Assembly (NCBI GenBank): GCA_964407245.1 | Contig: CAYOUY010000170.1 | Coordinates: 380 to 64,379, forward strand | Origin: an uncultured Acidobacteriaceae bacterium | Lineage (GTDB): Bacteria > Acidobacteriota > Terriglobia > Terriglobales > Acidobacteriaceae | Reading direction: 5' to 3' | Length of the DNA: 64,000 bases | Part shown: positions 1 through 64,000 of the stretch, piece by piece | Numbering within the stretch: the first letter of the stretch is position 1 | Layout of the letters: every line of letters starts with the position of its first letter | The notes under the pieces: generated by a model | The model's input: only the letters and a program-made list of their open reading frames with translations | What the model was told of the DNA's origin: nothing | Database searches by the model: none | Translations under genes and position numbers: made by a program

Positions 1-325
1 TCTCTACATTCATTCCAAGGGCGTGTTCTGGCAGCCAGGCGGCGTCCAGGAATTCGTGGTGAAAGCTTTCCTGATGGAAGTTCACCAGATGCGCCGGCCC
101 GAGGAAACCAATCGTCGCCCCACGTGGGTCAGCCCGCAAGAAGCCAAGCGCCGGCTTGCCAAGGGCCGCGAAGTAAAGTATTTCCACGAACTCGAAGCGG
201 TGATCGACCGCGCCCTCGAGCGCATCCAGTTCCACAGCGAACTCTGGGGATCGTACCCTGGAGCGCGCAACGCCCGGGTCGTCGCCTCGCCCAAAGATCC
301 CATCGCCGAAGCCGTCTGGCCGTAG
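1..325 (+). CDS. NUDIX-family hydrolase, C-terminal fragment (5' end outside window)
   Basis: The frame is open from base 2 (LYIHSKGVFWQPGG...), so the gene enters from the left edge. The family call rests only on general resemblance of the C-terminal region. Confidence 0.4.
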   Translation, partial: LYIHSKGVFWQPGGVQEFVVKAFLMEVHQMRRPEETNRRPTWVSPQEAKRRLAKGREVKYFHELEAVIDRALERIQFHSELWGSYPGARNARVVASPKDPIAEAVWP

Positions 326-388
326 GTTAGGGCTCCGGCCGCACATCCGTAGAGTTTTTCGCGAAAGAGGTTCAAAGGTAACGCCGCG

Positions 389-559
389 TTAGCGCACCGC
401 CTTTCCCAACGCGGCAACGGCATGAGCGGGAGCCAGCCGGACCGCAAACTTGTCGTCGTGCCCGCAACTGATGACGGTGGTTTGATTCGGATATTCCCTG
501 ACCCAGATGACCCGTTCCGGGTTGACAAAGACTTCCATGCCGTCTACGTCTTCAAACAT
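389..559 (-). CDS. small hypothetical protein (about 56 aa)
   Basis: Inner ATG (MFEDVDGMEVFVNPERVIWV...) is preceded by AGGAGG. The long 123-aa ORF N-terminus looks non-coding. A GTG at 571 is an alternative start. Confidence 0.35.
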   Translation of the reverse strand: MFEDVDGMEVFVNPERVIWVREYPNQTTVISCGHDDKFAVRLAPAHAVAALGKAVR

Positions 560-758
560 GACAAACTCCACGTTGCCTCCTCTTGGTTCATTGTGAGTCG
601 CCCCTATTAGGGCAAGATCGACGAGCGGTGCGGACGATTGTATCGAATGTTCGGGACCAACAGGTCGAGATGGCCGATCGGCTTTCCATTGGCCTGACGC
701 ACCGATCTTCGATCCGCGGCCCCTGTTACGATAATTCCAGCCTGGTTTTAGACGAATC

Positions 759-2912
759 ATGATTCAGCTCTCCGGCGCCGGAAAACGCTTCGGCCACAAA
801 CTTTTGTTCGAGAACGCGGACTGGCTCATTACCGCCCAGGACCGCGTGGGCCTGGTCGGCGCGAACGGGACCGGCAAGTCCACGATCATGAAGATTCTGG
901 CCGGGCTCGACACGCTCGACTACGGCGAACTCACCAAAGCCAAGGGAATTTCCGCTGGATACCTGCCGCAGGATGGGCTCACACTCTCCGGCCGCACTGT
1001 GTTTGCCGAGTGCATGTCGGTGTTCGACGATCTGCGCGCCATGGAGAAGGAACTGGAATCGCTCATGCACTCGATGGCCGAGCTTGACCACACCAGCGCC
1101 GAGTACCAAGCCGTGGCCGATCGTTATCACGTGCTGGAGCACGAATTCCGCACCCGCGACGGATATTCGATCGAAGCAGAAGTTGGGCGAGTGCTGATGG
1201 GCCTGGGGTTCACCAAAGAAGACTGGCACCGGCAGACTGACGAATTTTCCGGCGGATGGCAGATGCGCCTCGCCCTTGCCAAGCTTCTCTTACAAAAACC
1301 CAACCTCCTTTTGCTCGACGAGCCGACCAACCATCTCGATCTCGAAGCGCGCAACTGGCTGGAAGAATATCTGCAGAATTATCCGAACGCCTTCGTGCTC
1401 ATCTCGCACGACCGCTATTTCCTTGACGTGACCGTCTCGAAGATCGCCGAAATCTGGAACAAGAAGCTGTGGTTCTACACCGGCAACTACGACAAGTTCC
1501 TGGCGCAAAAGACGCAGCGCAACGAGCAGTTGCAGGCCGCGTATCGCAACCAGAAAGAGCGGATCGACCAACTGGAAGTCTTCATCAACCGCTTCCGTTA
1601 CCAGGCGACCAAAGCCAAACAGGTCCAGAGCCGCATCAAGGAACTCGAAAAGATGGAGCGGATCGAAGTTCCGCCGGAAGAGAAGACCATTCATTTCAAG
1701 TTCCCGCAGCCCAAGGCGAGCGGCCGGATTGTGGCGGAGTTTGAGGGCGTGGCGAAGACGTATCCGCCGCGCAAGTTGCCGGGCCGAAACGGTGACGGCC
1801 CGGAGAATGCCGCTGAGCAGTCTTCAGGAAAGACGGTGTTTGAAAAAGTCAGCTTCATGATCGAGCGCGGTGACCGCATCGCCCTGGTCGGTGTGAACGG
1901 TGCGGGCAAGTCCACGCTGATCAAGCTGCTCGCCGGTACCGAGCCGCTCACCGCAGGCGAGTTCCGCCTCGGCTATAACGTGCAGGCCGACTATTTCGCG
2001 CAGGATCAGTACAAAGAGCTCGACGCCGACGCCCGGATTCTCGATGACTTGGGTGCGATTTCACCGCGCTCGACCGAGACTGAGTTGCGCAGTCTGCTCG
2101 GCTGTTTTCTGTTCTCCGAAGATGACGTGTTCAAGAAAATCGGAGTCCTCTCCGGCGGCGAGCGTGGGCGCTACGCCCTGCTGCGCCTGCTGTTGCATCC
2201 GGCGAATTTTCTGCTGCTCGACGAGCCTACCAACCACCTTGACATGCGGGCGAAGGATGTCCTGCTAACCGCGCTCATGGAATATACGGGCACGGTTGTT
2301 TTCGTTTCGCACGACCGCTATTTCATTGACCGGCTGGCTACGCGAGTATTCGAAGTCGGCGACGGCAAGGTCGAAATCTTCCCCGGCAACTACGAAGACT
2401 ATCTATGGCGCAAGCAAGGTGGCCAGCACGTCGCCCCTACGCTCGAGGATGTGCCGGGTATGGACTTGGTAGGTGAGGCAACCGCGTCTTCCCACGTCTC
2501 GCAAAAGCGGCGAGACCCTTCGACTACGCTCAGGGCAGGCATGGGCCACCCCACGCCCTCGAGTTCTTCGACTGCGGGTGCCCCACTTCTGCCTGATGTT
2601 GGCAGAAGTGGGAAGCAAACAGCTGCGGACTCAACGAACGGGAATCACGGCGGTTCTGTCGTGGCGGAAGCTCCCAAGAAGCGGCTGAACCCCATCAAGC
2701 GCAAGCAGATGGAGAACCGCGTCCACGAACTGGAGGAAGAGATCAACCGCGCCGAGGCGGTGATCGCGCATCTGGAAACCGAGCTGCAGAATTTCGTCAG
2801 CGCGGAGCAGAGCCAGCGCCGTTCCGAGGAACTCAACCAGCAGAAGGCGAGTCACGCCAGCCTGATCGCCGAGTGGGAAGAGCTCTCCGGGACCCTGCAA
2901 ACTTCAGGCTAG
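759..2912 (+). CDS. ABC-F family ATPase (two ABC domains, C-terminal coiled coil, Uup-like)
   Basis: Two Walker A motifs (GANGTGKST, GVNGAGKST) and two signature motifs (LSGGWQMR, LSGGERGR). No transmembrane domain. C-terminal coiled coil KRKQMENRVHELEEEI. Confidence 0.93.
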   Translation: MIQLSGAGKRFGHKLLFENADWLITAQDRVGLVGANGTGKSTIMKILAGLDTLDYGELTKAKGISAGYLPQDGLTLSGRTVFAECMSVFDDLRAMEKELESLMHSMAELDHTSAEYQAVADRYHVLEHEFRTRDGYSIEAEVGRVLMGLGFTKEDWHRQTDEFSGGWQMRLALAKLLLQKPNLLLLDEPTNHLDLEARNWLEEYLQNYPNAFVLISHDRYFLDVTVSKIAEIWNKKLWFYTGNYDKFLAQKTQRNEQLQAAYRNQKERIDQLEVFINRFRYQATKAKQVQSRIKELEKMERIEVPPEEKTIHFKFPQPKASGRIVAEFEGVAKTYPPRKLPGRNGDGPENAAEQSSGKTVFEKVSFMIERGDRIALVGVNGAGKSTLIKLLAGTEPLTAGEFRLGYNVQADYFAQDQYKELDADARILDDLGAISPRSTETELRSLLGCFLFSEDDVFKKIGVLSGGERGRYALLRLLLHPANFLLLDEPTNHLDMRAKDVLLTALMEYTGTVVFVSHDRYFIDRLATRVFEVGDGKVEIFPGNYEDYLWRKQGGQHVAPTLEDVPGMDLVGEATASSHVSQKRRDPSTTLRAGMGHPTPSSSSTAGAPLLPDVGRSGKQTAADSTNGNHGGSVVAEAPKKRLNPIKRKQMENRVHELEEEINRAEAVIAHLETELQNFVSAEQSQRRSEELNQQKASHASLIAEWEELSGTLQTSG
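2491..2612. repeat. hairpin-rich repeat-like insert lying in frame inside the ABC-F linker
   Basis: Stem gtctcgc/gcgagac (2496-2516) and a perfect 12-bp stem cccacttctgcc/ggcagaagtggg (2582-2612). It translates as low-complexity ...SQKRRDPSTTLRAGMGHPTPSSS.... Confidence 0.5.
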
Positions 2913-3125
2913 CCTGCCACACCTGAAATCCGTTACCGAGCCAATTCCGCCGTCACTCCCACCTCGCCCGCATGGGCACGTTCTTCCGTAATCTAAGGGA
3001 AAACTTACCTCTGTGCGATAGTCGAATTGGCCAGAAGGCCACGAACTGCCGAAGGCCGAAAATTTCAGTCACCGCACCAACGCCGCCAGCCAGCGCGACG
3101 CCCGCGGGAACCCAAGGAAGGTCGC

Positions 3126-3629
3126 ATGCTCCAGTCGTCGGATAACTCCTTCTTGAAGTCCGGCTCGCCGGCTTCCAACCCCAACGCTTACAACCCCAAG
3201 ACTGTGACCGCTCCCGTAGACCAGGCCACCATCGGCCGCACGCTGTGCATCAAGGGCGAAATCAGCGGCTCCGAGGCGCTCTATATTGATGGCCGCATCG
3301 AAGGCAAGATCACGATGCCCGAAAGCCGAGTCACCATCGGCCGCAACGGCAAAGTCGACGCCAGCATCCAGGCGCGCGAAGTCGTGGTCATGGGCAAGGT
3401 GAACGGCAACATTGAATGCAGCGATCGCGTGGATATCCGCAGCGAAGGCTCGGTGCAGGGCGACATTTCCACGGTGCGCATCAGCGTGGAAGACGGCGCT
3501 GCGCTGAAGGGCGGAATCCAGGTTCGCGCCGAAGGCAAGCCGCATCATCAGCAGCAGGCTCAGCCGCAGCCGCAGCCGAAGCCGCCGGTTGAGGCGCCCA
3601 AGGCCATGGCAGCCACTGCCAACGCTTAG
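3126..3629 (+). CDS. bactofilin family cytoskeletal protein
   Basis: Beta-helical repeat region IKGEISGSEALYIDGRIEGKI...VVVMGKVNGNIEC...VQGDIS and a Pro/Gln-rich tail. ATG at 3126 follows AAGGAAGG; the upstream part of the ORF is Arg-rich junk. Confidence 0.85.
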   Translation: MLQSSDNSFLKSGSPASNPNAYNPKTVTAPVDQATIGRTLCIKGEISGSEALYIDGRIEGKITMPESRVTIGRNGKVDASIQAREVVVMGKVNGNIECSDRVDIRSEGSVQGDISTVRISVEDGAALKGGIQVRAEGKPHHQQQAQPQPQPKPPVEAPKAMAATANA

Positions 3630-3651
3630 TTTCTGCTCGCCCCGACGTTGA

Positions 3652-3691
3652 AACAAGAAAGGGCACGCGCAAGCGTGCCCTTGTTGTTTTT
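3652..3691. terminator. bidirectional rho-independent terminator between convergent bactofilin and msrB
   Basis: GGGCACGC-gcaa-GCGTGCCC stem-loop followed by TTGTTGTTTTT, with a T-rich run on the opposite strand too. Confidence 0.6.
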
Positions 3692-3759
3692 CGGTGACGC
3701 AGCACTTCAGCGCTGCGATTTTAATGGCCCCGACAGAACCCGGCTTTAGGCGCTGAGGC

Positions 3760-4170
3760 TTAGACCTTCTTTCTGAAATCCAGCGCGGCTGAATTCATGC
3801 AATAGCGCAGACCCGTCGGCTTGGGACCATCCTCAAACACGTGCCCCAGATGCGCATCGCACTTGGCGCAGCGCACTTCGGTGCGAACCATGCCGTACTT
3901 CGTATCGCGATGCTCGGTGACTCCGCCGCCCTCTACCGGCTGATTGAAGCTCGGCCAGCCCGTGCCGGAATCGAATTTCGTCTGCGAGCTGAACAGCGGC
4001 GCACCACAGCACACGCAGTGATACATTCCGGGCTCGTGATTGTCCCAGTATGCGCCGGTAAAGGCGCATTCTGTGCCCGCCTCACGCGTGACGTGATACT
4101 GCTCGGGTGTCAGCTGCTTCTTCCACTCACCTTCCGACTTCGTAACTTTTTCTTCTGTCTTCTCGGCCAT
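3760..4170 (-). CDS. msrB: peptide-methionine (R)-S-oxide reductase
   Basis: Full-length SelR domain with two CxxC pairs (CVCCG, CAKC) and the catalytic motif GLRYCMNS. Confidence 0.95.
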
Positions 4171-4335
4171 GGTTGGCTCCGTTGTAATGGATTATGTATG
4201 CTCTCAGTTTGATGTTCTGGAGCTGAAAAAGTGACATGCAAAACCATTCACCACAGAGGCATGGAGTCACGGAGAACCGCGTAAACCTCGATCTCTCCGT
4301 GCCTCGGTGCCTCCGTGGCGGAATCGAGTCGGCCA

Positions 4336-4908
4336 CTAGCTGGCGGCCTCAGCGCCCACCTTCCGATACTTCCCCCGGTAGAACACGAGCGGATCCCCCT
4401 CGCGCATCACCACATCCTCGACTTCGGCAATGAAGATCGTATGATCACCGGCCTCTTCGGCCGAGCGCAACCGGCACTCGAGATACGCCAACGAACCATG
4501 GAGCACGGGAGTTCCATGGCGGGTGCGGTCGAAACGGGCGCCGGCCACGGCCTCAGCATCTACGTCCCTGCGATCGGCGCGCGCATAGTACTCGGAAATC
4601 GCCCGTTGGTCCGCGGAAAGCACATTAACCCCGAAACGCTTCTTCGCATGCAGATGCGCGTGCGTCGACGCCTGGCGATCGACGCAGACCAGCACCAGCG
4701 GCGGATCGAGCGAGACGGAGGCGAACGCGTTGGCCGTCATTCCATGGACTGCGCCATGAGTTGCCCCGCCAGCGGCTCCGTGAGGCTCGTCGCGGGCCTT
4801 CCCTGGAAGCACGCCGCGCCTTTCTTCGCCGAGATCGAGCGTGAGAATCGTCACGCCCGTGGCGAAGCAGCCCATGGCTTTGCGAAAATCGGCCGGATTC
4901 ACGCTCAT
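4336..4908 (-). CDS. flavin reductase family protein (FMN-binding split barrel, HpaC-like)
   Basis: FRKAMGCFATGVTILT...GMTANAFASVSLDPPLVLVCV...FGVNVL is typical of the flavin reductase domain. Confidence 0.85.
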   Translation of the reverse strand: MSVNPADFRKAMGCFATGVTILTLDLGEERRGVLPGKARDEPHGAAGGATHGAVHGMTANAFASVSLDPPLVLVCVDRQASTHAHLHAKKRFGVNVLSADQRAISEYYARADRRDVDAEAVAGARFDRTRHGTPVLHGSLAYLECRLRSAEEAGDHTIFIAEVEDVVMREGDPLVFYRGKYRKVGAEAAS

Positions 4909-6202
4909 GATGCAGCCAACCGGCCTACATTACCACGCGCCGCCGTTGTATATTCGAGGCGTGTCCCTGACCTGGGATGGACCCGCGAAATCGACCGCAC
5001 AAAACCTGGGGCCGAGCTTCGCTCGGCCGGACAGCCGAGGGCGGCTGTCCCTACACAACATTCGGCGCGGCGTTCCAGTTTCCCGTGACGCCGCTCTCGC
5101 ACTCATCGAGTGCTCCGACCACAATCTTCCCGAGCTTCTCGCCGCGGCGCGCGCCGCCAAGGAGCGTTTCAAGCCCGGCGTGATCACCTATTCGCGCAAA
5201 GTGTTCATCCCGCTGACCAACCTTTGCCGCGACTACTGCGGATACTGCACCTTCCGCCGCGATCCCGGCGACCCGGGCGCGCATACGATGACGCCCGACG
5301 CGGTTCTGGAAGTCGCCCGCGCCGGCGAAAAGCTGGGATGCACCGAGGCCCTCTTCAGCCTGGGCGACAAGCCCGAACTACTTTTCCCTGAAATGCGCGA
5401 GACGCTGCGGCGGCTGGGCTACAAGTCCACGCTGCACTATCTCGAAGCCATGTGTGAGCTCGTGCTGCGCGAGACCACCCTGCTGCCGCATCCAAATCCT
5501 GGCCTGCTCAGCGCCGAGTGGATCGCCCGCCTCGCTCGCGTTTCCCCCAGCATGGGTCTGATGCTCGAAACCACAAACGAATCGCTACTGGCTCCCGGGA
5601 AAGCCCACGACAACGCACCCGACAAAGTTCCCGCCAGACGACTGCGCACCATCGAAGACGCCGGCAAGCAGAATGTTCCGTTCACGACAGGTCTGCTCAT
5701 CGGCATCGGCGAATCGCCCGAAGACCGCGTCGACACGCTCCTTGCCATTCGCGATTTGCACGAGCGTTACGGCCACATTCAGGAAGTGATCGTGCAGAAC
5801 TTTCGCGTCAAGCCTGCGATTCCCATGGCGCACTGGCCCGAGCCCTCACACGGCGACATGTTGCGCACCGTGGCGGTAGCTCGGTTGTTACTCCCTGACG
5901 TCAATATTCAGGCTCCGCCCAATCTCTCAGCGCCTTACTATGAAGAGTTAATCGATGCGGGCATCAATGACTGGGGAGGAATTTCGCCGCTGACGCCGGA
6001 CTACATCAATCCGGAAAAGCCCTGGCCGCACCTGGAGCAGCTTCGCTTGCGCACTGAGGCGAGGGGATGCACGCTGAGCCAGCGCCTGCCGGTCTATCCG
6101 GAATTTCTGCCCGCGCTCATATCGAAGCCCGGCCTCCTGTCGAAGAAACTGCGCGCGGCGGCTGATGATCACGGCATGGCAAGAATGGCGAGGGCGGCAT
6201 GA
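4907..6202 (+). CDS. cofG: 7,8-didemethyl-8-hydroxy-5-deazariboflavin (FO) synthase subunit CofG, radical SAM
   Basis: VITYSRKVFIPLTNLCRDYCGYCTF radical-SAM CxxxCxxC and full-length CofG-like sequence. Start uncertain: ATG 4907/4910, TTG 4946 or GTG 4961. Confidence 0.88.
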   Translation: MMQPTGLHYHAPPLYIRGVSLTWDGPAKSTAQNLGPSFARPDSRGRLSLHNIRRGVPVSRDAALALIECSDHNLPELLAAARAAKERFKPGVITYSRKVFIPLTNLCRDYCGYCTFRRDPGDPGAHTMTPDAVLEVARAGEKLGCTEALFSLGDKPELLFPEMRETLRRLGYKSTLHYLEAMCELVLRETTLLPHPNPGLLSAEWIARLARVSPSMGLMLETTNESLLAPGKAHDNAPDKVPARRLRTIEDAGKQNVPFTTGLLIGIGESPEDRVDTLLAIRDLHERYGHIQEVIVQNFRVKPAIPMAHWPEPSHGDMLRTVAVARLLLPDVNIQAPPNLSAPYYEELIDAGINDWGGISPLTPDYINPEKPWPHLEQLRLRTEARGCTLSQRLPVYPEFLPALISKPGLLSKKLRAAADDHGMARMARAA

Positions 6203-6215
6203 AGGGAAACACAGG

Positions 6216-7202
6216 ATGATTTGCGTTCTGAGCGGCGGCACTGGCGGCGCGAAGTTCGTCGACGGGCTGCGCCAGGTCATGCCTGCGGAGGAAATCACGA
6301 TCGTCGTCAACACCGGCGATGACCTGCTGTGGTGGGGCCTGTACGTTTCGCCTGACATTGATTCCATCACCTATGTTCTTTCCGGCATGTTGAGCCGCGA
6401 GCGCGGCTGGGGCGTAAAAGGAGACACGTTTCTTTGCCTGCAGGCCATGGGACAGCTCGGCGAACCGACGTGGTTTCACACCGGTGACCGCGATCTGGCT
6501 ATGCATCTGCTCCGCTCGCGCCTGCTGGCCGAAGGCAAGACGCTCTCGGAAGCGACCGCGGTTGTTTCCAGCAAACTGGGAGTGAAAGCTCGGGTGCTGC
6601 CCATGAGCAATTCGAGGGTGGAAACCCGCATCGACACGCCAAACGTCGGCGAGTTGAGCTTCGAGGAGTATTTCGTGCAGCGCTGGTATCAGGATCCGGT
6701 GCGCTCAGTGCGCTTTGCCGGGGCCTCCGACGCCGAACCTGCACCCGGCGTCATCGACGCGATCACGACGGCCGACGCCGTCATCATCGCGCCCAGCAAT
6801 CCGGTCACCAGCATCGGCCCCATTCTCGCGGTGCCTGGCATTCGCGACGCCTTGCTGCGCGCGAAGGGGAAAATTGCCGCCGTCAGCCCCGTCGTGGGCA
6901 ATGCCCCGGTCGCGGGTCCGGCGGGAATTCTCATGGCCGCGCAAGGCCTGCCGTGTTCGATCGCGGGCGTGGCGCAGGTCTACGAGGATTTTCTCGATCT
7001 TCTCGTCTGCGACACGCGCGACGCCCGCGCCGCCGAGGTTCTGCGCCAGAAGGGACTGCGCATGCAGTGTACTCAGACCATTATGCGCAACGCCGACGAC
7101 AAGGCTGCATTGGCACGGGAGGTCCTGTCGCTCGTAGTCGGCAGCCTGCTGAAGGAAGAACCTGCCGCTGGTGCTTTCCGGCGTCTGGAACCCGAGCCGT
7201 GA
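6216..7202 (+). CDS. cofD: 2-phospho-L-lactate transferase (LPPG:FO transferase)
   Basis: MICVLSGGTGGAKFVDGL N-terminus and full-length CofD-like sequence. Confidence 0.9.
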   Translation: MICVLSGGTGGAKFVDGLRQVMPAEEITIVVNTGDDLLWWGLYVSPDIDSITYVLSGMLSRERGWGVKGDTFLCLQAMGQLGEPTWFHTGDRDLAMHLLRSRLLAEGKTLSEATAVVSSKLGVKARVLPMSNSRVETRIDTPNVGELSFEEYFVQRWYQDPVRSVRFAGASDAEPAPGVIDAITTADAVIIAPSNPVTSIGPILAVPGIRDALLRAKGKIAAVSPVVGNAPVAGPAGILMAAQGLPCSIAGVAQVYEDFLDLLVCDTRDARAAEVLRQKGLRMQCTQTIMRNADDKAALAREVLSLVVGSLLKEEPAAGAFRRLEPEP

Positions 7203-7912
7203 GCGTCTCTCCGGTAATCGTTTCTCCGGTAGTTTTGGTTCCCGTCAAGAATCTGTCTTCCGCCAAGCAGCGGCTGGCCGCTGTTTTGGACCAGCCATCA
7301 CGCACGGCATTAGCGCAGGCGATGCTCGAAGACGTTCTCGCGACTTTGCATAATTGGAAAACGCAGGGCTGGAAGCTGCGGTCACTGGTGGCAATCGTGA
7401 CCAGCGATCCTTACGCAGTTCAACTGGCGAACACGTACGGATTTGAAATCATTCCCGACCCCGACAATCCCGGCGAAACCGGCGCCATCGAGATGGCCAC
7501 GCGAGTTTGCGTGGAGCGCGGAGCCGGGAGCACTCTGGTGATCCCCGCTGATATTCCTCTGATTCAAGCCTGGGAACTCGAGGAAATGCTGAAGCGCGCC
7601 CCTGCAGAAGGGAGCGTGCTGGTTCCCGCTGCCGATGGACGCGGCACCAACGCCGCTTTCCGCCGGCCAGCCAATCTTTTCCCGCTGCGCTTCGGCAACG
7701 ACAGCTTCAAGCCGCATCACGCCGCCGCGCAGGCGACCGGCAAGCCATGTGTTGTGCTGCACCTACCTGGGATTGCCGTCGACGTGGACAATCCCTCTGA
7801 CCTGCAACATCTGCTCTCGCTTCCCGGCGAAACGTGCGCCCAGCGGCTTGGCCGCAAATACGTAGAAAACGGAAAGGCCAAGGCTCTCGGGCCGCAGACC
7901 GCGAGACGCTGA
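7199..7912 (+). CDS. cofC: F420 biosynthesis guanylyltransferase (CofC/FbiD family)
   Basis: VLVPVKNLSSAKQRLAAVL...AMLEDVLATL motif. GTG start overlaps the cofD stop (GTGA). Confidence 0.8.
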   Translation: MSVSPVIVSPVVLVPVKNLSSAKQRLAAVLDQPSRTALAQAMLEDVLATLHNWKTQGWKLRSLVAIVTSDPYAVQLANTYGFEIIPDPDNPGETGAIEMATRVCVERGAGSTLVIPADIPLIQAWELEEMLKRAPAEGSVLVPAADGRGTNAAFRRPANLFPLRFGNDSFKPHHAAAQATGKPCVVLHLPGIAVDVDNPSDLQHLLSLPGETCAQRLGRKYVENGKAKALGPQTARR

Positions 7913-7934
7913 CTCCCTTACAATTCCCCTGCCG

Positions 7935-8696
7935 ATGCCATCGCACTCCGAACTTCGCGTCATCCCCGTCTCGCTCTCAGGTGAAATCCGCCACGGCGAT
8001 TCCATCGCCGAAAAACTCCTTGCATCTCTCCGCCGGCGCCGGTTCCGGCTTCACTCCGGCGACATTCTGATCGTGAAACACAAGATTGTTTCGAAGGCCG
8101 AGGGCCGGCTGGTGGACCTGGCGACGATCGTGCCGTCGGCTGAGTCTGTGGCCTGGGCGGAACAATACGCGCTTGATCCGCGCGTGATTGAACTTGCCCT
8201 GCGCGAGAGCCGGGCGGTTATCCGGCGCAAGAACGGAGTGCTGATCACCGAAACGCATCACGGTTTTCTCTGCGCCAACAGCGGTGTCGATGTTTCAAAC
8301 GTCGACGGCGGCCGCCACGCCGTCCTACTTCCCGAAAATCCCGACGGCTCCGCCGCGAATTTACGTCGCGAGCTAAGAAAACGCACCGGGCTTTCTATCC
8401 CGGTCATCATCACCGACAGTTTCGGTCGTCCCTGGCGCGAAGGACTAACCGAGTTCGCGATCGGCATCGCGGGGATGAAGCCGTTGCGCGACGATCGGGG
8501 CCGCCGCGATCCTCACGGCTACGAACTTAAAGCCAGTGTGGAGGCGGTCGCCGACGAACTGGCCTGCGCCGCGGGCTTGGTCTGCGGCAAACTCGAGCGC
8601 ACGCCCGCGTGCGTAATTCGCGGATTCCGGTATGAGCCAGGCGCTGGCAGCATACGCGACCTGCTCCGCCCTGCAGCCAGTGACCTGTTCCGGTAG
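7935..8696 (+). CDS. cofE: coenzyme F420-0:L-glutamate ligase, stand-alone
   Basis: GDILIVKHKIVSKAEGRLVDL...ANSGVDVSN...ITDSFGRPWREG. 253 aa with no C-terminal nitroreductase domain. Confidence 0.85.
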   Translation: MPSHSELRVIPVSLSGEIRHGDSIAEKLLASLRRRRFRLHSGDILIVKHKIVSKAEGRLVDLATIVPSAESVAWAEQYALDPRVIELALRESRAVIRRKNGVLITETHHGFLCANSGVDVSNVDGGRHAVLLPENPDGSAANLRRELRKRTGLSIPVIITDSFGRPWREGLTEFAIGIAGMKPLRDDRGRRDPHGYELKASVEAVADELACAAGLVCGKLERTPACVIRGFRYEPGAGSIRDLLRPAASDLFR

Positions 8697-8699
8697 ACT

Positions 8700-9971
8700 G
8701 TGTTCGACGACTTTTGCTCTTGGGAGAATCTTTTGGCCCGTGAACTCACACGTTCGGAACTAGAATCCTTTCCCAGCCTCGACTGGGCCGACGTCGCACC
8801 GCGACTAACTCCATCCTCCCGCGCTTCGCTCGAAAAAATCCTCGAAACACAGAACGGCACCGATCTCACTCTCGACGAATCCTACGCACTCGCCAATGCC
8901 GAAGGCGATGACCTTCTCGGCCTGCTCGTTGCCGCTGACATTCTCCGCGCGGAACTCGTTGGCAATATCGTCACCTACGTCGTCAACCGGAATATCAACT
9001 TCACCAACATTTGTTTCGTAGGATGCAAGTTCTGCGCCTTCAGCCGCGGTCCGCGCGAATCCGACGCATATTTCCACTCTCTGGAGGAGATGGCCGAAAA
9101 GGCCCGCGAAGCGTGGCGTTTGGGCGCGACTGAAGTCTGCATCCAGGGCGGGCTGCCGCGCGATCTGCCGAAGTTCTACTATCGTGACATTCTGCGGGCC
9201 ATCAAATCCGCCGTCCCGCGCATGCATATCCATGCTTTCTCGCCGATGGAAATTGTTTACGGCGTCGAGCTGACGGGTATGCCGCTCGCACACTATCTCT
9301 CGATGCTGCGTGACAACGGGCTTGGTACGCTGCCCGGCACCGCCGCCGAAATTCTGGACGACGAAATCCGCCACATTCTCTCCGCCAATAAACTCTCTAC
9401 CGCAGAGTGGATCGAAGTGATCCGCACGGCTCACCGCTGCGGCATCCGCACAACCTCGACGCTGATGTACGGACATGCCGAGACGCCTGCCCACTGGGTC
9501 CGCCAGATGCGACTCCTGCGCGACATTCAAAACGAAACCGGAGGCTTCACCGAGTTCGTGCCGCTCGGCTTCGTGCATCAGAACACGCTGCTCTTTCACC
9601 AGGGACTGGCGCGAAGCGGCCCCGCGCTGGCCGAACATTTGAAAGTTCATGCGCTGGCCCGCATCCTGTTCGCCGGCTCGATCAACAACATTCAGGTTTC
9701 GTGGGTGAAGCTGAACCGGCGGTTGTCGCAACTCTGCCTGCACGCCGGCGCTAACGACTACGGCGGCACGCTGATGGAGGAAAACATTTCCCGCGAAGCC
9801 GGGGCCACGGCCGGCCAGTACACCAGCCCGGAAGAATTTCAGTCGCTGATTCTTGAAATCGGCCGCATTCCGGCCGAGCGCAACACGACCTATTCGCGTA
9901 TCCAGATCAAGCTTCCGTTCAACGAAGCCGAATTCACCGCCGAGGAAATGCTCGAGGCCGAGTTCGCATGA
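8700..9971 (+). CDS. cofH: FO synthase subunit CofH, radical SAM
   Basis: NINFTNICFVGCKFCAFSR radical-SAM motif and full-length CofH-like sequence. GTG start. Confidence 0.9.
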   Translation: MFDDFCSWENLLARELTRSELESFPSLDWADVAPRLTPSSRASLEKILETQNGTDLTLDESYALANAEGDDLLGLLVAADILRAELVGNIVTYVVNRNINFTNICFVGCKFCAFSRGPRESDAYFHSLEEMAEKAREAWRLGATEVCIQGGLPRDLPKFYYRDILRAIKSAVPRMHIHAFSPMEIVYGVELTGMPLAHYLSMLRDNGLGTLPGTAAEILDDEIRHILSANKLSTAEWIEVIRTAHRCGIRTTSTLMYGHAETPAHWVRQMRLLRDIQNETGGFTEFVPLGFVHQNTLLFHQGLARSGPALAEHLKVHALARILFAGSINNIQVSWVKLNRRLSQLCLHAGANDYGGTLMEENISREAGATAGQYTSPEEFQSLILEIGRIPAERNTTYSRIQIKLPFNEAEFTAEEMLEAEFA

Positions 9972-10702
9972 GCGCGAATCCTGCCGTTCCTATTCGACCG
10001 ATCGCGATCATCGGCGGCACCGGCCCAGCCGGTATGGGACTGGCCCTGCGCTGGGCGCGCGCGGGAGAAACCATCATCATCGGCTCGCGCGACGAGCAGC
10101 GCGCGCAACTGGCGGCCGCGGCGATTCAATTGAAGGCGGGAAGTCAAGCGAACGTGTCCGGGATGGAGAACAGCGCCGCCTGCGCCGCCGCCGACATCCT
10201 GGTGCTCACCGTTCCATTTGAAGGCCAGGCTGCGCTGCTCAAGCAGTTGAAGCCTGCCATGACGGAAGGCAGCATCCTGATTGACGCGACGGTGCCGCTC
10301 GCTGCCAGCCTGGGCGGACGCGCCTCTCGGACGCTGGGCGTCTGGCAAGGGTCGGCGGCGCAACAGGCCGCCGAACTTGTGCCCAAGGAGGTCAGCGTTG
10401 TGGCGGCTTTCCACAACGTCTCTGCTGATCTTCTTAATAACCTCGGAAGCAATGACCTCGGAAGCACCGGCGACGCGCCGCTGGACTGCGATGTGATCGT
10501 TTGCAGCGACGATCCCGATGCGGCTCAGCTTACCCGCGAACTGGCTGCCAAGATTCCCGGCGTGCGCGCCATCGACGGCGGCAGACTCGAAAATGCGCGG
10601 ATCGTCGAACAAATCACGGCGTTGCTCATCGGCCTCAACATCCGGCATAAAGGCCACGCCGGCATCCGCATCACCGGGTTGCCGCCGGCGGCTTACCGCT
10701 AA
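9968..10702 (+). CDS. npdG: NADPH-dependent F420 reductase
   Basis: IAIIGGTGPAGMGLALRWARAGETIIIGSR Rossmann N-terminus and Npd/FNO-like length. ATGA overlap with cofH. Confidence 0.82.
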   Translation: MSANPAVPIRPIAIIGGTGPAGMGLALRWARAGETIIIGSRDEQRAQLAAAAIQLKAGSQANVSGMENSAACAAADILVLTVPFEGQAALLKQLKPAMTEGSILIDATVPLAASLGGRASRTLGVWQGSAAQQAAELVPKEVSVVAAFHNVSADLLNNLGSNDLGSTGDAPLDCDVIVCSDDPDAAQLTRELAAKIPGVRAIDGGRLENARIVEQITALLIGLNIRHKGHAGIRITGLPPAAYR

Positions 10703-10812
10703 ATCTCCACAGTGGAAAACTAGTAGTTCGAAGGGATTGATTTCTCCGCCGATTGGAATATCTTGGAACCGATCGAAACCTTGAACCAATTCATTCTTTA
10801 CGCGAGCGGAAC

Positions 10813-12357
10813 TTGAAGACCTGCTTTCCAGCTCTCGCGCTCTTGTGCGCGATCCTCTGCGCCACGGCATTTGCGCAGAGCGAGCTTCCATCGCTTTACC
10901 CCATGATTGGCGGCCAGGAATCGCTGCCGTTGCGGGTTTTGTCGGGAACAGTTCCGCCTATCAGCCGGTCTTCGCGCAACTCGCCGTCGTCCGCAGTCGC
11001 CACGCCCTGCTCTTCCGGAGGAACTGCCGACAACTTCACCATCGTCCTGAATTGCGACGGCAACGATAACAACGGTTCATCCGCCTACGAGCCTGTGCCG
11101 GATACCGACCTTGCAGTAAGCGAACAATACGTAATGCAGACGGTCGACAACGTCTTCACCATTTACAACAAGAGCGACCTGAGCGTGGTCGAAGGGCCTG
11201 ACCCGCTTACGCTGCCCTGGAGCGGATTCGGAAATGGTTCCTGCAGCACCCCGGGCTCGGGCGACGATTTCATCGTTCGCTACGACAAAGCCGCGGGCCA
11301 GTGGGTACTCGCACTTCCGATCTTTAACGGGGGACAATACTGGCTATGCCTCGCCGTTTCGACCACCTCCGATCCCACCGGGACGTACTACCTGTACGCA
11401 GTGCAAGAGACCGGAAGCCAGAATCCCATCTGGGACTATCCCAAGCTGGGGATTTGGACTGACGCCTACTACGTCGGTTTCAACATGATCAGCCCCAAGC
11501 CCGCGTACCTCGGTCCCCGGGCCTGTGCGCTCGATCGCAGTTCGATGTTGACCGGCACGCAGCCAGCTCCGATGCAGTGCTTTTCCGAGTCCGCCCGCAC
11601 AGATTCCTTTATGCTTCCAGCCGATATTGCAGGACTAACTCAGCCCGCGCCGGGTGAGCCGGAGTTTTTCCTCGACATTGCGGTGGGCACGGCAGGTGTG
11701 CACAACGCGCTGAACCTGTGGAGCTTCCACGTCGATTTTTCCACTCCCCAGAACTCCACCTTCGGCGGTCCCACGGCGCTTGCCGTGAATGGTTTTGCGG
11801 AGGGTCCGGGATTCGTCCCTGAGCCGCATGGCGTTCTCTACTCCCGCAGCGACCGCCTGATGGTGCCGTTGGCGTGGCGCCTGACTCCGGATGGAGCCGA
11901 ACACCTGGTCGTCAACGACGCCATCCACGTCAACAATGCGATGACCGAGCAGTGGTTCGACATCACGAGTTTAAGCACGGCTCCGGTTGTGGCTCAGCAA
12001 GGGACGCTGACTCCCGACTCGCACGACAATTTCTGGATGGGCTCGGCCAACATGGATCAGGCCGGCAATATCGCGCTGGGGTTCAGCAATGCAGGCCTGA
12101 AGATCGATCCCGGAATCGAGTTCACAGGACGGCTTGCGACCGATCCCGTGGATACGATGGAAGCGGTGCAGACGGTGATCGCCGGAAGCGGCTATGAGGC
12201 TGGGTCGGGAGAGTACGGCGATCACTCCATCATGGCGGTCGATCCTTCCGACGATTGCACGTTCTGGTACAGCAACGAATACTATTCCCTCGCCGGCAGC
12301 GGTACAACGCAATGGTCCACGCGGATTGTTGCGATTAAGTTCAGTACCTGCCAGTGA
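10813..12357 (+). CDS. secreted hypothetical protein
   Basis: Signal peptide (M)KTCFPALALLCAILCATAFAQS if the TTG at 10813 is used; the ORF is open from 10753. No family recognised. Confidence 0.65.
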   Translation: MKTCFPALALLCAILCATAFAQSELPSLYPMIGGQESLPLRVLSGTVPPISRSSRNSPSSAVATPCSSGGTADNFTIVLNCDGNDNNGSSAYEPVPDTDLAVSEQYVMQTVDNVFTIYNKSDLSVVEGPDPLTLPWSGFGNGSCSTPGSGDDFIVRYDKAAGQWVLALPIFNGGQYWLCLAVSTTSDPTGTYYLYAVQETGSQNPIWDYPKLGIWTDAYYVGFNMISPKPAYLGPRACALDRSSMLTGTQPAPMQCFSESARTDSFMLPADIAGLTQPAPGEPEFFLDIAVGTAGVHNALNLWSFHVDFSTPQNSTFGGPTALAVNGFAEGPGFVPEPHGVLYSRSDRLMVPLAWRLTPDGAEHLVVNDAIHVNNAMTEQWFDITSLSTAPVVAQQGTLTPDSHDNFWMGSANMDQAGNIALGFSNAGLKIDPGIEFTGRLATDPVDTMEAVQTVIAGSGYEAGSGEYGDHSIMAVDPSDDCTFWYSNEYYSLAGSGTTQWSTRIVAIKFSTCQ

Positions 12358-12497
12358 AGAGAAGCGTCATCCAAAGCGGCCGGGAAGTACCTCGAACCGG
12401 CCAATCGCCCCCCGTACCGAGCAAAGCTGTTTTTTTGTAATAGTTTACAAGAAGTTGTCTCCTGGGGTGTTGGGCTGAGAAGCCACAGTGAATTCAC

Positions 12498-12573
12498 CTG
12501 CAGGTTACGTATTAACTTGCAGGTTTAGCACATTTATGTTTAATTGTAATTGCAGGTTTAATATTAACCTGCA
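12498..12573. promoter_or_regulatory. two inverted-repeat operator-like sites in an AT-rich promoter region
   Basis: IR1 is TGCAGGTT-acgtatt-AACtTGCA (12499-12521). IR2 is a perfect TGCAGGTT-taatatt-AACCTGCA (12551-12573). Centres are about 52 bp apart, and IR2 ends 30 bp before the ATG at 12603. Confidence 0.55.
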
Positions 12574-12602
12574 AGTTTCAGCTCTAAAGCTTCGCGCGTC
12601 CA

Positions 12603-13646
12603 ATGTACCTCAATCGACGACAGGACGACGGTGTTGATGCGGAGGTCGGAAACGCGCTTATTGAGGTGAAGTTTGCGACGGATGCGCTGCGAACGGTGCG
12701 AACGGGGTTGATGCAACTTGCCTACGCTCTGAGCCGACGCCCTAATTCCGAGGGCTATTTGGTCCTAGTTAATTCTGGAATTACGGCGGTGCGGTTAAGG
12801 AAAGAGTGGGAACGGACCAAGTCAGTTCTAAATCCTCAGATCGCAAAGAGAATCACGTTGTGCAAGAAGGAGAAAGATGGGTATCTGGGAATTCCTGACA
12901 TCTTGACCGGGGAGATGCAGTCAATTCTGGATAACGTAGTCGTGAGCGAACAGGCTCGGAGTGGCATGAGACTTCTGCGGCCCGACTACACATTGATAAT
13001 CGCGAAAATCCTTTTGAATCGCTGGGCGACCAGCGAAAAACCAGTTACAGCCGATCATCTGGCTCAGGTCGCGGGATGCAGCTACCCGACCGTTGCCCGC
13101 GCAGTGGGCCAACTCGGAAGCCTGGTGGAGCGTACTTCTGATCGGCGAATATCCCTCCGGTACTTTCCAAAGGAAATCTACTTTCGGCTCGCCGCCAACT
13201 CAGACAAATTTCGTGCTTCGACTCGATACTCGGATAGCACGGGTCAGAGCCGCCCTCCTGAGAAGCACGTCAAACGAATTGAACAGCTCGATGTACCGGG
13301 ACTAGCCCTCGGAGGTGTCTTGGGAGCGCGCCACTACTGCCCCGATCTGAATCTCGTGGGCACGCCACGCCTCGACCTAGAGCTTCATGCGTATCGTTGG
13401 AGAGTGGGTTTGGAGTTCATGAAGGAACTAGATCCGGCTTTGCGAATCGAACCGGACCCGCTCAAGCCCGCGAATGTTGTCGTCCACTTCATTCAACAGA
13501 AAGACCCGTTATTCACTCGGCGCAACGAAGGACTCCAATGGGCCGACCCCATGGATTGCCTCCTCGACCTGCAAGAAGCAAGGTTGGATGAGCAAGCGTC
13601 CCAGTTCATGAGAGCCGCAGAGCACCACCAGCTTAGAATCGAATGA
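12603..13646 (+). CDS. HTH-containing AbiEi-like protein with an N-terminal D...ExK nuclease-like motif (putative antitoxin/regulator)
   Basis: Central wHTH-like [30 protein letters not shown]-terminal ...GGVLGARHY...[13 protein letters not shown] resembles the AbiEi C-terminal domain. N-terminus carries [15 protein letters not shown]. Confidence 0.5.
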
Positions 13647-14590
13647 ATGGCGAACTCAAAGAAGTTTCTCCGAAGGCCGTACTCGCCAAAGTGGCTGCTG
13701 AGATCCCTCCGGAGGTCAAGGGGAACATCGTCATCATTGGAAGTCTCGCAGCCGCCTATTGGTTATTCAAGAACGAAGAGTCTTTCGGAGTGCGCACGAA
13801 GGATGTTGACTGCGTCCTCTCACCTCACTACACGGCCGTCCAGAACGGGAAGGTGATTGCCGAACGGCTTTTGGCGGCGGGATGGCGGCCGAGGGAGACG
13901 GGAGGCATATTCGATCGACCTGGCGATGAGAGCACGCCCGACGCAGAACTGCCGGCGGTCAGGCTATATCCGCCTGGGGGAGGAGATTGGTTCTTAGAAC
14001 TGATTACAGAAGCCGCTTCCGAGGAGCAACAGAGCCGGGTATGGACCCGGCTGCCGCTCTCCTCAGGGGATCACTATGGCTTACCCAGTTTTCAATTCAC
14101 CACCATCGCGACCTTCGATGCCAAGGAAACAGAGTTCGGAATCAAGTGCGCACTACCAGAAGCGATGGCGCTGGCGAATTTGCTAGAACATCGTGAATTC
14201 AAGGACGATACAATAGAAGGCACGGATTACATGGGGCGGCCGCATAAACGCCGATGCAAAGACCTGGGTCGAGTTCTGGCCATCTCGGTGCTCAGTGAGG
14301 ATATGGAGGATTGGGTGACGCCCTGGACCCGTTCCCTTCAATCGTGCTTCCCAACGAGGTGGCGAGAGTTGGCAACCTCAACTGGAAAGGGGCTTCGCAG
14401 GCTGCTCCACAGTCCGGAAGATCTACAAGAAGCAACGGTCTTGTGCAACAACGGATTGCTCTCGCAGCGCAATAGAACAGCGGACCAGCTTCAAGCCGCT
14501 GGGTCGCGTCTTCTCGCCTACGCAGTGGAGCCAATCGAAAAACTTGGAGCCGGTGCTGTGGTAAGGAACGGTGAAGCGCCGAGGATGTAG
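13643..14590 (+). CDS. Pol-beta-fold nucleotidyltransferase, AbiEii/DUF1814-like (putative toxin/effector)
   Basis: [10 protein letters not shown]...RTKDVDCVL (GS...DxD), a downstream acidic strand DWFLELI and [17 protein letters not shown] overlap with the upstream gene. Confidence 0.55.
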
Positions 14591-14604
14591 TCGGCCGGAG
14601 CTGT

Positions 14605-14673
14605 GCCGTCCCGGATTTATTTCCGCACCTATCTAAATGCCGCGGCGGAAACGGGTTTCGGGAACGGGACGGC
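14605..14673. terminator. long imperfect hairpin between convergent genes
   Basis: GCCGTCCCG...CGGGACGGC outer arms with nested TTTCCGC...GCGGAAA. No clear U-tract. Confidence 0.35.
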
Positions 14674-14715
14674 CACGCCCTAGTTCGCCCCGGGGAAAAG
14701 GCTACGGGCGGCCGC

Positions 14716-16107
14716 CTACTCTCTGGCCATTCGCGAGCTGATTTCTTCCGCCGGCTCGCCGCCGGCCATCTGTTGCGCCAGAATCAGTTTTCGCGCCTCG
14801 ACACGAATCTTCGGCAGGTGCAGTCCGAACCACACCGCTCCAGCCACCGATGCCAGCCCGCCGATCGCCACTGTCAGCGGCGCGCCCAGACGATCGGCCA
14901 GCGCGCCGCCCATCAGCGAGCCCAGGGGCGCGAGCCCCATGAACATCATTGAGTAGACCGCCATTACGCGCCCGCGCAGCGCATCCGGCACCATCACCTG
15001 GATCAGCGTGTTCGACGACGCCATCTGCAGCATGATGAAGTAACCCACCGGCAACAGCAGTGCCACCGAAAGCCAGAACGATCGCGAAGCGGCAAACAGC
15101 ATCAGGCTTACGCCAAACCCCGCGCAGCAGACCATCACCCACCTGGCTAATCCTTTTACTCCCGTACGCACCGCCAGCGTCAGTGCACCCAGCAGCGCTC
15201 CCACGCCTGCGGCACCCATCAGAATTCCGAGCCGCACCGCGCCCAGATCGTGCGATCCGATCAGCGACGCCAGTTCCTGTCCGCCCGTGTGCAGGATTTT
15301 GTCGGCGAAAATCGGCATCAGGACCACATACGGCATCCCGGTTGCACTCACGACGCCCAGGAGCATGAGCAGGGCCCGGATCGGCGCCGTGTCGTTGACG
15401 AATCGAAATCCTTCCACAACGTGCTCGAATGGTGAAGCCCCTATGGCGCGAGCCGGACTACGCACGTTCATGAGCAGGAGCCCCGCAATGACGGCGATGT
15501 AACTCACGCCGTTGGCGAAAAAGCACCAGCCCTCGCCCAGCCTCGCCACCAGCACACCGGCTACGGCCGGCCCGATCACGCGCGCTCCGTTAAACATCGA
15601 CGAGTTCAGCGCGATCGCGTTCATCAGGTCTTCTTTGCCCACCATGTCCACCAGGAACGCCTGCCGTCCGGGGATATCAAACGCATTCACGATGCCCAGC
15701 GAGGCTGCCAGCACGAAGATGTGCCACACCTGCACGGTGTGCGTGAGTGTCAGCGCGGCCAGAATGAATGCCAGCACCATGGAAACGGTCTGCGTGGCAA
15801 TCACCACTCGCTGCCGGTTCATGCGATCGGCAGTGATGCCGCCGATCGGCGCCACCAGAAACACGGGAATCTGGCTGGCGAAACCCACGGAACCCAGAAG
15901 CAGCCCCGACCCCGTCAGCCGGTACACCAGCCACGACTGGGCCACGGTCTGCATCCACGTGCCGATTAGAGAGATGAGTTGTCCGCTGAAAAAAAGCTGG
16001 AAATTACGATGGCGCAGCGCCCGTCCCACATCCTGCCAGCGCAGTTTGCGCTGGCCGGCCGCGGCGATGGCGGCATCTTCCTGGATGGAATTCTTCGCTT
16101 CAGCCAC
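14716..16107 (-). CDS. MFS transporter (EntS/MFS_3-like)
   Basis: About 12 predicted TM helices. N-terminus RNFQLFFSGQLISLIGTWMQTVAQSWLVYRLTGS is typical of this MFS subfamily. Confidence 0.88.
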   Translation of the reverse strand: MAEAKNSIQEDAAIAAAGQRKLRWQDVGRALRHRNFQLFFSGQLISLIGTWMQTVAQSWLVYRLTGSGLLLGSVGFASQIPVFLVAPIGGITADRMNRQRVVIATQTVSMVLAFILAALTLTHTVQVWHIFVLAASLGIVNAFDIPGRQAFLVDMVGKEDLMNAIALNSSMFNGARVIGPAVAGVLVARLGEGWCFFANGVSYIAVIAGLLLMNVRSPARAIGASPFEHVVEGFRFVNDTAPIRALLMLLGVVSATGMPYVVLMPIFADKILHTGGQELASLIGSHDLGAVRLGILMGAAGVGALLGALTLAVRTGVKGLARWVMVCCAGFGVSLMLFAASRSFWLSVALLLPVGYFIMLQMASSNTLIQVMVPDALRGRVMAVYSMMFMGLAPLGSLMGGALADRLGAPLTVAIGGLASVAGAVWFGLHLPKIRVEARKLILAQQMAGGEPAEEISSRMARE

Positions 16108-16386
16108 GACTCGCTTGTGGTTGCCGCCACAACGCGGCGTATCGACAGTATATCGTCAGCTCCGCGGGCATGGGAGGGAAGCAGATACGGCCTGCGTCCG
16201 AGTTTTCCACAGACGGGCGCAAGACGGGCGTAGCCCGATTGCGTACGCCGTCTCATCAAGTACAAGCGAATGACCAAGTTGGGAATTTTCTCCGCTGTAA
16301 CTAATTTGCAACTTCTCAACCTGAGCGCGCTGCGATACAGTAGCGCGTACGCTCTCTGGCCACTAGGCGAAGGATGTGTCACCCTT

Positions 16387-16878
16387 ATGACCACCCCTCC
16401 AGTACGAGTGGAACACCGCGTCGGACAACGTTTCGCCTATCTGCTTCCACTCTCGCTCCGCCAGATTTCAACCGCGACCGAAGGCGTGGGATTTACGCAA
16501 GACGTCAGTTCTCGCGGTGTCTTTTTCTTCACCGATGCGGCTCTGCAGGAAGGTGCTGAGATCGAGCTCACACTTCGCATGCCTTCGGAAATTACGCTGG
16601 GCGAGAACATGCTGGTGCGCTGCCGCGGGCGCATTCTGCGGATCGCAAAGCCGGCGGCTTCCACCGAAGAAGCACCGGCCAGCAATACCTGCGGCCAAAC
16701 CCAAGCCCAGACCGCAGCCCAAACAAAGATCGGAGTCGCAGTGCGTTTCGAGGGCTACGAATACCTGCCTGAAAGCGCGGAGTCCTCGCCCGGCTACGCC
16801 CGCGTCTCGGCTCTGCATCGTCACCAGGAAGAAGACCAACCCGTCGCCGGCTCGGCTGCCCGCCCAGTCCTGGGTTAG
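16387..16878 (+). CDS. PilZ domain protein (putative c-di-GMP receptor)
   Basis: RVEHR (RxxxR) followed by DVSSRG (DxSxxG). ATG at 16387 chosen over the upstream ORF start. Confidence 0.7.
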   Translation: MTTPPVRVEHRVGQRFAYLLPLSLRQISTATEGVGFTQDVSSRGVFFFTDAALQEGAEIELTLRMPSEITLGENMLVRCRGRILRIAKPAASTEEAPASNTCGQTQAQTAAQTKIGVAVRFEGYEYLPESAESSPGYARVSALHRHQEEDQPVAGSAARPVLG

Positions 16879-16904
16879 CTAGAGCTTGGGCGGTTCGATC
16901 CTGC

Positions 16905-16955
16905 GTTAGTTGGATCCTGGATTAGTTTGGATCTGGGGTTAGTTTTGGACTAGTC
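16905..16955. repeat. three tandem 16-17 nt TTAGTT(T)GGAyC repeats
   Basis: gTTAGTTGGATCctg / gaTTAGTTTGGATCtgg / ggTTAGTTTTGGACtag, plus a fourth half-copy GGTTAGCT at the PilZ stop codon. Confidence 0.6.
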
Positions 16956-17175
16956 CACAAAAAATCTGTGTGTATTCCACGTTTGTGCCTTTTCAAGCCG
17001 CGGCGCATGTCATAGAATCGTGTGCATTAAACGCATTTGGGTTTTCTGCGTTGTGCACTCCCCCCAGCCTCCACCTGTTTCAGTGGCGTGCCGTGAGCCT
17101 TCGCAGCGAGTAACATGAGCGCACTAACGGGCGATTACCTAGGTCACTTGGCGTGGGGTGTGATCTCTTTCTAAC

Positions 17176-18432
17176 ATGCAAACACCGAGAGAAATCAGCG
17201 AGAACCGAGCTATGCATGGGATCGCCGTCGCCCTCCTGACCGAGGACCCGGAACACTTATCCGCGCTGCAAAGTCGGCTGGAAGCGACCAAGCTGGGACA
17301 GAAAGTTTTCAGCCACATCGGCTTTCCCGTCAGCCCCACCGATTCCGTTTTGCGTCAACTGCAGGAGTCGCGCGCGGAAGTCGTGATCGTCGACATTTCC
17401 CAGGAGCCGCAGCGCGCCATACGCGCCATCGAGCTGATTCGCGCCACGACTCAACAGATTGCGATTTTTGCCAACGGCCCCATGACGCAGCCTGCGATCA
17501 TTGTGGCCAGCATGCGCGCTGGAGCAGGCGAATACCTCGATTATTCGGTTGGATCAGACGGGCTGTTGGAAGCGCTCACCCGTTTCACTTCCACGCGCAC
17601 GCGTACGCCAGGAACCGCCGGCAAGGCCCGCGTGTTCACTTTCCTTAGTGCGAAAGGCGGCGCCGGGTGCACCACGGCCGCGGTCAACACTGCGCTGGCC
17701 CTGCAGCAGACTCATGGCGACGTCGTTTTAGTGGATTTCGCTCCCATCGGCCACGTGTCTCTGCATTTGAACCTGCGCCCTCAGTTTGGCGTACTGGACG
17801 CCTTGCAGAACCTGCACCGCATGGACGTCTCCCTGCTCGATGGCCTGATGACTGTTACGAAAGAGGGCCTGCACGTTCTGGCCGGGCCGGAGCAGCCTTA
17901 TCCCGCTGAGCCCACGCCGGGCGAACTGGCGCGCCTTTTCGATCTGCTGGTGAATCACTACCGCTTCGTTGTTGTAGATGCTTCCAGCCGACTGGATGCC
18001 ACGACGCGTCTGCTCTCCGATCTTTCGAACGCGGTACTTGTGGTTGCGCAGACCGATGTCGTCTCGCTGTGGAGCGCCGGCCGCATTCACGCTTTTCTGG
18101 AAGAGGGAACGGGCCGCGACCGCCTGCGCATGGTGATGAATCGCTACAAGAAGATTCCCGGCTTCACTGACGAGGACGTGTTGCAGGCTACCAACTGCAA
18201 GGTCTTGTGGAAGGTTCCCAACGCGTTCCATTCAGTTTCGCCCGCCATCGACCACGGAACGCCCGTGGTGCTGCAGGATGGTCCGGAAATCAGCCGATCC
18301 TATCGCGCTCTGGCCGCAGCATTAGCCGATGCCTCCACTGACGGCGGTCCTGATCTTATCTACGCCCAGGAAGGCCAGCGCAAGAAGGTTCCGGGCCGGT
18401 TGAATCTCTCGGCTGTGCGGGCGGGGCAGTAG
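17176..18432 (+). CDS. CpaE/TadZ-like protein: receiver-like N-domain plus ParA/MinD-type ATPase
   Basis: Deviant Walker A FLSAKGGAGCTT, a VVVDAS Walker B-like strand and an N-terminal CheY-like fold (VVIVDIS). No other tad/flp genes nearby. Confidence 0.8.
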   Translation: MQTPREISENRAMHGIAVALLTEDPEHLSALQSRLEATKLGQKVFSHIGFPVSPTDSVLRQLQESRAEVVIVDISQEPQRAIRAIELIRATTQQIAIFANGPMTQPAIIVASMRAGAGEYLDYSVGSDGLLEALTRFTSTRTRTPGTAGKARVFTFLSAKGGAGCTTAAVNTALALQQTHGDVVLVDFAPIGHVSLHLNLRPQFGVLDALQNLHRMDVSLLDGLMTVTKEGLHVLAGPEQPYPAEPTPGELARLFDLLVNHYRFVVVDASSRLDATTRLLSDLSNAVLVVAQTDVVSLWSAGRIHAFLEEGTGRDRLRMVMNRYKKIPGFTDEDVLQATNCKVLWKVPNAFHSVSPAIDHGTPVVLQDGPEISRSYRALAAALADASTDGGPDLIYAQEGQRKKVPGRLNLSAVRAGQ

Positions 18433-18488
18433 CCTTCAGAATGCGACAGAGCCTCTCCACGATTCTTCCTCGGGTAACGCCGTAAGTT

Positions 18489-18564
18489 GACCACCAAGGA
18501 CACGAAGGCACACGAAGGAAATTTCGGCGACAACCTTTGTGGTTCTTCGTGCCCTTTGTGGTTC
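18489..18564. repeat. REP-like imperfect inverted repeat
   Basis: ACCACCAAGGACACGAAGGCACACGAAGG ... CCTTTGTGGTTCTTCGTGCCCTTTGTGGTTC. The arms are complementary and each is internally duplicated. Confidence 0.55.
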
Positions 18565-18769
18565 TGAGAGTTATCTCTGCGCACCGCACAAACTCAGGCC
18601 GCCCGGACCGGAGATTGCACTGGCTCTGGTTGCGGCTTTTTCCTCAGGAGCGCTGCTGAAATCAGTGTCATTACCAGCACCGATCCGAGTCGGCCGTTTG
18701 AGGTATTGCGCCCTGTCGATGAACTGAGTACCATGCCGCCTATTGGGGCTTGCCGGAGTTTGCGCGCCA

Positions 18770-21400
18770 ATGACGGATCAGACTGTCTCGCACTATCGCA
18801 TTCTCGAGAAGCTCGGTGCGGGCGGCATGGGCGTGGTCTACAAAGCTGAGGACATCCGCCTCGGCCGCATGGTCGCCCTGAAATTCCTTCCCGACAACGC
18901 CATTCGCGATCCGCGTGCGCTGGAGCGCTTCAAGCGCGAAGCGCGCGCCGCCTCCGCCCTCGACCATCCCAACATCTGCACCATCTTCGAGATCGACGAA
19001 GACGAGGGCCGTCCCTTCATCGTTATGCAGTTGCTGCAGGGCGCCACGCTGCAGGCGCGCATCGGCTACAGGCCGGTTCCGCTGGGAACGCTGTTCGACT
19101 GGGCGCTGCAGATCATCGACGCGCTCCAGGCCGCGCATACCAAAGGCATCATCCATCGCGACATCAAGCCAGCCAATGTCTTCATCACCAATACCGGACA
19201 GGCGAAGATTCTGGACTTCGGCCTGGCCAAGCTCACCGGGCCCGATCTGTCCAGCTCCGAAGGACCAACCCTCACCTCGACCGGCCCGCTCACCCACTCG
19301 GGCGCGGCCATCGGCACGGTGGCCTACATGTCGCCGGAACAAGCACGGGGGGAGCAGCTCGATGTGCGCACGGACCTCTTTTCGTTCGGCGTTCTGCTTT
19401 ACGAGATGGCGACGGGCAAGCAGGCCTTCTCCGGCCCCACCTGGGCCGTGACTGTCCATGCCCTCCTGGGCCAGGCTCCCATGGCCCTGAATGAGTCCGT
19501 GCCCGGATTGCCGCAGCGCCTGCAGGAGATTATCGACAAGTCGCTGGTGAAAAACCGCGAGATGCGCTACCAGACCGCAGCGGAGATCCATCGCGATCTC
19601 CTGGAACTGAAGAAGGACTACGAGGCCGGGAAAACGCTCAAGACGGTGCGCAGGGCAGCGGTGTGGTCGCCGCGAAGGAAGCTGCGGTTCGCCCTGGGCG
19701 CGTTGGCCGCAGTTTTGCTGGTGGCCGCAGTGTTCTGGGGGACGAAAATCTTGCGCCGCCTGGCCACGCAGGTCGTTACCACGCAAGGCGTGCAACCGGC
19801 GGCGCCAACGAGCGCGCGCAACAGCATCGCCATCCTGCCGTTCGCCACAGTCGAAGGCGATCCCAAGCTGACCGCATTCGGCAAAGGATTGCTGGAAGAC
19901 GTGGCGGCCAAGCTTTCGCAATTAAGCGCCAATCATGGCCTGGAAATCGTTCCGGCGCGAACGCTCGAAGACAAGAAAATCGCGTCGCTGGCAGATGCCT
20001 CCCGCGAACTGGGCGCGAATCTCGGCCTCGCCGTCTCGCTCGAACAGGCGAACGATCTGGTGCGCGCTTCCTACAGTCTGACCGACGCCAAAAGCGGCAA
20101 GAACGTCGGCGGAGATTCGATCACCGCGCCGGTTTCCGATCTGTTTACGATTGAAGACAAATTGACGAGTGGCATCGCCCGCGCACTCAATATTTCGCTG
20201 CGCACAGAAGAGCGGCAAGCGCTGGACACTCACGCCACCATCGTGCCTGAGGCCTATCAGTACTTTCTCCAGGGCGTAGGCTATCTTCAGTCTCAGCATC
20301 AGCGAGACGCGTTGACCAGCGCCGAGATCATGTTCAAACAGGGGCTCAAGCTGGATCCGAATTACGGTCCGGCGGAAGCGGGCCTGGGTGAAACATACTG
20401 GTTCTTCTATGACCTGACGAAGCAAAAGAATTGGATGGAGCAGGCGCAGCAGGCCTGCGCCAAAGCGATCGAACTGGGCAATGCCGGAGCCGAAGGCCAC
20501 ATGTGCCTGGGCACCATCGAGAACGGGACAGGACAATTTGAGAAAGCCGCCGAAGAGTTTACCCAGGCCATTCAGCTCGACCCCGTTAACGATCAGGCCT
20601 ATCGCCGTCTCGCCGAGGCCTACCAGAATCTCAATCAGCTCGACAAGGCCGAGGACACCTACAAGCGCGCCATCAGCCTCCGCCCCGACTTCTGGCACAA
20701 TTACAGCGCGCTGGGTGTCTTCTATTTCGGCGAGGCCGAGTACGACAAAGCGCAGGCCATGTTCCAGAAGGCGGTATCGCTACGGCGCAACAATTACGGT
20801 GACTATAGCAATCTGGGCGCAGTGTTGCTTTACGAAGGCAAAGACGAAGAGGCGACTCAGGCCCTGGAGGGATCCATCGCCATTCGGCCATCGTACGAGG
20901 CTTACCAGAACCTGGCCGAGGCCTATTTGCGGCTACGCAAGTTTGATCTGGTCGCCCGGAACATTCAGGCAGCTCTGAAACTGGACGACACCAACTACCA
21001 GACCTGGGGCAACCTGGGCGAGGCCTACTATTATGGCGGCAACAAACCGGCGGCTGCGGAGACTTACAAGAAAGCTATCTCCATGGCCGAGCAGCAGCTC
21101 AAGATCAACCCGCGCGATACCAACGTCCTGATCGATTTGGCCACCTACTGGGCCATGCTCAACGATCGCACCCGTGCCCTCGCCTATCTGGACCGCGCTA
21201 TGGAGGGTAACAGGAAGGACAAGGAGTTGCTTTTCCAGGCTGCTCTGGTGTACAACCAGTTGCGCGAAACCGGCACCGCTTTGGAGTGGTTAAGTAAGGC
21301 TCTGACCGCGGGGTACTCGAAGGCCACGGTAAGTAAGACTCCGGATCTGGATAACCTGCACGACAATCCCCGCTACCAGGCCTTGATGCACCAGAACTAA
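18770..21400 (+). CDS. Ser/Thr protein kinase with TM segment and C-terminal TPR repeats
   Basis: Hanks motifs GAGGMGVVYKA, HRDIKPANV, DFGLAK and YMSPEQ. TM helix LGALAAVLLVAAVFWG. Multiple TPR units. Confidence 0.92.
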   Translation: MTDQTVSHYRILEKLGAGGMGVVYKAEDIRLGRMVALKFLPDNAIRDPRALERFKREARAASALDHPNICTIFEIDEDEGRPFIVMQLLQGATLQARIGYRPVPLGTLFDWALQIIDALQAAHTKGIIHRDIKPANVFITNTGQAKILDFGLAKLTGPDLSSSEGPTLTSTGPLTHSGAAIGTVAYMSPEQARGEQLDVRTDLFSFGVLLYEMATGKQAFSGPTWAVTVHALLGQAPMALNESVPGLPQRLQEIIDKSLVKNREMRYQTAAEIHRDLLELKKDYEAGKTLKTVRRAAVWSPRRKLRFALGALAAVLLVAAVFWGTKILRRLATQVVTTQGVQPAAPTSARNSIAILPFATVEGDPKLTAFGKGLLEDVAAKLSQLSANHGLEIVPARTLEDKKIASLADASRELGANLGLAVSLEQANDLVRASYSLTDAKSGKNVGGDSITAPVSDLFTIEDKLTSGIARALNISLRTEERQALDTHATIVPEAYQYFLQGVGYLQSQHQRDALTSAEIMFKQGLKLDPNYGPAEAGLGETYWFFYDLTKQKNWMEQAQQACAKAIELGNAGAEGHMCLGTIENGTGQFEKAAEEFTQAIQLDPVNDQAYRRLAEAYQNLNQLDKAEDTYKRAISLRPDFWHNYSALGVFYFGEAEYDKAQAMFQKAVSLRRNNYGDYSNLGAVLLYEGKDEEATQALEGSIAIRPSYEAYQNLAEAYLRLRKFDLVARNIQAALKLDDTNYQTWGNLGEAYYYGGNKPAAAETYKKAISMAEQQLKINPRDTNVLIDLATYWAMLNDRTRALAYLDRAMEGNRKDKELLFQAALVYNQLRETGTALEWLSKALTAGYSKATVSKTPDLDNLHDNPRYQALMHQN

Positions 21401-21479
21401 GATGCACCAGAACTAAGACGCACAGATTTAAGTTACACCAGAACTGAGCTGCACCAGAACTAAACCGCAGCAGAACTAA
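21385..21479. repeat. five copies of a 16-nt unit (gaTGCACCAGAACTAA) spanning the kinase stop codon
   Basis: Copies at 21385-21400 (the last codons of the kinase), 21401-21416 (perfect), 21436-21447, 21448-21463 and 21464-21479. Confidence 0.85.
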
Positions 21480-21521
21480 GAAATTCACAAGGTCAATCAG
21501 ACCGGCGAGGAGAAGTTCACT

Positions 21522-21833
21522 ATGCCAATGCCAACAGTCACCCTGGGATCCGGAACGGCGTCGATTGATAAAGGTGAGGAGTTTGCGTGGGTAACCAACG
21601 TTACGGGCTCCATCACCGTCGATGCACAGATTATGCCGGACGGGAATCCATGGTTTACTCCAAACCCCTGCTCCTTCACCGGACCGGCAAGCGGTCCATT
21701 ACCCGACGGCTCCAACGTCGTGACCGCGGCCGACGAGCAGAGCCCACCGGGAGGATGGTCTTACACCTCGAACATCCCTCAGGGAAACGGCCACGTGATT
21801 GTTCACCTGCACGTGCACAAAAAAGCCGGCTAG
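21522..21833 (+). CDS. small hypothetical protein (103 aa)
   Basis: GAGGAG RBS 9 nt upstream of the ATG. No recognisable family, no signal peptide, His-rich C-terminus HVIVHLHVHKK. Confidence 0.5.
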   Translation: MPMPTVTLGSGTASIDKGEEFAWVTNVTGSITVDAQIMPDGNPWFTPNPCSFTGPASGPLPDGSNVVTAADEQSPPGGWSYTSNIPQGNGHVIVHLHVHKKAG

Positions 21834-22263
21834 GCTCGAACCGGAACAGTTGGAACTCGGGGCGCGGGCTTACTCGACGTTGCTGCGCCCCTTCCTCATC
21901 TTTTGCCGCCTCCAGAAGGTTCTGAATCTCCCCATCGCCGGAGCCGACCGGCCCTGTCAGCGCTTCTTCATTCCTCCTAATTCTTCCCGGAAAACTGAGC
22001 CCAATTGCAGTTTGGTCAGATGGCTTCTGCAGGATTTGTTTAAGCAGAAGATCTGATGGTCGTCCTCGCAAAGGGCAGGGCAATTAGAAGCCTGCCAGGA
22101 GGCCGTGCAACCCTCCGCAAGGTGCAAGGTGTCAAATCTGGCAGAACATTTTTTCGAGGCGGGGCGGAGGTTCCTTCTCCTGTACATGCAAAAAAGTATT
22201 CGCTGTGCGTTCTTTAAGTGAAGAGATAACAGGCTGTTGACGGGGCATTTGTGTGGAGGATCG

Positions 22264-25200
22264 ATGACGCGACGCCACTCGCAGGGGATCTCTGTCCGTT
22301 TGATTGTTTTTTCTGTTGCCGCTTTCGCTGCGGTCACCACTATTCTCAGTCTGCGCACGGCTGAGGCTGGGGCACCAGGGCCTTCTCTCATCGCCACATA
22401 CGCCCACGGCGTGCTGCGGGTGACCATACCGTATCGTGATGTCGCAACGGGAGCCGGTCAGCTCACCCTGCAATTACTCGATCCGGAAGATCACGTCGTT
22501 GGCCGGACAGAGCGGCGCCTCAAAACCGAAACCAGCTCCGGACGATGGAAAGAAGAGATTCATCTGGAAAAGCCGCTGCCGGTGGAAGATCTGGTCTGGC
22601 ACCGGGTGCGCTATCGCTTCGAATACGACGCCAGGAAAGTTGCAGCATTGGAGGGGACGGAGTCGCTTTCGCAGATTCTGCGCAGGCCGGTGATTCACAT
22701 TCTGGGACAGCAGTCGTATCTGGCCGGCGGGCAGGCGGCGGTGCGGGTGATCGTCAGCGATTCTCAGGATCAGCCAATCGCAGGCCGCGGATTGCTGGAA
22801 ATCTCGCTTCTCGAGGCAGACAAAAAGCCGCAGATTCTTTTTGAAGGCAGATTGAATCGCCGGGGAACAACCGAGGCGCAGTTCCACCTTCCGCCTGGAC
22901 TGATTGGCAACTATCAGCTGCGCTATGTCGCCGACACAACCATTGGGTCGACGGAGTTTTCCCAGAATGTTCGCTTGGAAGATAAAGTTTCCATTCTTCT
23001 GACAACCGAGAAGCCGATCTATCAGCCGGGGCAGACGATTCATGCGCGGGCGCTGGCATTGAACCGTGCCGACCATGCGGCAGCGGCGAAACGCAATCTG
23101 ACATTTGAAGTCGAGGATTCACGCGGCAACAAGGTTTTCAAGAAAGCCACCGAAACTGATGAGTTTGGCGTCGCCTCGGCCGAGTTCGCTTTGGCCGACG
23201 AGGTGAACCTGGGCACGTATCACCTGCGGGCCTTGTTGGGCAATGCCGATGCCCCGACGAATACCAGCGAGATCGCCGTCAATGTAGAACGATACGTTCT
23301 CCCGAAATTCAAAGTGGCGGTGGAATTTGGAGAAGAAGGAAAGAAACAGAAGCGCGGCTACCAGCCGGGCGATCACGTCATCGGTAAGGTGCGAGCGAAT
23401 TATTTCTTCGGTAAGCCGGTCGACAACGCCGAGGTGAGCATGAAGGCCTCGGCCATGGATGTGACCGTGTTCGAAGCGGGAACCGCTGAGGGGAAGACCG
23501 ACGCAGACGGAAATTATCATTTTGATATTGCCTTGCCGAAGTATTTCGCCGGCCGACCTCTGAGTCACGGCGTGGCGGGCGTGCTGATCGAGGCCACCGT
23601 CAAGGATTCCGCCGGCCATGCAGAAACGCGCGGGGAGCCGATTACGGTCAGCGATTCTCCGATATTAGTAACAGCAATCCCCGAGGGGGGAACGCTCGTT
23701 CCACATCTGGAGAATCAGGTGTTTATCCTTGCTTCCTATCCTGATGGGAGCCCGGCTAAGGGCATTATCACGGTTCGCGCTAGCGGCAGCACTGCTCAAG
23801 CGCTTTCCACGGATGAGGGAGGCGTGGCCGTCGCATACGTCACGCCAGAGGCCGGTAAACAGACGCTGGAAATTGAAGCCGCGGATCAGGAAGGAAACCG
23901 AGCCTCGAGCAAAGTGGAAGTGGAGGCTCGGGAGGGAGAAGAGCAGATTCTGCTGCGAAGCGAGCGCGCGGTATATCGAGCGGGGGAAGTGATTCACCTG
24001 AAGGTGTATTCCACGAATGCTCGGGGGGCTGTTTATGTAGATGTCGTGAAAGATGGGCAGACGGTGTTGACCCGCGACCTGGATATTGAAAACGGGCAGG
24101 CAGAGCTGGAGGTGCCGGCTACGTCCGAAATGGCGGGCACGCTCGACCTGGGCGCATACCTATTCGGGCGCGACGCCCGCCCGATCGGCGACCACCGGCT
24201 GATCTTCGTGCAGCCGGCGGACGAACTGAAGATTGAAACGGTGGCCGACGCCGCCAGCTACAAACCGGGCAGCGACGCCCGCATTCAATTTCGTGTGACC
24301 AATTCGCACGGCCAGGGAGTACACGCCGCGCTTGGACTTCAGATTGTGGATGAGGCGGTGTTCGCGCTGGCCGAAAAACAGCCGGGATTTGCCAAAGTGT
24401 TCTTTTATCTCGAGCAGGAAGTGATGAAGCCGCGCTACGAGATTCACTCCGTTGGTATGTCCGAAGTCGTCGGGTCGGGAGAACAGTCGCGGTCAGAAAA
24501 CAACGAACAGCGTGATCGGGCCGCCAGAGCTTTGTTTTCGGCCACGGAGATCGTGACGGCCAACAAGTTTGAGACCGAATACGGCAAGGACCTGCCGATG
24601 ACGAAATATGGCGAATACCGCCAGCGTTATCAGGCACGCTTTCAGGCGCAGGCGAATGAACTGGCGAAAAAGCTGACCAGGTCCTACCTGGAGAATCCGA
24701 AGGCCGGCGATCCCAGCCACGTCTATCGCGCGCTGGTTCGCTCAGGGGACGCCGCATTTCTTGATCCATGGGGCAACCGGCTGCGCTTTGAACCGGCGTC
24801 GTGGGACGCCTCCAGGAAGTATTACATCGTGCGCAGTCCCGGTCCGGACCATGAATTCAATACGGGCGATGATTTTCAGGCGATCCTGCTGTTTCAGCGG
24901 GCATGGATTGCGGGACCTCCAGGTCCTGACGCTTCCACGCTCGCCGTCACCATTGAGCACGATCGGGGGCCAGTGAATGGCAAAGCTCAAATCGTTGGAA
25001 CGGTCACGGATCCAAGTGGCGCAGTCGTACCGGGCGCTAAGGTCGAAGTGCGCGACGCAGCAAAGAATCAACCGTTGACAGCCAGCGCAGACGCGGTGGG
25101 GCAATTCAGCTTCCCGGCAGTTCCCCCAGGGGAATACAGGATTCAGGTCTCGATGGCCGGTTTCCGGATGGCGGCAGGGAAATGCAGCCTGCGCGCAAGG

Positions 25201-27606
25201 GACCGAGCGATTGTCTCGGCCAAACTTTCGGTAGGAGGGAGCTCGACTGTGGTGGAAGTAAGCGGAGCGGCTACGCTCGTAGAAACCGAAAACGCAGTGG
25301 TCGTCGCTGCTCCACAAGCGCAGCTCGCGAGGGGGGGCGTGATTGGTGGTGTTGCCGGGGGAGTTGCAGGGGGCAAGTTCTTGCTCAAAGAAGCCCCTTT
25401 ACCGGTCAATGGCCGCGACCTTACCGATCTCGTGGCCTTGAACAGCGCCGTGCTGGCCAAGGATAAATCCGCAGCTCCGGCGGCGCGAGTCCGATCCTAC
25501 TTTCCCGAGGCGCTGTACATCAATCCTGAAATCATCACGGACAAAGACGGACGCGCCAGCATTTCGATCCCAATGGCAGACTCGATCACCACCTGGCGCA
25601 TGGCGATGATCGCTTCCACGCAGCATGGCACGCTGGGCACGGCCACTTCGAGCCTGAAAGTATTTCAGGATTTCTTTGTCGATCTCGATCTGCCAGTCAC
25701 GCTGACCCAGGGTGATCGCGTTTCCATTCCCGTGGCCATCTACAACTATTCGGGCGCAGCCGGCGATGTGCGGTTGCAGCTTCAATCCGAAGACTGGTTT
25801 TCGCTGGTCGACGACACCGCCGAAAAATCGCTCGCCGTCGATTCCTCTCGCGTGGGCGGAGCGCAGTTCACGCTGGAAGCCAAGCGCATCGGCAAATTCA
25901 AGCTCACGCTCGCGGCGCAGATGAAGGGAACCGCGCAGCGGGCAGACATTGTTGTGCGGGAAGTGGAAGTGATTCCCAACGGACGCGAGCAGAATCTGGT
26001 ATTCAACGGACGCCTGGAAAACACGGTGCAGCACGAACTGGACTTCCCCTCAAGTTCAATTCCGGAAGCCAGCAAGATCTTCGTTCGGGTTTACCCCGGT
26101 CCGATGAGCCAGGTGGTGGAAGGCATGGACAGCATTCTGCGCATGCCGAACGGATGTTTTGAGCAAACGTCTTCGAGCACGTATCCCAATGTGCTGGCGC
26201 TCGACTACATGAAGCGGACAAAGAAGCTGACACCGGAGATTCATGCCAAAGCGGAAGGCTACATCGCAAACGGGTATCAGAGGCTGCTGACGTTCGAAGT
26301 GCCGGGCGGAGGATTCTCGTGGTTCGGAAACGTGCCCGCCAACAAGATTCTTACCGCATATGGACTGATGGAGTTTTACGACATGTCGAAGGTCTACGAT
26401 GTGGACCCGCGACTCATCTCAAGAACCCAGCAGTGGCTGGCTGGACAACAACAAAAGGACGGGAGTTGGAAACCCGACGCGCAGTTCATCAACGAAGGCG
26501 CGACGAATCGCTACAACACGGACGTGCTGCGCATCACTGCGTACATCGCGTGGTCGCTCAAGAACACGGGGTATCAAGGCCAGGCTGTGGAGCAGGCCAA
26601 ACGGTTTGTGGAAGCACACATGGCGGCGAAGGCGGACACCTACACCTTGGCAGTCATCGCCAACTTTGCCGCGAGCTACGGATCGGACCACGAATTCACG
26701 AATCAAGCGATCAAACTTCTGCTGGACGCGCGAACCGAAAAGGACGAGAAGGTTTGGTGGACAGCCGAGGAGACTGGAGTGTATGGCAGAGGCGAAAGCG
26801 CCAGCGTGGAAACCACGGGCCTGGCAGTGCAGGCGCTGCTCCAATCCGGCGAAGCCTCGGGCACCGCTCGTAAGGCTTTGAACTACATTGCCTCGAAAAA
26901 AGATGCGAACGGAACGTGGGGAACGACGCAAGCCACGATCATGGCGCTTCGCGCGCTGCTGACGGCTACAGAGAAAGGCACTGCGGATGTGCAAGGCACT
27001 TTGATCGTGTTGCTCAACGGGAAGCCGGCGGAAAAGCTGGAACTGACTGCCGCAAATAATGACCTGCTGCATCAGTTTGTCTTCAAGGATGTTGCGCAGT
27101 CAGCGCCGAGCACGGTCGAGCTTCGCTTTGAAGGCAAGGGCGGGCTCGCTTATCAGGTCGTTGGTCAGTACTTCCTGCCCTGGGACGAAAAGCCTGCTCT
27201 GGAGCCGCTTTCCATCGACGTAGTCTATGACCGAACTCACTTGGCGCAGGATGACCTGGCGACGGCGACGGCCACGATCAAGAACGACCTCAGCAAGACA
27301 GCCAACATGGTGATGGTCGACCTGGGCATTCCTCCGGGTTTCGATTTGCTCAGCGAGGACCTGCAGGAGTATCAGCAGAAGAGCGCCAGTCTGAAAAGCG
27401 GCCACCTTTCCAAGTTCAGCCTGACGGCCACGCAGGCCATTCTCTATTTTGACGCGTTTGCTGCCGGCGACACGGTGACGCTGAAATTCCGGCTGCGTGC
27501 CAAATATCCGATCAGAGCCCGCACGTTTCAGTCACGCGTTTACGAATATTACGATCCAGACGTGGCATCGGTGGCGCGGCCGGTGCTGCTGGAAGTGCAC
27601 AAGTGA
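22264..27606 (+). CDS. alpha-2-macroglobulin family protein with thioester motif and an inserted GspG-like plus carboxypeptidase-regulatory-like module
   Basis: GGAGG RBS before ATG 22264. MG-domain repeats, CxEQ thioester MPNGCFEQTSSS (26155-26166) and an alpha-helical TED region. The insert at about aa 830-1065 carries DPWGNRLRF...SPGPDHEFNTGDD and a CarboxypepD_reg-like domain. Confidence 0.9.
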   Translation: MTRRHSQGISVRLIVFSVAAFAAVTTILSLRTAEAGAPGPSLIATYAHGVLRVTIPYRDVATGAGQLTLQLLDPEDHVVGRTERRLKTETSSGRWKEEIHLEKPLPVEDLVWHRVRYRFEYDARKVAALEGTESLSQILRRPVIHILGQQSYLAGGQAAVRVIVSDSQDQPIAGRGLLEISLLEADKKPQILFEGRLNRRGTTEAQFHLPPGLIGNYQLRYVADTTIGSTEFSQNVRLEDKVSILLTTEKPIYQPGQTIHARALALNRADHAAAAKRNLTFEVEDSRGNKVFKKATETDEFGVASAEFALADEVNLGTYHLRALLGNADAPTNTSEIAVNVERYVLPKFKVAVEFGEEGKKQKRGYQPGDHVIGKVRANYFFGKPVDNAEVSMKASAMDVTVFEAGTAEGKTDADGNYHFDIALPKYFAGRPLSHGVAGVLIEATVKDSAGHAETRGEPITVSDSPILVTAIPEGGTLVPHLENQVFILASYPDGSPAKGIITVRASGSTAQALSTDEGGVAVAYVTPEAGKQTLEIEAADQEGNRASSKVEVEAREGEEQILLRSERAVYRAGEVIHLKVYSTNARGAVYVDVVKDGQTVLTRDLDIENGQAELEVPATSEMAGTLDLGAYLFGRDARPIGDHRLIFVQPADELKIETVADAASYKPGSDARIQFRVTNSHGQGVHAALGLQIVDEAVFALAEKQPGFAKVFFYLEQEVMKPRYEIHSVGMSEVVGSGEQSRSENNEQRDRAARALFSATEIVTANKFETEYGKDLPMTKYGEYRQRYQARFQAQANELAKKLTRSYLENPKAGDPSHVYRALVRSGDAAFLDPWGNRLRFEPASWDASRKYYIVRSPGPDHEFNTGDDFQAILLFQRAWIAGPPGPDASTLAVTIEHDRGPVNGKAQIVGTVTDPSGAVVPGAKVEVRDAAKNQPLTASADAVGQFSFPAVPPGEYRIQVSMAGFRMAAGKCSLRARDRAIVSAKLSVGGSSTVVEVSGAATLVETENAVVVAAPQAQLARGGVIGGVAGGVAGGKFLLKEAPLPVNGRDLTDLVALNSAVLAKDKSAAPAARVRSYFPEALYINPEIITDKDGRASISIPMADSITTWRMAMIASTQHGTLGTATSSLKVFQDFFVDLDLPVTLTQGDRVSIPVAIYNYSGAAGDVRLQLQSEDWFSLVDDTAEKSLAVDSSRVGGAQFTLEAKRIGKFKLTLAAQMKGTAQRADIVVREVEVIPNGREQNLVFNGRLENTVQHELDFPSSSIPEASKIFVRVYPGPMSQVVEGMDSILRMPNGCFEQTSSSTYPNVLALDYMKRTKKLTPEIHAKAEGYIANGYQRLLTFEVPGGGFSWFGNVPANKILTAYGLMEFYDMSKVYDVDPRLISRTQQWLAGQQQKDGSWKPDAQFINEGATNRYNTDVLRITAYIAWSLKNTGYQGQAVEQAKRFVEAHMAAKADTYTLAVIANFAASYGSDHEFTNQAIKLLLDARTEKDEKVWWTAEETGVYGRGESASVETTGLAVQALLQSGEASGTARKALNYIASKKDANGTWGTTQATIMALRALLTATEKGTADVQGTLIVLLNGKPAEKLELTAANNDLLHQFVFKDVAQSAPSTVELRFEGKGGLAYQVVGQYFLPWDEKPALEPLSIDVVYDRTHLAQDDLATATATIKNDLSKTANMVMVDLGIPPGFDLLSEDLQEYQQKSASLKSGHLSKFSLTATQAILYFDAFAAGDTVTLKFRLRAKYPIRARTFQSRVYEYYDPDVASVARPVLLEVHK

Positions 27607-27651
27607 CTCCCTTTTCGGACTAAGCGGATTGAGTTGGGGCAGAAGATTCGT

Positions 27652-27697
27652 TGGTCGGGGCGCGCGGATTTGAACCGCGGACCCCCTGCGCCCAAGG
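27652..27697 (-). repeat. 3' half of a tRNA-Pro gene (anticodon loop to CCA), att-like direct repeat
   Basis: tggtcggggcgCGCGGatttgaacCGCGGaccccctgcgcccaagg differs from the full tRNA-Pro at 56782 only by compensatory T-stem changes. Same orientation. Confidence 0.75.
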
Positions 27698-28010
27698 AAC
27701 GATAACCAACGCCATGTGATTGGTTCGCTTGGGTCGGCTCTGCGTCTTAAACGCTCATTTTGTGCCGTATTCGGTCGTTATTGGACCCAAATCGGACCCA
27801 AGTTTTTCACAATTTGCAGTCAAGAACGCCGACAGCATAGCCGCTAACTGGAGCGTCAACCCTACTGCGCCAGAATAGCGCCGGGCGGAGACAGCCACGA
27901 CTACCGTTCATGCAGATGAGGCCCGGAGAAGGCAACTGCCCAAAAGTGATCTCAGTCGTCCCGCTGGTAGCTGCCGCCAAATGATCATCTTCGTTGTCGC
28001 CCATGCGAAT

Positions 28011-28685
28011 CTACGACAAAAGGTGACCGCTCTTGCCGGGTTCGCCGTTGCACAGCTTGATGACGCTCGTGCGACTGGGAACTCCGGTTTTGCGCAGTAT
28101 GTGGTGTACGTGGTTCTTGACCGTCTGCTCCGAAAGGTTCAGCCGCATGGCGATTTCCTTGTTTGTGAGCCGTTCGCGCAAGAGTTCCACCATTTGCTCC
28201 TCCCGACGACTCAGCCCGAAGCCTGCTCCCCAAGAGGTTGTTACGGTCACAGGTGGCTGCTGCGCAATGCAACGGAACAGCGCCATGCCTAGAGAGGGGG
28301 GACATACCGCTTCGCCTGCTGCAACTGCCCGAATGGTAGCTGCGACTTCCAATGCCGAGGCGTCTTTTAAAACATAGCCGACGACTCCTGAGCGCACGGC
28401 CTTCAGAAATGTGTTTTCGTCGGGGTCCATGTCTATCATGACAACTCGCAGACCTCGAATCGCAGCCTGGAGAGATGAGATCAGAGTCGAGTTGGAGACG
28501 GTAAGTCCATTGGAGTCCAGCAGGATGATCTGGGGGTGGGCCGAGACGATGTCCTCGTAGGCAGTTGGCGTATAACCGCTCGCGCCGACGACACGGACCT
28601 CGTGCTTTTTGCCGAGAAGCCGAATGAGTGCTTCCCGAAGCAACCGGTTTTCTGCCAGGAGGAAAACTTCTGTTAACTTCAACAC
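28011..28685 (-). CDS. LuxR/NarL-family response regulator with atypical receiver domain
   Basis: C-terminal GerE HTH LSRREEQMVELLRERLTNKEIAMRLNLSEQTVKNHV. The receiver lacks the N-terminal acidic pair (LLAENR instead of DD). GTG start after GGTGGAG. Confidence 0.85.
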   Translation of the reverse strand: MLKLTEVFLLAENRLLREALIRLLGKKHEVRVVGASGYTPTAYEDIVSAHPQIILLDSNGLTVSNSTLISSLQAAIRGLRVVMIDMDPDENTFLKAVRSGVVGYVLKDASALEVAATIRAVAAGEAVCPPSLGMALFRCIAQQPPVTVTTSWGAGFGLSRREEQMVELLRERLTNKEIAMRLNLSEQTVKNHVHHILRKTGVPSRTSVIKLCNGEPGKSGHLLS

Positions 28686-29292
28686 ACTCCACCTATCAAT
28701 GCAGCCAGCTAAGCATTAGCGCGCCCCCTTCGCACCAATCGCTCGTTTTCCCTTAACCCCGGGATAGCCGAAGTACTCAACAACGAATAAACGAGAACTC
28801 AGGTTGGAAATGGCAATGATGAAGCTCGGTAAAACCTCCGTTTCTGATTTGAACGGGTTAAACCAACATTCTCGCGAAAAGTTGCGGGAAAAAATTTAGT
28901 GGAAATCTATCCCGCCTGTATCAAATTGAAACTCCCTCGCGGCACACAAGCTGCGCGGCCACCACATGAGTTACTTGCTGAGTCGCTTGTTACGGGTTGC
29001 GGGGCATACTAGCATGAGAGTCTGATGCAACACCAGCGCCGTAGTTTGGAAAAATTGAATGCCCTGCAGCAAGAGATTTGATCCAGCGTAGGTAAGCCCG
29101 CCCGACACCAGCCACTCAGTAGCCTGGTACCAAACCAGTACTAGCACGTGGTGCTTTGGTACTCGCGGGCATCGGCCGAACAGTACGAGATTGAGCAAGA
29201 GAGAACCCTGCACAGCCGGATCGGATTTGAACCTTGCCTGGCGCGCGATTCCGCCATATCGTACGCGAACATCCGCAAGCGGTAGGAGCACC

Positions 29293-29673
29293 ATGAAACG
29301 CGTCCGCGTCCTCGTCGCAAACAAACCTCGCTTGATGCGCGAACTCATAGTGTCAACGATTGCCGATCAGCCCGACATCGAGCTCGTCGGTGAAGTCGCG
29401 ACTGGAGAGGACCTTACTGAAGCGGTTGAACAGGCGCGGCCCGACGTTCTGATCCTCGCCATGGACGATCGTGACAAGTACAGGGTGCAGTGTGGATTCT
29501 TGCTGGGCCGCTATCCGAACATGCGAATTCTTGCCCTCGCTCCTGAGCAGAATCGAGCTCAGTTTTACTGGGCGGTCGTCGACATTCGAAGCAAGTCGCT
29601 GGAAAGTTCGGAAGCCGGAATTTTGAATGCCGTGCGGCAGAGGCCCCCTTTGGTGGGTTTGGCCCAAGTTTAG
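29293..29673 (+). CDS. stand-alone receiver-like (CheY-fold) protein, atypical
   Basis: MKRVRVLVANKPRLMRELI...PDVLILAMDD has the receiver-domain pattern without the DD pocket. GGAG RBS. Confidence 0.6.
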   Translation: MKRVRVLVANKPRLMRELIVSTIADQPDIELVGEVATGEDLTEAVEQARPDVLILAMDDRDKYRVQCGFLLGRYPNMRILALAPEQNRAQFYWAVVDIRSKSLESSEAGILNAVRQRPPLVGLAQV

Positions 29674-29784
29674 ACCGCCGGTGCCGCAAAGTCGCTCTAT
29701 GTAGTTGTAGTTAATGGGGTTAACTCACTCAGGCCCCTGTAAGTGAGGGGGCGAAGCTACGGCCAACCGGGTCAGGATCGCGGA

Positions 29785-30330
29785 ATGCTCTCATCAATCG
29801 AAGCCACGACTGAAACTCCGACAGCGATTCAGCCCTCGCAGACGGGAGCTTGGTACGCTCTCTACACCTGCCCGCGCCACGAGAAACGTGTGGCGGAGCA
29901 AATCAAGCGCCGAAGTTTTTCTTGTTTCCTGCCACTATACCGATCTGTGCGCCGATGGAAGGATCGCCGCAAAGAACTGGAGCTAGCGTTGTTTCCCGGT
30001 TATGTATTCGTTCACATGGTGCCGGAAAACCGACTACAGGTTCTGCAGGTTCCCGGCGCTGTCCGATTGGTTTCGTTCAATGGGCGTCCGGCGGCGCTGC
30101 CGGAGGAAGAGATTGAAGCACTGCGAAGCCGGTTGTCCGGCGCAGCCAGAGTCGAACCACACCCTTACTTACGCAAAGGATGCCGGGTACATGTGCGCAG
30201 CGGTCCCATGCAGGGACTGGAAGGCATCATCGTACGAAGGAAGGACTCCTGCCGTGTAGTTTTCTCCATTGATCTGATCATGCGCTCGGTGGCCGTCGAA
30301 GTAGACGAGTCCGACCTGGAAGCCGCCTAA
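29785..30330 (+). CDS. NusG-family specialised transcription antiterminator (UpxY/LoaP-like paralog)
   Basis: NGN domain WYALYTCPRHEKRVAEQI...LFPGYVFV and KOW motif GCRVHVRSGPMQGLEGIIV. It is the first gene of the polysaccharide operon. Confidence 0.85.
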   Translation: MLSSIEATTETPTAIQPSQTGAWYALYTCPRHEKRVAEQIKRRSFSCFLPLYRSVRRWKDRRKELELALFPGYVFVHMVPENRLQVLQVPGAVRLVSFNGRPAALPEEEIEALRSRLSGAARVEPHPYLRKGCRVHVRSGPMQGLEGIIVRRKDSCRVVFSIDLIMRSVAVEVDESDLEAA

Positions 30331-30358
30331 GCCAGAGTGGTCCCTTTGTGAGGTAGCC

Positions 30359-33300
30359 ATGTTATGTTTCCTTGCAGTCAGCTGCAAACGCATCGGTCCG
30401 GCCGCAGCCGTCCTGGTTCTTTGTCCATTCCTGTTCGCACAAAGCAGCGAACGAGTTCGTTCTCCGCAAAACGAATCTCAATCGCAAGCGAATCGTGCGC
30501 CTGAGTTGTCCGACCTCGCGAAAGAGAATCTGAGTCGCGTGGCCGCTTCATCGCCAGAAATAAAGGCAGTCCTGGTCAGGGACCCGGGGCTTCTCGTGGA
30601 GTTAAAGCGCTGGGTGGCGAAAGAAGCCACCGACAATGGGCAAGTTGTGCGAGACTCGAACCTTTCTGACCAGGCAATTTTCGATCGTCTCGATCAGGAC
30701 GTGGCATTTCGTTCCGTCGCTACCCGACTCTTGCAACGATACGGGTATCTGCTGCCGCAGCCCAATCCCGAATCAAGCTTCGCCAAAGAGGAAGACCTCG
30801 TTTTGAAGGAACGGGCACGGCGATTGGTGCAAATCGAGGCACAGGAAGACAGTGAGGCGTTGCAGCAGAAAAAGAACGAACAACAGCAAGGAGAACTGGC
30901 TCGCACCAGCGGTTGCAATTCAGAACAGGTAGACCAGGAAGACAACTGCGAGAGATCTCGCCCGCCAGCGCGCGGATCCAATCAGCAACTTCAGAATCAG
31001 GCGCCGGCCTACGAGGGGCCGGTTCCGAACACAAATCCGCAATACATACCCGAAATGCCCCCTTCGCTAATCACGCCTCGAGTGCTGACGACCGACCTTT
31101 CGAATGAAGGAACGAGCCAGAGTAGCCTGGCGTCTTCGGCGGGAATGCTCGAGATGGCCTCGGGTTCGTCACGGTTGGGCGGCGGCAGCACCGATTCTCT
31201 ATTCGGTTCTCAGGTTGGCTCTCAGGGGATGTCGCCCTCCGTTTTGAGCGACTTGCTCGCCGCACGAAGCAACAGTTCCGGCAATGACGTTCTGGCCACA
31301 CGCGAAGCTTCCGCAAGTAGCCTTAATTCCAGCAGATCCGTGCGATCAAACTGGAATCGGCCACGGTTCAGGGAACGCCAGGAAGACACGTCTCCGGTGA
31401 AGATGGTGCGCCCTGCGAATCCGTATGCTGACGTTCCTTCCCTATATGACATGTACATCCAAGCTTCCGCCAAGCAGCGCCCGGTGGAGCGCTTTGGACT
31501 CGATATATTCCGCAATAGCGACAATGACCTCGACGTGATCCCCATGGATCTGCCGGTCGGACCGGACTATGTCGTTGGAACGGGCGATAGTCTTTCGATC
31601 GATCTGTGGGGAAGCGTTTCTCAAAGACTGGTGCGACTGGTCGATCGTGAAGGCCGAATCGCTTTGCCCGAGACCAGTCCGCTTCTGGTAACCGGCAAGA
31701 GCCTTGCAGAGGTTCAGTTGGAAGTTCAGCATGCCCTGCGATCCGCATTTCGCGATGTATCCGCGGATGTCTCGGTTTCACGGCTGCGTACCGTTCGTGT
31801 CTACGTCGTGGGAGAAGTTGTGGCACCCGGGGCCTACGACATCAGCTCACTTTCGACTCCGCTCAATGCCCTGTTCGTCGCGGGAGGCGTCAAAGCACAG
31901 GGGTCGTTGCGCTCGCTGAAGCACTTCCGCGGTAAGCAGCTGATCGAGGAAGTGGACGCTTACGACCTGTTGCTGCACGGTATCCGCTCCGATCTGAAGC
32001 GACTGGAAAACGGAGACACTTTACTGGTCCCGCCTATCGGCCCGCAGGCCACTGTGGAAGGAATGGTGCGCCGCCCCGCGATTTACGAACTGCTGGATGA
32101 GCATTCGCTGGCCGAGGTCTTGGAACTTGGGGGCGGAATCTTGCCCACGGCAGCGCTTCGCCACATTGAGGTGCAGCGGCTTGAGGCCCATGAGAAGCGG
32201 ACCATGCTGACGCTGGATCTCACGCCTACCACCAATACTGATCAACTCAACAAGCAGTTGGAAGCGTTCAAGATACAAGACGGCGATCAGGTGCACATTT
32301 TCCCCATCGCCTCGTACAACGAGGACGCGATCTACCTTGAAGGGCACGTGCTGCGCCCGGGGCGCTATTCGTACAAGGAAGGCATGAAGGTGACGGACCT
32401 GATCTCGTCGTACAACGACTTACTGCCTGAACCTGCGCCGCACTATGCCGAGATCATCCGCCTGAACGCTCCGGATTTTCATCCCACAGTTGAGAGCTTC
32501 GATATTTCCTCCGCCTTGGCGAATCCAGCCACGGCGCCGGCTCTGAAGGCTCTGGACACAGTGCGAATCTTCAGCCGCTATGATTTCGAGCCGCCGCCAG
32601 ACGTGTGGGTAGGCGGTGAGGTGCACAAGCCGGGGTCCTACCGCACCTCGGGTCAGGCGCATCTGCGCGATGCCGTGTATCTGGCTGGCGGAATTACTCC
32701 GGATGCATCGCTGGATTCTGCTCAATTGTTCCGCACGCAGGCTGACGGGACGATGAAGATTCTGAGCGTTGATTTGCAGGAGGCCCTGGCTGGAAACCCC
32801 GTGGACAACATTGTCCTTCAGCCCCGCGATCGACTGTTGATTCATCGCACTCTGGCCAAAGTGGATGCTCCTACGGTTGACATCAAAGGCGAAGTCGCGA
32901 AGCCCGGGCGCTATCCACTAACCACCAATATGCGCGTCGATGACCTGGTTCGCGTCGCCGGCGGACTGAAGCGAAGCGCGTTTGCAGACAGCGCTGATCT
33001 GACGCGCTTTGCCGCCGGTAGCGGCTCCAATGAGCGACTCGAAGTGAAGCTTTCGGCTGCCCTTGCCGGAGATGTGAATGAGAACGTCCCGTTGCGCAAT
33101 GGCGACGTTCTCGCCATCCGGCAAATCCCCCAGTGGAATGATCTGGGATCGTCGGTCACAGTAAAGGGAGAAGTTCAGAACCCTGCCTCGTACGGGATTG
33201 AGCCGGGCGAGCGCCTGAGTTCGCTCCTGAAACGCTGCAATGGATTCACACCGGAAGCCTACCCCTACGGCGCCGTCCTGCTCCGTCAGGAAGTGCGGGA

Positions 33301-33907
33301 TCTGGAAATGAAGTCGCACCTGGAATTGGTCAATCGCCTCAAAACCGAGCAGGGCTACTTGAAAACGTTGCCGGAAGGCGACGGCGACCAAAAAGAAGCA
33401 AAGCTTACCGCCATCGCTCAGACCCAGACCGCGCTTGAGCAACTCGAGGCGACAGCGCCGGTGGGCCGAGTCGTGATTCACATTCCTCCGGATCTCAAAC
33501 ACTTGGCCAAGACGCCAGCCGATATACCTCTGCGCGACGGCGACGTTCTCATTATTCCCAAGAAGACGAACTACGTGGTGGTGAGCGGCGAGGTTTTCCA
33601 TCCCACGGCTGTCAGCTATATACCGGGCAGGAGTGCGAAGTGGTACTTGAGCCAGTCTGGCGGTTTGACGCAAATTGCAGATCGCAGCGCCATGTTTGTT
33701 GTGCGGGCGGATGGTTCTGTACTAGCGGCAAAGAACAATTCCGGACTCTGGGCCGGCGATCCGATGAACGCCGTTCTAAAGCCGGGGGATTCGATCGTTG
33801 TGCCCGAAAAGGCGCCGAAGGTTGCTCCTCGGAACTTCACGACACTGATCCAGGCCGCCCAGGTTGCGTCTTCTGTAGCCCTGACGGTCGCCTACATCCA
33901 TCCCTAA
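30359..33907 (+). CDS. polysaccharide export protein (Poly_export plus multiple SLBB domains) with a long low-complexity N-terminal extension
   Basis: Signal peptide. PVGPDYVVGTGDSLSIDLWG...VRVYVVGEV Wza-like core followed by repeated SLBB-like units (GDVLIIPKK, GDSIVVPEK). Confidence 0.88.
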   Translation: MLCFLAVSCKRIGPAAAVLVLCPFLFAQSSERVRSPQNESQSQANRAPELSDLAKENLSRVAASSPEIKAVLVRDPGLLVELKRWVAKEATDNGQVVRDSNLSDQAIFDRLDQDVAFRSVATRLLQRYGYLLPQPNPESSFAKEEDLVLKERARRLVQIEAQEDSEALQQKKNEQQQGELARTSGCNSEQVDQEDNCERSRPPARGSNQQLQNQAPAYEGPVPNTNPQYIPEMPPSLITPRVLTTDLSNEGTSQSSLASSAGMLEMASGSSRLGGGSTDSLFGSQVGSQGMSPSVLSDLLAARSNSSGNDVLATREASASSLNSSRSVRSNWNRPRFRERQEDTSPVKMVRPANPYADVPSLYDMYIQASAKQRPVERFGLDIFRNSDNDLDVIPMDLPVGPDYVVGTGDSLSIDLWGSVSQRLVRLVDREGRIALPETSPLLVTGKSLAEVQLEVQHALRSAFRDVSADVSVSRLRTVRVYVVGEVVAPGAYDISSLSTPLNALFVAGGVKAQGSLRSLKHFRGKQLIEEVDAYDLLLHGIRSDLKRLENGDTLLVPPIGPQATVEGMVRRPAIYELLDEHSLAEVLELGGGILPTAALRHIEVQRLEAHEKRTMLTLDLTPTTNTDQLNKQLEAFKIQDGDQVHIFPIASYNEDAIYLEGHVLRPGRYSYKEGMKVTDLISSYNDLLPEPAPHYAEIIRLNAPDFHPTVESFDISSALANPATAPALKALDTVRIFSRYDFEPPPDVWVGGEVHKPGSYRTSGQAHLRDAVYLAGGITPDASLDSAQLFRTQADGTMKILSVDLQEALAGNPVDNIVLQPRDRLLIHRTLAKVDAPTVDIKGEVAKPGRYPLTTNMRVDDLVRVAGGLKRSAFADSADLTRFAAGSGSNERLEVKLSAALAGDVNENVPLRNGDVLAIRQIPQWNDLGSSVTVKGEVQNPASYGIEPGERLSSLLKRCNGFTPEAYPYGAVLLRQEVRDLEMKSHLELVNRLKTEQGYLKTLPEGDGDQKEAKLTAIAQTQTALEQLEATAPVGRVVIHIPPDLKHLAKTPADIPLRDGDVLIIPKKTNYVVVSGEVFHPTAVSYIPGRSAKWYLSQSGGLTQIADRSAMFVVRADGSVLAAKNNSGLWAGDPMNAVLKPGDSIVVPEKAPKVAPRNFTTLIQAAQVASSVALTVAYIHP

Positions 33908-33932
33908 CGGCGGGATTGAACAATTGCCGAAA

Positions 33933-36467
33933 ATGCCGAAATTTATAGTAGTGCTTCTGGCGATGGGACTCACCATGCTGTGTGTGAATGCCTGGCCGCA
34001 AGATGCCATCGATCAGAAGTCGAGGGATCAGACATCCGTGGTCGCATCGGCGCCCGACCCTCCTCCCGTTTCCCAAACAGCTTTTGAAAGAAAATCCGAT
34101 CTTCCACAAGATACCGGTAATTCACGAAGTGGCTTCAGCGGGCACATCACGGATTTTCTCGACGACCAGAAACAAATTTGGACGAGCCCTTTTCGAGTTC
34201 GCACGCAGGATGCAACGTGGCTTGTACCTCTGGCCGGGATCACCGCCGGTCTGTTTGTAACCGACCGCCAATACAGCGCTTCTCTGCCGAAGAATCCAGC
34301 CAACTTGCATCACTACAGCACAATTTCCAATGCTGGCATCGCTAGCCTGATTGGCGCCAGCGCAGGCATGTATTTGTTCAGTTTCCCAACCCACAACGAG
34401 CACTGGCGAGAGACTGGATTTCTTGCCGGCGAAGCAGCCTTGAACAGCTTGCTGACAACCGAGGCGCTCAAATATTCATTTCAAAGGGAACGCCCGTATC
34501 AGGGCAACGGCAGCGGTTCGTTTTTTCAGGGAGGCGGTTCGTTCCCTTCGTTACATGCTGCTGTTGCTTATTCAATTGCCGGCGTAATTGCCCACGAATA
34601 TGACGGCCCGTTACCGAAGCTGTTCGCTTATGGGCTGGCATCTGCGGTCAGCTATTCAAAGGTTCACCAGCGCGACCACTTTCCCTCGGATGTTCTCGTG
34701 GGCAGCGTATTGGGGTATCTGATTTCCCAGAGCGTCTACACCCGGCGTCACGATCCCGAAATCGGCGGCGCAGCGTTTGAGTCGCCTCGCGACACTGTCG
34801 ACTCGGACAAAATGCGGACGTCTTCCTTTATGGGTTCGCCGTACGTTCCGCTCGATAGCTGGATCTACCCGGCACTCGAGCGGCTCGCGGCCTTGGGCTA
34901 CGTGAAGACGGCAGCGCTAGGCATGCGTCCATGGACTCGACTGGAGTGTGTTCGGCTGCTGGGTGAAGCGTCGGAAATGCTGCCCGACACCGACGAACCA
35001 GCAGAAGTACAGCACCTCTACAATGCTCTTACCGAAGAGTTCTCGCACGATGCCGAACTGGCCAGCGGGGAACGTAATCTTGGTGCTCAAGTTGAATCGG
35101 TCTACGTTCGGACTCTGGGAATTTCGGGAACGCCGCTTACCGATAACCAACACTTCGGCCAGACGATGCTGAACGATTACGGCCGACCCTATCAACAAGG
35201 GTTTAACGCGGTGGCGGGCGCTTCGACTTGGGCCACGAGCGGCCCATTTGTAATCTACGCGCGAGGGGAGTACCAGTCATCGCCGTCAGCTCCATCTCTC
35301 CCGCAATCGGTGCTCGATTTTATGGCACTCCGCGATGGGTCACCGCCCAACCCTCCTTTACTCCCAGTCGCCGCCATCAGTCGCTTTCAACCGCTGGATG
35401 TTTACGTCGGCATGAACGTGGCTAACTGGCAGTTCTCGTACGGCAGGCGGAGCTTGTGGTGGGGGCCCGGTGAAAGCGGAGCAATGTCCATCACAAACAA
35501 TGCCGCTCCGCTGAATAACATGTTCAGCGTGGATCGTGTCAGTCCTTTCAAATTGCCGTGGCTTTTTCAATATCTGGGCGATACTCGACTCCAGTTTTTT
35601 ATCGGACGCTTGTCGGGGCAAGACTTCCTGGCTCCCGAAATCGCCCCAGGCGTTAACGTTCCGCCCATGGGACAGTACGGGGTGCCTCTGCGCCCTCAAC
35701 CGTTTTTCAGTGGTGGAAAAGTCACCCTGAAAATGACTGAGAATCTGGAGTTAGGCTTTTCGAAAACCACAATTTGGGGAGGACCTGGAAGGCCGCTGAC
35801 GCTTAAGACTTTTTTCGAAAGCGAATTATCACTTCACGAATTGAACAAGAATCCTCCAGGAATCGCCGGAACTCCCCTGGGCTGGGGCGAAACGTTCGCG
35901 GATTTCTCCTATCGCGTTCCAAAGCTCCGTGATTGGCTCACTTTTTACGGGGAAGCATTCAGCAAAGACGAGGTCAGCCCCATCGCCTATATCAGAAAAT
36001 CGGTCGCCCAAGGAGGACTGTACTTCGCCAAGCTACCCAAAGTTCCGCGCCTGGATTTGAGGCTCGAAGGCGGATACACCAGCCCTGTGCAAGGCAGTTT
36101 TTGCACGTCCTGCTTTTATACCGATGCCGCATACCCCAGCGGATACACAAACGGCGGACGTTTGATGGGCGATTGGATTGGTCGCGCGGCACAAGGCGAA
36201 CTGATTCGCACAAACTACTGGCTAGGTCCGCGGAAGAAAATCGGCCTTGAACTCAGGCATCGAACGATTGACCGCCAGTATCTTCCGCAGGGCGGAAACC
36301 AAAATGACGCCGCGGTGAATGCGGACATCTTCACTGCGTCGCGTTTTCGCTTTACAGGCAACCTGCAATATGAGCGCTGGCAGATTCCCCTGTTAGCGAC
36401 AAACCGGCAAAGCAACGTGACCGCCTCGTTCGAGTTGGGGTTCTGGCCGACAGCACACTCGCATTGA
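33933..36467 (+). CDS. fusion protein: PAP2 acid phosphatase domain plus Wzi-like capsule assembly outer-membrane domain
   Basis: PAP2 motifs FQRERP, FPSLHA and SKVHQRDHFPSD. The rest, starting YVPLDSWIYPALERLAALGYV...MRPWTRLECVRLL, is Wzi-family-like and beta-rich to the end. Confidence 0.78.
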   Translation: MPKFIVVLLAMGLTMLCVNAWPQDAIDQKSRDQTSVVASAPDPPPVSQTAFERKSDLPQDTGNSRSGFSGHITDFLDDQKQIWTSPFRVRTQDATWLVPLAGITAGLFVTDRQYSASLPKNPANLHHYSTISNAGIASLIGASAGMYLFSFPTHNEHWRETGFLAGEAALNSLLTTEALKYSFQRERPYQGNGSGSFFQGGGSFPSLHAAVAYSIAGVIAHEYDGPLPKLFAYGLASAVSYSKVHQRDHFPSDVLVGSVLGYLISQSVYTRRHDPEIGGAAFESPRDTVDSDKMRTSSFMGSPYVPLDSWIYPALERLAALGYVKTAALGMRPWTRLECVRLLGEASEMLPDTDEPAEVQHLYNALTEEFSHDAELASGERNLGAQVESVYVRTLGISGTPLTDNQHFGQTMLNDYGRPYQQGFNAVAGASTWATSGPFVIYARGEYQSSPSAPSLPQSVLDFMALRDGSPPNPPLLPVAAISRFQPLDVYVGMNVANWQFSYGRRSLWWGPGESGAMSITNNAAPLNNMFSVDRVSPFKLPWLFQYLGDTRLQFFIGRLSGQDFLAPEIAPGVNVPPMGQYGVPLRPQPFFSGGKVTLKMTENLELGFSKTTIWGGPGRPLTLKTFFESELSLHELNKNPPGIAGTPLGWGETFADFSYRVPKLRDWLTFYGEAFSKDEVSPIAYIRKSVAQGGLYFAKLPKVPRLDLRLEGGYTSPVQGSFCTSCFYTDAAYPSGYTNGGRLMGDWIGRAAQGELIRTNYWLGPRKKIGLELRHRTIDRQYLPQGGNQNDAAVNADIFTASRFRFTGNLQYERWQIPLLATNRQSNVTASFELGFWPTAHSH

Positions 36468-36517
36468 AGAACTCATCTCTGCGAATCAGTTGAGCACACT
36501 TCGCGGAAAGGATTGAC

Positions 36518-37891
36518 GTGGCTCAGGTACAAACCAAGCCGGTTGAGTATCCGACGCACTCCGAGGTCGAAGAAATCCGCAAGCCGGAATTCGACATGCC
36601 CCCTTCCCAAGGGGTATCGCTCGGCCATCTTCGAGTGATGTGGGAAGGGCGACGTCTGATTGCGAAGGTGGCTTTCGCCAGCTTACTCACAGGGACTCTG
36701 CTGGCTTTCCTCCTACCCACGCGGTACACCTCGACCGCAAGGCTGATGCCCCCAGACAAGCAGTCGGGCCAGGGGATGGCAATGTTGGCGGCATTGACAG
36801 GCAAGGCCAACGGTCTGGCTGGGATGGCTGGCGATCTGCTTGGGATGAACACTACGGGTGCCGTTTTCGTCGGCATCCTGGAGAGTGATACCGTTCAGGA
36901 TCGGCTCGTACAGCAGTTTGATTTGAAGCGAGTTTACTGGGACCGGTTTGATGAGGACGCACGCAAGGACCTAGCCGACCGGACAAAGATTACCGAGGAT
37001 CGAAAGAGCGGAATCATCACGATCAGCGTCACGGACAGAAAACCTGCCCAAGCCACCGCGATGGCGCAAGCTTATGTGGATGAACTAAACCGGCTGGCCG
37101 CAGAACTTTCTACCTCCGCGGCCCACCGGGAACGGGTCTTCCTCGAAGAGCGGCTTAAAGCGGTTAAGCATGATCTGGATCAAGCGTCGGTGGATTTTAG
37201 CGACTTCTCCAGCAAGAACGCTGCGATCGATATCAAGGAGCAAGCGCGGGCCATGGTGGAGGCGGCCGCACAACTGCAGGGCGAACTGATCGCCGCCGAG
37301 GCGCAACAAAAAGGTCTCGAAGCGATCTATTCCTCCAATAACCCGAGGGTGCGGGCCGTCGAAGCGCGCATAGCCGAGTTACGCAGCCAACTCGAAAAAC
37401 TCGGCAACGCAGGAGTGAACGGGGAGACCACCGGAGAGCTCTATCCTTCCATCCGCAAGCTGCCGATTCTGGCGGTCAGATACGCCGACCTGTATCGCGA
37501 AACGAAGATCCAGGAAGCGGTTTACGAAACCTTGACGCAGCAGTATGAGCTGGCCAAAGTGCAGGAAGCCAAGGAAACCCCTACGGTAAAAGTGCTCGAC
37601 CCGGCCAGCCGGCCCGACCGCAAGTCGTTTCCGCCTCGTATCGTCATCATTCTGCTGTGCACGACATTTGGCCTGGTGGCCGGCTCATTTTGGGTTGTCC
37701 TGCGTGATCGCTGGGACCGGACGGAGGCGATGGATCCCCGCAAGATTTTAGCTGCGGAAGTCTTTCACTCCGTAAACGGCTACATGCCGTGGTCGTCGCC
37801 CAACGGATCGCGGGTGCAGGCCCTTGCTCACCGCGTGTGGATGCGCTTTGTGTCGCGAAAAAGTGGGCCCGAAGCTTTGGACGAATCCTAG
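36518..37891 (+). CDS. polysaccharide co-polymerase / chain-length determinant (Wzz/GumC-like), no kinase domain
   Basis: N-terminal TM followed by TRYTSTARLMPP, a long coiled-coil periplasmic region and a C-terminal TM. No Walker motifs. Confidence 0.8.
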   Translation: MAQVQTKPVEYPTHSEVEEIRKPEFDMPPSQGVSLGHLRVMWEGRRLIAKVAFASLLTGTLLAFLLPTRYTSTARLMPPDKQSGQGMAMLAALTGKANGLAGMAGDLLGMNTTGAVFVGILESDTVQDRLVQQFDLKRVYWDRFDEDARKDLADRTKITEDRKSGIITISVTDRKPAQATAMAQAYVDELNRLAAELSTSAAHRERVFLEERLKAVKHDLDQASVDFSDFSSKNAAIDIKEQARAMVEAAAQLQGELIAAEAQQKGLEAIYSSNNPRVRAVEARIAELRSQLEKLGNAGVNGETTGELYPSIRKLPILAVRYADLYRETKIQEAVYETLTQQYELAKVQEAKETPTVKVLDPASRPDRKSFPPRIVIILLCTTFGLVAGSFWVVLRDRWDRTEAMDPRKILAAEVFHSVNGYMPWSSPNGSRVQALAHRVWMRFVSRKSGPEALDES

Positions 37892-37916
37892 AGACCTCAA
37901 GATTCTTAGCCTCAAA

Positions 37917-39485
37917 ATGGGCAACGGTGAGCGAGTTCGAGATGATGGCCGCAATACGCCATCACTTCTACGCAACGGTTTCCTTAACGTGGGCGGACAG
38001 GTTGCCCGGGGCGCAGTCGTTGTGCTGGCAATCCCTTTTTTGATCCGCCTATTGGGGATTGCGGAATACGGAGTGTGGTCGTTCGCCTATGCGTTCCTTG
38101 CATTGGTGACAATGTGCGAAGCTGGCTTCTCGGTTGCGGCCGCCGTCTTTCTCTCGAAGGATCTTGCAAACGACAATGTTGTAGCAGCGGGGCATACTCT
38201 GACATTCATCATTCTGAGTGCACTATTGTTGTCGTCTGCTCTCGCGTTGGTGTTGTGGTTTGCCGGACCCCTAATCGCGCGACTTTTAACTTCATTTGCT
38301 CCTGCTGAGCGCTCCGCCGCAGGTCACGCGATGCAAATAGCTGGCATTGCCGCCGCCATCCTCATTTTTCAGCGTACGCTGGTGGGCATCGAGCAGGCGT
38401 TCGATCGATACGCTGTCATTAATGCGCTCGACCTCGTACAAACTCTGCTGACAAACTTGGGATTCATGGCAGTGGCTGCTTGGGGCGGAAGAACCGTTGG
38501 ACTCATGAAGTGGCAAATCACAGCCAGCGTGCTCGTTCTTCTCGCTCATATTTATGTCGTACGCAGCTTTTCTCGAGCGCACAGGCTAGCCTTCGGATGG
38601 AATATAAACAAGGCGCAAGAGATTTTTCGGTACTCCATCGCAACCTGGACCGCAACGCTGGGAAGTGCAGCCTTCAGTCAGTGCGATCGATTGATTGTCG
38701 GCGCGGTACTGGGCCCCTCCTTGTTGGGCATTTATTCGGCGATCACAAACATAACCTCTAAGATCAATACGGTCTCGGCAACAGCAGTGCAGCCGCTTGT
38801 TCCCTCGCTCAGTCGCGATGTTGCGGTGAGCGCTCCATCCCAACACCGAATGCGACTGTCGACACGCCTGAACGCCTTGATCGCGATCGGTGCTGGCATG
38901 TGCATCTACCTGCTCGCCGATCTGTTTTTGCGAGTCCTGGGCACTGGTGACGGGGGTGGACAATACGTTCAGGCTTTGCAGATTGCTGCCGTTATCTATG
39001 CGCTTTACTCGCTCAGTGCTCCCGGCTACTTCGTCCTATTTTCCAGGGGGGGAGTGCCCACGATTGCCCTCGCGACACTTTCGTCGGGGCTTTTCTCCTT
39101 GCTTTTGATTTTTACAGGAGCGCGCTATCTCGGGCTGCTGGGTGCAATCGTAGGAAATGCAGGGTATTTGGGCACGCTTGCGATGATCGTCGCAGCGTCC
39201 AGAAAGACAGGAATTGCACTGAGCCGTTTCTTCAACTGGATAGCATTTCCGCTGGTTTGTTTCTGTGTGGCGTTGGCGGTGGGCTGGATCTTGCGTGCAC
39301 ATCTTACCTGGCGAGCCGCTGTCGTCGTCGCAGAGACACTTTTGTTCTCGATCTGGTTCTTCTACGGTCGCGCCAAAGAAACACGAATGGACTTCGCAGG
39401 TGCACCATCCGTGAGTGATCTCAATCCATACACCGTGCACGCTTTGGGCGATCCGGCTTTGCCAAATCCCTGGACCAGCGAGTAA
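37917..39485 (+). CDS. polysaccharide flippase (Wzx, MOP superfamily)
   Basis: 12-14 TM helices. N-terminus LLRNGFLNVGGQVARGAVVVLAIPFLIRLLGIAEYGVW is typical of Wzx/PST flippases. Confidence 0.8.
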   Translation: MGNGERVRDDGRNTPSLLRNGFLNVGGQVARGAVVVLAIPFLIRLLGIAEYGVWSFAYAFLALVTMCEAGFSVAAAVFLSKDLANDNVVAAGHTLTFIILSALLLSSALALVLWFAGPLIARLLTSFAPAERSAAGHAMQIAGIAAAILIFQRTLVGIEQAFDRYAVINALDLVQTLLTNLGFMAVAAWGGRTVGLMKWQITASVLVLLAHIYVVRSFSRAHRLAFGWNINKAQEIFRYSIATWTATLGSAAFSQCDRLIVGAVLGPSLLGIYSAITNITSKINTVSATAVQPLVPSLSRDVAVSAPSQHRMRLSTRLNALIAIGAGMCIYLLADLFLRVLGTGDGGGQYVQALQIAAVIYALYSLSAPGYFVLFSRGGVPTIALATLSSGLFSLLLIFTGARYLGLLGAIVGNAGYLGTLAMIVAASRKTGIALSRFFNWIAFPLVCFCVALAVGWILRAHLTWRAAVVVAETLLFSIWFFYGRAKETRMDFAGAPSVSDLNPYTVHALGDPALPNPWTSE

Positions 39486-39497
39486 ACGAGGCCTCCC

Positions 39498-40313
39498 TTG
39501 GGATTCAAAACGCTTTTCCAGAAGCTGCGTCTGAAAGCTTCTCCTTATCATTGCGCGCCTGGGAGACTGTCACTCAAGCACGTGTCGCTCAGCCACCCTT
39601 CCGTTGGACGGTTCGACTTGGTTGTACCCAGGAATGAGGACGTTGGAAGGCTTATTTATTATCTTCGAACCTACGAACCAGAGTGCACGGAATATCTCAT
39701 GCGGTTGCTCCGTTCTGATGACATTTGTTTTGATGTGGGTGCCAATCTCGGGTACTACACGGTTTTGATGGCGAAGGCGGTCCCCCGCGGACGAGTGTAT
39801 GCCTTTGAGCCGGATCCTCTCAGCCATGCGTTGTTGCAATTGAATGTGCGCATGAATCGGCTGGGGAACGTGATCACAAACGATTTGGCACTGGGAGATC
39901 GAACAGGTACGTCGACATTCGTGCAGTGCACAGATAGCGCTTTCAACTCCTTCAAGGACACTGCCAGGAGGGCGGTATTGAACGAAATTGAAGTTCCGGT
40001 GACCACCATCGACGATTTCATGGTCGAACATGGTGTACCTCGAGTAGATTTCGTCAAGATGGATGTTGAAGGGGCGGAAGGCCTAGTTCTGTGCGGAGCA
40101 AGAAATCTGTTGCGGAATTCTGCGCTGCGCCCTCGAATGTTGCTGTCTGAACTGTTTGACGAAAACCATAAAGCCTTCGGCGACTCTGCGGCTGAGATCG
40201 TTGAAAGTCTCCGACGATCTGGATACGAACGCATCTGGCCCGCGGGCAATGGATCAGGACCAGACCTGATCAATGGTTTCTTCGAGGCCAAGCGTGAACC
40301 GGCAGCTGCTTAG
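39498..40313 (+). CDS. FkbM family methyltransferase
   Basis: CFDVGANLGYYTV...YAFEP...VDFVKMDVEGAE motifs. TTG start uncertain. Confidence 0.8.
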   Translation: MGFKTLFQKLRLKASPYHCAPGRLSLKHVSLSHPSVGRFDLVVPRNEDVGRLIYYLRTYEPECTEYLMRLLRSDDICFDVGANLGYYTVLMAKAVPRGRVYAFEPDPLSHALLQLNVRMNRLGNVITNDLALGDRTGTSTFVQCTDSAFNSFKDTARRAVLNEIEVPVTTIDDFMVEHGVPRVDFVKMDVEGAEGLVLCGARNLLRNSALRPRMLLSELFDENHKAFGDSAAEIVESLRRSGYERIWPAGNGSGPDLINGFFEAKREPAAA

Positions 40314-40322
40314 CCCAAAGTT

Positions 40323-41129
40323 ATGAAGAAAGTCTCCATCGTAACGATTTCGTTCAACCAGGCTTCATTTCTGGGGCGCGCGATCGTGTCCGTCCTGGAG
40401 CAGGATTATGCGGACATTGAATACATCGTGGTTGACGCGGGATCGACCGATGGTAGCCGCGACATCATCAAACGCTATGAACCGCGAATATCTAAGATCA
40501 TTTTTGAACCTGATCATGGACCCGCTGATGGACTGAACAAAGGCTTCGCTCACGCAACAGGTGAGATCTTGGGATTTCTGAACTCCGATGACGTGTTGTT
40601 GCCCGGCGCGGTAGCCAGCGCGGTCACCTTCCTAAGCTCGAATAATAATGTGGACGTCGTATACGGCCACGCGAATGTCATCGATTCTGAAGATCGCGTC
40701 CTAAGAATCGCGTATTCTGATCCCTTTTCCTTGAAGATGGTTGCATACGGTGCTTGTGTGCTGGTTCAGCCTTCGACATTTTTCAAGCGAAGCGCCTTCG
40801 AGCGCGTGCGTGGATTCAACATTAATTGCAAAGCAAGCTGGGACGGTCAATTGTGGGTGGATATGGCGCTGGCGGGTGCGCGATTCGCCCGCACGAATCA
40901 GATTTGGAGCGGTTACCGGCTTCATTCTCAGAGCATCACGTCATCTGGACGCCTCCACAAACAGCAGCGAGAAGACTCATTAAGAATGTTCCGCAAAATT
41001 CTTGGACGCGAGTGGAACCGAACTGACTGGCTCGTCGCTGAAGCCTGTCGTGTCACGAAGCATGTCAGTGGGCCCCGCGCGCTGTACGAGCGGTTGCTGC
41101 GAGGACCGATAGCGGGGCGTACCGGCTAA
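40323..41129 (+). CDS. glycosyltransferase family 2
   Basis: VSIVTISFNQASFLGRAIVSVLEQDY...VVDAGSTDGS...LNSDD (DxD). Confidence 0.9.
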   Translation: MKKVSIVTISFNQASFLGRAIVSVLEQDYADIEYIVVDAGSTDGSRDIIKRYEPRISKIIFEPDHGPADGLNKGFAHATGEILGFLNSDDVLLPGAVASAVTFLSSNNNVDVVYGHANVIDSEDRVLRIAYSDPFSLKMVAYGACVLVQPSTFFKRSAFERVRGFNINCKASWDGQLWVDMALAGARFARTNQIWSGYRLHSQSITSSGRLHKQQREDSLRMFRKILGREWNRTDWLVAEACRVTKHVSGPRALYERLLRGPIAGRTG

Positions 41130-41156
41130 GGGTGTTCACCAGGTTTCGGAGCTTGC

Positions 41157-42455
41157 GTGTCTACATTCGCTCAAACGTATCCAGGTCAGGCCTTTGCCAG
41201 GGAATCTGTTTCCGGAGACATTCTCGCATTCGCCATCCCCTGTTTACAGTTTCTCAAGTTCAATGTCGTCGGCATCTTATATGCGTCGGATTTGCTACTC
41301 GCGATCACTTTTTTGTATTTTGCCTTCAGTGGCAAGCTTAAGCTGTCTACATCACTTTCCAGGAAATTTGTTGTTCTCTGCGCGATATGGCTCGGTTCAC
41401 AAGTCGTAACGGATCTGATCGTCCACTCGGCCTTTGCCGATTACGCTCGCGGGTGGAGCAGAATCATCACGACCCTGGTCTCCTTCTGCGTGCTGTACCC
41501 TCTCCTTTATGGGCGTTCACTGCGGCTTCTGCTTTACGGTTGGGGGCTGGTCATCGGCGGCACGCTGGAGTTGCTGATCGATCCGGGTCAATGGGGAAAG
41601 GATTATCCATGGAAGTTCGGGTTGTGCTTTCCGGTTACGCTGGTGGCGTTTCTGGTTGCTTCCCGCAAGAGTTCCACTGCTTATTCGGCGATTATCCTGA
41701 GCACTCTCATCGGTCTCATCAATATTGCAGCTGGGACCCGTAGTCGAGGGGGCGTCTGCTTAGTTGTGGCGCTGTATCTGTTGCTTAGTCTGCCTGCTCG
41801 TCAGAAATGTTCGATACCCCACGCGTTCAAAGGTAGATCAGTGCTGGCGATTGTTGGCGGAATTGCGTTAGCTATTGTTGCAGTCCTGTGGGTGTATGAC
41901 CGTGCCGCCAACACGGGACTACTGGGAGGAAGTGCAAAAGAGGAATACCTGCAACAGTCCAGCGGAGACTACGGCGTATTGTTGGGAGGCCGGAGTGCGA
42001 TTCTCGGATCGATACCGGCAATTCTCGATTCCCCCATCCTGGGGCATGGATCGTGGGCAAGAGATCCAATCTACGTGCTGGCCCAGATGCAAGCGATGGC
42101 TGAGATGGGGTATGAAAACTTGTCTGCTGTGGAGGAGGAGGAGTTAGACGAAGGGTACATTCCTGCACATTCTTACCTGTTCGGTGCCTGGGTGGAGGCG
42201 GGACTTGCGGGCGCGGTTTTTTGGGGGTGGATTCTGATAATGGCACTAAAGATTTTTTTCCGGGCGTATCCTCTGAGCGCGACTTTGCTTCCACTCGCCG
42301 CGTTTTGCGCCCTTTCATTAGCGTGGGACGTTGTGTTCTCTCCGTATGGCGCACAGCAACGGCTTATTGTTCCTTATTACGTATTGATGTTAATGACAGT
42401 ACTAGGCGTGGAAGGTCTCAAGAGGTCGACTGGCGCAGTTGGAGCGGACTTGTAA
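41157..42455 (+). CDS. O-antigen polymerase/ligase-like membrane protein (Wzy candidate)
   Basis: Polytopic membrane protein with a large loop and HSYLFGAWVEAGLAG, a Wzy_C-like motif. Confidence 0.68.
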   Translation: MSTFAQTYPGQAFARESVSGDILAFAIPCLQFLKFNVVGILYASDLLLAITFLYFAFSGKLKLSTSLSRKFVVLCAIWLGSQVVTDLIVHSAFADYARGWSRIITTLVSFCVLYPLLYGRSLRLLLYGWGLVIGGTLELLIDPGQWGKDYPWKFGLCFPVTLVAFLVASRKSSTAYSAIILSTLIGLINIAAGTRSRGGVCLVVALYLLLSLPARQKCSIPHAFKGRSVLAIVGGIALAIVAVLWVYDRAANTGLLGGSAKEEYLQQSSGDYGVLLGGRSAILGSIPAILDSPILGHGSWARDPIYVLAQMQAMAEMGYENLSAVEEEELDEGYIPAHSYLFGAWVEAGLAGAVFWGWILIMALKIFFRAYPLSATLLPLAAFCALSLAWDVVFSPYGAQQRLIVPYYVLMLMTVLGVEGLKRSTGAVGADL

Positions 42456-42464
42456 CTCCCCAGG

Positions 42465-43718
42465 ATGTCGGTCGCAAACGAACAAAGAATGAAGATCATA
42501 GGTTTCGCGGAAGGCGTCCGGGGCGATTCCGCCGGACTGGTGGCGGTGCCCATGATTCTCAGCAGCACGGCCGCCCGAGGACATAACGTCATTTTGCTCG
42601 TTGCTGGGAATCCGATTCCGACCGGACGGGACTTCATCGTTGCCGATCCCGACCAAGCCTTGGCGCGCAGGCAAGGGCTTGGGACCTTTGGGATGGTGAG
42701 CAGTAAGGCGCGTACGCGTTGGGCCTGCAGTCCTTCGATGTTGTGGCGCTTCAGCCGGCTGGTACGCGACGCCGATTTGGTGACGCTGCACTCGCTGTAT
42801 TCCTTTCCGGTGCTGGCCGGGCACCTGCTCGCACGCTATCATCGCAAGCCGTACGGAATTTGGCCGCATGGAGTGCTTGCTCCCGTTCAACGAAGTATCG
42901 GTGTTACAAAAAAGTACCTGTACAACAAGCTGTTTGCTAAGCGGATTCTGCAAAATGCATCCGTGATTTTCTATAGCGCCGAAGGCGAGCGCGAAGAAGC
43001 TCGCTGCCTGGGTCTCTCGACGCCATCGGTGGTGATTCCCGATGGCTTCAATCCCGAGGCATTCGCGAATCTGCCCGAGAGGGGCCGCTTTCGAAAACGC
43101 TTCTTGAATGATCATACCGGGCCGCTGGTCCTTTTCTTGGCGCGGTTGCATGCGAAAAAGGGGCTGGACATATTGATACGAGCCATGAAAGACGTCGTCG
43201 CCCAGCGGCCTGAGACTCGACTTGCCATCGTCGGCCCTCCGGATCCCATGTCATTTAACAAGCAAGTACTGCAGTGGGTAGAAGAAGCCGGCATTCAGGC
43301 GCAGACAGTGCTTCCAGGTGTTGCCAACGCGGAAATGCGTCTTGAAGCCTTCGCGGACGCTGACCTGTACGCCCTTCCCTCGCACGCGGAAAATTTTGGC
43401 TTCAGCGTTTTCGAAGCGATGGCCTGCGGTCTTCCCGTGGTGGTGAGCGACACGCTGAATTATGCGAGCGAAATTGCGCAAGCTGGCGCCGGATTCGCGC
43501 TGCCTCGAACACCGGAGTGCTTTTCGGCTGCGATTCTGAATCTTCTTAACCGGCCTGACCTGCGTCGCGAAATGGGATCTCAGGGCCGGCAGTTTGCCCG
43601 CAGGTATTCGCTGGAGGAGACCGGGGCCAAGGTGGAGACAACACTGCAAAGCATTCTTCAACGGCACCCTTTTCCTCCCGAACTGGCGCCTGCAATGCCA
43701 ACTGCAAGTCAATCTTGA
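42465..43718 (+). CDS. glycosyltransferase family 4 (GT-B, GT1-type)
   Basis: LFLARLHAKKGLD...LPSHAENFGFSVFEAMACGLPVVVSD (EX7E region). Confidence 0.9.
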   Translation: MSVANEQRMKIIGFAEGVRGDSAGLVAVPMILSSTAARGHNVILLVAGNPIPTGRDFIVADPDQALARRQGLGTFGMVSSKARTRWACSPSMLWRFSRLVRDADLVTLHSLYSFPVLAGHLLARYHRKPYGIWPHGVLAPVQRSIGVTKKYLYNKLFAKRILQNASVIFYSAEGEREEARCLGLSTPSVVIPDGFNPEAFANLPERGRFRKRFLNDHTGPLVLFLARLHAKKGLDILIRAMKDVVAQRPETRLAIVGPPDPMSFNKQVLQWVEEAGIQAQTVLPGVANAEMRLEAFADADLYALPSHAENFGFSVFEAMACGLPVVVSDTLNYASEIAQAGAGFALPRTPECFSAAILNLLNRPDLRREMGSQGRQFARRYSLEETGAKVETTLQSILQRHPFPPELAPAMPTASQS

Positions 43719-43749
43719 TGGTGCAATCTCCCTGGACTTCTGAGGGGCT

Positions 43750-44595
43750 ATGGCATCGACTGCAAAATTCCATGGATTTCGGAGAACTCAATCGATGTTT
43801 AGAGATTTGGTCCGTCGACAGGCGCGCCGGCTCGGGGTTGAATGCAGCACCCCGTACCTAAGACTAAAGAGGTTCTATCCGCGCCCTTCCGAAATGAGCC
43901 GGCTCGCCAGAATGCTTGCAGCACACAAGGTTACAGTCGTCTTCGATATCGGGGCAAATGTGGGACAGTTTGGGATGGAATTAAGGCTCGCGGGCTACCG
44001 CGGCCGGATCGTGTCGTTCGAACCATTGTCGAGCGCGCACACTCGATTAACGGCCCGGGCTAAGGGTGATCGTAATTGGATGGTTGCTCCCCAGATGGCC
44101 ATCGGTAGCTCGGATGGTTGGGCCGATATCAACGTTTCGGGAGACAGTGTCTCGAGTTCCGTTCTGGACATGCTCAATGTTCATCTCGAAGCTGCTCCCG
44201 ACTCTGCGTATGTGGGCCGCGAGCGCATTGTAATGCGAAGATTGGATACCGTCGCTGGGGAATACCTGCAGGACGTGGACATATTATTTCTGAAAGCGGA
44301 CGTGCAAGGTTGCGAGACACAGGTCCTGGAGGGGGCACGAGGGCTTTTTTCAAGAGTAGTCGGACTACATCTTGAACTGGCGCTAGTCCCATGTTATCGA
44401 GGCCAGGCAGATTTCGATCATGTAACGAAAGCACTACGCTCAGCCGGATTCTCGTTGTGGCTCCTGTCACCCGGCACTGTGGATGAACATACTGGCCGAC
44501 AACTTCAGGTTGACGCAGTCTTTTTCCGTGACGACCCAAGCACTCTCCAGCGCTCCCCGGAGTGGTGGCTCAGCACGAGCGAGGTGCTGGGATGA
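43750..44595 (+). CDS. FkbM family methyltransferase (second copy)
   Basis: VFDIGANVGQFG...SFEP...LFLKADVQGCE motifs. Confidence 0.85.
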   Translation: MASTAKFHGFRRTQSMFRDLVRRQARRLGVECSTPYLRLKRFYPRPSEMSRLARMLAAHKVTVVFDIGANVGQFGMELRLAGYRGRIVSFEPLSSAHTRLTARAKGDRNWMVAPQMAIGSSDGWADINVSGDSVSSSVLDMLNVHLEAAPDSAYVGRERIVMRRLDTVAGEYLQDVDILFLKADVQGCETQVLEGARGLFSRVVGLHLELALVPCYRGQADFDHVTKALRSAGFSLWLLSPGTVDEHTGRQLQVDAVFFRDDPSTLQRSPEWWLSTSEVLG

Positions 44596-45623
44596 GCAGA
44601 GTTATCGTCACCGGTGGCTCGGGATTCATCGGCAGTAATCTTGTGGAACATCTCGCCGCAGCCGGTCACGATGTGCTCAATCTTGACCGGCGGCCGCCGC
44701 GGAACCCAGCCGCCGGCGGACGATTCGTCCCACTCGACATTCTGGACCGACAGGCGTTTCTCGAATGTGTAAGGAACTTCGATCCACGCTATGTCTTTCA
44801 TTTGGCGGCGCGAACCGACTTGAACGGAAACAGCGACGCCGACTATGCCACGAACATCGAAGGCGTGAGCAACACCGTCGCTGCCGCGCTTGCCGCGCCC
44901 TCACTCGAGCGCATGGTGTTTGCTTCCTCCATGTACGTCTGCCGAGTCGGGTACATACCAAGCCGTGACGACGAGTACTGCCCCCACACGGCCTACGGTC
45001 GGAGCAAAATGTTGGGAGAGCAGATCGTCAGGCGAGAGGCTGGAGATAAGTTCTGCTGGGCGCTGGTCCGCCCGACCTCAATCTGGGGTCCATGGTTCTC
45101 GATCCCATACATAACCTTTTTCCACACGGTCCGACGAGGCTTGTATGTTCATCCAAAGGGACGCACCATCAGGCGTTCTTACGGCTTCGTTCGAAACACT
45201 GTCTGGCAATTAAGACGGCTCATGGAGTGCAGTGAACCTGGCAAGGTCCACCGAAGGATGTTCTACCTGGCGGACTACGAGCCGGTTGACCCATTGCGCT
45301 GGGCCCAAATCATTGCCGATTGCTTTGGTTCGGGCAAGGTTCGAGAGGCTCCGCTCGGTCTTTTGCGAATAGGTGCGCTGATCGGAGATATGCTCAAGCT
45401 TGGGGGAATGACCAACCCGCCGCTATTTTCCTCCCGGCTAAACAACCTGCTCACCAACGCTGTATTTGACCTCAGCCCAATCGAGGAAATCAGCGGCGAG
45501 CAACCTTACACGTTGGCCGAGGGTGTCGCCATCACAGTGGAGTGGATGCGGCAGCAGGTCTTGCAATCCCCAGTAGATCTCCAGATGAGCGCTTCGCCCA
45601 TTCGCCGGACACGCGCAGAGTGA
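44592..45623 (+). CDS. NAD-dependent epimerase/dehydratase family protein
   Basis: MSRVIVTGGSGFIGSNLVEHL Rossmann motif and YGRSK catalytic YxxxK. ATGA overlap with the upstream gene. Confidence 0.85.
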   Translation: MSRVIVTGGSGFIGSNLVEHLAAAGHDVLNLDRRPPRNPAAGGRFVPLDILDRQAFLECVRNFDPRYVFHLAARTDLNGNSDADYATNIEGVSNTVAAALAAPSLERMVFASSMYVCRVGYIPSRDDEYCPHTAYGRSKMLGEQIVRREAGDKFCWALVRPTSIWGPWFSIPYITFFHTVRRGLYVHPKGRTIRRSYGFVRNTVWQLRRLMECSEPGKVHRRMFYLADYEPVDPLRWAQIIADCFGSGKVREAPLGLLRIGALIGDMLKLGGMTNPPLFSSRLNNLLTNAVFDLSPIEEISGEQPYTLAEGVAITVEWMRQQVLQSPVDLQMSASPIRRTRAE

Positions 45624-45690
45624 GGCTTTTCAAAAATACGGATACTAGTCGCGGGAAGTAACCTGTTCTGAGTTCACGAAAGGCCTGACT

Positions 45691-47016
45691 GTGCGCATTC
45701 TGATCTACGGCATCAATTTCGCTCCCGAACTGGTGGGCAATGGGAAGTACACGGGTGAAATGGCGCACTGGCTCGCCGAACGAGGCCATGATGTGCGGGT
45801 CGTGGTTGCGCCGCCATTCAATCCCGCCGGGAAAGTATTCGAGGGTTACCGGTCCTGGCAATATCGGAAGGAGAAGTTTTCAACGACGAAAAGCGCTGGA
45901 AGTCTGACTGCGTTCCGTTGTCCCCTATGGGTTTCTCGCAATCCCTCTGCATTGCGTCGACTCCTGCATCTATCGAGTTTCGCGCTTTCCAGCCTACCGG
46001 TGATGCTTGGCCAGATATTGTGGCGTCCGTCCTTAGTGTTCGTCGTCGAGCCCACGGCCTTCTGTGTGCCTGCAGGACTTATCACAGCCTGGATTACAGG
46101 CGCTCCGAGCTGGCTGCATATCCAGGATTTCGAAATAGACGCTGGATTCGCCATCGGAATGCTGAAGTCGAATGTCTTGCGCGGTCTGGTTGCCGCTGTG
46201 GACAGGAAATCCATGATGGCCTTCTATCGGCTATCGACTATTTCGCCGAAAATGATGGATCGGCTTGGAGAGAAGGGCTTCCCGCCGGCGCGCAGCGTTA
46301 TGTTTCCGAATTGGGTAGACACGACCCGCATATTCCCCGCTGGAGCACTCAGTTCGTTCCGCGACGAACTTGGCATCTCTCATGATGCGGTCGTAGCGCT
46401 TTACTCTGGGACGATGGGACGCAAGCAGGGGCTCGAGATTCTGGCCGAAGCGGCCGGTCAGCTGGGGAAGGATCCGACCATTCAGTTCGTTTTCTGTGGC
46501 GACGGATCATACCGCGATGTGCTGGCAAAAGCGAGTGCTCACCTTGCGAATGTTCGCTGGCTCCCTCTTCAGCCCATCGAGAGGCTCAATGAACTTTTGA
46601 ATCTGGCGGACATACACCTGCTGCCACAATGTGCCGGGGTCGCTGACTTGATGATGCCATCGAAGCTGACTGGAATCCTGGCCAGTGGACGCCCCGTGGT
46701 AACAACCGCGGCCGCCGACACACAGTTGGCGATTGCAGTCAAGGACTGCGGAATCCGAGTTCCCGCGCATGACGGTGCGGCGCTCGCGGACGCAATCGCC
46801 CGATTGGCCAAGGATGCGCCGTTACGGGTCCGCCTGGGGCAAAACGCGAGACGATACGCTGAAGCGAATCTGGACAAAGAGAAAATTCTTGGCTCGTTCG
46901 AGCAGGAATGCCTCCGCATCTGCAAGTGCGATCTCGACGCGACACCGCGGGAAGAGCGCCTGAGGCAGCCATCTCACGACGCAAGCTGGAAATCCTCCAT
47001 CGACCGGTCCGCCTAG
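45691..47016 (+). CDS. WcaI-like glycosyltransferase (GT4)
   Basis: (M)RILIYGINFAPELVGNGKYTGEMAHWLAERGHDV is the characteristic WcaI-type N-terminus. GTG start. Confidence 0.85.
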   Translation: MRILIYGINFAPELVGNGKYTGEMAHWLAERGHDVRVVVAPPFNPAGKVFEGYRSWQYRKEKFSTTKSAGSLTAFRCPLWVSRNPSALRRLLHLSSFALSSLPVMLGQILWRPSLVFVVEPTAFCVPAGLITAWITGAPSWLHIQDFEIDAGFAIGMLKSNVLRGLVAAVDRKSMMAFYRLSTISPKMMDRLGEKGFPPARSVMFPNWVDTTRIFPAGALSSFRDELGISHDAVVALYSGTMGRKQGLEILAEAAGQLGKDPTIQFVFCGDGSYRDVLAKASAHLANVRWLPLQPIERLNELLNLADIHLLPQCAGVADLMMPSKLTGILASGRPVVTTAAADTQLAIAVKDCGIRVPAHDGAALADAIARLAKDAPLRVRLGQNARRYAEANLDKEKILGSFEQECLRICKCDLDATPREERLRQPSHDASWKSSIDRSA

Positions 47017-47019
47017 AAA

Positions 47020-47712
47020 ATGGCTCAACTGAGTGCAGTTTCCCCCGGAAGCGGGACTGAGGCGCTCGATCAAAGCAGGTGGGTGGTGTTGTCGCCCCGT
47101 TGGCGCAGTCCAATCCGTCTGGCTATCAAGAGATCGCTTGATATTACGGTTTCGGCCGTCCTGCTATTACTGCTGTCCCCAATTCTCCTGGTGCTGGCAA
47201 TCGCAGTGAAATTCAGTTCTCCCGGACCGCTGTTCTACCGCTGGAAGGTTGTGGGTCGCGGCGGGCGACCGTTCACCGGCTACAAGTTTCGTTCGATGGT
47301 CGCGAACGCAGACGCACTTCGCGAGCAACTAACGCGTCATAACGAAATGACCGGCCCCGTCTTTAAGATGTCGCGCGATCCACGCATTACACGAGTAGGC
47401 GCGTGGTTCAGAAAATACAGTCTCGATGAGCTACCCCAGCTGTTCAATGTGCTCAAAGGCGATATGAGTTTAGTAGGTCCACGGCCTCCGCTGGTCACGG
47501 AGTACGCCCAGTTCAGCGCATACCAGAAACAGAAGCTGGCGGTGAAGCCCGGGATTACTTGCTTGTGGCAGGTGCACGGCCGAAATCAGATCAGCGATTT
47601 TGATGAGTGGGTACGGCTCGATCTGGAATACATCGCCCGATGGTCTCTCTCGCTTGACTGTGCCATTCTGGCGCGGACATTGGGAGCGGTTTTATCGGGT
47701 ACGGGTAAGTAA
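47020..47712 (+). CDS. small monotopic phosphoglycosyl transferase (bacterial sugar transferase family)
   Basis: [21 protein letters not shown]...KFRSM...[37 protein letters not shown]. Confidence 0.9.
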
Positions 47713-47755
47713 CGCACACTAGGAATTTTGAAACGAACCTTAGGGAGTTAAGAAA

Positions 47756-48751
47756 ATGAACAAGCAGAAGCGGATACTGGTCACCGGGGCGGGCGGTTTC
47801 ATCGGGCATCATCTGGCCAAACGGCTGAAACGGGATGGCCACTGGGTGCGCGGGGCTGACCTCAAGTGCCCGGAGTATGAGGCGAGCGCGGCCGATCAGT
47901 TTGAAATCCTCGACCTGCGCAAGTATGAGAACTGCCTGCTGGCGACGCGCGGCGGCATCGACGAAGTCTACAATCTCGCCGCCGACATGGGTGGCATCGG
48001 CTACATCACGGCCAACCATGCCGATATTAGCCGCAACAACATCCTGATCAACGCACAGATGCTCGAAGCCAGCCGCCAGAACGGCGTGGAGCGCTTCCTG
48101 TTCTCCTCTTCCGCTTGCGTGTACAACCAGGCCAAGCAGAAAGATCCCGATGTGAAGCCGCTACGTGAGGAAGATGCCTATCCCGCCGATCCCGAACCGG
48201 GCTACGGATGGGAGAAGCTTTTCGCCGAGCAACTCTGCCACTACTACTACAAGGATTACGGATTCGAGACCCGCATCGTCCGCTTCCACAACGTCTACGG
48301 GCCGCTCGGCACCTATGACGGCGGCAAGGAAAAAGCGCCAGCGGCCATCAGCCGCAAGGTGGCGCTCGTGGCCGATGGCGGCGAAATCGAAGTCTGGGGC
48401 GACGGCGAACAGACTCGCTCGTTCATGTACGTGGATGACTGCGTCGAAGGCTTGATTCGCCTGATGACCAGCGACTATCGGGACGCGCTCAATCTCGGCA
48501 CCGACGAACTCGTCACCATCAATGAACTGGTAGACATGGTGGCGCGCGCGGCCGGCAAGCGTATCGGCAAGCGCCACAATCTTACCGGCCCGCAGGGTGT
48601 GCGCGGGCGCAACAGCGATAACACTCGCCTGCGCGAAGTTTTGGGATGGGAGCCTTCGATCCGTCTAGAGCAAGGGCTGGCGATCACTTATCCGTGGATC
48701 GCTTCCCAGGTTGCGCCGCAGCGTGTGGCTGAAATGGCGCACGCGGACTAG
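47756..48751 (+). CDS. GDP-mannose 3,5-epimerase homolog (SDR)
   Basis: Long colinear similarity to plant/bacterial GME: NLAADMGGIGYI, SSACVY, GYGWEKL, RFHNVYGP.GTY.GGKEKAPAA, WGDGEQTRSF and GPQGVRGRNSDN. Confidence 0.8.
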   Translation: MNKQKRILVTGAGGFIGHHLAKRLKRDGHWVRGADLKCPEYEASAADQFEILDLRKYENCLLATRGGIDEVYNLAADMGGIGYITANHADISRNNILINAQMLEASRQNGVERFLFSSSACVYNQAKQKDPDVKPLREEDAYPADPEPGYGWEKLFAEQLCHYYYKDYGFETRIVRFHNVYGPLGTYDGGKEKAPAAISRKVALVADGGEIEVWGDGEQTRSFMYVDDCVEGLIRLMTSDYRDALNLGTDELVTINELVDMVARAAGKRIGKRHNLTGPQGVRGRNSDNTRLREVLGWEPSIRLEQGLAITYPWIASQVAPQRVAEMAHAD

Positions 48752-48789
48752 GAAACGAAAAAACTGCCCACGAGAGGAGTCTAATAACA

Positions 48790-49902
48790 ATGCGCGTTCT
48801 TGTGACTGGTGGCGCCGGGTTCATTGGCAGCCATCTCGTTGATCGTTTTCACGCCGAAGGCTTTGAAGTTCGAGTCTTGGATAACCTCGATCCCAAAGTT
48901 CATCCGAGTGGCGAGCCCCCGCATTTCCCGCGCGGTGTGGAGTTCATCCGCGGCGACATAACTGACCGCGAGACCCTCCGCTATGCCCTGCGCAACGTGG
49001 ACATTGTTTCTCATCAAGCGGCCTACCAGGACTACATGCCCGATTTTTCCCGATTCCTGGCTGTGAACGCAGTCGGCACAGCGCTGCTCTACGAATTGAT
49101 CGTGGAAGAACGCATGAAGATTCGAAAAGTAATTGTGGCATCTTCTCAGGCGGTTTATGGCGAAGGACAGTACGTGTGCCAGCAGCACGGCCCATTCCTT
49201 CCCATTCCTCGCAGCGCGCAACAATTGCAGCGAGGAGAATGGGAAGTAGTCTGCCCGGACTGCGGCCAACGGGCCACTCCGGCCTTGCTGGTGGAAGAGC
49301 GCACAAACCCCTATAACCAATATGCCGTGTCCAAACTTGCACAGGAGAAAACGGCCCTGGGACTGGGATGGATCCGCGGGATTCCGACCGTTGCTCTCCG
49401 CTACTCGATTACTCAAGGACCTCGCCAATCGCTATTCAACCACTACTCGGGAGTCTGCCGGATTTTCGTCAGCCGCGCCCTGACTGGTGATCCGCTGGTT
49501 ATCTACGAAGACGGGCTCCAGACACGTGATTTCGTGCATATCAATGATGTGGTGAACGCCAACATGCTGGTGCTTGAAAAAGATGCAGCCGATGCGCGGG
49601 CGTTTAATGTCGGGAGCGGGCAACCGACCTCAGTAGTCGAATATGCGCGGCACGTTCGCGAAAAAATCGGGAATGACGTTGAGCTCTGCATCCCTGGAGA
49701 GTATCGCAGCGGCGACAACCGCCATAGCGTGTCATCGATTGCGAAGCTGCGCGGTTTGGGATGGGCCCCGCAGCGGAACCTTTCGGACATTCTCGACGAT
49801 TTTTTGAACTGGGTGGAAACAATCGGCGGCATTCCCGAGCAAGTGCAAGACGCCTACTCGCACATGAAAGAAGCCGGCGTAGTGCTGGCTGCAGGACAAT
49901 AA
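48790..49902 (+). CDS. NAD-dependent epimerase/dehydratase with Cys/His-rich insertion
   Basis: MRVLVTGGAGFIGSHLV, YAVSK (YxxxK), and an insert GQYVCQQHG...VVCPDCG after the SSQAVYG strand. Confidence 0.85.
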   Translation: MRVLVTGGAGFIGSHLVDRFHAEGFEVRVLDNLDPKVHPSGEPPHFPRGVEFIRGDITDRETLRYALRNVDIVSHQAAYQDYMPDFSRFLAVNAVGTALLYELIVEERMKIRKVIVASSQAVYGEGQYVCQQHGPFLPIPRSAQQLQRGEWEVVCPDCGQRATPALLVEERTNPYNQYAVSKLAQEKTALGLGWIRGIPTVALRYSITQGPRQSLFNHYSGVCRIFVSRALTGDPLVIYEDGLQTRDFVHINDVVNANMLVLEKDAADARAFNVGSGQPTSVVEYARHVREKIGNDVELCIPGEYRSGDNRHSVSSIAKLRGLGWAPQRNLSDILDDFLNWVETIGGIPEQVQDAYSHMKEAGVVLAAGQ

Positions 49903-49965
49903 CTCATACCTGATACTCCTTTCCGCTCTCGCACTTCAACAATCCACTGTCGGGGTTACCCATAC

Positions 49966-50619
49966 ATGAGTACCGTGCCGAGTCAGCGAGGCAGCGATCC
50001 CGCGCACTCGCATCTTGCGTCTCTTCCGATCACTCGCTCGGAGAACTACTTCCTGAGTGTCGAAGCTGTTCTCAAACGCCTTCCATTTGCACTGATCGAC
50101 CGCGTGACGGAGGCATTGTGGCGCGCATACCTTGAGTCTCGAACGGTCTTCGTGTTTGGGAACGGCGGAAGCGCTGCGTTGGCTTCCCATTGCGCGTGCG
50201 ACCTTGGCAAAGGCACTGTGCACAACGGGAATCGACGCCTGCGCGTGATCGCGCTGACTGACAACGTTCCGCTCATGACCGCATGGGCCAACGACGCCAG
50301 CTACGACGACATTTTTGCTGAGCAACTGATGCCGTTGATCCATAAAGCCGATATCGCACTTGCCATCAGCGGGAGCGGAAATTCGCCCAATGTGTTGAAA
50401 GCTCTTCAAGTAGCGCGCGAAGCTGAGGCTTTCACGATCGGGCTCACGGGCTTTCAAGGCGGCAAGATGAGGGCCTTGTGCGACCTGTGTGTCGTCGTGC
50501 CCTCGGATAATATGCAAATCATCGAGGATTTGCATGTCTCCGTGAGTCACTCAGTTTTTACTTCCTTGCGATCTCGGATCTGTACAGCCGCTCAAGACTT
50601 GATCCGCCGACAGGCGTAA
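49966..50619 (+). CDS. gmhA: SIS-domain sedoheptulose-7-phosphate isomerase
   Basis: VFVFGNGGSAALASHCACDL...ALAISGSGNSPNVLKAL...GLTGFQGGKM. Confidence 0.82.
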   Translation: MSTVPSQRGSDPAHSHLASLPITRSENYFLSVEAVLKRLPFALIDRVTEALWRAYLESRTVFVFGNGGSAALASHCACDLGKGTVHNGNRRLRVIALTDNVPLMTAWANDASYDDIFAEQLMPLIHKADIALAISGSGNSPNVLKALQVAREAEAFTIGLTGFQGGKMRALCDLCVVVPSDNMQIIEDLHVSVSHSVFTSLRSRICTAAQDLIRRQA

Positions 50620-50648
50620 CGATCTTCCCGGAATGTCGAAAACATTCG

Positions 50649-52088
50649 ATGACAGCTCGCACTCTGCGTAATAGCATCCTCACGGCCGATCTGGTTTGGG
50701 GAGTGCTGGCCATGCCCATCGCATATCTGATGCGATACGGTTGGGTTTGGCACGGCCCGACGGATCGGTCCGCCGCAATCTTTATTCCCCCGCTCATGAC
50801 CGCCCTGTTGGTCTGGAGCGTAATGTCGTCCTGGGTACGGCTTGACGGCTTTCGGACAGGATGGATGTTCTCGGCGGTGGTTTCCCAGCTCCTGCTCGCT
50901 GTTCTTGGCGTAATGCTTGCCCTGTTTGCGATCGGCTACCTGCTGCGGGAGTTTATTTCTCGCTTGGCACTCGGATATTTTGGCCTGTTGCTATTCCTGG
51001 GTTTTCTGACCATCCGGGTCATCGCTCGATTAATCCTGGCTGCGCCTCGCGCGCGGGCAGCGGTTCGCAATGTAGTGATCGTGGGCAACGGACCTTTAGC
51101 CCGCGAGATGGCCAACAAGATCGAGTCTCATCCGGAAATGCTCCGCAAAGTGGTCGGTTTTCTAAGCCCGGGCGAGGATTCCTTCCCAACTGTTTCGCTG
51201 GCAAATCGCGCTAATGCCGTACCTCTTCGAACTGCGGATGTCGCGCAGATACTCAAATCCCACGCGGTGGATGAAGTAATTCTGACCGTGCCGGCACCCG
51301 GACGACCAGAGATCCTGGATCTTATTTCGCGGTGTAGCCGTGTGGGCATCGAAATCGGCATGGTGCCGCAACCATACGAACTATATCTCACGAAACCCGC
51401 GCTGATGGATCTCGATGGTCTTCCCTTGCTGCAGCTGCCGGTTGACCCTTCAGCAGAGGGCGATCCCAAGTGGAAGCGCGTGTTCGATGTGGGCATGACA
51501 CTCGTCTTGCTACCGGTGTGCGTTCCGCCGACGCTCGTCGCAGCCGCTCTTCTTAAGCTCAGGAAAGGACGAGCTTTCTGCACTGAGTGGCGTTGCGGGA
51601 AACATGGCGAGAAATTTGCGATCTACCGTCTAAATTCGCCGCGTCGCGCGTTCGGGCTGCCCGCTTACGAACGACTGTTCCAGAAACTCAGCATTACAGA
51701 GCTACCGCAGCTGTTCAACGTCCTGCGGGGCGAGATGAGCCTCGTCGGACCCCGCCCGGAGGGCCTCGACCGAGCACGGCACTACACCGACTGGCATCGC
51801 CAAAGGCTGAATGCGATACCCGGCATGACCGGCCTGGCGCAAGTTTATGGACTGCGAGATCAGCACCCGTCGGAGGACAAGACGAGGTACGATCTGCAGT
51901 ACATTCTCCATCGTTCGCTCTTTCAAGACATCTCCCTGTTGGTCCAGACCGCATGGACCCTCACGATGCGGCTGTTCGATGGTCTTGGTGGGGAGTCCAC
52001 CCGAGACAAGGCCGCAGATGGAACACCCGAAATAGATTTCGAGGAAAACCTCATCCATGCTCATAGTTCGCAGCCCAGTGCGGATTAG
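50649..52088 (+). CDS. large polyprenyl glycosylphosphotransferase (WbaP/WcaJ-type, TM plus Rossmann-like plus catalytic domain)
   Basis: N-terminal TM helices, VVIVGNGPLAREMANKI, and a C-terminal catalytic domain with [20 protein letters not shown]. Confidence 0.85.
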   Translation: MTARTLRNSILTADLVWGVLAMPIAYLMRYGWVWHGPTDRSAAIFIPPLMTALLVWSVMSSWVRLDGFRTGWMFSAVVSQLLLAVLGVMLALFAIGYLLREFISRLALGYFGLLLFLGFLTIRVIARLILAAPRARAAVRNVVIVGNGPLAREMANKIESHPEMLRKVVGFLSPGEDSFPTVSLANRANAVPLRTADVAQILKSHAVDEVILTVPAPGRPEILDLISRCSRVGIEIGMVPQPYELYLTKPALMDLDGLPLLQLPVDPSAEGDPKWKRVFDVGMTLVLLPVCVPPTLVAAALLKLRKGRAFCTEWRCGKHGEKFAIYRLNSPRRAFGLPAYERLFQKLSITELPQLFNVLRGEMSLVGPRPEGLDRARHYTDWHRQRLNAIPGMTGLAQVYGLRDQHPSEDKTRYDLQYILHRSLFQDISLLVQTAWTLTMRLFDGLGGESTRDKAADGTPEIDFEENLIHAHSSQPSAD

Positions 52089-53142
52089 TTTTGGCGGCGG
52101 TGGCACCGATTTGCCGGCTTACTACGAGCAATTCGGCGGCTCCGTTCTAAGCGTTGCTATTAACAAGTACTTTTACACGGTTCTCAGCGGGCGTTCCGAT
52201 GGTCGGATTCAGGTAATTTCCTCTGACCTCAGAGTATTCGAAACTTGGCATGACATCGCCAACACGAATTTTCGCGGCAGCTCATTGGAAATCCCCCTCG
52301 CCGTTCTGAAAGAGATGAATTGTGATATCGCCGTCGATCTGTTCCTGGCTTCCGAAATTCCGCCCGGCACGGGTCTCGGCTCCTCCGCCAGCGTGTGCGT
52401 TAACATTCTCAAGACGCTGTGTACCTACCTGCAGCAGCCGATTTCCAAATATGATCTCGCTGAACGCTCCTTCCACATTGCGCGGGATCTTCTCGGAAAA
52501 CACGTCGGGAAGCAGGATGAATACGCGGCTGCCTTTGGAGGGCTCAACTTCATTTCGTTCCACCCCGATGGAAGCGCACTGGTAGAGCCTATCGACTTGA
52601 ACCCGGCAGTATTAACGGAGTTCCAGCGGAACCTCATGCTTTTTTTCACTGGTTCCTCTCACCATTCTTGGAGCATTCTAAAGGAGCAAGAAGCTTCCGC
52701 ACGAAACCAAACCGGAACCGCCATCGAAGCTCTGCACGAAGTGAAAGCCCTGGGCATTCGCATGAAGACCGTTCTTCAGCAAGGAGATCTCAAGGAGCTA
52801 GGCACGTTGCTTCACGAAGGATGGCGGGCAAAGCGACGCATCTCGTCGAAAATTTCGACGCCGCGTATCGACGAACTCTACGCTCAAGCCCGTCAGCACG
52901 GTGCGCTAGGGGGCAAGATCACGGGGGCCGGCGGCGGAGGTTTCCTGCTTCTCTACTGCGAACCTGAATTTCAATCTGCCGTCCGAGAGGCGATGCGGCA
53001 AAATGACGTCCACGAAATGACCTTTGCATTTGATATGCAGGGCGCACAAGTAATTGCAAACGATCCTTTCATCGATGGGGACGAACGCGGTGGTTGCACT
53101 TGGACCTTTTTGCCGAGAGTTCCGGCGACGCCTGTCTTCTAG
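52057..53142 (+). CDS. hddA: GHMP kinase, D-glycero-alpha-D-manno-heptose-7-phosphate kinase-like
   Basis: MLIVRSPVRISFGGGGTDLPAYY N-terminus, PPGTGLGSSASV motif and GGKITGAGGGGF. Overlaps the previous gene by 32 nt. Confidence 0.82.
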   Translation: MLIVRSPVRISFGGGGTDLPAYYEQFGGSVLSVAINKYFYTVLSGRSDGRIQVISSDLRVFETWHDIANTNFRGSSLEIPLAVLKEMNCDIAVDLFLASEIPPGTGLGSSASVCVNILKTLCTYLQQPISKYDLAERSFHIARDLLGKHVGKQDEYAAAFGGLNFISFHPDGSALVEPIDLNPAVLTEFQRNLMLFFTGSSHHSWSILKEQEASARNQTGTAIEALHEVKALGIRMKTVLQQGDLKELGTLLHEGWRAKRRISSKISTPRIDELYAQARQHGALGGKITGAGGGGFLLLYCEPEFQSAVREAMRQNDVHEMTFAFDMQGAQVIANDPFIDGDERGGCTWTFLPRVPATPVF

Positions 53143-53168
53143 TTCTCTATCTCGTATTCCAAACCCCA

Positions 53169-53864
53169 ATGAAAGCCTTCCTCTTGGCCGCGGGCAACGG
53201 CACTCGACTGCGGCCCATCACTAACACCCTACCCAAGTGTCTTGTCCCTATTAAGGGCGAGCCTATGCTGGCGATTTGGCTGCGACTTTGCCAGAACCTC
53301 GGCATCACCGAGGTTTTGATTAACGTTCACGCCCACGCGGACACAGTACTAGCGTTTCTGCGGCAGAGCCGACCGAGCGGCATCCGGGTGCACTTGGCAG
53401 AAGAGAAGCAGTTGCTGGGCAGCGCGGGAACATTGCGAGCGAATCGCAGCTGGGTCGAAAGTGAGGATCTGTTCTGGGTCTTTTACGCGGACGTGTTGCA
53501 CCGTGCCGATCTCCACGCGATGTTGCGCCTGCACCGCCAGCAGGGCTTGGCGGCTACCCTCGGCGTCTATGAGGTTCCCGACCCTTCGCGCTGCGGCATT
53601 GTGACGACCAACGGCGATGGAGTAATCGAAGCCTTTGTCGAGAAGCCTGCGCATCCCACCAGTAATCTGGCGTTTTCGGGTCTGATGATCGGGACGCGTG
53701 CCGTTCTGGATGCGATCCCGAACGACATTCCGGCGGACATCGGATTTCATGCCCTTCCCAAACTTACAGGTCGGATGCTTGCGTTTCCGATACGCGATTA
53801 CTTGATCGACGTGGGCACCTTGGAGAACTACCAGCATGCCCAAGCCACATGGCCTGGGCTATAG
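53169..53864 (+). CDS. hddC: sugar-1-phosphate nucleotidyltransferase (heptose-1-phosphate guanylyltransferase-like)
   Basis: MKAFLLAAGNGTRLRPITNTLPKCLVPI NTP-transferase signature. Confidence 0.82.
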   Translation: MKAFLLAAGNGTRLRPITNTLPKCLVPIKGEPMLAIWLRLCQNLGITEVLINVHAHADTVLAFLRQSRPSGIRVHLAEEKQLLGSAGTLRANRSWVESEDLFWVFYADVLHRADLHAMLRLHRQQGLAATLGVYEVPDPSRCGIVTTNGDGVIEAFVEKPAHPTSNLAFSGLMIGTRAVLDAIPNDIPADIGFHALPKLTGRMLAFPIRDYLIDVGTLENYQHAQATWPGL

Positions 53865-53876
53865 GACGATCTGCAA

Positions 53877-54584
53877 ATGCGTGATGGCATCTTGCGCGGG
53901 ATTGTTTTCGACCTGGACGGAGTCATAGTCGACAGTCATCCCATACACAAACGGGCCTGGCGAGCTTTTCTTGCCAGTGTGGGCCGCGAGGTGTCGGAAT
54001 CGGATCTCGACTTTATTCTCGAGGGTCGCAGACGGCAAGAAATCCTGGTCCACTTTCTTGGCGACCTTTCTGAGTCCGAGGTTTGGGACTACGGCGACCT
54101 AAAGGACGAGTTCTTTCGGCAATTTTCTGCGGCACCCGAACCGGTTACCGGAAGCATTGAGTTCATCAACAGCCTGGAGAACACGGGCCTTCGTCTTGCG
54201 GTAGCTACATCAGCCAGCCGACAACGTGCTCGATGGACGCTTGAGCAGCTCAGGATCATGCACCATTTCGAACTACTAGTTACCGGGGAAGACGTCGCAC
54301 AATGCAAGCCAGACCCAGCTATTTACAAGTTGGCCGCGCAGCGTCTTTCCATTGCCCCACAATGCGTTCTCGGCATTGAGGACTCGGTCTGTGGAGTTCG
54401 TTCGGCGAAGGCAGCGGGACTACGCTGTCTTGGAGTCGGGTTCGGAAAGAGTGCATGTCAATTGCTGGCTGCCGGGGCAGACTGTGTGTTCGCAAACCTG
54501 GCGGGCCTGACAATGCGACAGGTGGATGAAGCGCTCAGAGCCTATGCGCTTGCTAAGGCGATTCCGGCAGACCCGCTGTGCTGA
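53877..54584 (+). CDS. HAD-superfamily phosphatase (subfamily IA, beta-PGM-like)
   Basis: IVFDLDGVIVDS (DxDG), ATSA, and EDSVCGVRSAKAAG motif IV. Confidence 0.8.
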   Translation: MRDGILRGIVFDLDGVIVDSHPIHKRAWRAFLASVGREVSESDLDFILEGRRRQEILVHFLGDLSESEVWDYGDLKDEFFRQFSAAPEPVTGSIEFINSLENTGLRLAVATSASRQRARWTLEQLRIMHHFELLVTGEDVAQCKPDPAIYKLAAQRLSIAPQCVLGIEDSVCGVRSAKAAGLRCLGVGFGKSACQLLAAGADCVFANLAGLTMRQVDEALRAYALAKAIPADPLC

Positions 54585-54677
54585 TCGCCGTACTCGTATC
54601 AGTCGTGATTGACTCTTACCGGCTCCCGATTCTCCGACGAAAAATCTTGGTTCGCGGAGAAGGAAAATTCTCCTTTC

Positions 54678-55700
54678 ATGGAAATCCAGTTGTTGGTAGT
54701 CCTTGCGGTTTTTCTTCTTATAACTATACCGGTTCAGGCGCAATGTGGTCTGAGCCTCTTGGATTGTATTCATGAAAGTAGCGCCGAGACAGATCCGCGA
54801 AACGCCCCTGGCAGACGCGATCTTGGAATTGGGCCCAGTTTCGATGCTCCGCTTGCGGCAACATTCGGCGAAACGAATACGGCTACCCCAGCAACCGAGA
54901 GCCTGCTTTCGGACTCTTCCGCTATTCCTGTCTTCATATGCGTAGTGGGAGCTCGCTCCCCCGACTCGGTCTCTACCGAATTGTTCCGTAGCCCAAGCAA
55001 CTTTCACGCCGAGCCGATGTCAGATGCGGAGCAGGCGGGCGGTGACGCAAGAGCGCCGTCAATTGCAAAAGTGCGGCCCACTAAACCAGTCGAATTCAAC
55101 CAAGCGGTCTATTACAAAAATAAGCTCGAACTCGGCCTGGACTTCGGAGTTCTCCCAATCAACATTCCATTCGTCTTTGACGTTTTCTTGGGCGACGCCT
55201 ATCACATGACACCTCTTCATTACACGTTGATGCCAATCATTGGCTCCCTGCGCTGGCACGTGGACGATGTGGGAGGACCATCGATTCTTCGTGGTAACTG
55301 GGATCTGCAGGCCAGCTTAGCTGTGACCTTGATCCCCAGAGGACCGGAATCACGCTATTTCGCGTTTATTTTGGGTTTCCGACGGAATTTCGTCCCGCGC
55401 CACGGAAAGTTCGCTCCCTATTTTGACGGCCGTGTAGGGCTTGGCGAGATTGACGCTCAGGAGCCGTTAGGCGCCGTTTGGGCGCAAGGACAGGACTTCA
55501 CGTTCACGCTCAACATGGGCAGCGGATTTCGATATAACATCAGTCCCAGCCGTTCGATCTCATTCGGTATCAATTGGATGCACATATCGAACCTCTATCT
55601 GTCCCAGCCGAAATATCCGGATTATGGGATTAACGTGTACGGGCCCATGATTGGAGTCGACATCCGATTGGGCAAGCATCACCCAGATGCGGCGCAGTAG
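54678..55700 (+). CDS. outer-membrane acyloxyacyl hydrolase / lipid A 3-O-deacylase (PagL)-like protein
   Basis: Signal peptide MEIQLLVVLAVFLLITIPVQAQ, a beta-barrel-like C-terminal half with WMHISNLY (HxSN) and a terminal aromatic-rich strand. Confidence 0.5.
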   Translation: MEIQLLVVLAVFLLITIPVQAQCGLSLLDCIHESSAETDPRNAPGRRDLGIGPSFDAPLAATFGETNTATPATESLLSDSSAIPVFICVVGARSPDSVSTELFRSPSNFHAEPMSDAEQAGGDARAPSIAKVRPTKPVEFNQAVYYKNKLELGLDFGVLPINIPFVFDVFLGDAYHMTPLHYTLMPIIGSLRWHVDDVGGPSILRGNWDLQASLAVTLIPRGPESRYFAFILGFRRNFVPRHGKFAPYFDGRVGLGEIDAQEPLGAVWAQGQDFTFTLNMGSGFRYNISPSRSISFGINWMHISNLYLSQPKYPDYGINVYGPMIGVDIRLGKHHPDAAQ

Positions 55701-56449
55701 TTCTTAAATCCAGCCGTTTTGCTGCGCCTGTAGATTATCCCGCCGGGCCACTCAGTCCTTCCTCCCACCAGTTGCGGCATCTCACAGGATCCTCCCTCTT
55801 CTTCCCGCCCACCCGAGCAGTTCGTCCCTCCACTAGAAAAAGACCGAATGAACGATTTACCTGCTGTGTTAGCGGGAGGACAACTCTCTCGGCTCCCCAG
55901 GTCTTACAATTCAGCGTCAACGGCCTGCATCGATATCCATGCTGGCGTACAGAAAGATGGCTCACCAGCGAGAGGCGTTCGCGCCGATGAGCCGAAAGTA
56001 AGGAGCCAAATCTTGATAGGAGTGGATGCTAGGCCTGCACTGTGGGCGCAGTCAAGAGCTTAGTATTGCAAAACGAACACAATCAAACCAACCCGATTTT
56101 GCCAGTCGCTTCCGCTACGCACTCCAGATTTAAGCGCACTCTCGGGTTTTCCTTGGCGAGAAAGCTCCCACTAATGGAGTAAGCAGCTTGACGGCCAGTT
56201 TCGCTGCACCCGGCGCGTTGACGGTTCCCGCATTTCTCTTCGGGACCTACTCGGGCACGAAGTGTCCGCATTAGCTCCAGAGCCTGTAAGCTAGGGGTGC
56301 TTCGGGAGAACCAAGGGTGCGGGAAACTGCGAATTTCGTCTACAAACGGTTCACGATTCGTCAATTCGCAGATCATTTGCTGGAAATTGAGCAATTTCTT
56401 GTTGAATGAACAATCGCCTTCGAAGAACGAAGAACTCTGAGCGAAGGCA

Positions 56450-56665
56450 GTGCTTACGCCAGTGCGGCTGCGGCTGCTACTAGCCCGCTTGCCAGAGCCG
56501 TCTCGTTCGCTGCGGCTGCTCCTGATCCTCACTGGAATGCGAATCGGCGAGCTGCTGGCCTTGCGCTGGCGCAATGCCGATCTCGAAAGCAAGCTCGTTC
56601 GCGTGGAAGAAACTGTCTACGACGGGCACTTCGATGAACCCAAGAGCATCGAAGCCAGAGGATAA
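56450..56665 (+). pseudogene. tyrosine recombinase (integrase) fragment
   Basis: LLLILTGMRIGELLALRWRNADLE is the box-I Arg region only. The HxxR and Tyr regions are missing. Upstream frames (about 56100-56450) hold frameshifted integrase-like scraps. Confidence 0.65.
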
Positions 56666-56669
56666 AGAT

Positions 56670-56713
56670 TGGTCGGGGCCCGCGGATTTGAACTCCTGAC
56701 CCCTGCGCGCAAG
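56670..56713 (-). repeat. second, decayed copy of the tRNA-Pro 3' half
   Basis: tggtcggggcccgcggatttgaactcctgacccctgcgcgcaag. The T-stem halves no longer pair. It lies 68 bp from the intact tRNA in the same orientation. Confidence 0.65.
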
Positions 56714-56781
56714 TTCCGCCCGCTGGCGAAATCCTGAACGAAGTGAAGGAGCCCTCGGGATGGAAGCCAGAGGATGAAGAA

Positions 56782-56858
56782 TGGTCGGGGCGAGGAGATT
56801 TGAACTCCTGACCCCCTGCGCCCAAGGCAGGTGCGCTACCAGGCTGCGCTACGCCCCG
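56782..56858 (-). tRNA. tRNA-Pro (anticodon TGG)
   Basis: The reverse complement folds as a cloverleaf: CGGGGCG acceptor, GCGCAGCCTGGTAGCGC D-arm, anticodon loop CTTGGGC, T-loop GGTCAGGAGTTCAAATCTCCT, encoded CCA. Confidence 0.93.
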
Positions 56859-57052
56859 ACGGTTTGATTATAAATGAGCGCCTCGGGCGATCATTCTGAA
56901 CCACTGACCTGCGCCGGCCAGGCTGCGCGCAAAGGTTCCCCTTCATGCTCCTTGCCGGTGCGCCTTCAAATCGACGATGCTCGAGATCTCCGAGGCTCCG
57001 TGCACAGCGTGGTGCCCCAGAACTCTATCCGGCGTATAATTTCTCATCAGTT

Positions 57053-57598
57053 ATGGAGACACCGCGTTACGCGCTGGTGGCTTATGTAAGGAGCCCGGCA
57101 GGGGAGTTCGTGGAGAACCTCCGGCGCGAATTGCATCCCGACCTGCCCCACCTGGCGGCACACCTGACCATCCTTCCGCCGCGTCCGTTACAAGGGACCG
57201 AGGGCGCGGCTCTGCAGGCGCTGGAGCGAATCTGCGGCGAAGAGGACCCGTTCGAGGTGAACCTGGGCGGGGTGGAAACTTTCGTGCCGGTTACCCCAAC
57301 GGTGTACATCCGGGTGGATGGAGCGGCCTCGCGCATGTGCCAACTGCATAGCCGCCTGAACACGGAGGCCCTGGCATTTCACGAAGAGTGGCCTTACATT
57401 CCCCACCTGACCATTGTAAAGATGAGCCGGGAGGATGCAGCGCAGAACGCCTTCCGGATCGCCCGCGAGCGCTGGGACCGCTACTCCGGGAGCCGGCGCA
57501 TCCTGCTGGAAAGGCTGACCTTTGTCCGTGAGGACGCCCAGAATTGCTGGATCGATCTAGCCCCCATACCGCTGGGCCGGAGCCTGGTTTCACGGTAA
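57053..57598 (+). CDS. 2H phosphoesterase superfamily protein (LigT/2'-5' RNA ligase-like)
   Basis: Two HxT motifs (HLTILPP and HLTIVKM) at the correct spacing. Confidence 0.8.
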   Translation: METPRYALVAYVRSPAGEFVENLRRELHPDLPHLAAHLTILPPRPLQGTEGAALQALERICGEEDPFEVNLGGVETFVPVTPTVYIRVDGAASRMCQLHSRLNTEALAFHEEWPYIPHLTIVKMSREDAAQNAFRIARERWDRYSGSRRILLERLTFVREDAQNCWIDLAPIPLGRSLVSR

Positions 57599-57850
57599 AA
57601 GTTTCGCGCTAAGAGCTTTGTGCTGAAGACATCGCGCTAGAAAACTGTCGGCCAAACTGTTTCTTCCCTATACGCTTCCGTAATCCAAAACTACGTTACT
57701 GCGGCCTGCCGCGCATGGCCCTAGGTACATTTCCCTCCCGTGCGTTGAAAAGCCCGCGGCGTGGCAGTAGATAAAGAGTAGGGCAAGCATCCGGCAATCC
57801 GCGCCAAACGCCACTCGGGACGCGGGTTTTCGGGCAGATCGGGAGAGCGA

Positions 57851-59119
57851 ATGCAGATCGGAGTTTACGGTTCGGGGTATCTGGGAACAGTGATTTCGGC
57901 CTGCCTGGCAGATTTTGGCACTCCCGTTTCATGCTGCCATCCCGACCGGTCGCGCATGGTCGAGATGGCCCAGGGCAATATTCCCTTCTTCGAAAAGAAT
58001 CTGAAAGAAATCATTCGGCGCAATGTGCGCGCCGGGCGCCTGGCCTACTCGACTGACATTGAATCGTTCGCCCGCAAGACGCAGGTGATCTTTCTCGCCG
58101 AAGATAAGGCGGAACATCTGAACGATGTGGCCCTCCGCATTGCCCGGCTGGCGCCCAAGCCTCCGATTCTGACGGTCGTGACTCCCGTGCCCGTGGGCAC
58201 TGCCAATGCACTGGAAAAGAGCGTGAAAGATATCGGTCTGCAGGCAACGATCGTGTCGCAGCCCATGTTTTTCACCGATGGTTGCGCGGTCGAAGATTTC
58301 AACTGGCCCGACCGGCTGATTCTGGGGTCAACCTCGAACGAAGCGGTACAGATTCTGAAGCAGATTTTTCATCCGCTGGTCATGCGCGGCGTGCCCGTCA
58401 TTGTGACCAATCAGGCCACGGCGGAACTGGTGCGTGAAGCGGCGACGGCGTTCGTGGCCACGAAAATTTCGTTCATCAATGAAGTGGCGGCGCTGTGCGA
58501 GCGGGTGAACGCCGACGCCGTGAACCTGGCCCTGGCGCTCGGTCTCGACAAAAAGATCGCTCCGCGTTGCCTGCAGCCGGGAGCCGGCATGGGCGGCGTG
58601 TTTGCCGAGTCGGACATGGATTCGCTGGTGGACCTGGCGCAGTCGCATGGCGTGTCGCTGAAGGTGCTGAGCGCGGCGCGCGACGTGAACCACACGCTGG
58701 CCGACAGGCTGGTGGAAAAAATTGCGCACGCGCTGAACTCGGTCGAGAACAAGGAAGTCGGCATTCTCGGCCTGTCGTTCAAGCCGAACACGAATTCCGT
58801 TGCGGGATCGTCGTCAATCCGGCTGGCGGAGACCCTGGTTTCAAGGGGAGCACATGTGCGGGCGTACGACCCGGTTGCGATTCCTGAAGCCAAGACTCGT
58901 TTGAATGGATCGGTGCGGTACTGCGATTCCGCTTATGCGGCGGCCGAAGGCTCTGACGCTCTGGTCGTGGGCACGGGCTGGCCGGAGTTCCGCGCGCTCG
59001 ACTTCGACCGCATCAAGCACCTGCTCAAGACTCCCGTTATCGTGGACACAAAGAATCTGCTCGATTCCGGCCGCCTGCGCGCCCTGGGATTTGAATACGT
59101 TGGCGTGGGGCGTGTGTAG
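57851..59119 (+). CDS. UDP-glucose/GDP-mannose dehydrogenase family protein lacking the canonical catalytic Cys
   Basis: GVYGSGYLG Rossmann motif and three-domain length and order. The site corresponding to GFGGSCFPKD reads GAGMGGVFAESD. Confidence 0.8.
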   Translation: MQIGVYGSGYLGTVISACLADFGTPVSCCHPDRSRMVEMAQGNIPFFEKNLKEIIRRNVRAGRLAYSTDIESFARKTQVIFLAEDKAEHLNDVALRIARLAPKPPILTVVTPVPVGTANALEKSVKDIGLQATIVSQPMFFTDGCAVEDFNWPDRLILGSTSNEAVQILKQIFHPLVMRGVPVIVTNQATAELVREAATAFVATKISFINEVAALCERVNADAVNLALALGLDKKIAPRCLQPGAGMGGVFAESDMDSLVDLAQSHGVSLKVLSAARDVNHTLADRLVEKIAHALNSVENKEVGILGLSFKPNTNSVAGSSSIRLAETLVSRGAHVRAYDPVAIPEAKTRLNGSVRYCDSAYAAAEGSDALVVGTGWPEFRALDFDRIKHLLKTPVIVDTKNLLDSGRLRALGFEYVGVGRV

Positions 59120-59219
59120 CGATGTCGGGTTCTAAGGTTCCGCTCGTTCTCCCCCATCCCCTTCCTTCGCTGTGTGGAGAGTTAGCCAGGCGGATTCGTT
59201 TGCTCACAGCGGTGAAACC

Positions 59220-59696
59220 ATGAACCTGCACAAGCCGATTTACATCTGCAAGAAATGCAATCTGGAGGTGGGGAACCCGAAGCGCCGGTTCTGGAGGAAC
59301 TATTGCGAGAGTGGCCACCGCCTGCCGGACGATGCAACGGTGCGCTCGTTCTGGGAATCGTTTGTGCGGACATTCATGGGAACGTTCTTTCTTTTGTTTT
59401 CCGCCCTGAGCGCCGTGCTCGTCAACCTCGCCGAGTTTACCCGAGGCACCGAAGACGGGGCTCTAGCGGGATTCGTAGGCATCGGAGCAGGGCTGGCGCT
59501 GATGATTGCCATTCTGATTGGCAGGAGTTCCCTCCGCCAAAGCAAGGCTTGGAATGAGCGCGGAGGAGCCGTCCTGAAGCTGGTCCCGCGCGCCAGAGGC
59601 AGGGCGTTTGGCTGTCTCTCGGCTGCCGGGTTCGTGATGCTCTACAGCGGTTCGATCTGTGCCCAAGCGATCTGTGCCAGGTTCGGATCGTGGTAG
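59220..59696 (+). CDS. hypothetical membrane protein with N-terminal Cys/His knuckle
   Basis: MNLHKPIYICKKCNLEV...YCESGH followed by three or four hydrophobic helices. Confidence 0.45.
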   Translation: MNLHKPIYICKKCNLEVGNPKRRFWRNYCESGHRLPDDATVRSFWESFVRTFMGTFFLLFSALSAVLVNLAEFTRGTEDGALAGFVGIGAGLALMIAILIGRSSLRQSKAWNERGGAVLKLVPRARGRAFGCLSAAGFVMLYSGSICAQAICARFGSW

Positions 59697-59776
59697 CTGC
59701 TGGACGTTTTTCTCTTTGTTGTTGCGTCTATTCCTTCCCGGCTTTAGTGAAGTGAGCCACCACGGCCGACGCTCCT

Positions 59777-59806
59777 CTGACAGCGCCGAAGCGCAGTTGT
59801 TATAAT
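59777..59806 (+). promoter_or_regulatory. sigma70-like promoter for tRNA-His
   Basis: cTGACA - 18 nt - TATAAT. The -10 element ends 12 nt before the tRNA 5' end. Confidence 0.45.
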
Positions 59807-59817
59807 CGCAGAGGTGC

Positions 59818-59894
59818 GGTGGGAGTAGCTCAACTGGCAGAGCACCGGACTGTGGCTCCGGTTGTTGCGGGTTCGATTCCCGTCTCCCACCCCA
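59818..59894 (+). tRNA. tRNA-His (anticodon GTG) with encoded G-1 and CCA
   Basis: G-1 plus GTGGGAG acceptor, anticodon stem-loop CCGGA-CTGTGGC-TCCGG, T-arm GCGGGTTCGATTCCCGT, and 3' end CTCCCAC-C-CCA. Confidence 0.93.
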
Positions 59895-59970
59895 GTCTCT
59901 CAGTAGGTCGGGTACCTTCCACTAAGAATATTTCACTGCACTTCAGACCAAGCTGAACTCCCGACGCCGG

Positions 59971-60390
59971 TCACTTGCTCCTGTCCTTCATTACTTTCAG
60001 GCTGGCTCGCACAAGCTTCTTCACTAAGGCGGTAGATATCGCTCCATCTGCCGGGAAGCTGACAATGGCCTTTGTTGTCGCACAACCCGCAAGTTCCTTT
60101 TTGTGGTTTTGTATCACAGGGGGTCGTAAATGTAGTCGTATGCAAGGCTTCTTAAAGCTGGGCTTCTTAAAACTGAGCCAGACAAACATGCCATCGTAAT
60201 CGTAGCCCTCGCCATCATAGGAATAGCCGGGCATTTGGAAGTAGTCTGTGCGTTCAGTCGCGCCTGGTGCCGCGTTGCGTATCGCGGCCCTGATCTCTCT
60301 CAATTTGTCTTGCACCTGTTTCGGGGCGTTTGCTATGTATTCGTCCACGCCACTCGCTTCTCTATGCTTCGGAGTCACTTTTCTTGCCAT
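59971..60390 (-). CDS. DUF1801 (YdhG-like) domain protein
   Basis: VDEYIANAPKQVQDKLREIRAAIRNAAPGATE is the typical DUF1801 N-terminus. ATG at 60390 follows AAGGGGG. Confidence 0.7.
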   Translation of the reverse strand: MARKVTPKHREASGVDEYIANAPKQVQDKLREIRAAIRNAAPGATERTDYFQMPGYSYDGEGYDYDGMFVWLSFKKPSFKKPCIRLHLRPPVIQNHKKELAGCATTKAIVSFPADGAISTALVKKLVRASLKVMKDRSK

Positions 60391-60470
60391 AAGACCCCCT
60401 TGCGGCAGTTTAGCTCCCGCGGCAACCTCGCCGGTTGCTTCGCGCATTCAAGACCTCGATCTTCTGACGA

Positions 60471-61292
60471 TCAGGGTTTTCTCGCCCACACCTGGGTCAC
60501 GCGAGCTAGGATCAGGAGGATGGATTCGTCCTCTGCAATCTTCCGCATTTCTGCGCAGATGGCGTCGAGTTCTTCCGAAGTGGATGCGTGCGCGGCCAAA
60601 ATGGCAGGCGCTGCTTCTCGCAACGTCAGCTCCCAGAACCGTTTCTCCTCGCCGCGCAACACGGCGATCTGGTTCACTTTTACTTCCGGCTGACTGAAGC
60701 CGGCTTCATGAAATAGCCGGGGCAGCTTCAGGCCGATGTACGAATCGAGACCGTGGCTGCGATTCACAGCGTCGCTGATTTGAACCAGCCGCTTGTAGGC
60801 GTGTGTCTCGGGTTCGGTGAAGATGCCGCCGTCGTCGTGATCTTCGCATACCAGGATTCCGCCCCGCTTCAACAGCGAACTCATTTCCGTCAATGCCCTG
60901 GCGGGATCAGCGAGATGGCACAAGAGGAACCGGGAGTAAACAAGATCAAAGGAATCCCGCGGCAAACCAATTTCGTACGCATTGCCTTCGTGGAAGGAAA
61001 GATTTGAGATGCCGGCCTCTGCCGCGCTTTTTCCGGCGATGCGCAGTTGCTCAGAACTTGAGTCCACGCCCACCACGGATCCGCCGGGGCAGATCTGCGT
61101 CGCAACCCATTGTGCTGTGAGGCCAACGCCACAACCGATCTCTGCCACACGCATGCCCGAGCACAACCCGGCGGCGGACAGCAATTGGCGGGTCGCCAGA
61201 CCAAAAATTCGCTGCAAAAGCTCCAGACGAGAACCAGCTTTCTCTCCGGTGGCAAGTATGTACGGCTTATCCGAGTGATATCCGTTCGCCAT
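60471..61292 (-). CDS. class I SAM-dependent methyltransferase
   Basis: Motif I VAEIGCGVGL plus the downstream VVGVDSS and FDLVYSRFLL. Confidence 0.85.
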   Translation of the reverse strand: MANGYHSDKPYILATGEKAGSRLELLQRIFGLATRQLLSAAGLCSGMRVAEIGCGVGLTAQWVATQICPGGSVVGVDSSSEQLRIAGKSAAEAGISNLSFHEGNAYEIGLPRDSFDLVYSRFLLCHLADPARALTEMSSLLKRGGILVCEDHDDGGIFTEPETHAYKRLVQISDAVNRSHGLDSYIGLKLPRLFHEAGFSQPEVKVNQIAVLRGEEKRFWELTLREAAPAILAAHASTSEELDAICAEMRKIAEDESILLILARVTQVWARKP

Positions 61293-61350
61293 GATTCCCG
61301 CCTAGAGTAGCCAATCCGAGCCCAGCGGCAAAAAAGCGAGCAATTCGTCG

Positions 61351-63030
61351 TCAGTCATAGGGCGACGCTGGATAGCGTGTATAAACCGCTCGCAGAAGTA
61401 AAACGACCGTGCACAGGCCGCAAAGCCGGGCAAACAGCTCTCCCACTTTCGCGAAAACGGTGTGGCCCGCTTCGAGCATTGGCACGGCGGCCAGGCTTGA
61501 TTCTGCAGGGCGCGGCGTGACGGCGGGGTCGATCGGCTCCGTCTGCTGGACGATTCTTCCGTTCGCATCGATGAACGCGGAGATGCCGGAATTCACAGCC
61601 CGCACCATGCCGGTGCGCTGCTCGATGCTGCCGAAAACGGCCAGGGCCAGATGCTGATACGGTTCGGCGCGAGCGCCATACCAGCTGTCGTTCGTCAGGT
61701 TCACTAGAACGTGCGGGTGCAGCTTGCCCATGCGGCGCAAGAAACCGGGAAGAATATCCTCGTAGCAGATGATGGCTCCGACGCGCCAGGAAGCGCCGTC
61801 GGTGGTCTGGAGCGGCAGCACGGTCACGTCTTTGCCGGGCGTGAAGTTGCCGAATCCTTCGGGAACCATGCTGCGGAGCCAGGGGAAATGCTCCACGCCG
61901 GGAATGGTCTCGCCAAAGGCAAGGAGCCGCATCTTGTCGTAGCGTCCGGTCACCTGTCCGTCGCGGCCGATGAGGATTGCTGAGTTGTACAGGGTGGAAT
62001 CCCCGCGTGTAAGCGCGCCCACGACCGTCGGAGTGGTGAAGCCGCGGAGCATGCGGCGGCTGTCGGATTCAGGAAAGTCGGCACGAAAGTCGCGCGTTAG
62101 CGAATAGGGATAAGCAGTCTCGCTCCACACGATCAGCCGGGCACCAGACTTTTCAAGCTCCCGGGATTGGTCTTGCAGGTCCTTGAGTTGTCCGCCGGCC
62201 TTCTCCGGATGATCGAGACCTTTCTCGTTGTAGGGAACATTCGGCTGAACCACGCCTACGGAGAGCTTGGGAGCGGCTGCGGATAGCGCATCGAATTGCT
62301 GCATGCGGAAATGTCCGTACACGAGCGTGGCCACGACGAGCACGGCGGCTGCGACTGGAGGGGCCAGCAGTTTCCACCGTTGCTGCTGCTTGTCCCGGAC
62401 TTGAAGCAAAGTGTCGTAGATCGCTCCATTGACGACGAGCAGCAATGCGCTCACGCCGATCGGGCCAGTCAAGTCGGCAATCTGAATAAGCAGCGGGTGC
62501 CATGCCTGCACGATGGCCATATGGGAAGGGAACAACAATGGGACCACTAGTTCGGCGGTTGACCCGGCGAGCGGCGCCAGCAGGACCATGGGGACAGGCT
62601 TGCGGCGACGGATGGTGCGCACGATCCAGCCGAACAAAAGGAACACACTCCCCTGGTAAGCCGAGAACACCAGATACAAGAGCAGGGCCAGGGGCAGAGA
62701 CAGATCGGCGAAGCGCCGCAGCAGTTCGATCATCCAGTAGTAGCCGCCGCCAATCGCCACCGTGCCAGTCCACCAGGCGAGCAAAGACGCGGACTTGCGG
62801 GTGGGGGCGCGATCCAGAACAAAGAGTAAAGGCACCATGGCGATCCATGACAAAGCGGACAGATCGAACGGCGTACAGCCGAGGAACCAGATGAATCCGG
62901 AGAGCGTGGAGAGCGCAAGGCCCGCCCACAGTTGACGGTGGCGGCCGACTGCAGGGTGAGCGGCCTGGTAGCGCAAGGATTTGCGCGAAGAGCGGTCGCG
63001 CGCGGCAACTCGGGAACTCATCTTTGCCAC
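61351..63030 (-). CDS. lnt: apolipoprotein N-acyltransferase
   Basis: N-terminal polytopic membrane domain plus a CN-hydrolase domain with LIVWSETA, AICYEDILP (catalytic Cys) and NLTNDSWYG. Confidence 0.9.
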   Translation of the reverse strand: MAKMSSRVAARDRSSRKSLRYQAAHPAVGRHRQLWAGLALSTLSGFIWFLGCTPFDLSALSWIAMVPLLFVLDRAPTRKSASLLAWWTGTVAIGGGYYWMIELLRRFADLSLPLALLLYLVFSAYQGSVFLLFGWIVRTIRRRKPVPMVLLAPLAGSTAELVVPLLFPSHMAIVQAWHPLLIQIADLTGPIGVSALLLVVNGAIYDTLLQVRDKQQQRWKLLAPPVAAAVLVVATLVYGHFRMQQFDALSAAAPKLSVGVVQPNVPYNEKGLDHPEKAGGQLKDLQDQSRELEKSGARLIVWSETAYPYSLTRDFRADFPESDSRRMLRGFTTPTVVGALTRGDSTLYNSAILIGRDGQVTGRYDKMRLLAFGETIPGVEHFPWLRSMVPEGFGNFTPGKDVTVLPLQTTDGASWRVGAIICYEDILPGFLRRMGKLHPHVLVNLTNDSWYGARAEPYQHLALAVFGSIEQRTGMVRAVNSGISAFIDANGRIVQQTEPIDPAVTPRPAESSLAAVPMLEAGHTVFAKVGELFARLCGLCTVVLLLRAVYTRYPASPYD

Positions 63031-63187
63031 TCCGGTGACCGCGGACTCACTCTGATTTCCTCATCGCCTGTCTTTCCTCAGTCTGTTGGCCTCGGCTTGT
63101 TGGCCGTCAGCATACTTTACGCCGCGGAGAAATCCTAAGTGTAAAATCAGCAGAGCATGCCGTAGTGGGAGGTTTGAGGCACAGCGC

Positions 63188-63264
63188 GGCCCCGTAGCTC
63201 AACTGGATAGAGCATCAGTCTTCGGAACTGAGGGTTGGGGGTTCGACTCCCTCCGGGGTCACCA
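63188..63264 (+). tRNA. tRNA-Arg (anticodon TCG)
   Basis: GGCCCCG acceptor (one G-U pair), D-arm GCTCAACTGGATAGAGC, anticodon stem-loop TCAGT-CTTCGGA-ACTGA, T-loop GGTTCGACTCC, encoded CCA. Confidence 0.92.
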
Positions 63265-63385
63265 CTCTTTCGCGCGAGGTCCTTCCCCTTCCGCCTGCGC
63301 GTCGCTCGGCGTTCTGGGTCAGGATTTCGGCAGCAGGCTCCCGCTCCCCCACCCCGGCTACGCTCACGCCTGCCAGGCGCCTCAA

Positions 63386-63409
63386 GTTCGACTCCCTCCG
63401 GGGCCGCCA
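63386..63409 (+). repeat. duplicate of the tRNA-Arg 3' end (att-like scar)
   Basis: gttcgactccctccgggg is identical to 63241-63258 and is followed by ccgcca (tRNA has tcacca). It lies 145 bp downstream in the same orientation. Confidence 0.6.
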
Positions 63410-63450
63410 GGTTCACGCCCCGTGGCACGTCTTTTTCCGCCTGCGATACA

Positions 63451-63927
63451 ATGCAGTACTTGCGCATGACGCGCTTTTTCCCATTCCGCCAGTCGCCGGC
63501 CCAGCTTGGTCCGCTGGAGCGCCGGCTGCTTGAGACCGTGTGGGAACGCGGCAGCGCGACCGTCCGCGAGCTGATGGAATGCGGCGACACGAACCTCGCC
63601 TACACCACGCTGATGACCACGCTCGATCGCCTGTACAAGAAGAACCTGCTGTCGCGGCAGGCGGAAGGGCGCGCGTTTCGCTACACGCCGAGATTGACGC
63701 GCGCTGAGTTGCACCGCGAAGCGGCCGGAGAGGCGTTCCGGGAGATGCTGGACGCGAGTCCGGCCTCGTCGCTGCCGCTCTCGTATCTGGTGGAGATCGT
63801 CTCGGAGCACGACGCCCAGTTGCTCGACGACCTGAGCCGGCTGGTGGAGAGCAAGCGGCGGGAGTTACGTTCTGGCGCAGGGCAGAAAACCGGATTGAAG
63901 AGCAAGAACAACAAAGAAGAACGATAA
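63451..63927 (+). CDS. BlaI/MecI/CopY family transcriptional repressor
   Basis: LGPLERRLLETVWERGSATVRELMECG...YTTLMTTLDRLYKKNLLSRQAEGRAFRYTP winged helix. Start at ATG 63451 or 63466; the longer ORF would overlap tRNA-Arg. Confidence 0.85.
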   Translation: MQYLRMTRFFPFRQSPAQLGPLERRLLETVWERGSATVRELMECGDTNLAYTTLMTTLDRLYKKNLLSRQAEGRAFRYTPRLTRAELHREAAGEAFREMLDASPASSLPLSYLVEIVSEHDAQLLDDLSRLVESKRRELRSGAGQKTGLKSKNNKEER

Positions 63928-63951
63928 CTTGGAAAAAGGCTAGTAATTCGA

Positions 63952-64000
63952 ATGTTTGCTGCGCGTGGCATCGCCGTCTCGTTTTCCGTATTCGTGATCG
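63952..64000 (+). CDS. start of a probable BlaR1/M56-type membrane protein (partial)
   Basis: MFAARGIAVSFSVFVI is a hydrophobic N-terminus directly after blaI-like. The call rests on the usual blaI-blaR1 synteny only. Confidence 0.3.
   Translation, partial: MFAARGIAVSFSVFVI

Follow-up and report, generated by a model that had tools for sequence, protein, structure and literature searches.

A cassette of two overlapping genes from an uncultured Acidobacteriaceae bacterium, here ORF A and ORF B, appears to be a self-contained module, acquired horizontally, whose mode of action most likely resembles that of the AbiE/MenAT toxin-antitoxin (TA) systems; we put the probability of this reading at about 60%. 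A role in TA or defence is proposed because of the nucleotidyltransferase (NTase) fold predicted for ORF B, the putative operators in front of ORF A, the coupling of the two genes, their genomic context and a bias of pseudogenes towards ORF B, which would be the toxin. Since no known family model recognises either protein, the cassette is probably an undescribed branch of AbiE/MenT-like modules. The window referred to below is the whole stretch of DNA that was analysed, 64,000 nucleotides in length.

Cassette layout and predicted operators

Both genes lie on the forward strand, ORF A being followed by ORF B, with which it shares the four nucleotides ATGA (Table 1). This overlap and the sizes of 347 and 315 aa had been described in an earlier sequence-only reading of the window and were found as claimed. 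The same applies to the flanking genes, which encode, upstream, a protein of 534 aa that begins with a hydrophobic, signal-like segment and, downstream, a convergent MFS_3/MFS_1 transporter. The cassette had also been called visibly AT-rich. This is clear from the GC3 of ORF A and ORF B (0.60 and 0.61, against 0.71–0.77 in five flanking genes), whereas the bulk GC is lowered in a real but modest way, to 0.552 against a window mean of 0.580, with 8.8% of equal-sized windows being equally low. The intergenic region upstream of ORF A has a GC content of 0.46. The codon composition of the two genes is foreign.

The copy in the window sits among housekeeping genes (F420-biosynthesis, transporter) and not in a defence island. 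A search for flanking direct repeats or insertion scars around the cassette gave nothing convincing, and no tRNA gene was found near it. Rfam gave no match at E ≤ 1 for an RNA component (type III-like antitoxin or riboswitch), and no sigma-70 promoter or intrinsic terminator at the cassette stood out above shuffles.

Table 1. Features of the cassette, numbered from the first letter of the window
Feature	Position	Strand	Description and basis
Operator 1	12496..12524	.	Predicted; imperfect palindrome ACCTGCAGGTTA-N5-TAACTTGCAGGT; inverted repeat, 12-nt arms, 92% complementary
Operator 2	12550..12574	.	Predicted; perfect palindrome TTGCAGGTT-N7-AACCTGCAA; inverted repeat, 9-nt arms, 100% complementary
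ORF A	12603..13646	+	347 aa, putative autorepressor/antitoxin, three domains; ORF, AF2 pLDDT 87, pTM 0.67
ORF A N-terminal domain	12603..12962	+	aa ~1-120, alpha/beta; AF2 model
ORF A central domain	12987..13160	+	aa ~129-186, MarR-type winged helix-turn-helix; PDB profile, Foldseek
ORF A C-terminal domain	13200..13622	+	aa ~200-340; most conserved part of A
ATGA stop/start overlap	13643..13646	+	A-B translational coupling; same 4-nt overlap in 44 of 66 intact related loci
ORF B	13643..14590	+	315 aa, Pol-beta-fold nucleotidyltransferase, putative toxin; ORF, AF2 pLDDT 88.6, pTM 0.88
NTase motif I, G33-S34	13739..13744	+	Invariant in 50-sequence alignment
NTase motif II, T52-K53-D54-V55-D56	13796..13810	+	Candidate phospho-acceptor; T, K, D, D invariant
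E119, strand WFLEL	13997..13999	+	Third catalytic carboxylate candidate; invariant; model strand E117-122
K206-D207-L208-G209-R210	14258..14272	+	DUF1814 motif IV variant; K, D, G, R invariant

The paired operators proposed earlier correspond to two palindromes upstream of ORF A. Operator 2 repeats operator 1 in the same orientation, with a spacing of 52 bp, and from its end to the start codon of ORF A there are 29 nt. The family core of operator 1 is TGCAGGT-N9-ACTTGCA. The core pattern occurs seven times in the window against 0.85 expected, a number reached by none of 100 shuffles. Palindromes of the same type were found upstream of A in 54 of 76 related loci, where 5.9 would be expected, and their half-sites co-vary by lineage across loci (TGCAGGT, TGCAACT, TGCGACT). 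The promoters of AbiEi and Rv2827c likewise contain paired inverted repeats, to which these proteins bind. The cassette resembles AbiE operons in having paired palindromes, here predicted operators, in its promoter, and differs from them in that these are 23–25-bp palindromes with a TGCxxxT core.

Predicted structures of the two proteins

The AlphaFold model of ORF B is a confident one and has a two-domain fold, with an NTase core and a helical domain, as in JHP933, MenT3 and MenT4. The best Foldseek matches were to JHP933 (4ok0/4o8s, probability 1.00/0.98), followed by Cid1, Pol lambda, CapRel and GLD-2. The match to JHP933 is borderline, with an E-value of 1e-3, TM scores of 0.39 (query) and 0.50 (target), and an identity of 9–12%; no MenT structure was among the best 50 matches. 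PDB sequence-profile searches with the B family, based on close as well as diverse alignments, gave nothing, and weak Pfam matches to NTP_transf_8/DUF6036 were seen in divergent members of the family. None of the 1434 homologs of ORF B is annotated. Judged by the model, ORF B is a Pol-beta-fold protein, as had been read from its motifs, and presumably an active nucleotidyltransferase.

Invariance of residues in ORF B was scored on an alignment of 50 sequences with 32–59% identity. The signature GS-x20-TKDVD quoted in the sequence-only reading is present as IIGS-x17-TKDVD; the pattern stands, with the spacer corrected to 17 residues from S34 to T52, and 19 to D54. The string DWFLELI and a 13-letter motif string were both found in ORF B as quoted. 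E119 is positionally analogous to the IKIE of genuine AbiEii, and K206-D207-L208-G209-R210 opens a helix of the C-terminal helical domain. Homologs of B with a length of 476 aa were considered as A-B fusions, and are instead C-terminal extensions of B.

ORF A has three domains in its AlphaFold model, among them the extra N-terminal domain that had been noticed in front of the helix-turn-helix. Its 577 homologs are all named ‘hypothetical’ and have no Pfam domain. The secondary structure of the N-terminal domain in the model is E13-15 E18-24 H29-44 E50-56 H62-75 E84-90 E93-97 H103-119, and R30, R33, L55, R64 and E68 are near-invariant; no family or structure match was found for this domain using Pfam and Foldseek. 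For the central segment, previously described as winged-HTH-like, the ORF A profile matched the MarR-family structures 7krh/7kfo with E-values of 1.2e-4 to 2.1e-4, and ArsR and the LacI headpiece more weakly. The PDB sequence-profile search with the A family gave MarR/LacI HTH only, Foldseek of ORF A gave matches to MarR/IclR, and many members of the A family have sub-threshold Pfam matches to HTH_15, MarR_2, TrmB and Crp. The profile matches support the presence of a winged-helix DNA-binding domain in ORF A.

A MarR-type winged helix together with operators could also belong to an inducible resistance or detoxification cassette, where ORF B is a benign ANT/Lnu-type NTase modifying small molecules or antibiotics and ORF A is its MarR-type repressor. 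The MFS_3 efflux-type transporter that abuts the window copy fits this as well. We consider this explanation unlikely. The MFS neighbour is not conserved, as no neighbour occurs in more than 6 of 80 loci, and the best structural match of ORF B is a two-domain NTase of the JHP933/MenT type, not an ANT. Furthermore, the two large extra conserved domains of ORF A would be needless for a simple repressor, the strict 4-nt coupling and the toxin-biased pseudogenes fit TA logic, and the neighbours favour R-M, BREX and TA genes over resistance genes in raw counts. MarR repressors resemble ORF A in the winged helix and in having palindromes upstream of their own gene; they are, however, single-domain dimers of ~150 aa, whereas ORF A has two added conserved domains and is strictly coupled to an NTase.

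The C-terminal domain of ORF A contains all 11 residues that are invariant in the diverse A alignment (R217, G238, P255, R256, D258, D277, H295, F304, D322, L323 and Q331). Its order in the AF2 model, helix-strand-GG-helix-strand(D), is that of a minimal NTase core, a faint indication that this domain may have an NTase-like fold (G237-G238 ... D258). Alignment of the A and B profiles with hhalign gave a probability of 0.05% with close alignments; with diverse alignments the sole match, between A 216-249 and B 7-45, was weak (P 0.025, probability 2%). The idea that the domain is a paralogue of B was rejected on these values, and the match is kept as a weak hint in which the expected region was aligned. 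Whole-chain Foldseek of ORF A gave weak matches to giant-virus poly(A) polymerases and no match at E ≤ 1e-3 against PDB and BFVD, probably because the multi-domain model defeats global matching. The AbiEi structures 6Y8Q and 1ZEL were not among its best 50 Foldseek matches.

Relation to AbiE, MenAT and other NTase modules

AbiE is an abortive-infection system made up of the antitoxin AbiEi and the DUF1814 toxin AbiEii, and its type IV TA assignment was recently changed to type VII. The NTase toxins of AbiE and MenAT are among the most abundant anti-phage/TA systems, and have recently been shown to be under the control of antitoxin-induced auto-phosphorylation. MenT and AbiEii toxins have a conserved phospho-acceptor Ser/Thr before the DxD, exemplified by S78-K79-D80 in MenT3, T39-R40-D41-x-D43 in MenT1 and T65/D67/D69 in AbiEii. 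Structurally, the MenT3 toxin is closest to JHP933.

The sequence-only reading had placed the cassette near AbiEii/DUF1814 and AbiEi, and had added that neither protein seemed to match a textbook family. The second statement agrees with our searches, as neither window protein had a match in Pfam, NCBIfam, PADLOC or PHROGs. Membership at the level of sequence did not hold up. AbiEii/DUF1814 profiles (Pfam PF08843, NCBIfam AbiEii/AbiGii, PADLOC AbiE) gave no match to ORF B even at E ≤ 10, and none to 105 members of the B family (55 close, 50 divergent). Likewise, the AbiEi profiles (Pfam AbiEi_1/3/4, NCBIfam) matched neither ORF A nor any of 113 members of its family (56 close, 57 divergent). 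When compared with genuine AbiE proteins by hhalign, the B family had a probability of 0.5% against eight AbiEii and the A family one of 0.15% against seven AbiEi, no better than the cross-controls; in unfiltered HMMER, the best E-value was 3.4 with the B family and about 1 with the A family. The AbiEi-like C-terminal region claimed for ORF A is therefore upheld as far as the quoted letters go (GGVLGARHY and a second string are present), and not as a match to AbiEi. A bait peptide made of DUF1814 motif words does not itself count as evidence; the proteins it retrieved were accepted on the basis of their PF08843 labels and PGAP names. A hunt by motif regex for genuine DUF1814 genes among the related loci gave no candidates.

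Searching the whole library with the B-family profile returned only 540 representatives, which points to an isolated family. As far as sequence comparison can tell, the cassette family is not a member of DUF1814/AbiEii or AbiEi, and is a separate, previously unannotated lineage. With ~540 clusters at 50% identity the family is compact, and it is missed by Pfam, NCBIfam, PADLOC and PHROGs, so that surveys of defence and TA systems in soil and freshwater phyla under-count it.

The likeness to AbiE is in organisation and architecture. Both are bicistronic with the DNA-binding gene first and an overlapping toxin gene, the overlap in genuine AbiE operons being 8–20 nt unless the genes stand 13 nt apart. 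Both have a toxin, putative in the cassette, of ~300 aa, in which a Pol-beta NTase core precedes a helical domain and which has the motifs G-[GS] and [ST]-x-D-x-D and a basic-Asp motif opening a C-terminal helix. The antitoxin, likewise putative in the cassette, consists of a winged helix-turn-helix and a conserved C-terminal domain, and both kinds of operon occur beside or inside Type I R-M loci. Gene order, overlap, size and operators, said earlier to fit a type IV TA/abortive-infection module, all correspond to those of AbiE and are kept across about 80 loci. The cassette differs from AbiE in having no sequence homology detectable by Pfam, NCBIfam, PADLOC, hhalign or unfiltered HMMER. Moreover, ORF A has 347 aa against ~260 aa in AbiEi, and its winged helix is central owing to an extra N-terminal domain of 120 aa.

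The motifs of ORF B agree with those of AbiEii in part. Motifs I/II (hG[GS]-x15-DhD, in which a basic residue is present and a Ser/Thr phospho-acceptor stands two positions before the first Asp) are recognisable, with a spacer of 19 instead of 15–16 residues. Motif III of DUF1814, KLxAaxxR, has no counterpart in ORF B, and the equivalent helix lacks a conserved Lys or Arg and has a near-invariant H183, where genuine AbiEii has GGKLxAALDR. Motif IV (+DxxD) is K-D-x-G-R in ORF B and preceded by an insertion of ~20 residues; the basic-Asp start and hydrophobic pattern are those of the R-D-L-F-D-V of genuine AbiEii, whereas the second Asp is replaced by an invariant Arg. If the proposed role of ORF B is true, the essential features of the toxin active site are those kept here, namely G-S, [ST]-K-D-x-D, the third acid and the basic-Asp motif, and a toxin can do without motif III and without the second Asp of motif IV.

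Among the other known systems, MenAT3, MenAT4 and MenAT1 of Mycobacterium tuberculosis share with the cassette the active site [ST]-[KR]-D-x-D, whose Ser/Thr is the phospho-acceptor in MenT, a toxin fold with JHP933 as nearest neighbour and an upstream antitoxin gene. They differ in that the MenT toxins are DUF1814 members, which ORF B is not, and in their antitoxins: MenA1 is a peptide of 7 kDa, and MenA3/4 are AbiEi homologs with two domains. In JHP932-JHP933 of Helicobacter pylori (PDB 4O8S/4OK0), two overlapping genes in a plasticity zone are arranged like a TA pair, and JHP933 is the putative NTase that matches ORF B best in structure. JHP933 is shorter (225–232 aa resolved), 9–12% identical and itself putative in function. 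MNT-HEPN is likewise a two-gene module with a Pol-beta-fold NTase; it has no HTH protein, and the cassette has no HEPN partner, as no match to the HEPN family (Rx4-6H) was found in the A or B family. The NTase of MNT-HEPN is, furthermore, a minimal antitoxin of ~100–150 aa, whereas ORF B has 315 aa and two domains.

Distribution, neighbours and proposed mode of action

The co-location of the two homologs was borne out in all 79 informative genome loci, from more than 10 phyla, with A directly upstream of B. No third gene is conserved beside the pair, the largest cluster of neighbours being present in 6 of 80 loci. The distribution is patchy and multi-phylum, with 46–66% identity, and together with the foreign codon usage this suggests a mobile accessory module. 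The module was not found in 72,556 plasmids, 50,697 phages and IMG/VR.

B was disrupted in seven loci (three in-frame stops, four frameshifts) and A in one, a bias with a one-sided P of about 0.03 by our own binomial estimate. More frequent disruption of B than of A is what one would expect if it is B that does harm. The roles could also be reversed, with A as the effector or toxin, for example by way of an N-terminal domain that resembles a nuclease and has a D...ExK-like hairpin, and B as an antitoxin that nucleotidylates A. Minimal NTases act as antitoxins in HEPN-MNT systems, many members have D12 ... E21-V-K23 in the N-terminal beta-hairpin of A, and the most conserved unexplained residues belong to A. 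We find this quite improbable. D12 and E21 are not kept throughout the family, A is matched by no HEPN or nuclease model, and the gene preferentially inactivated is B, not A. The upstream DNA-binding gene in TA operons is normally the antitoxin, and B is a two-domain JHP933/MenT-like protein of 315 aa and not a minimal NTase.

In a survey of the neighbourhoods for defence genes, as suggested earlier, R-M, BREX and TA genes recur in the related loci, in raw counts; the window copy stands among housekeeping genes. By raw, uncalibrated count, Type I R-M subunits, Type IV REase, ResIII and integrases make up the top neighbour families. Type I R-M subunits are no more than six genes away in 9 of 79 loci, likewise a raw count. 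The pair is located between hsdM and hsdS in two loci (L053 and L070), BREX, PIN-PhdYeFM and ParE neighbours occur in L085-87, and IS elements and HsdM at L084. In one lineage, confined to one set of near-identical contigs, the pair adjoins the RNA ligase RtcB.

RtcB beside the pair, and the RNA terminal transferases Cid1 and GLD-2 among the structural neighbours of B, would fit a housekeeping or stress unit for RNA processing or repair, such as a regulated enzyme tailing the 3' ends of tRNA or other RNA. The patchy multi-phylum spread at 46–66% identity and the foreign codon usage argue against such a unit, as do the frequent pseudogenisation and the limitation of RtcB adjacency to near-identical contigs. 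We therefore think it has little chance of being correct.

The preferred TA reading can be put as follows. ORF B would be a Mg-dependent Pol-beta-fold nucleotidyltransferase which, by analogy with MenT1/3 and AbiEii, would stop growth by adding nucleotides to the 3' ends of tRNA or to another essential RNA. ORF A would bind the two palindromic operators as a dimer via its central MarR-type winged helix and, when bound, repress its own operon. Its conserved C-terminal domain would neutralise B. As with AbiEi/MenA3, the domain could do so by docking on the toxin and causing it to auto-phosphorylate at the invariant Thr52, which stands two residues ahead of the catalytic Asp54. Other NTases also have a Ser or Thr near the DxD motif, so that T52 is compatible with phospho-regulation and not diagnostic of it. 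Once set free, for instance when a phage infects the cell or A is no longer made, B would shut down translation.

The N-terminal domain of ORF A may, speculatively, be a sensor or an oligomerisation module, and this extra antitoxin domain could reveal how such modules are triggered. A further speculation makes the antitoxin a three-domain sensor-enzyme instead of a passive counterpart of AbiEi. Its C-terminal NTase- or kinase-like module, if able to catalyse, would covalently modify B at T52, with the N-terminal domain gating this by a phage or stress cue, in a type VII TA/abortive-infection family that would be distinct in mechanism and largely of Verrucomicrobiota, Acidobacteriota and Planctomycetota. 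This is based on the invariance of G238, D258, D277, H295 and D322 in the C-terminal domain and on the lineage-specific nature of the N-terminal domain, and we hold it to be rather doubtful. The carriers include a cultured strain, Pedosphaera parvula Ellin514 (WP_007417715.1), which makes experiments feasible.

The cassette in the window

The two genes, ORF A (upstream, putative autorepressor and antitoxin) and ORF B (downstream, putative nucleotidyltransferase toxin), have the 4 nt ATGA in common, as expected from the two-gene cassette proposed in the sequence-only reading. Upstream the cassette adjoins the gene of a 534-aa protein whose N-terminus is signal-like. Before that gene comes an operon for F420 biosynthesis encoding two radical-SAM CofG/CofH-type proteins, CofD, CofE (F420-0:gamma-glutamyl ligase) and an F420-dependent NADP oxidoreductase. 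A convergent MFS_3 transporter gene lies on the downstream side. The window copy is a solitary insertion between housekeeping genes, and with the tRNA genes of the window located, no tRNA-associated integration site was found near it.

The stretch had also been described as AT-rich, which holds only in part. Bulk GC is low by a small margin (0.552 versus 0.580; 8.8% of windows of this size reach so low a value), whereas third-position GC, 0.60 in ORF A and 0.61 in ORF B against 0.71–0.77 in five neighbouring genes, is clearly foreign. The intergenic region upstream of ORF A has a GC of 0.46. The lowest-GC stretch of the window is 37824-42455 (minimum 0.527 near 39051). Judged by eye from translations alone, it holds a surface-polysaccharide-like cluster encoding a flippase-like membrane protein, an FkbM-type methyltransferase, a GT2 glycosyltransferase and an O-antigen-polymerase-like membrane protein. 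Positions 18743-21400 encode a Ser/Thr protein kinase of 885 aa whose TPR/BTAD region is long, and a very large ORF of 1789 aa (22237-27606) comes next.

Coordinates of the cassette, its predicted domains and other features of the window
Feature	Position	Remarks
F420 biosynthesis operon (coenzyme F420)	4841-10702	directly upstream of the secreted-protein gene flanking the cassette
Palindrome 1	12496-12524	intergenic, 5' of ORF A; near-identical to palindrome 2
Palindrome 2	12550-12574	intergenic, 5' of ORF A; 52 bp from palindrome 1
ORF A	12603..13646	347 aa; same strand as ORF B; called within 12358-14715
N-terminal alpha/beta domain of A	aa about 1-120	predicted model
Winged helix of A	aa about 129-186	predicted model
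C-terminal alpha/beta domain of A	aa about 200-340	predicted model
ORF B	13643..14590	315 aa; same strand as ORF A; called within 12358-14715
tRNA Pro-TGG	56782-56858	far from cassette
tRNA His-GTG	59819-59894	far from cassette
tRNA Arg-TCG	63188-63264	far from cassette

The two proteins and the upstream palindromes

Searches of Pfam, PADLOC, NCBIfam and PHROGs returned nothing significant for either ORF, in line with the earlier impression that neither belongs to a textbook family. Both are strongly conserved, and all their matches (577 for A, 1434 for B) are hypothetical proteins without a Pfam domain. The peptide strings quoted earlier were all found in A or B; the spacer from G-S to T-K-D-V-D is 17 residues, not 20.

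The confident AlphaFold model of ORF B (pLDDT 88.6, pTM 0.88) shows the anticipated nucleotidyltransferase fold, in which a helical domain comes after an N-terminal alpha/beta core, with the catalytic constellation intact. By its fold, ORF B belongs with the Pol-beta nucleotidyltransferases of JHP933/MenT type. Across 50 sequences of 32–59% identity, G33-S34, A36, T52-K53-D54-x-D56, L76, W81, E119, A170, K206-D207-x-G209-R210 and W224 are invariant, which together make up a full NTase catalytic set plus a basic-Asp motif. An exhaustive HMMER search with the B-family profile retrieved no more than 540 out of 1.84 billion cluster representatives (E<=1e-3), so the family is compact and, at this sensitivity, unconnected to the very large superfamily DUF1814. 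In a Pfam search, divergent members weakly matched the NTase-clan families NTP_transf_8 and DUF6036 (best E about 0.008) and never PF08843. Some homologues carry C-terminal extensions of about 110–170 aa: P0028, P0039 (476 aa), P0249 (427 aa) and P0318 (458 aa). These were considered as A-B fusions and rejected, the extra part being an extension of B; in P0028 and P0039 it is a Gly/Val-rich repeat region, named bactofilin CcmA by one source.

ORF A is modelled (pLDDT 87) as three successive domains. A profile built from 57 diverse members matched MarR-family structures (E 1.2e-4), and many members gave sub-threshold HTH matches, showing a MarR-type winged HTH. The N-terminal domain matched nothing; a sensor role for it is speculative, and a D...ExK-like hairpin is visible there in many members without being conserved. 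All 11 invariant residues (R217, G238, P255, R256, D258, D277, H295, F304, D322, L323, Q331) fall in the C-terminal domain, whose order helix-strand-GG-helix-strand(D) is similar to a minimal NTase core. The sole A-B profile match (hhalign) is a weak one joining A 216-249 to the motif-I region of B (P 0.025, probability 2%), and whole-chain Foldseek gave weak matches only, to poly(A)-polymerase and wHTH structures. These hints matter because the structural neighbours of the AbiEi C-terminal domain are likewise NTases (PMC7319586); any likeness of this domain of A to AbiEi is tentative.

The paired operators proposed upstream of ORF A were recovered as near-identical palindromes. Their core pattern occurs 7 times in the window versus 0.85 expected, a count reached by none of 100 shuffles. 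Among related loci, a TGCxxxT-N9/10-AxxxGCA palindrome precedes A in 54 of 76 (5.9 expected), and 18 loci have at least two. These conserved half-sites vary together by lineage (TGCAGGT, TGCAACT, TGCGACT), the picture expected of a co-evolving repressor-operator pair. Two one-mismatch matches to the half-pattern at 36350-36409 (- strand), 42 bp apart and not palindromic, are probably due to chance.

A conserved, horizontally scattered two-gene module

Scanning genomes yielded 164 relatives; 80 loci were examined. Carriers belong to Verrucomicrobiota, Acidobacteriota, Planctomycetota, Myxococcota, Eisenbacteria, Ignavibacteriota, Nitrospirales, Anaerolineales, Lentisphaerae, Bacteroides, Gemmatimonadaceae and Alpha- and Gammaproteobacteria; one is cultured, Pedosphaera parvula Ellin514. 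The co-location on which the sequence-only reading depended was found in 79/80 loci, with A immediately 5' of B on the same strand; in the remaining locus B lies at a contig edge. A 4-nt overlap occurs in 44 of 66 intact loci, and no conserved third gene was found around the pair. The pair is an obligate, mobile and translationally coupled module. PLSDB plasmids, GenBank phages and IMG/VR contained no copy of it.

Seven loci have a disrupted B (3 in-frame stops, 4 frameshifts) and one a disrupted A (one-sided P about 0.03, our own binomial estimate). This is the pattern expected if B is the harmful partner, and MAG errors may contribute to it. Reversed roles are quite unlikely beside this bias.

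Type I methylase with HsdM_N, ResIII/SWI2_SNF2 (HsdR), Type IV REase, phage integrase and AAA_21 are, by raw count, the commonest families among 128 immediate neighbours, with single TOTE and PDDEXK matches. HsdM, two HsdR types, HsdS and integrase make up the neighbour clusters that recur most often. Type I R-M subunits occur within six genes in 9/79 loci, again a raw count (L053, L070, L025, L033, L038, L066, L068, L073, L078); L053 and L070 carry the pair flanked by hsdM and hsdS, and hsdR lies a few genes further downstream. In L084 the homologue adjoins IS elements and HsdM. In L085-L087 (1-20900), the homologue has BREX genes (BrxB, BrxC/PglY-like), RadC and an ankyrin protein to one side; its other flank holds a convergent RtcB RNA ligase, a sigma factor, an HNH protein, PIN-PhdYeFM and ParE. 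RtcB beside the pair, seen in one lineage only, is intriguing for an RNA-3'-end-modifying toxin.

Comparison with AbiE and MenAT

Membership of the AbiEi and AbiEii families was not borne out at sequence level: neither PF08843 nor any AbiEi model matched members of the A or B family. Genuine PF08843 proteins were retrieved with a bait peptide, itself no evidence, and validated by Pfam labels. The reference comprised eight PGAP-annotated AbiEi-AbiEii operons from plasmids, giving small alignments from one proteobacterial branch, with the motifs LKGGTA, R-L-S-V-D-I-D, IKIE, GGKLxAALDR and RDLFD in AbiEii and HVGGxTAL and STPERAxLExL in AbiEi. Profile-profile comparison did not beat cross-controls for B with AbiEii (probability 0.5%, E 0.13) or A with AbiEi (0.15%, E 0.39). 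Unfiltered hmmsearch with the AbiE profiles gave best E-values of 3.4 (270 B-family sequences) and about 1 (177 A-family sequences), and the broad Pfam AbiEii model likewise matched none of 105 members. By these sequence comparisons, the cassette falls outside both DUF1814/AbiEii and AbiEi.

Like the cassette, AbiE operons place the antitoxin gene first (about 255–278 aa) and a toxin of about 300–312 aa second; their genes overlap by 8–20 nt or, in Providencia, lie 13 nt apart. The operon of Vibrio casei plasmid 1 lies inside a Type I R-M locus, between hsdS/Fic and hsdR, comparable to L053/L070. In ORF B, motifs I, II and the third acid correspond to AbiEii, whereas motif III (KLxAaxxR) has no counterpart and motif IV reads K-D-L-G-R instead of R-D-L-F-D, after an insertion of about 20 residues. 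T-K-D-x-D is arranged as S78-K79-D80 of MenT3 and T39-R40-D41-x-D43 of MenT1, and the counterpart in AbiEii is T65/D67/D69; in each of these toxins the Ser/Thr is the auto-phosphorylation site by which the antitoxin silences the toxin. A hydroxyl residue beside DxD is found outside these toxins too, so T52 is compatible with auto-phosphorylation without being diagnostic of it. The cassette appears to work like AbiE/MenAT in every checkable feature, yet fails the membership tests and has a distinct three-domain antitoxin, which makes it an AbiE-analogous variant.

We favour, at roughly 60%, a toxin-antitoxin or abortive-infection module. A would autorepress the operon, B would arrest growth by nucleotidyl transfer to tRNA or RNA, and the C-terminal domain of A would neutralise B, possibly via T52 auto-phosphorylation, in the service of abortive infection or addiction. 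A regulated, benign nucleotidyltransferase would share the palindromes and, given the disruptions in B, is unlikely. Transfer to RNA might also serve RNA maintenance, a function that we find rather improbable for so mobile a pair. The family is unannotated and AbiE-analogous, occurs mainly in little-studied phyla of soil and freshwater, and forms a solid, testable candidate NTase TA family that current annotation of defence and TA systems overlooks. It would be a conceptually new kind of system only if the extra domains of the antitoxin act as enzyme or sensor. The only locus with an interrupted A (L082, 7280-8347) has an intact B; its in-frame stop separates the N-terminal domain from the wHTH (profile positions 106/114), a single MAG observation that would fit the wHTH and C-terminal domain sufficing for antitoxin function.

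Follow-up and report, generated by a model that had tools for sequence, protein, structure and literature searches.

A polysaccharide locus in a genomic island at tRNA-Pro(TGG) of an uncultured acidobacterium

Under the Islander principle, a genomic island integrated into a tRNA gene is delimited by the regenerated tDNA at one end and by the displaced fragment of that gene at the other, and att classes at the anticodon loop and the T-stem region have been described (PMC4383910). The locus analyzed here is of this already known kind and a textbook case of it. It lies in a 64,000-nt stretch of DNA (the window) from an uncultured Acidobacteriaceae bacterium (contig CAYOUY010000170.1), for which a sequence-only reading had proposed that a whole polysaccharide locus integrated site-specifically into the 3′ half of tRNA-Pro. 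That central reading is supported: positions 27698–56781 (29,084 bp) are a real, immobilized island, and we give the full explanation, integration into tRNA-Pro(TGG) via site-specific recombination by a tyrosine recombinase, a probability of roughly 0.72.

The tRNA repeat and the ends of the island

An intact tRNA-Pro(TGG), identical to the tRNAs of the related contigs L002 and L157, occupies positions 56782–56858 on the minus strand, where it had been placed earlier and where both ARAGORN and Rfam (tRNA, 65.7 bits) recognize it. Its last 46 nt (tRNA positions 32–77, starting one base ahead of the anticodon loop and ending with CCA) represent the proximal att copy (56782–56827, minus strand, T stem AGGAG/CTCCT) and have a second copy in the same orientation, located precisely at 27652–27697 as claimed, where the displaced 3′ half forms the distal att copy and attR core (minus strand, T stem CGCGG/CCGCG). 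The numbers of the sequence-only reading need correction: the copies agree at 40 of 46 positions instead of 36, and the differences, which do all fall in the T stem, number six instead of ten, with three changing AGGAG to CGCGG and three CTCCT to CCGCG. These are three fully compensated pairs, and the T stem of the fragment, described before as pairing only in part, forms five out of five Watson-Crick pairs. Within the window the repeat pair reaches E = 2e-7 (BLAST), an nhmmer profile recovers the fragment at E = 6e-14, and a T-stem-degenerate pattern found no match in 100 shuffles.

The left native flank encodes a bacterial alpha-2-macroglobulin (A2M) of 1789 aa (22237–27606, plus strand; Pfam MG2/A2M/TED/A2M_recep). 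In L002, a Ca. Sulfotelmatobacter MAG and the closest relative found, this protein is 90% identical at the amino acid level and the gene is syntenic, with a Ser/Thr kinase gene upstream. There, at the position of the fragment in the window, an uninterrupted tRNA-Pro abuts the A2M gene and a homologous trailer, which shows the A2M side of the empty site that the sequence-only reading had suggested looking for. Immediately 3′ of its intact tRNA, L002 has sequence homologous to the native tRNA-Pro trailer of the window (27607–27651, minus strand), including CTTCTGC(A/C)CCAAC, and this trailer now follows the displaced fragment. The L002 contig ends 3 nt beyond the tRNA, so that its "empty" site is not covered continuously through to LigT. 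On the right, native flanking genes encode a 2′-5′ RNA-ligase-family protein (LigT; 57053–57598, plus strand) and UDP-glucose dehydrogenase (Ugd; 57851–59119, plus strand), both assigned by Pfam. The order tRNA-Pro/LigT/Ugd/tRNA-His/tRNA-Arg is kept in about 40 metagenomic relatives, among which the 3′ side of tRNA-Pro is hypervariable and none carries EPS genes at the tRNA-Pro/LigT/Ugd site. As the L002 tRNA is whole beside A2M and the other side is conserved in relatives, the ~29.1 kb represent an insertion into the tRNA gene.

Integration into the 3′ half is further borne out by a second island, in L157, which repeats the arm-plus-fragment structure of the window with unrelated cargo. The element arm beside the fragment (27698–27805, minus strand) contains a tandem TTGGGTCC ×2 at 27783–27801 and an inverted repeat AACCAA/TTGGTT at about 27704–27725, and is conserved with the fragment-side arm of L157. 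The latter has the same 108-nt arm with its TTGGGTCC repeats, with the arms about 80% identical and the fragments matching at 45/46 positions. Homology between the two begins at AAACTTGGGTCC and ends one base past CCA. The arm is absent from a further relative, L176; the block from anticodon loop to CCA also occurs in L031 and in IMG/VR contig L179.

The lower GC content claimed for parts of the island was recovered as part of a compositional shift. GC is 0.563 inside versus 0.597 outside, GC3 is 0.56–0.68 versus 0.74–0.77, and tetranucleotide distance is 100 versus 76 (Mann-Whitney p = 3e-5), a shift that matches the island boundaries. It is modest, which counts against the preferred explanation; modest shifts are typical of polysaccharide loci generally.

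A complete Wzx/Wzy-dependent locus as cargo

The cargo consists almost solely of a complete Wzx/Wzy-dependent polysaccharide locus on one strand, lying whole between the regenerated tRNA and the displaced fragment as had been proposed, and from LuxR to PagL it fills the island except for 0.3 kb and 1.1 kb of att and integrase scraps. The first gene of the conserved locus encodes a LuxR/GerE-type response regulator (28011–28685, minus strand; Pfam GerE, Response_reg) with 84% nucleotide identity to L176, and a homologue with 68% amino acid identity adjoins tRNA-Pro in L101. The genes that follow are on the plus strand. A small receiver-like protein of 126 aa (29293–29673; weak Response_reg match, gene called in L162, L163 and L176) precedes an UpxY-family NusG paralog, an operon-specific antiterminator (29743–30330; Pfam NusG; NCBIfam antiterm_UpxY, 122.5 bits, cut-off 100). 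Export and assembly are represented by a Wza-type outer-membrane polysaccharide export protein of 1182 aa with repeated SLBB domains (30359–33907; Pfam Poly_export, SLBB, SLBB_2), a PAP2 phosphatase-Wzi fusion (33924–36467; Pfam PAP2, Caps_assemb_Wzi), a Wzz/PCP chain-length determinant without visible kinase domain (36518–37891; Pfam Wzz, GNVR), a Wzx-type flippase (37824–39485; Pfam Polysacc_synt, Polysacc_synt_3) and a Wzy-type polymerase or O-antigen-ligase-like membrane protein (41157–42455; Pfam Wzy_C, E = 3.8e-7, slightly below the cut-off).

Around the polymerase gene are those for two FkbM methyltransferases (39498–40313 and 43750–44595; Pfam Methyltransf_21), a GT2 glycosyltransferase (40323–41129; Pfam Glycos_transf_2), a first GT4 glycosyltransferase (42465–43718; Pfam Glycos_transf_1) and an NAD-dependent epimerase/dehydratase (44562–45623; Pfam Epimerase). 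A second GT4 glycosyltransferase (45691–47016; Pfam Glyco_trans_4_4, Glycos_transf_1; 85% amino acid identity in L177) is followed by a small phosphoglycosyl transferase (47020–47712; Pfam Bac_transf, E = 6e-66; NCBIfam EPS_sugtrans, 292 bits), two NAD-dependent sugar epimerase/dehydratases (47756–48751 and 48790–49902; Pfam Epimerase, GDP_Man_Dehyd; 93% and 91% amino acid identity in L177), a GmhA-like SIS-domain isomerase (49966–50619; Pfam SIS_2; NCBIfam gmhA, 111 bits, below cut-off) and a large phosphoglycosyl transferase (50649–52088; CoA_binding_3 plus Bac_transf in Pfam, EPS_sugtrans in NCBIfam). A sugar-nucleotide module of HddA-like GHMP kinase, nucleotidyl transferase and HAD phosphatase (52057–54584; Pfam; NCBIfam HddA 207 bits and HddC 60 bits, both below cut-offs) keeps its gene order in L172, L173 and L177. 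The last gene of the conserved locus encodes a PagL-like outer-membrane acyl hydrolase (54678–55700; Pfam PagL, 25.5 bits) with 1856 homologues, the next best only 60% identical. Pfam and NCBIfam thus return the gene content that had been read from the sequence, from the NusG paralog to the heptose-like module, including the five transferases (one GT2, two GT4 and two initiating phosphoglycosyl transferases).

The description of this cargo as accessory fails for the clade. Homologues of Wza were found at 93, 88, 81% and lower identity; in relatives it is conserved to the same degree as the flanking genes, an observation that counts against the preferred explanation. A homologous LuxR-to-PagL locus is present in the relative L176/L177 at another, ordinary chromosomal site, with neither att repeats nor an integrase at that locus. 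Close relatives with the same locus, of native composition and without flanking tRNA repeats, had been named as grounds for doubt; this homologous locus lacks such repeats and leaves the insertion in the window standing. Homology to L176/L177 comprises two end modules (28042–37850, with a short break at 28676–29180, and 46270–55675); the center (37851–46269) has no nucleotide match in L176/L177, which carries different central genes. Because the locus exists elsewhere without att sites, what was captured was a locus of resident type, and since a relative has it at an ordinary chromosomal site, the donor was probably a related acidobacterium.

The integrase stump and a third att copy

Between the locus and the right end lies a decayed, non-coding stretch (55701–56440) containing short ORFs only, with no family matches and no similarity in L176/L177. 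The integrase remnant reported at the tRNA-proximal end is real (56441–56665, plus strand; Pfam Phage_integrase, 29 bits, above cut-off). Its 74 codons cover only profile positions 21–60 of 172 and retain only the box I Arg; it reads toward the tRNA and is cut directly after ...DEPKS, where homologues go on PKS-RHSVRLIPLGP. Neither box II nor the Tyr was found anywhere nearby. Genes for a functional integrase, an excisionase, conjugation or phage functions are likewise missing from the island, which counts against the preferred explanation.

A third att copy of 45 nt (56669–56713, minus strand; nhmmer E = 1.6e-8; with flank, BLAST E = 3e-11), missed by the sequence-only reading, cuts the stump. 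This copy is decayed, having a chimeric T stem (AGGAG/CCGCG), an anticodon-loop change and a 1-nt deletion, and the nhmmer profile found no further copy inside the 29-kb block, giving three in all. Its hybrid T stem is unpredicted by a pure anticodon-loop model and counts against the preferred explanation. A spacer of 68 nt (56714–56781, minus strand) separates it from the tRNA; 56714–56750 is common to contig L165 and 56751–56781 is specific to the tRNA-Pro(TGG) junction. The island is immobilized: the 74-codon stump is its sole recombinase, and the att scar that cuts it is older and decayed. Given its orientation toward the tRNA and its truncation by the third att copy, the stump need not be the enzyme behind the outer repeats and may stem from another event.

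The island could, tentatively, have been built up stepwise, through at least two integrations at the regenerated tRNA (tandem accretion) and internal deletions, with the polysaccharide locus and the arm from one element and the stump, third att copy and spacer as remains of others. Tandem arrays are described in the Islander paper (PMC4383910), and such a history fits the three att copies with their decayed, chimeric inner member, the integrase cut exactly there, and the homology between the 22-nt stretches that follow the tRNA and the inner copy. However, no att copy lies between the locus and the distal arm. Tandem accretion also leads one to expect the distal copy to be the oldest, whereas the distal copy is pristine (46/46 to the live allele) and the proximal inner one decayed, a pattern better fitted by an old scar inside a composite element that integrated once. 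Acquisition as one element in one step is the simplest reading and a likely one, short of proof.

T-stem alleles and the site of exchange

Across 43 copies, tRNA-Pro varies only in the T stem, where three discrete alleles occur. The sequence-only reading had attributed the fragment to a different tRNA-Pro copy and suggested a search for matching T stems; the search found the allele in 17 related genomes, in this same gene, with 46/46 positions identical. T-stem alleles follow the LigT phylogeny, being shared with the nearest neighbor in 36 of 41 cases, and in the metagenome set the nearest LigT neighbors of the island-bearing AGGAG loci (window and L157) carry CGCGG, the allele of both displaced fragments. 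As the fragment has the allele of related genomes, it is most likely the original 3′ half of the host gene, displaced, and the tRNA now in use would combine a host 5′ part with an element 3′ part. Exchange would have occurred at or close to the anticodon loop, where the repeated block has its 5′ edge. The element would have brought its own copy of the last 46 nt (AGGAG/CTCCT), now completing the working gene, and the host 3′ half (CGCGG/CCGCG) would have been displaced by 29 kb, still on its native trailer beside the A2M gene.

L002 has the AGGAG allele, yet no island at that site. This speaks against integration at the anticodon loop in its simple form and demands either an earlier integration that was lost by recombination 3′ of the T stem, or a crossover at the tRNA 3′ end with AGGAG native. 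In one version of the first option the island is ancestral, old and vertically inherited rather than recently acquired, inserted before the window and L002 lineages split and lost in L002 by recombination between the repeats 3′ of the T stem. We regard this as rather unlikely: the L002 allele is of the element type, repeat similarity running about 20 nt past CCA (CTTCTGC(A/C)CCAAC) offers a substrate for deletion, and the integrase is long dead, but the distal fragment is without any mutation relative to the live allele and the compositional shift is still visible.

Under the second option, which we consider unlikely, the crossover lay in the acceptor 3′ strand or directly beyond it, and the element arm carries a tRNA-like 46-mer of CGCGG type that was never part of the host gene. 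It accounts for AGGAG in the island-free closest relative, for the three att copies without extra events, the hybrid inner copy among them, and for window/L157 homology ending one base after CCA; the junctions of the window and of L165 likewise diverge 25–31 nt 3′ of the tRNA genes. Yet the same triple compensated T-stem change would have arisen twice, in L157 and in the window/L002 lineage, both times against CGCGG relatives. It also leaves unexplained why the anticodon loop is the exact start of the repeat and why the 46-mer is 98–100% conserved next to an arm of about 80%.

Contig L165 is 100% identical to the island end over 4.4 kb (52328–56750) and then joins a complete tRNA-Pro(GGG) 25 nt away, a junction that is left unexplained if the same element simply integrated, and that counts against the preferred explanation. 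Together with the chromosomal appearance of this tRNA-Pro(GGG), its upstream hairpin arranged as in L031, and the core-gene-like conservation of Wza, it could indicate that a resident locus moved between tRNA-Pro(GGG) and tRNA-Pro(TGG) via recombination of relic elements present at both. We hold such a rearrangement to be improbable, as the L165 arrangement is known from a single junction, the tRNA-Pro(TGG) fragment at the left junction in the window is clean and lies on its native trailer, and an intragenomic move would need the same att machinery. An artefact, through chance similarity or through chimeric assembly at the conserved tRNA, is highly improbable: metagenome assemblies are well known to break and join at tRNA genes, and several contigs stop at this one (L002, L163, L168, L169), but JGI contig L162 (99.98% identity) spans the left junction, ENA contig L170, overlapping L168 from the same sample, covers the right with further support from L168 and L169, the island and flank proteins all lie on one 150-kb contig, and the repeat is far beyond chance in shuffles and nhmmer.

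Site-specific integration into tRNA-Pro(TGG) remains the preferred reading, and the island is of interest chiefly for its cargo, a full surface-polysaccharide gene set, and for its host, an uncultured peat acidobacterium.

Probable insertion site at tRNA-Pro

Three tRNA genes were called in the window by ARAGORN, among them tRNA-Pro(TGG) at 56782-56858 on the minus strand, which was confirmed by the Rfam tRNA model (65.7 bits). Its 3' 46 nt (positions 32-77, starting one base ahead of the anticodon loop and ending with CCA) are repeated in the same orientation (minus strand) at 27652-27697, and the similarity ends abruptly at both edges. The repeat has a BLAST E value of 2e-7 within the window, the fragment has an nhmmer E value of 6e-14, and a T-stem-degenerate pattern had no match in 100 shuffles; chance similarity is excluded. 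Base-by-base comparison on the minus strand gives 40 of 46 identical positions, and the six differences (AGGAG to CGCGG and CTCCT to CCGCG) alter both sides of three T-stem pairs, so that the T stem of the fragment is fully paired. These values replace those of the sequence-only reading, which had counted 36 identical positions and ten differences and had described the fragment stem as pairing in part.

A third, decayed copy of the tRNA 3' half, the inner att copy, lies at 56669-56713 (minus strand), 68 nt from the tRNA and starting three bases past the stop codon of an integrase stump. It carries an anticodon-loop change and a one-base deletion, and its T stem is a hybrid with a 5' strand of the tRNA type (AGGAG) and a 3' strand of the distal-fragment type (CCGCG); the 22 nt after it resemble the 22 nt after the tRNA. 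Beyond these three copies nhmmer found no other anywhere in the window, and the polysaccharide locus is thus undivided by att scars.

Evidence for an insertion comes from both native flanks. When 185,579 species genomes were scanned with the alpha-2-macroglobulin (A2M) protein encoded on the left flank, 80 loci were returned; they assign the window to the Candidatus Sulfotelmatobacter / Terriglobales group within the Acidobacteriota. The window gene order around A2M is kept in one of them alone, the Ca. Sulfotelmatobacter MAG L002 (90% amino acid identity, Ser/Thr kinase upstream); the other 79 have no neighbours in common with the window. In L002 a complete tRNA-Pro(TGG) directly follows the A2M gene, and the trailer between the two is homologous to the sequence after the window fragment, indicating that the ancestral tRNA-Pro abutted A2M. 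Of the empty site that the sequence-only reading proposed to look for, L002 shows the A2M side, on a contig that stops 3 nt past the tRNA; the adjacency of tRNA-Pro and LigT (2'-5' RNA-ligase family) is known from other relatives only. On that side, about 40 of 80 metagenome loci returned with the LigT-like protein have the order found in the window, i.e., tRNA-Pro (minus strand), LigT, Ugd (UDP-glucose dehydrogenase), tRNA-His and tRNA-Arg. The tRNA-Pro 5' flank with its TATAAT box is conserved among LigT loci and the 3' flank varies by locus, and neither EPS genes nor A2M occur at the tRNA-Pro/LigT site in any of these ~40 loci.

Judged from these sequence comparisons, approximately 29.1 kb (27698-56781) would have been inserted between tRNA positions 31 and 32, or else lost from L002. 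We assign a probability of about 0.8 to an insertion at tRNA-Pro by site-specific recombination; the proposal of an integration into the tRNA 3' half is in its core supported by the L002 and LigT-side comparisons. Arrival of the whole locus in one step is somewhat favoured over a piecemeal build-up.

An assembly chimera was ruled out by independent contigs and by a single contig of 150,236 nt to which database records assign Wza, the PagL-like protein, the stump of the integrase and Ugd alike. A JGI contig (L162) is 99.98% identical over window positions 20359-42714, and an ENA contig (L170) covers 54278-56848 and overlaps a contig from the same sample (L168) that extends into LigT. In L168, L169 and L170, from at least two samples, the tRNA has CGCCGCGACCA in place of CGCCCCGACCA (approximately window 56778-56790), a variant that places a G:G mismatch in the acceptor stem of the presumably element-supplied tRNA 3' half. 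The gap between tRNA-His and tRNA-Arg, 15-120 nt in most relatives and 0.9-1.7 kb in a few (L122, L161, L156), is 3.3 kb in the window (59895-63187), where three minus-strand genes encode a DUF1801 protein, a class I methyltransferase and an Lnt-like apolipoprotein N-acyltransferase. Among the A2M loci, five with 62-80% identity (L003, L046, L059, L070, L073) are titled Verrucomicrobiia, Actinomycetota or Dormiibacterota MAGs; the A2M family otherwise tracks Acidobacteriota, and these contigs are probably mis-binned.

T-stem alleles and the origin of the two tRNA halves

Across 43 copies of tRNA-Pro(TGG), from hosts whose LigT differs by 12-30% at the amino acid level, the gene is invariant outside the T stem. 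Within the T stem, three discrete and fully compensated alleles occur without intermediates: GTAGG/CCTAT (22 copies), CGCGG/CCGCG (17 copies), which is the type of the window fragment, and AGGAG/CTCCT, which is carried by the window, L002 and L157, a related island with other cargo. The allele tracks the LigT tree: in 36 of 41 cases the nearest neighbour has the same allele. L157 combines an AGGAG tRNA with a CGCGG-type fragment (one mutation) 6.7 kb downstream, and its nearest relatives, L154 and L156 (LigT 90% identical in nucleotides), have CGCGG in the intact tRNA. Compared with the CGCGG relatives, six substitutions fall within ten T-stem bases and none elsewhere; in-place evolution over such a LigT distance is thus not credible, which argues that the AGGAG 3' half entered with the island. 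The AGGAG half is therefore most likely island-supplied, as far as allele comparison can tell, and the CGCGG fragment is probably the displaced host half. The fragment had at first been attributed to a different tRNA-Pro copy; its T stem is indeed found in tRNA-Pro(TGG) of relatives, but the fragment is best read as the host's own half.

The window and L157 have the same allele pair, AGGAG in the tRNA and CGCGG in the fragment, and the element sequence beside the window fragment (the arm, 27698-27805) is homologous to the L157 arm. The window arm contains two copies of TTGGGTCC, 11 nt apart, and the inverted repeat AACCAA/TTGGTT. The arms are ~80% identical and the fragments agree at 45 of 46 positions; such a contrast would follow from an arm that diverges with its elements and a fragment derived from a host gene under strong constraint.

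With its extent from anticodon loop to 3' end, the repeat matches the anticodon-loop ('A') class of att sites, and the same extent is seen in L157, L031 and L179. In L031 the 45-46-nt block is at a tRNA-Pro(GGG), and in L179, an IMG/VR contig, tRNA and fragment differ in the T arm alone. From the allele distribution we infer that strand exchange may have occurred inside the anticodon loop, with caution urged by L002, which carries AGGAG yet has no island at that site, and by the hybrid T stem of the inner att copy, which a pure anticodon-loop model does not predict. For L002, either an AGGAG-bearing element was once present and was later lost by recombination 3' of the T stem, in line with repeats that remain similar for ~20 nt past CCA (CTTCTGC(A/C)CCAAC), or the crossover lay at the tRNA 3' end and AGGAG is native to the lineage. 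The latter would account for AGGAG in L002 without an island; it is unlikely, and the concentration of substitutions in the T stem speaks for an imported half. A pure T-loop crossover is rejected, since it would give a CGCGG/CTCCT hybrid in the working tRNA, where none is present. An exchange in the anticodon loop with an island-supplied 3' half remains our preferred reading. The T-stem allele of tRNA-Pro together with the TTGGGTCC arm offers a practical marker to find such islands in metagenomes.

The polysaccharide locus and its proposed source

Island genes were annotated with Pfam and NCBIfam and lie on the plus strand throughout, except for a LuxR/GerE response regulator at 28011-28685 (minus strand; Pfam). 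This gene is followed by a small receiver-like protein, a NusG paralog of the UpxY family (NF033644, 122.5 bits vs. a cut-off of 100), a Wza of 1182 aa with repeated SLBB domains (Poly_export and SLBB) and a PAP2-Wzi fusion, then, in order, by Wzz, Wzx, FkbM, GT2, Wzy, GT4 and FkbM. The remainder comprises an epimerase, a GT4, a small phosphoglycosyl transferase and two epimerases in this order, a GmhA-like SIS protein and a large phosphoglycosyl transferase, a GHMP kinase, a nucleotidyl transferase and a HAD phosphatase, and as the last gene a PagL-like protein that ends at 55700. The Wzx/Wzy-dependent set is complete (two Bac_transf, Polysacc_synt, Wzy_C just under its cut-off, Wzz with GNVR, Poly_export with SLBB), and the genes recognized from sequence alone (Wza, Wzi, Wzz, Wzx, Wzy, three glycosyltransferases, two phosphoglycosyl transferases, two FkbM methyltransferases and the PagL-like protein) were all recovered. 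As to the Wzc-type kinase and Wzb phosphatase of group 1 capsules, Wzz (457 aa) is without a kinase domain, and the island ORFs include neither a kinase nor a low-molecular-weight phosphatase. The GDP-heptose pathway suggested earlier held up as a module architecture and not as an enzyme assignment. Scores against the NCBIfam equivalog cut-offs were 111/209 bits for gmhA, 207/600 for HddA and 60/300 for HddC, and the HAD protein matches beta-phosphoglucomutase-type families. Because all four enzymes stay below equivalog cut-offs, GDP-D-glycero-D-manno-heptose is a reading by resemblance only, and we describe a sugar-nucleotide module of GmhA/HddA/GmhB/HddC architecture with a putative substrate.

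The island is compositionally distinct from its surroundings, as the sequence-only reading had anticipated. GC content is 0.563 inside and 0.597 outside, GC3 is mostly 0.56-0.68 inside (0.77 in one epimerase gene) vs. 0.74-0.77 outside, and tetranucleotide distance is 100 inside vs. 76 outside (p = 3e-5). The shift coincides with the island boundaries and is modest; such shifts are usual for polysaccharide loci. This type of locus is common in the clade, and Wza has thousands of homologues in a smooth series of 93, 88, 81 and 80% identity. The right-hand module (epimerase, SIS, phosphoglycosyl transferase, GHMP kinase, nucleotidyl transferase, HAD and PagL-like proteins) is syntenic in two further loci (L172 and L173). 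The best relative, an 86.8-kb JGI contig (L176/L177), has the whole LuxR-to-PagL locus, with end modules at 84-85% nucleotide identity and a different central part: homology covers window positions 28042-37850 and 46270-55675, with a short break at 28676-29180, and the center (37851-46269) has no nucleotide match in that contig. There the locus is flanked by TPR/HEAT/GT2 genes on one side and by tRNA-Ser(GGA), PilZ, TldD/PmbA, KdsA and PyrG on the other, and it has no arm, no tRNA-Pro fragment and no integrase, nor is a tRNA-Ser repeat present at its far end. The tRNA-Ser(GGA) gene (L177, 11768-11857) lies on the opposite strand after the PagL-like gene and a 124-aa ORF.

In the window, the LuxR-to-PagL locus fills the island and leaves 0.3 kb and 1.1 kb of att/integrase debris at the ends. 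The most economical reading of the cargo is that an element targeting tRNA-Pro would have picked up, between its two ends, a locus of the resident type from a related acidobacterium and brought it to the window site as one block.

Integrase remnant, other occupants and known systems

Between 55701 and 56781 there is no intact gene. The integrase remnant noticed at the tRNA-proximal end was recovered as a Pfam match at 56441-56665 (plus strand): the stump comprises 74 codons, corresponds to positions 21-60 of the 172-position Phage_integrase profile (PF00589), and ends after ...DEPKS where homologues continue with RHSVRLIPLGP. Of the catalytic domain (R..K..HxxR..Y), box I is present and box II and the catalytic Tyr are missing. 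No intact element was found among stump homologues, which are short or decayed copies. Database relatives that share words with the stump (P0122-P0128) are all short ORFs of 71-130 aa, and at least one (L171 7560-8100) is a frameshifted pseudogene with a readable box II. These observations suggest a family of decaying integrases in peat Acidobacteria; several of the relatives lie on contigs of 1.3-4.6 kb and may simply be truncated. A regex search of 80 metagenome loci found essentially no intact integrase beside tRNA-Pro, and an SSV-type split integrase with attP inside int was rejected, there being no recombinase-like ORF between 27698 and 28010. Neither conjugation families (relaxase, T4SS) nor virion/packaging families were detected by Pfam in the ~25 island ORFs, and the element is therefore not an ICE or prophage; the arm pattern had no match in IMG/VR. 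Simple tandem accretion would leave the outer distal att copy more decayed than the inner one, but it is the inner copy that is decayed and the distal one that is pristine; this order suggests that inner copy and stump are old scars inside a composite element that was integrated whole.

The right end of the island is also found at another tRNA. An ENA contig (L165; ERZ27251253 k141_879602) is 100% identical to window positions 52328-56750 and shares the end of the GHMP kinase, the nucleotidyl transferase, the HAD and PagL-like proteins, the stump, the inner att copy and 37 nt of the spacer; its first 170 nt have 14 mismatches and indicate a mosaic. Past the shared stretch, 25 different bases lead to a complete tRNA-Pro(GGG), and the hairpin upstream resembles that of the chromosomal tRNA-Pro(GGG) in L031. 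The same right end thus adjoins two different tRNA-Pro genes, TGG and GGG. A circulating, integrase-less 'passenger' moved in trans between these genes in peat Acidobacteria, each visit overwriting the host T arm, is an improbable extension of this finding; if it were true, the three T-stem alleles would be footprints of island traffic and whole capsule-type loci would be exchanged as cassettes in Acidobacteriota.

Other occupants of tRNA-Pro(TGG) were encountered in relatives. In L082 (1-405), L095, L130 and L139 the gene is intact only to about positions 42-50. In L082 the break follows position 42, and an integrase gene (MFEQFIKERQF...) begins ~75 nt on in tRNA orientation; no regenerated 3' half is nearby and ARAGORN calls no tRNA. 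A second occupant family (L102, L117, L124, L126, L132, L138) has a common 3' flank in which an anticodon-arm-like CACCTGCCTTGGAGG precedes the start of an integrase (ATG.TTGAGCAGTT), and occurs with both GTAGG and CGCGG alleles. In L101 (506-1374), a homologue of the island LuxR (68% amino acid identity) lies directly 3' of tRNA-Pro, in an orientation relative to the tRNA opposite to that in the window; the flank that separates the two contains TTGGGTCC and is homologous to the L157 flank on the tRNA-proximal side.

Sublocation classes of att sites in tRNA genes were reportedly defined by Williams in 2002. The element pSAM2 of Streptomyces ambofaciens integrates in tRNA-Pro with att identity from the anticodon loop through the 3' end, and is small and self-transmissible, with int, xis and rep/tra genes. 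The window element has the same target and att extent but no int, xis, rep or tra. In Bacteroides capsule loci, an UpxY antiterminator heads a long one-strand polysaccharide operon; the window locus likewise has an UpxY-family NusG paralog at the operon head, but belongs to another phylum and has neither invertible promoters nor UpxZ. The group 2 kps locus of E. coli is a capsule locus of the ABC-transporter type. In GI-pheV of E. coli, kps lies beside a tRNA-linked modular island with imperfect flanking repeats of the last 19-23 nt of the tRNA and a conserved P4-type integrase beside the tRNA; islands without good repeats or integrase are stabilized in the chromosome (PMC11537424). The window is similar in linking a polysaccharide locus with a tRNA-associated island and imperfect repeats, but its repeat is 46 nt, its integrase is dead and its Wzx/Wzy locus fills the island.

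Islander recognizes the ends of an island by an intact tDNA at one and a displaced, equally oriented 3' fragment at the other, and the anticodon-loop att class used there also applies to the window island (Hudson, Lau & Williams 2015, PMC4383910). Like Islander-type islands, the window combines intact tDNA and fragment, a repeat from anticodon loop to CCA (class 'A') and a probably island-supplied 3' part, at a tRNA that is a hot spot with other occupants in relatives. The tRNA end and the cognate same-orientation fragment are both in place; Islander's integrase filter would nevertheless reject the island because it has no intact integrase. Unlike Islander-type islands, it has one 27-kb polysaccharide locus as its only cargo, with mobility and backbone genes practically absent, and an extra inner att scar with a hybrid T stem. 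The window element is largely an anticodon-loop-class tRNA-integrated genomic island.

Acidobacteria dominate acidic soils and peat, and their extracellular polysaccharides are thought relevant to soil aggregation, desiccation tolerance and resistance to phages and predators. To our knowledge, few data document how such loci move between acidobacterial genomes, since these are for the most part fragmented MAGs. The mechanism is a textbook one, so that the value of the window lies in a well-documented example and not in a new principle; notable are the cargo, which consists solely of a whole Wzx/Wzy system, the host phylum, the clean case of T-arm replacement in the tRNA and the alternative tRNA-Pro(GGG) junction. 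Between the two halves of a tRNA-Pro that was split and repaired, a complete Wzx/Wzy locus is the only cargo; together with the homologous locus at an ordinary chromosomal site in a relative, this provides structural evidence for one-block relocation of such loci by tRNA-targeting recombination in Acidobacteriota.
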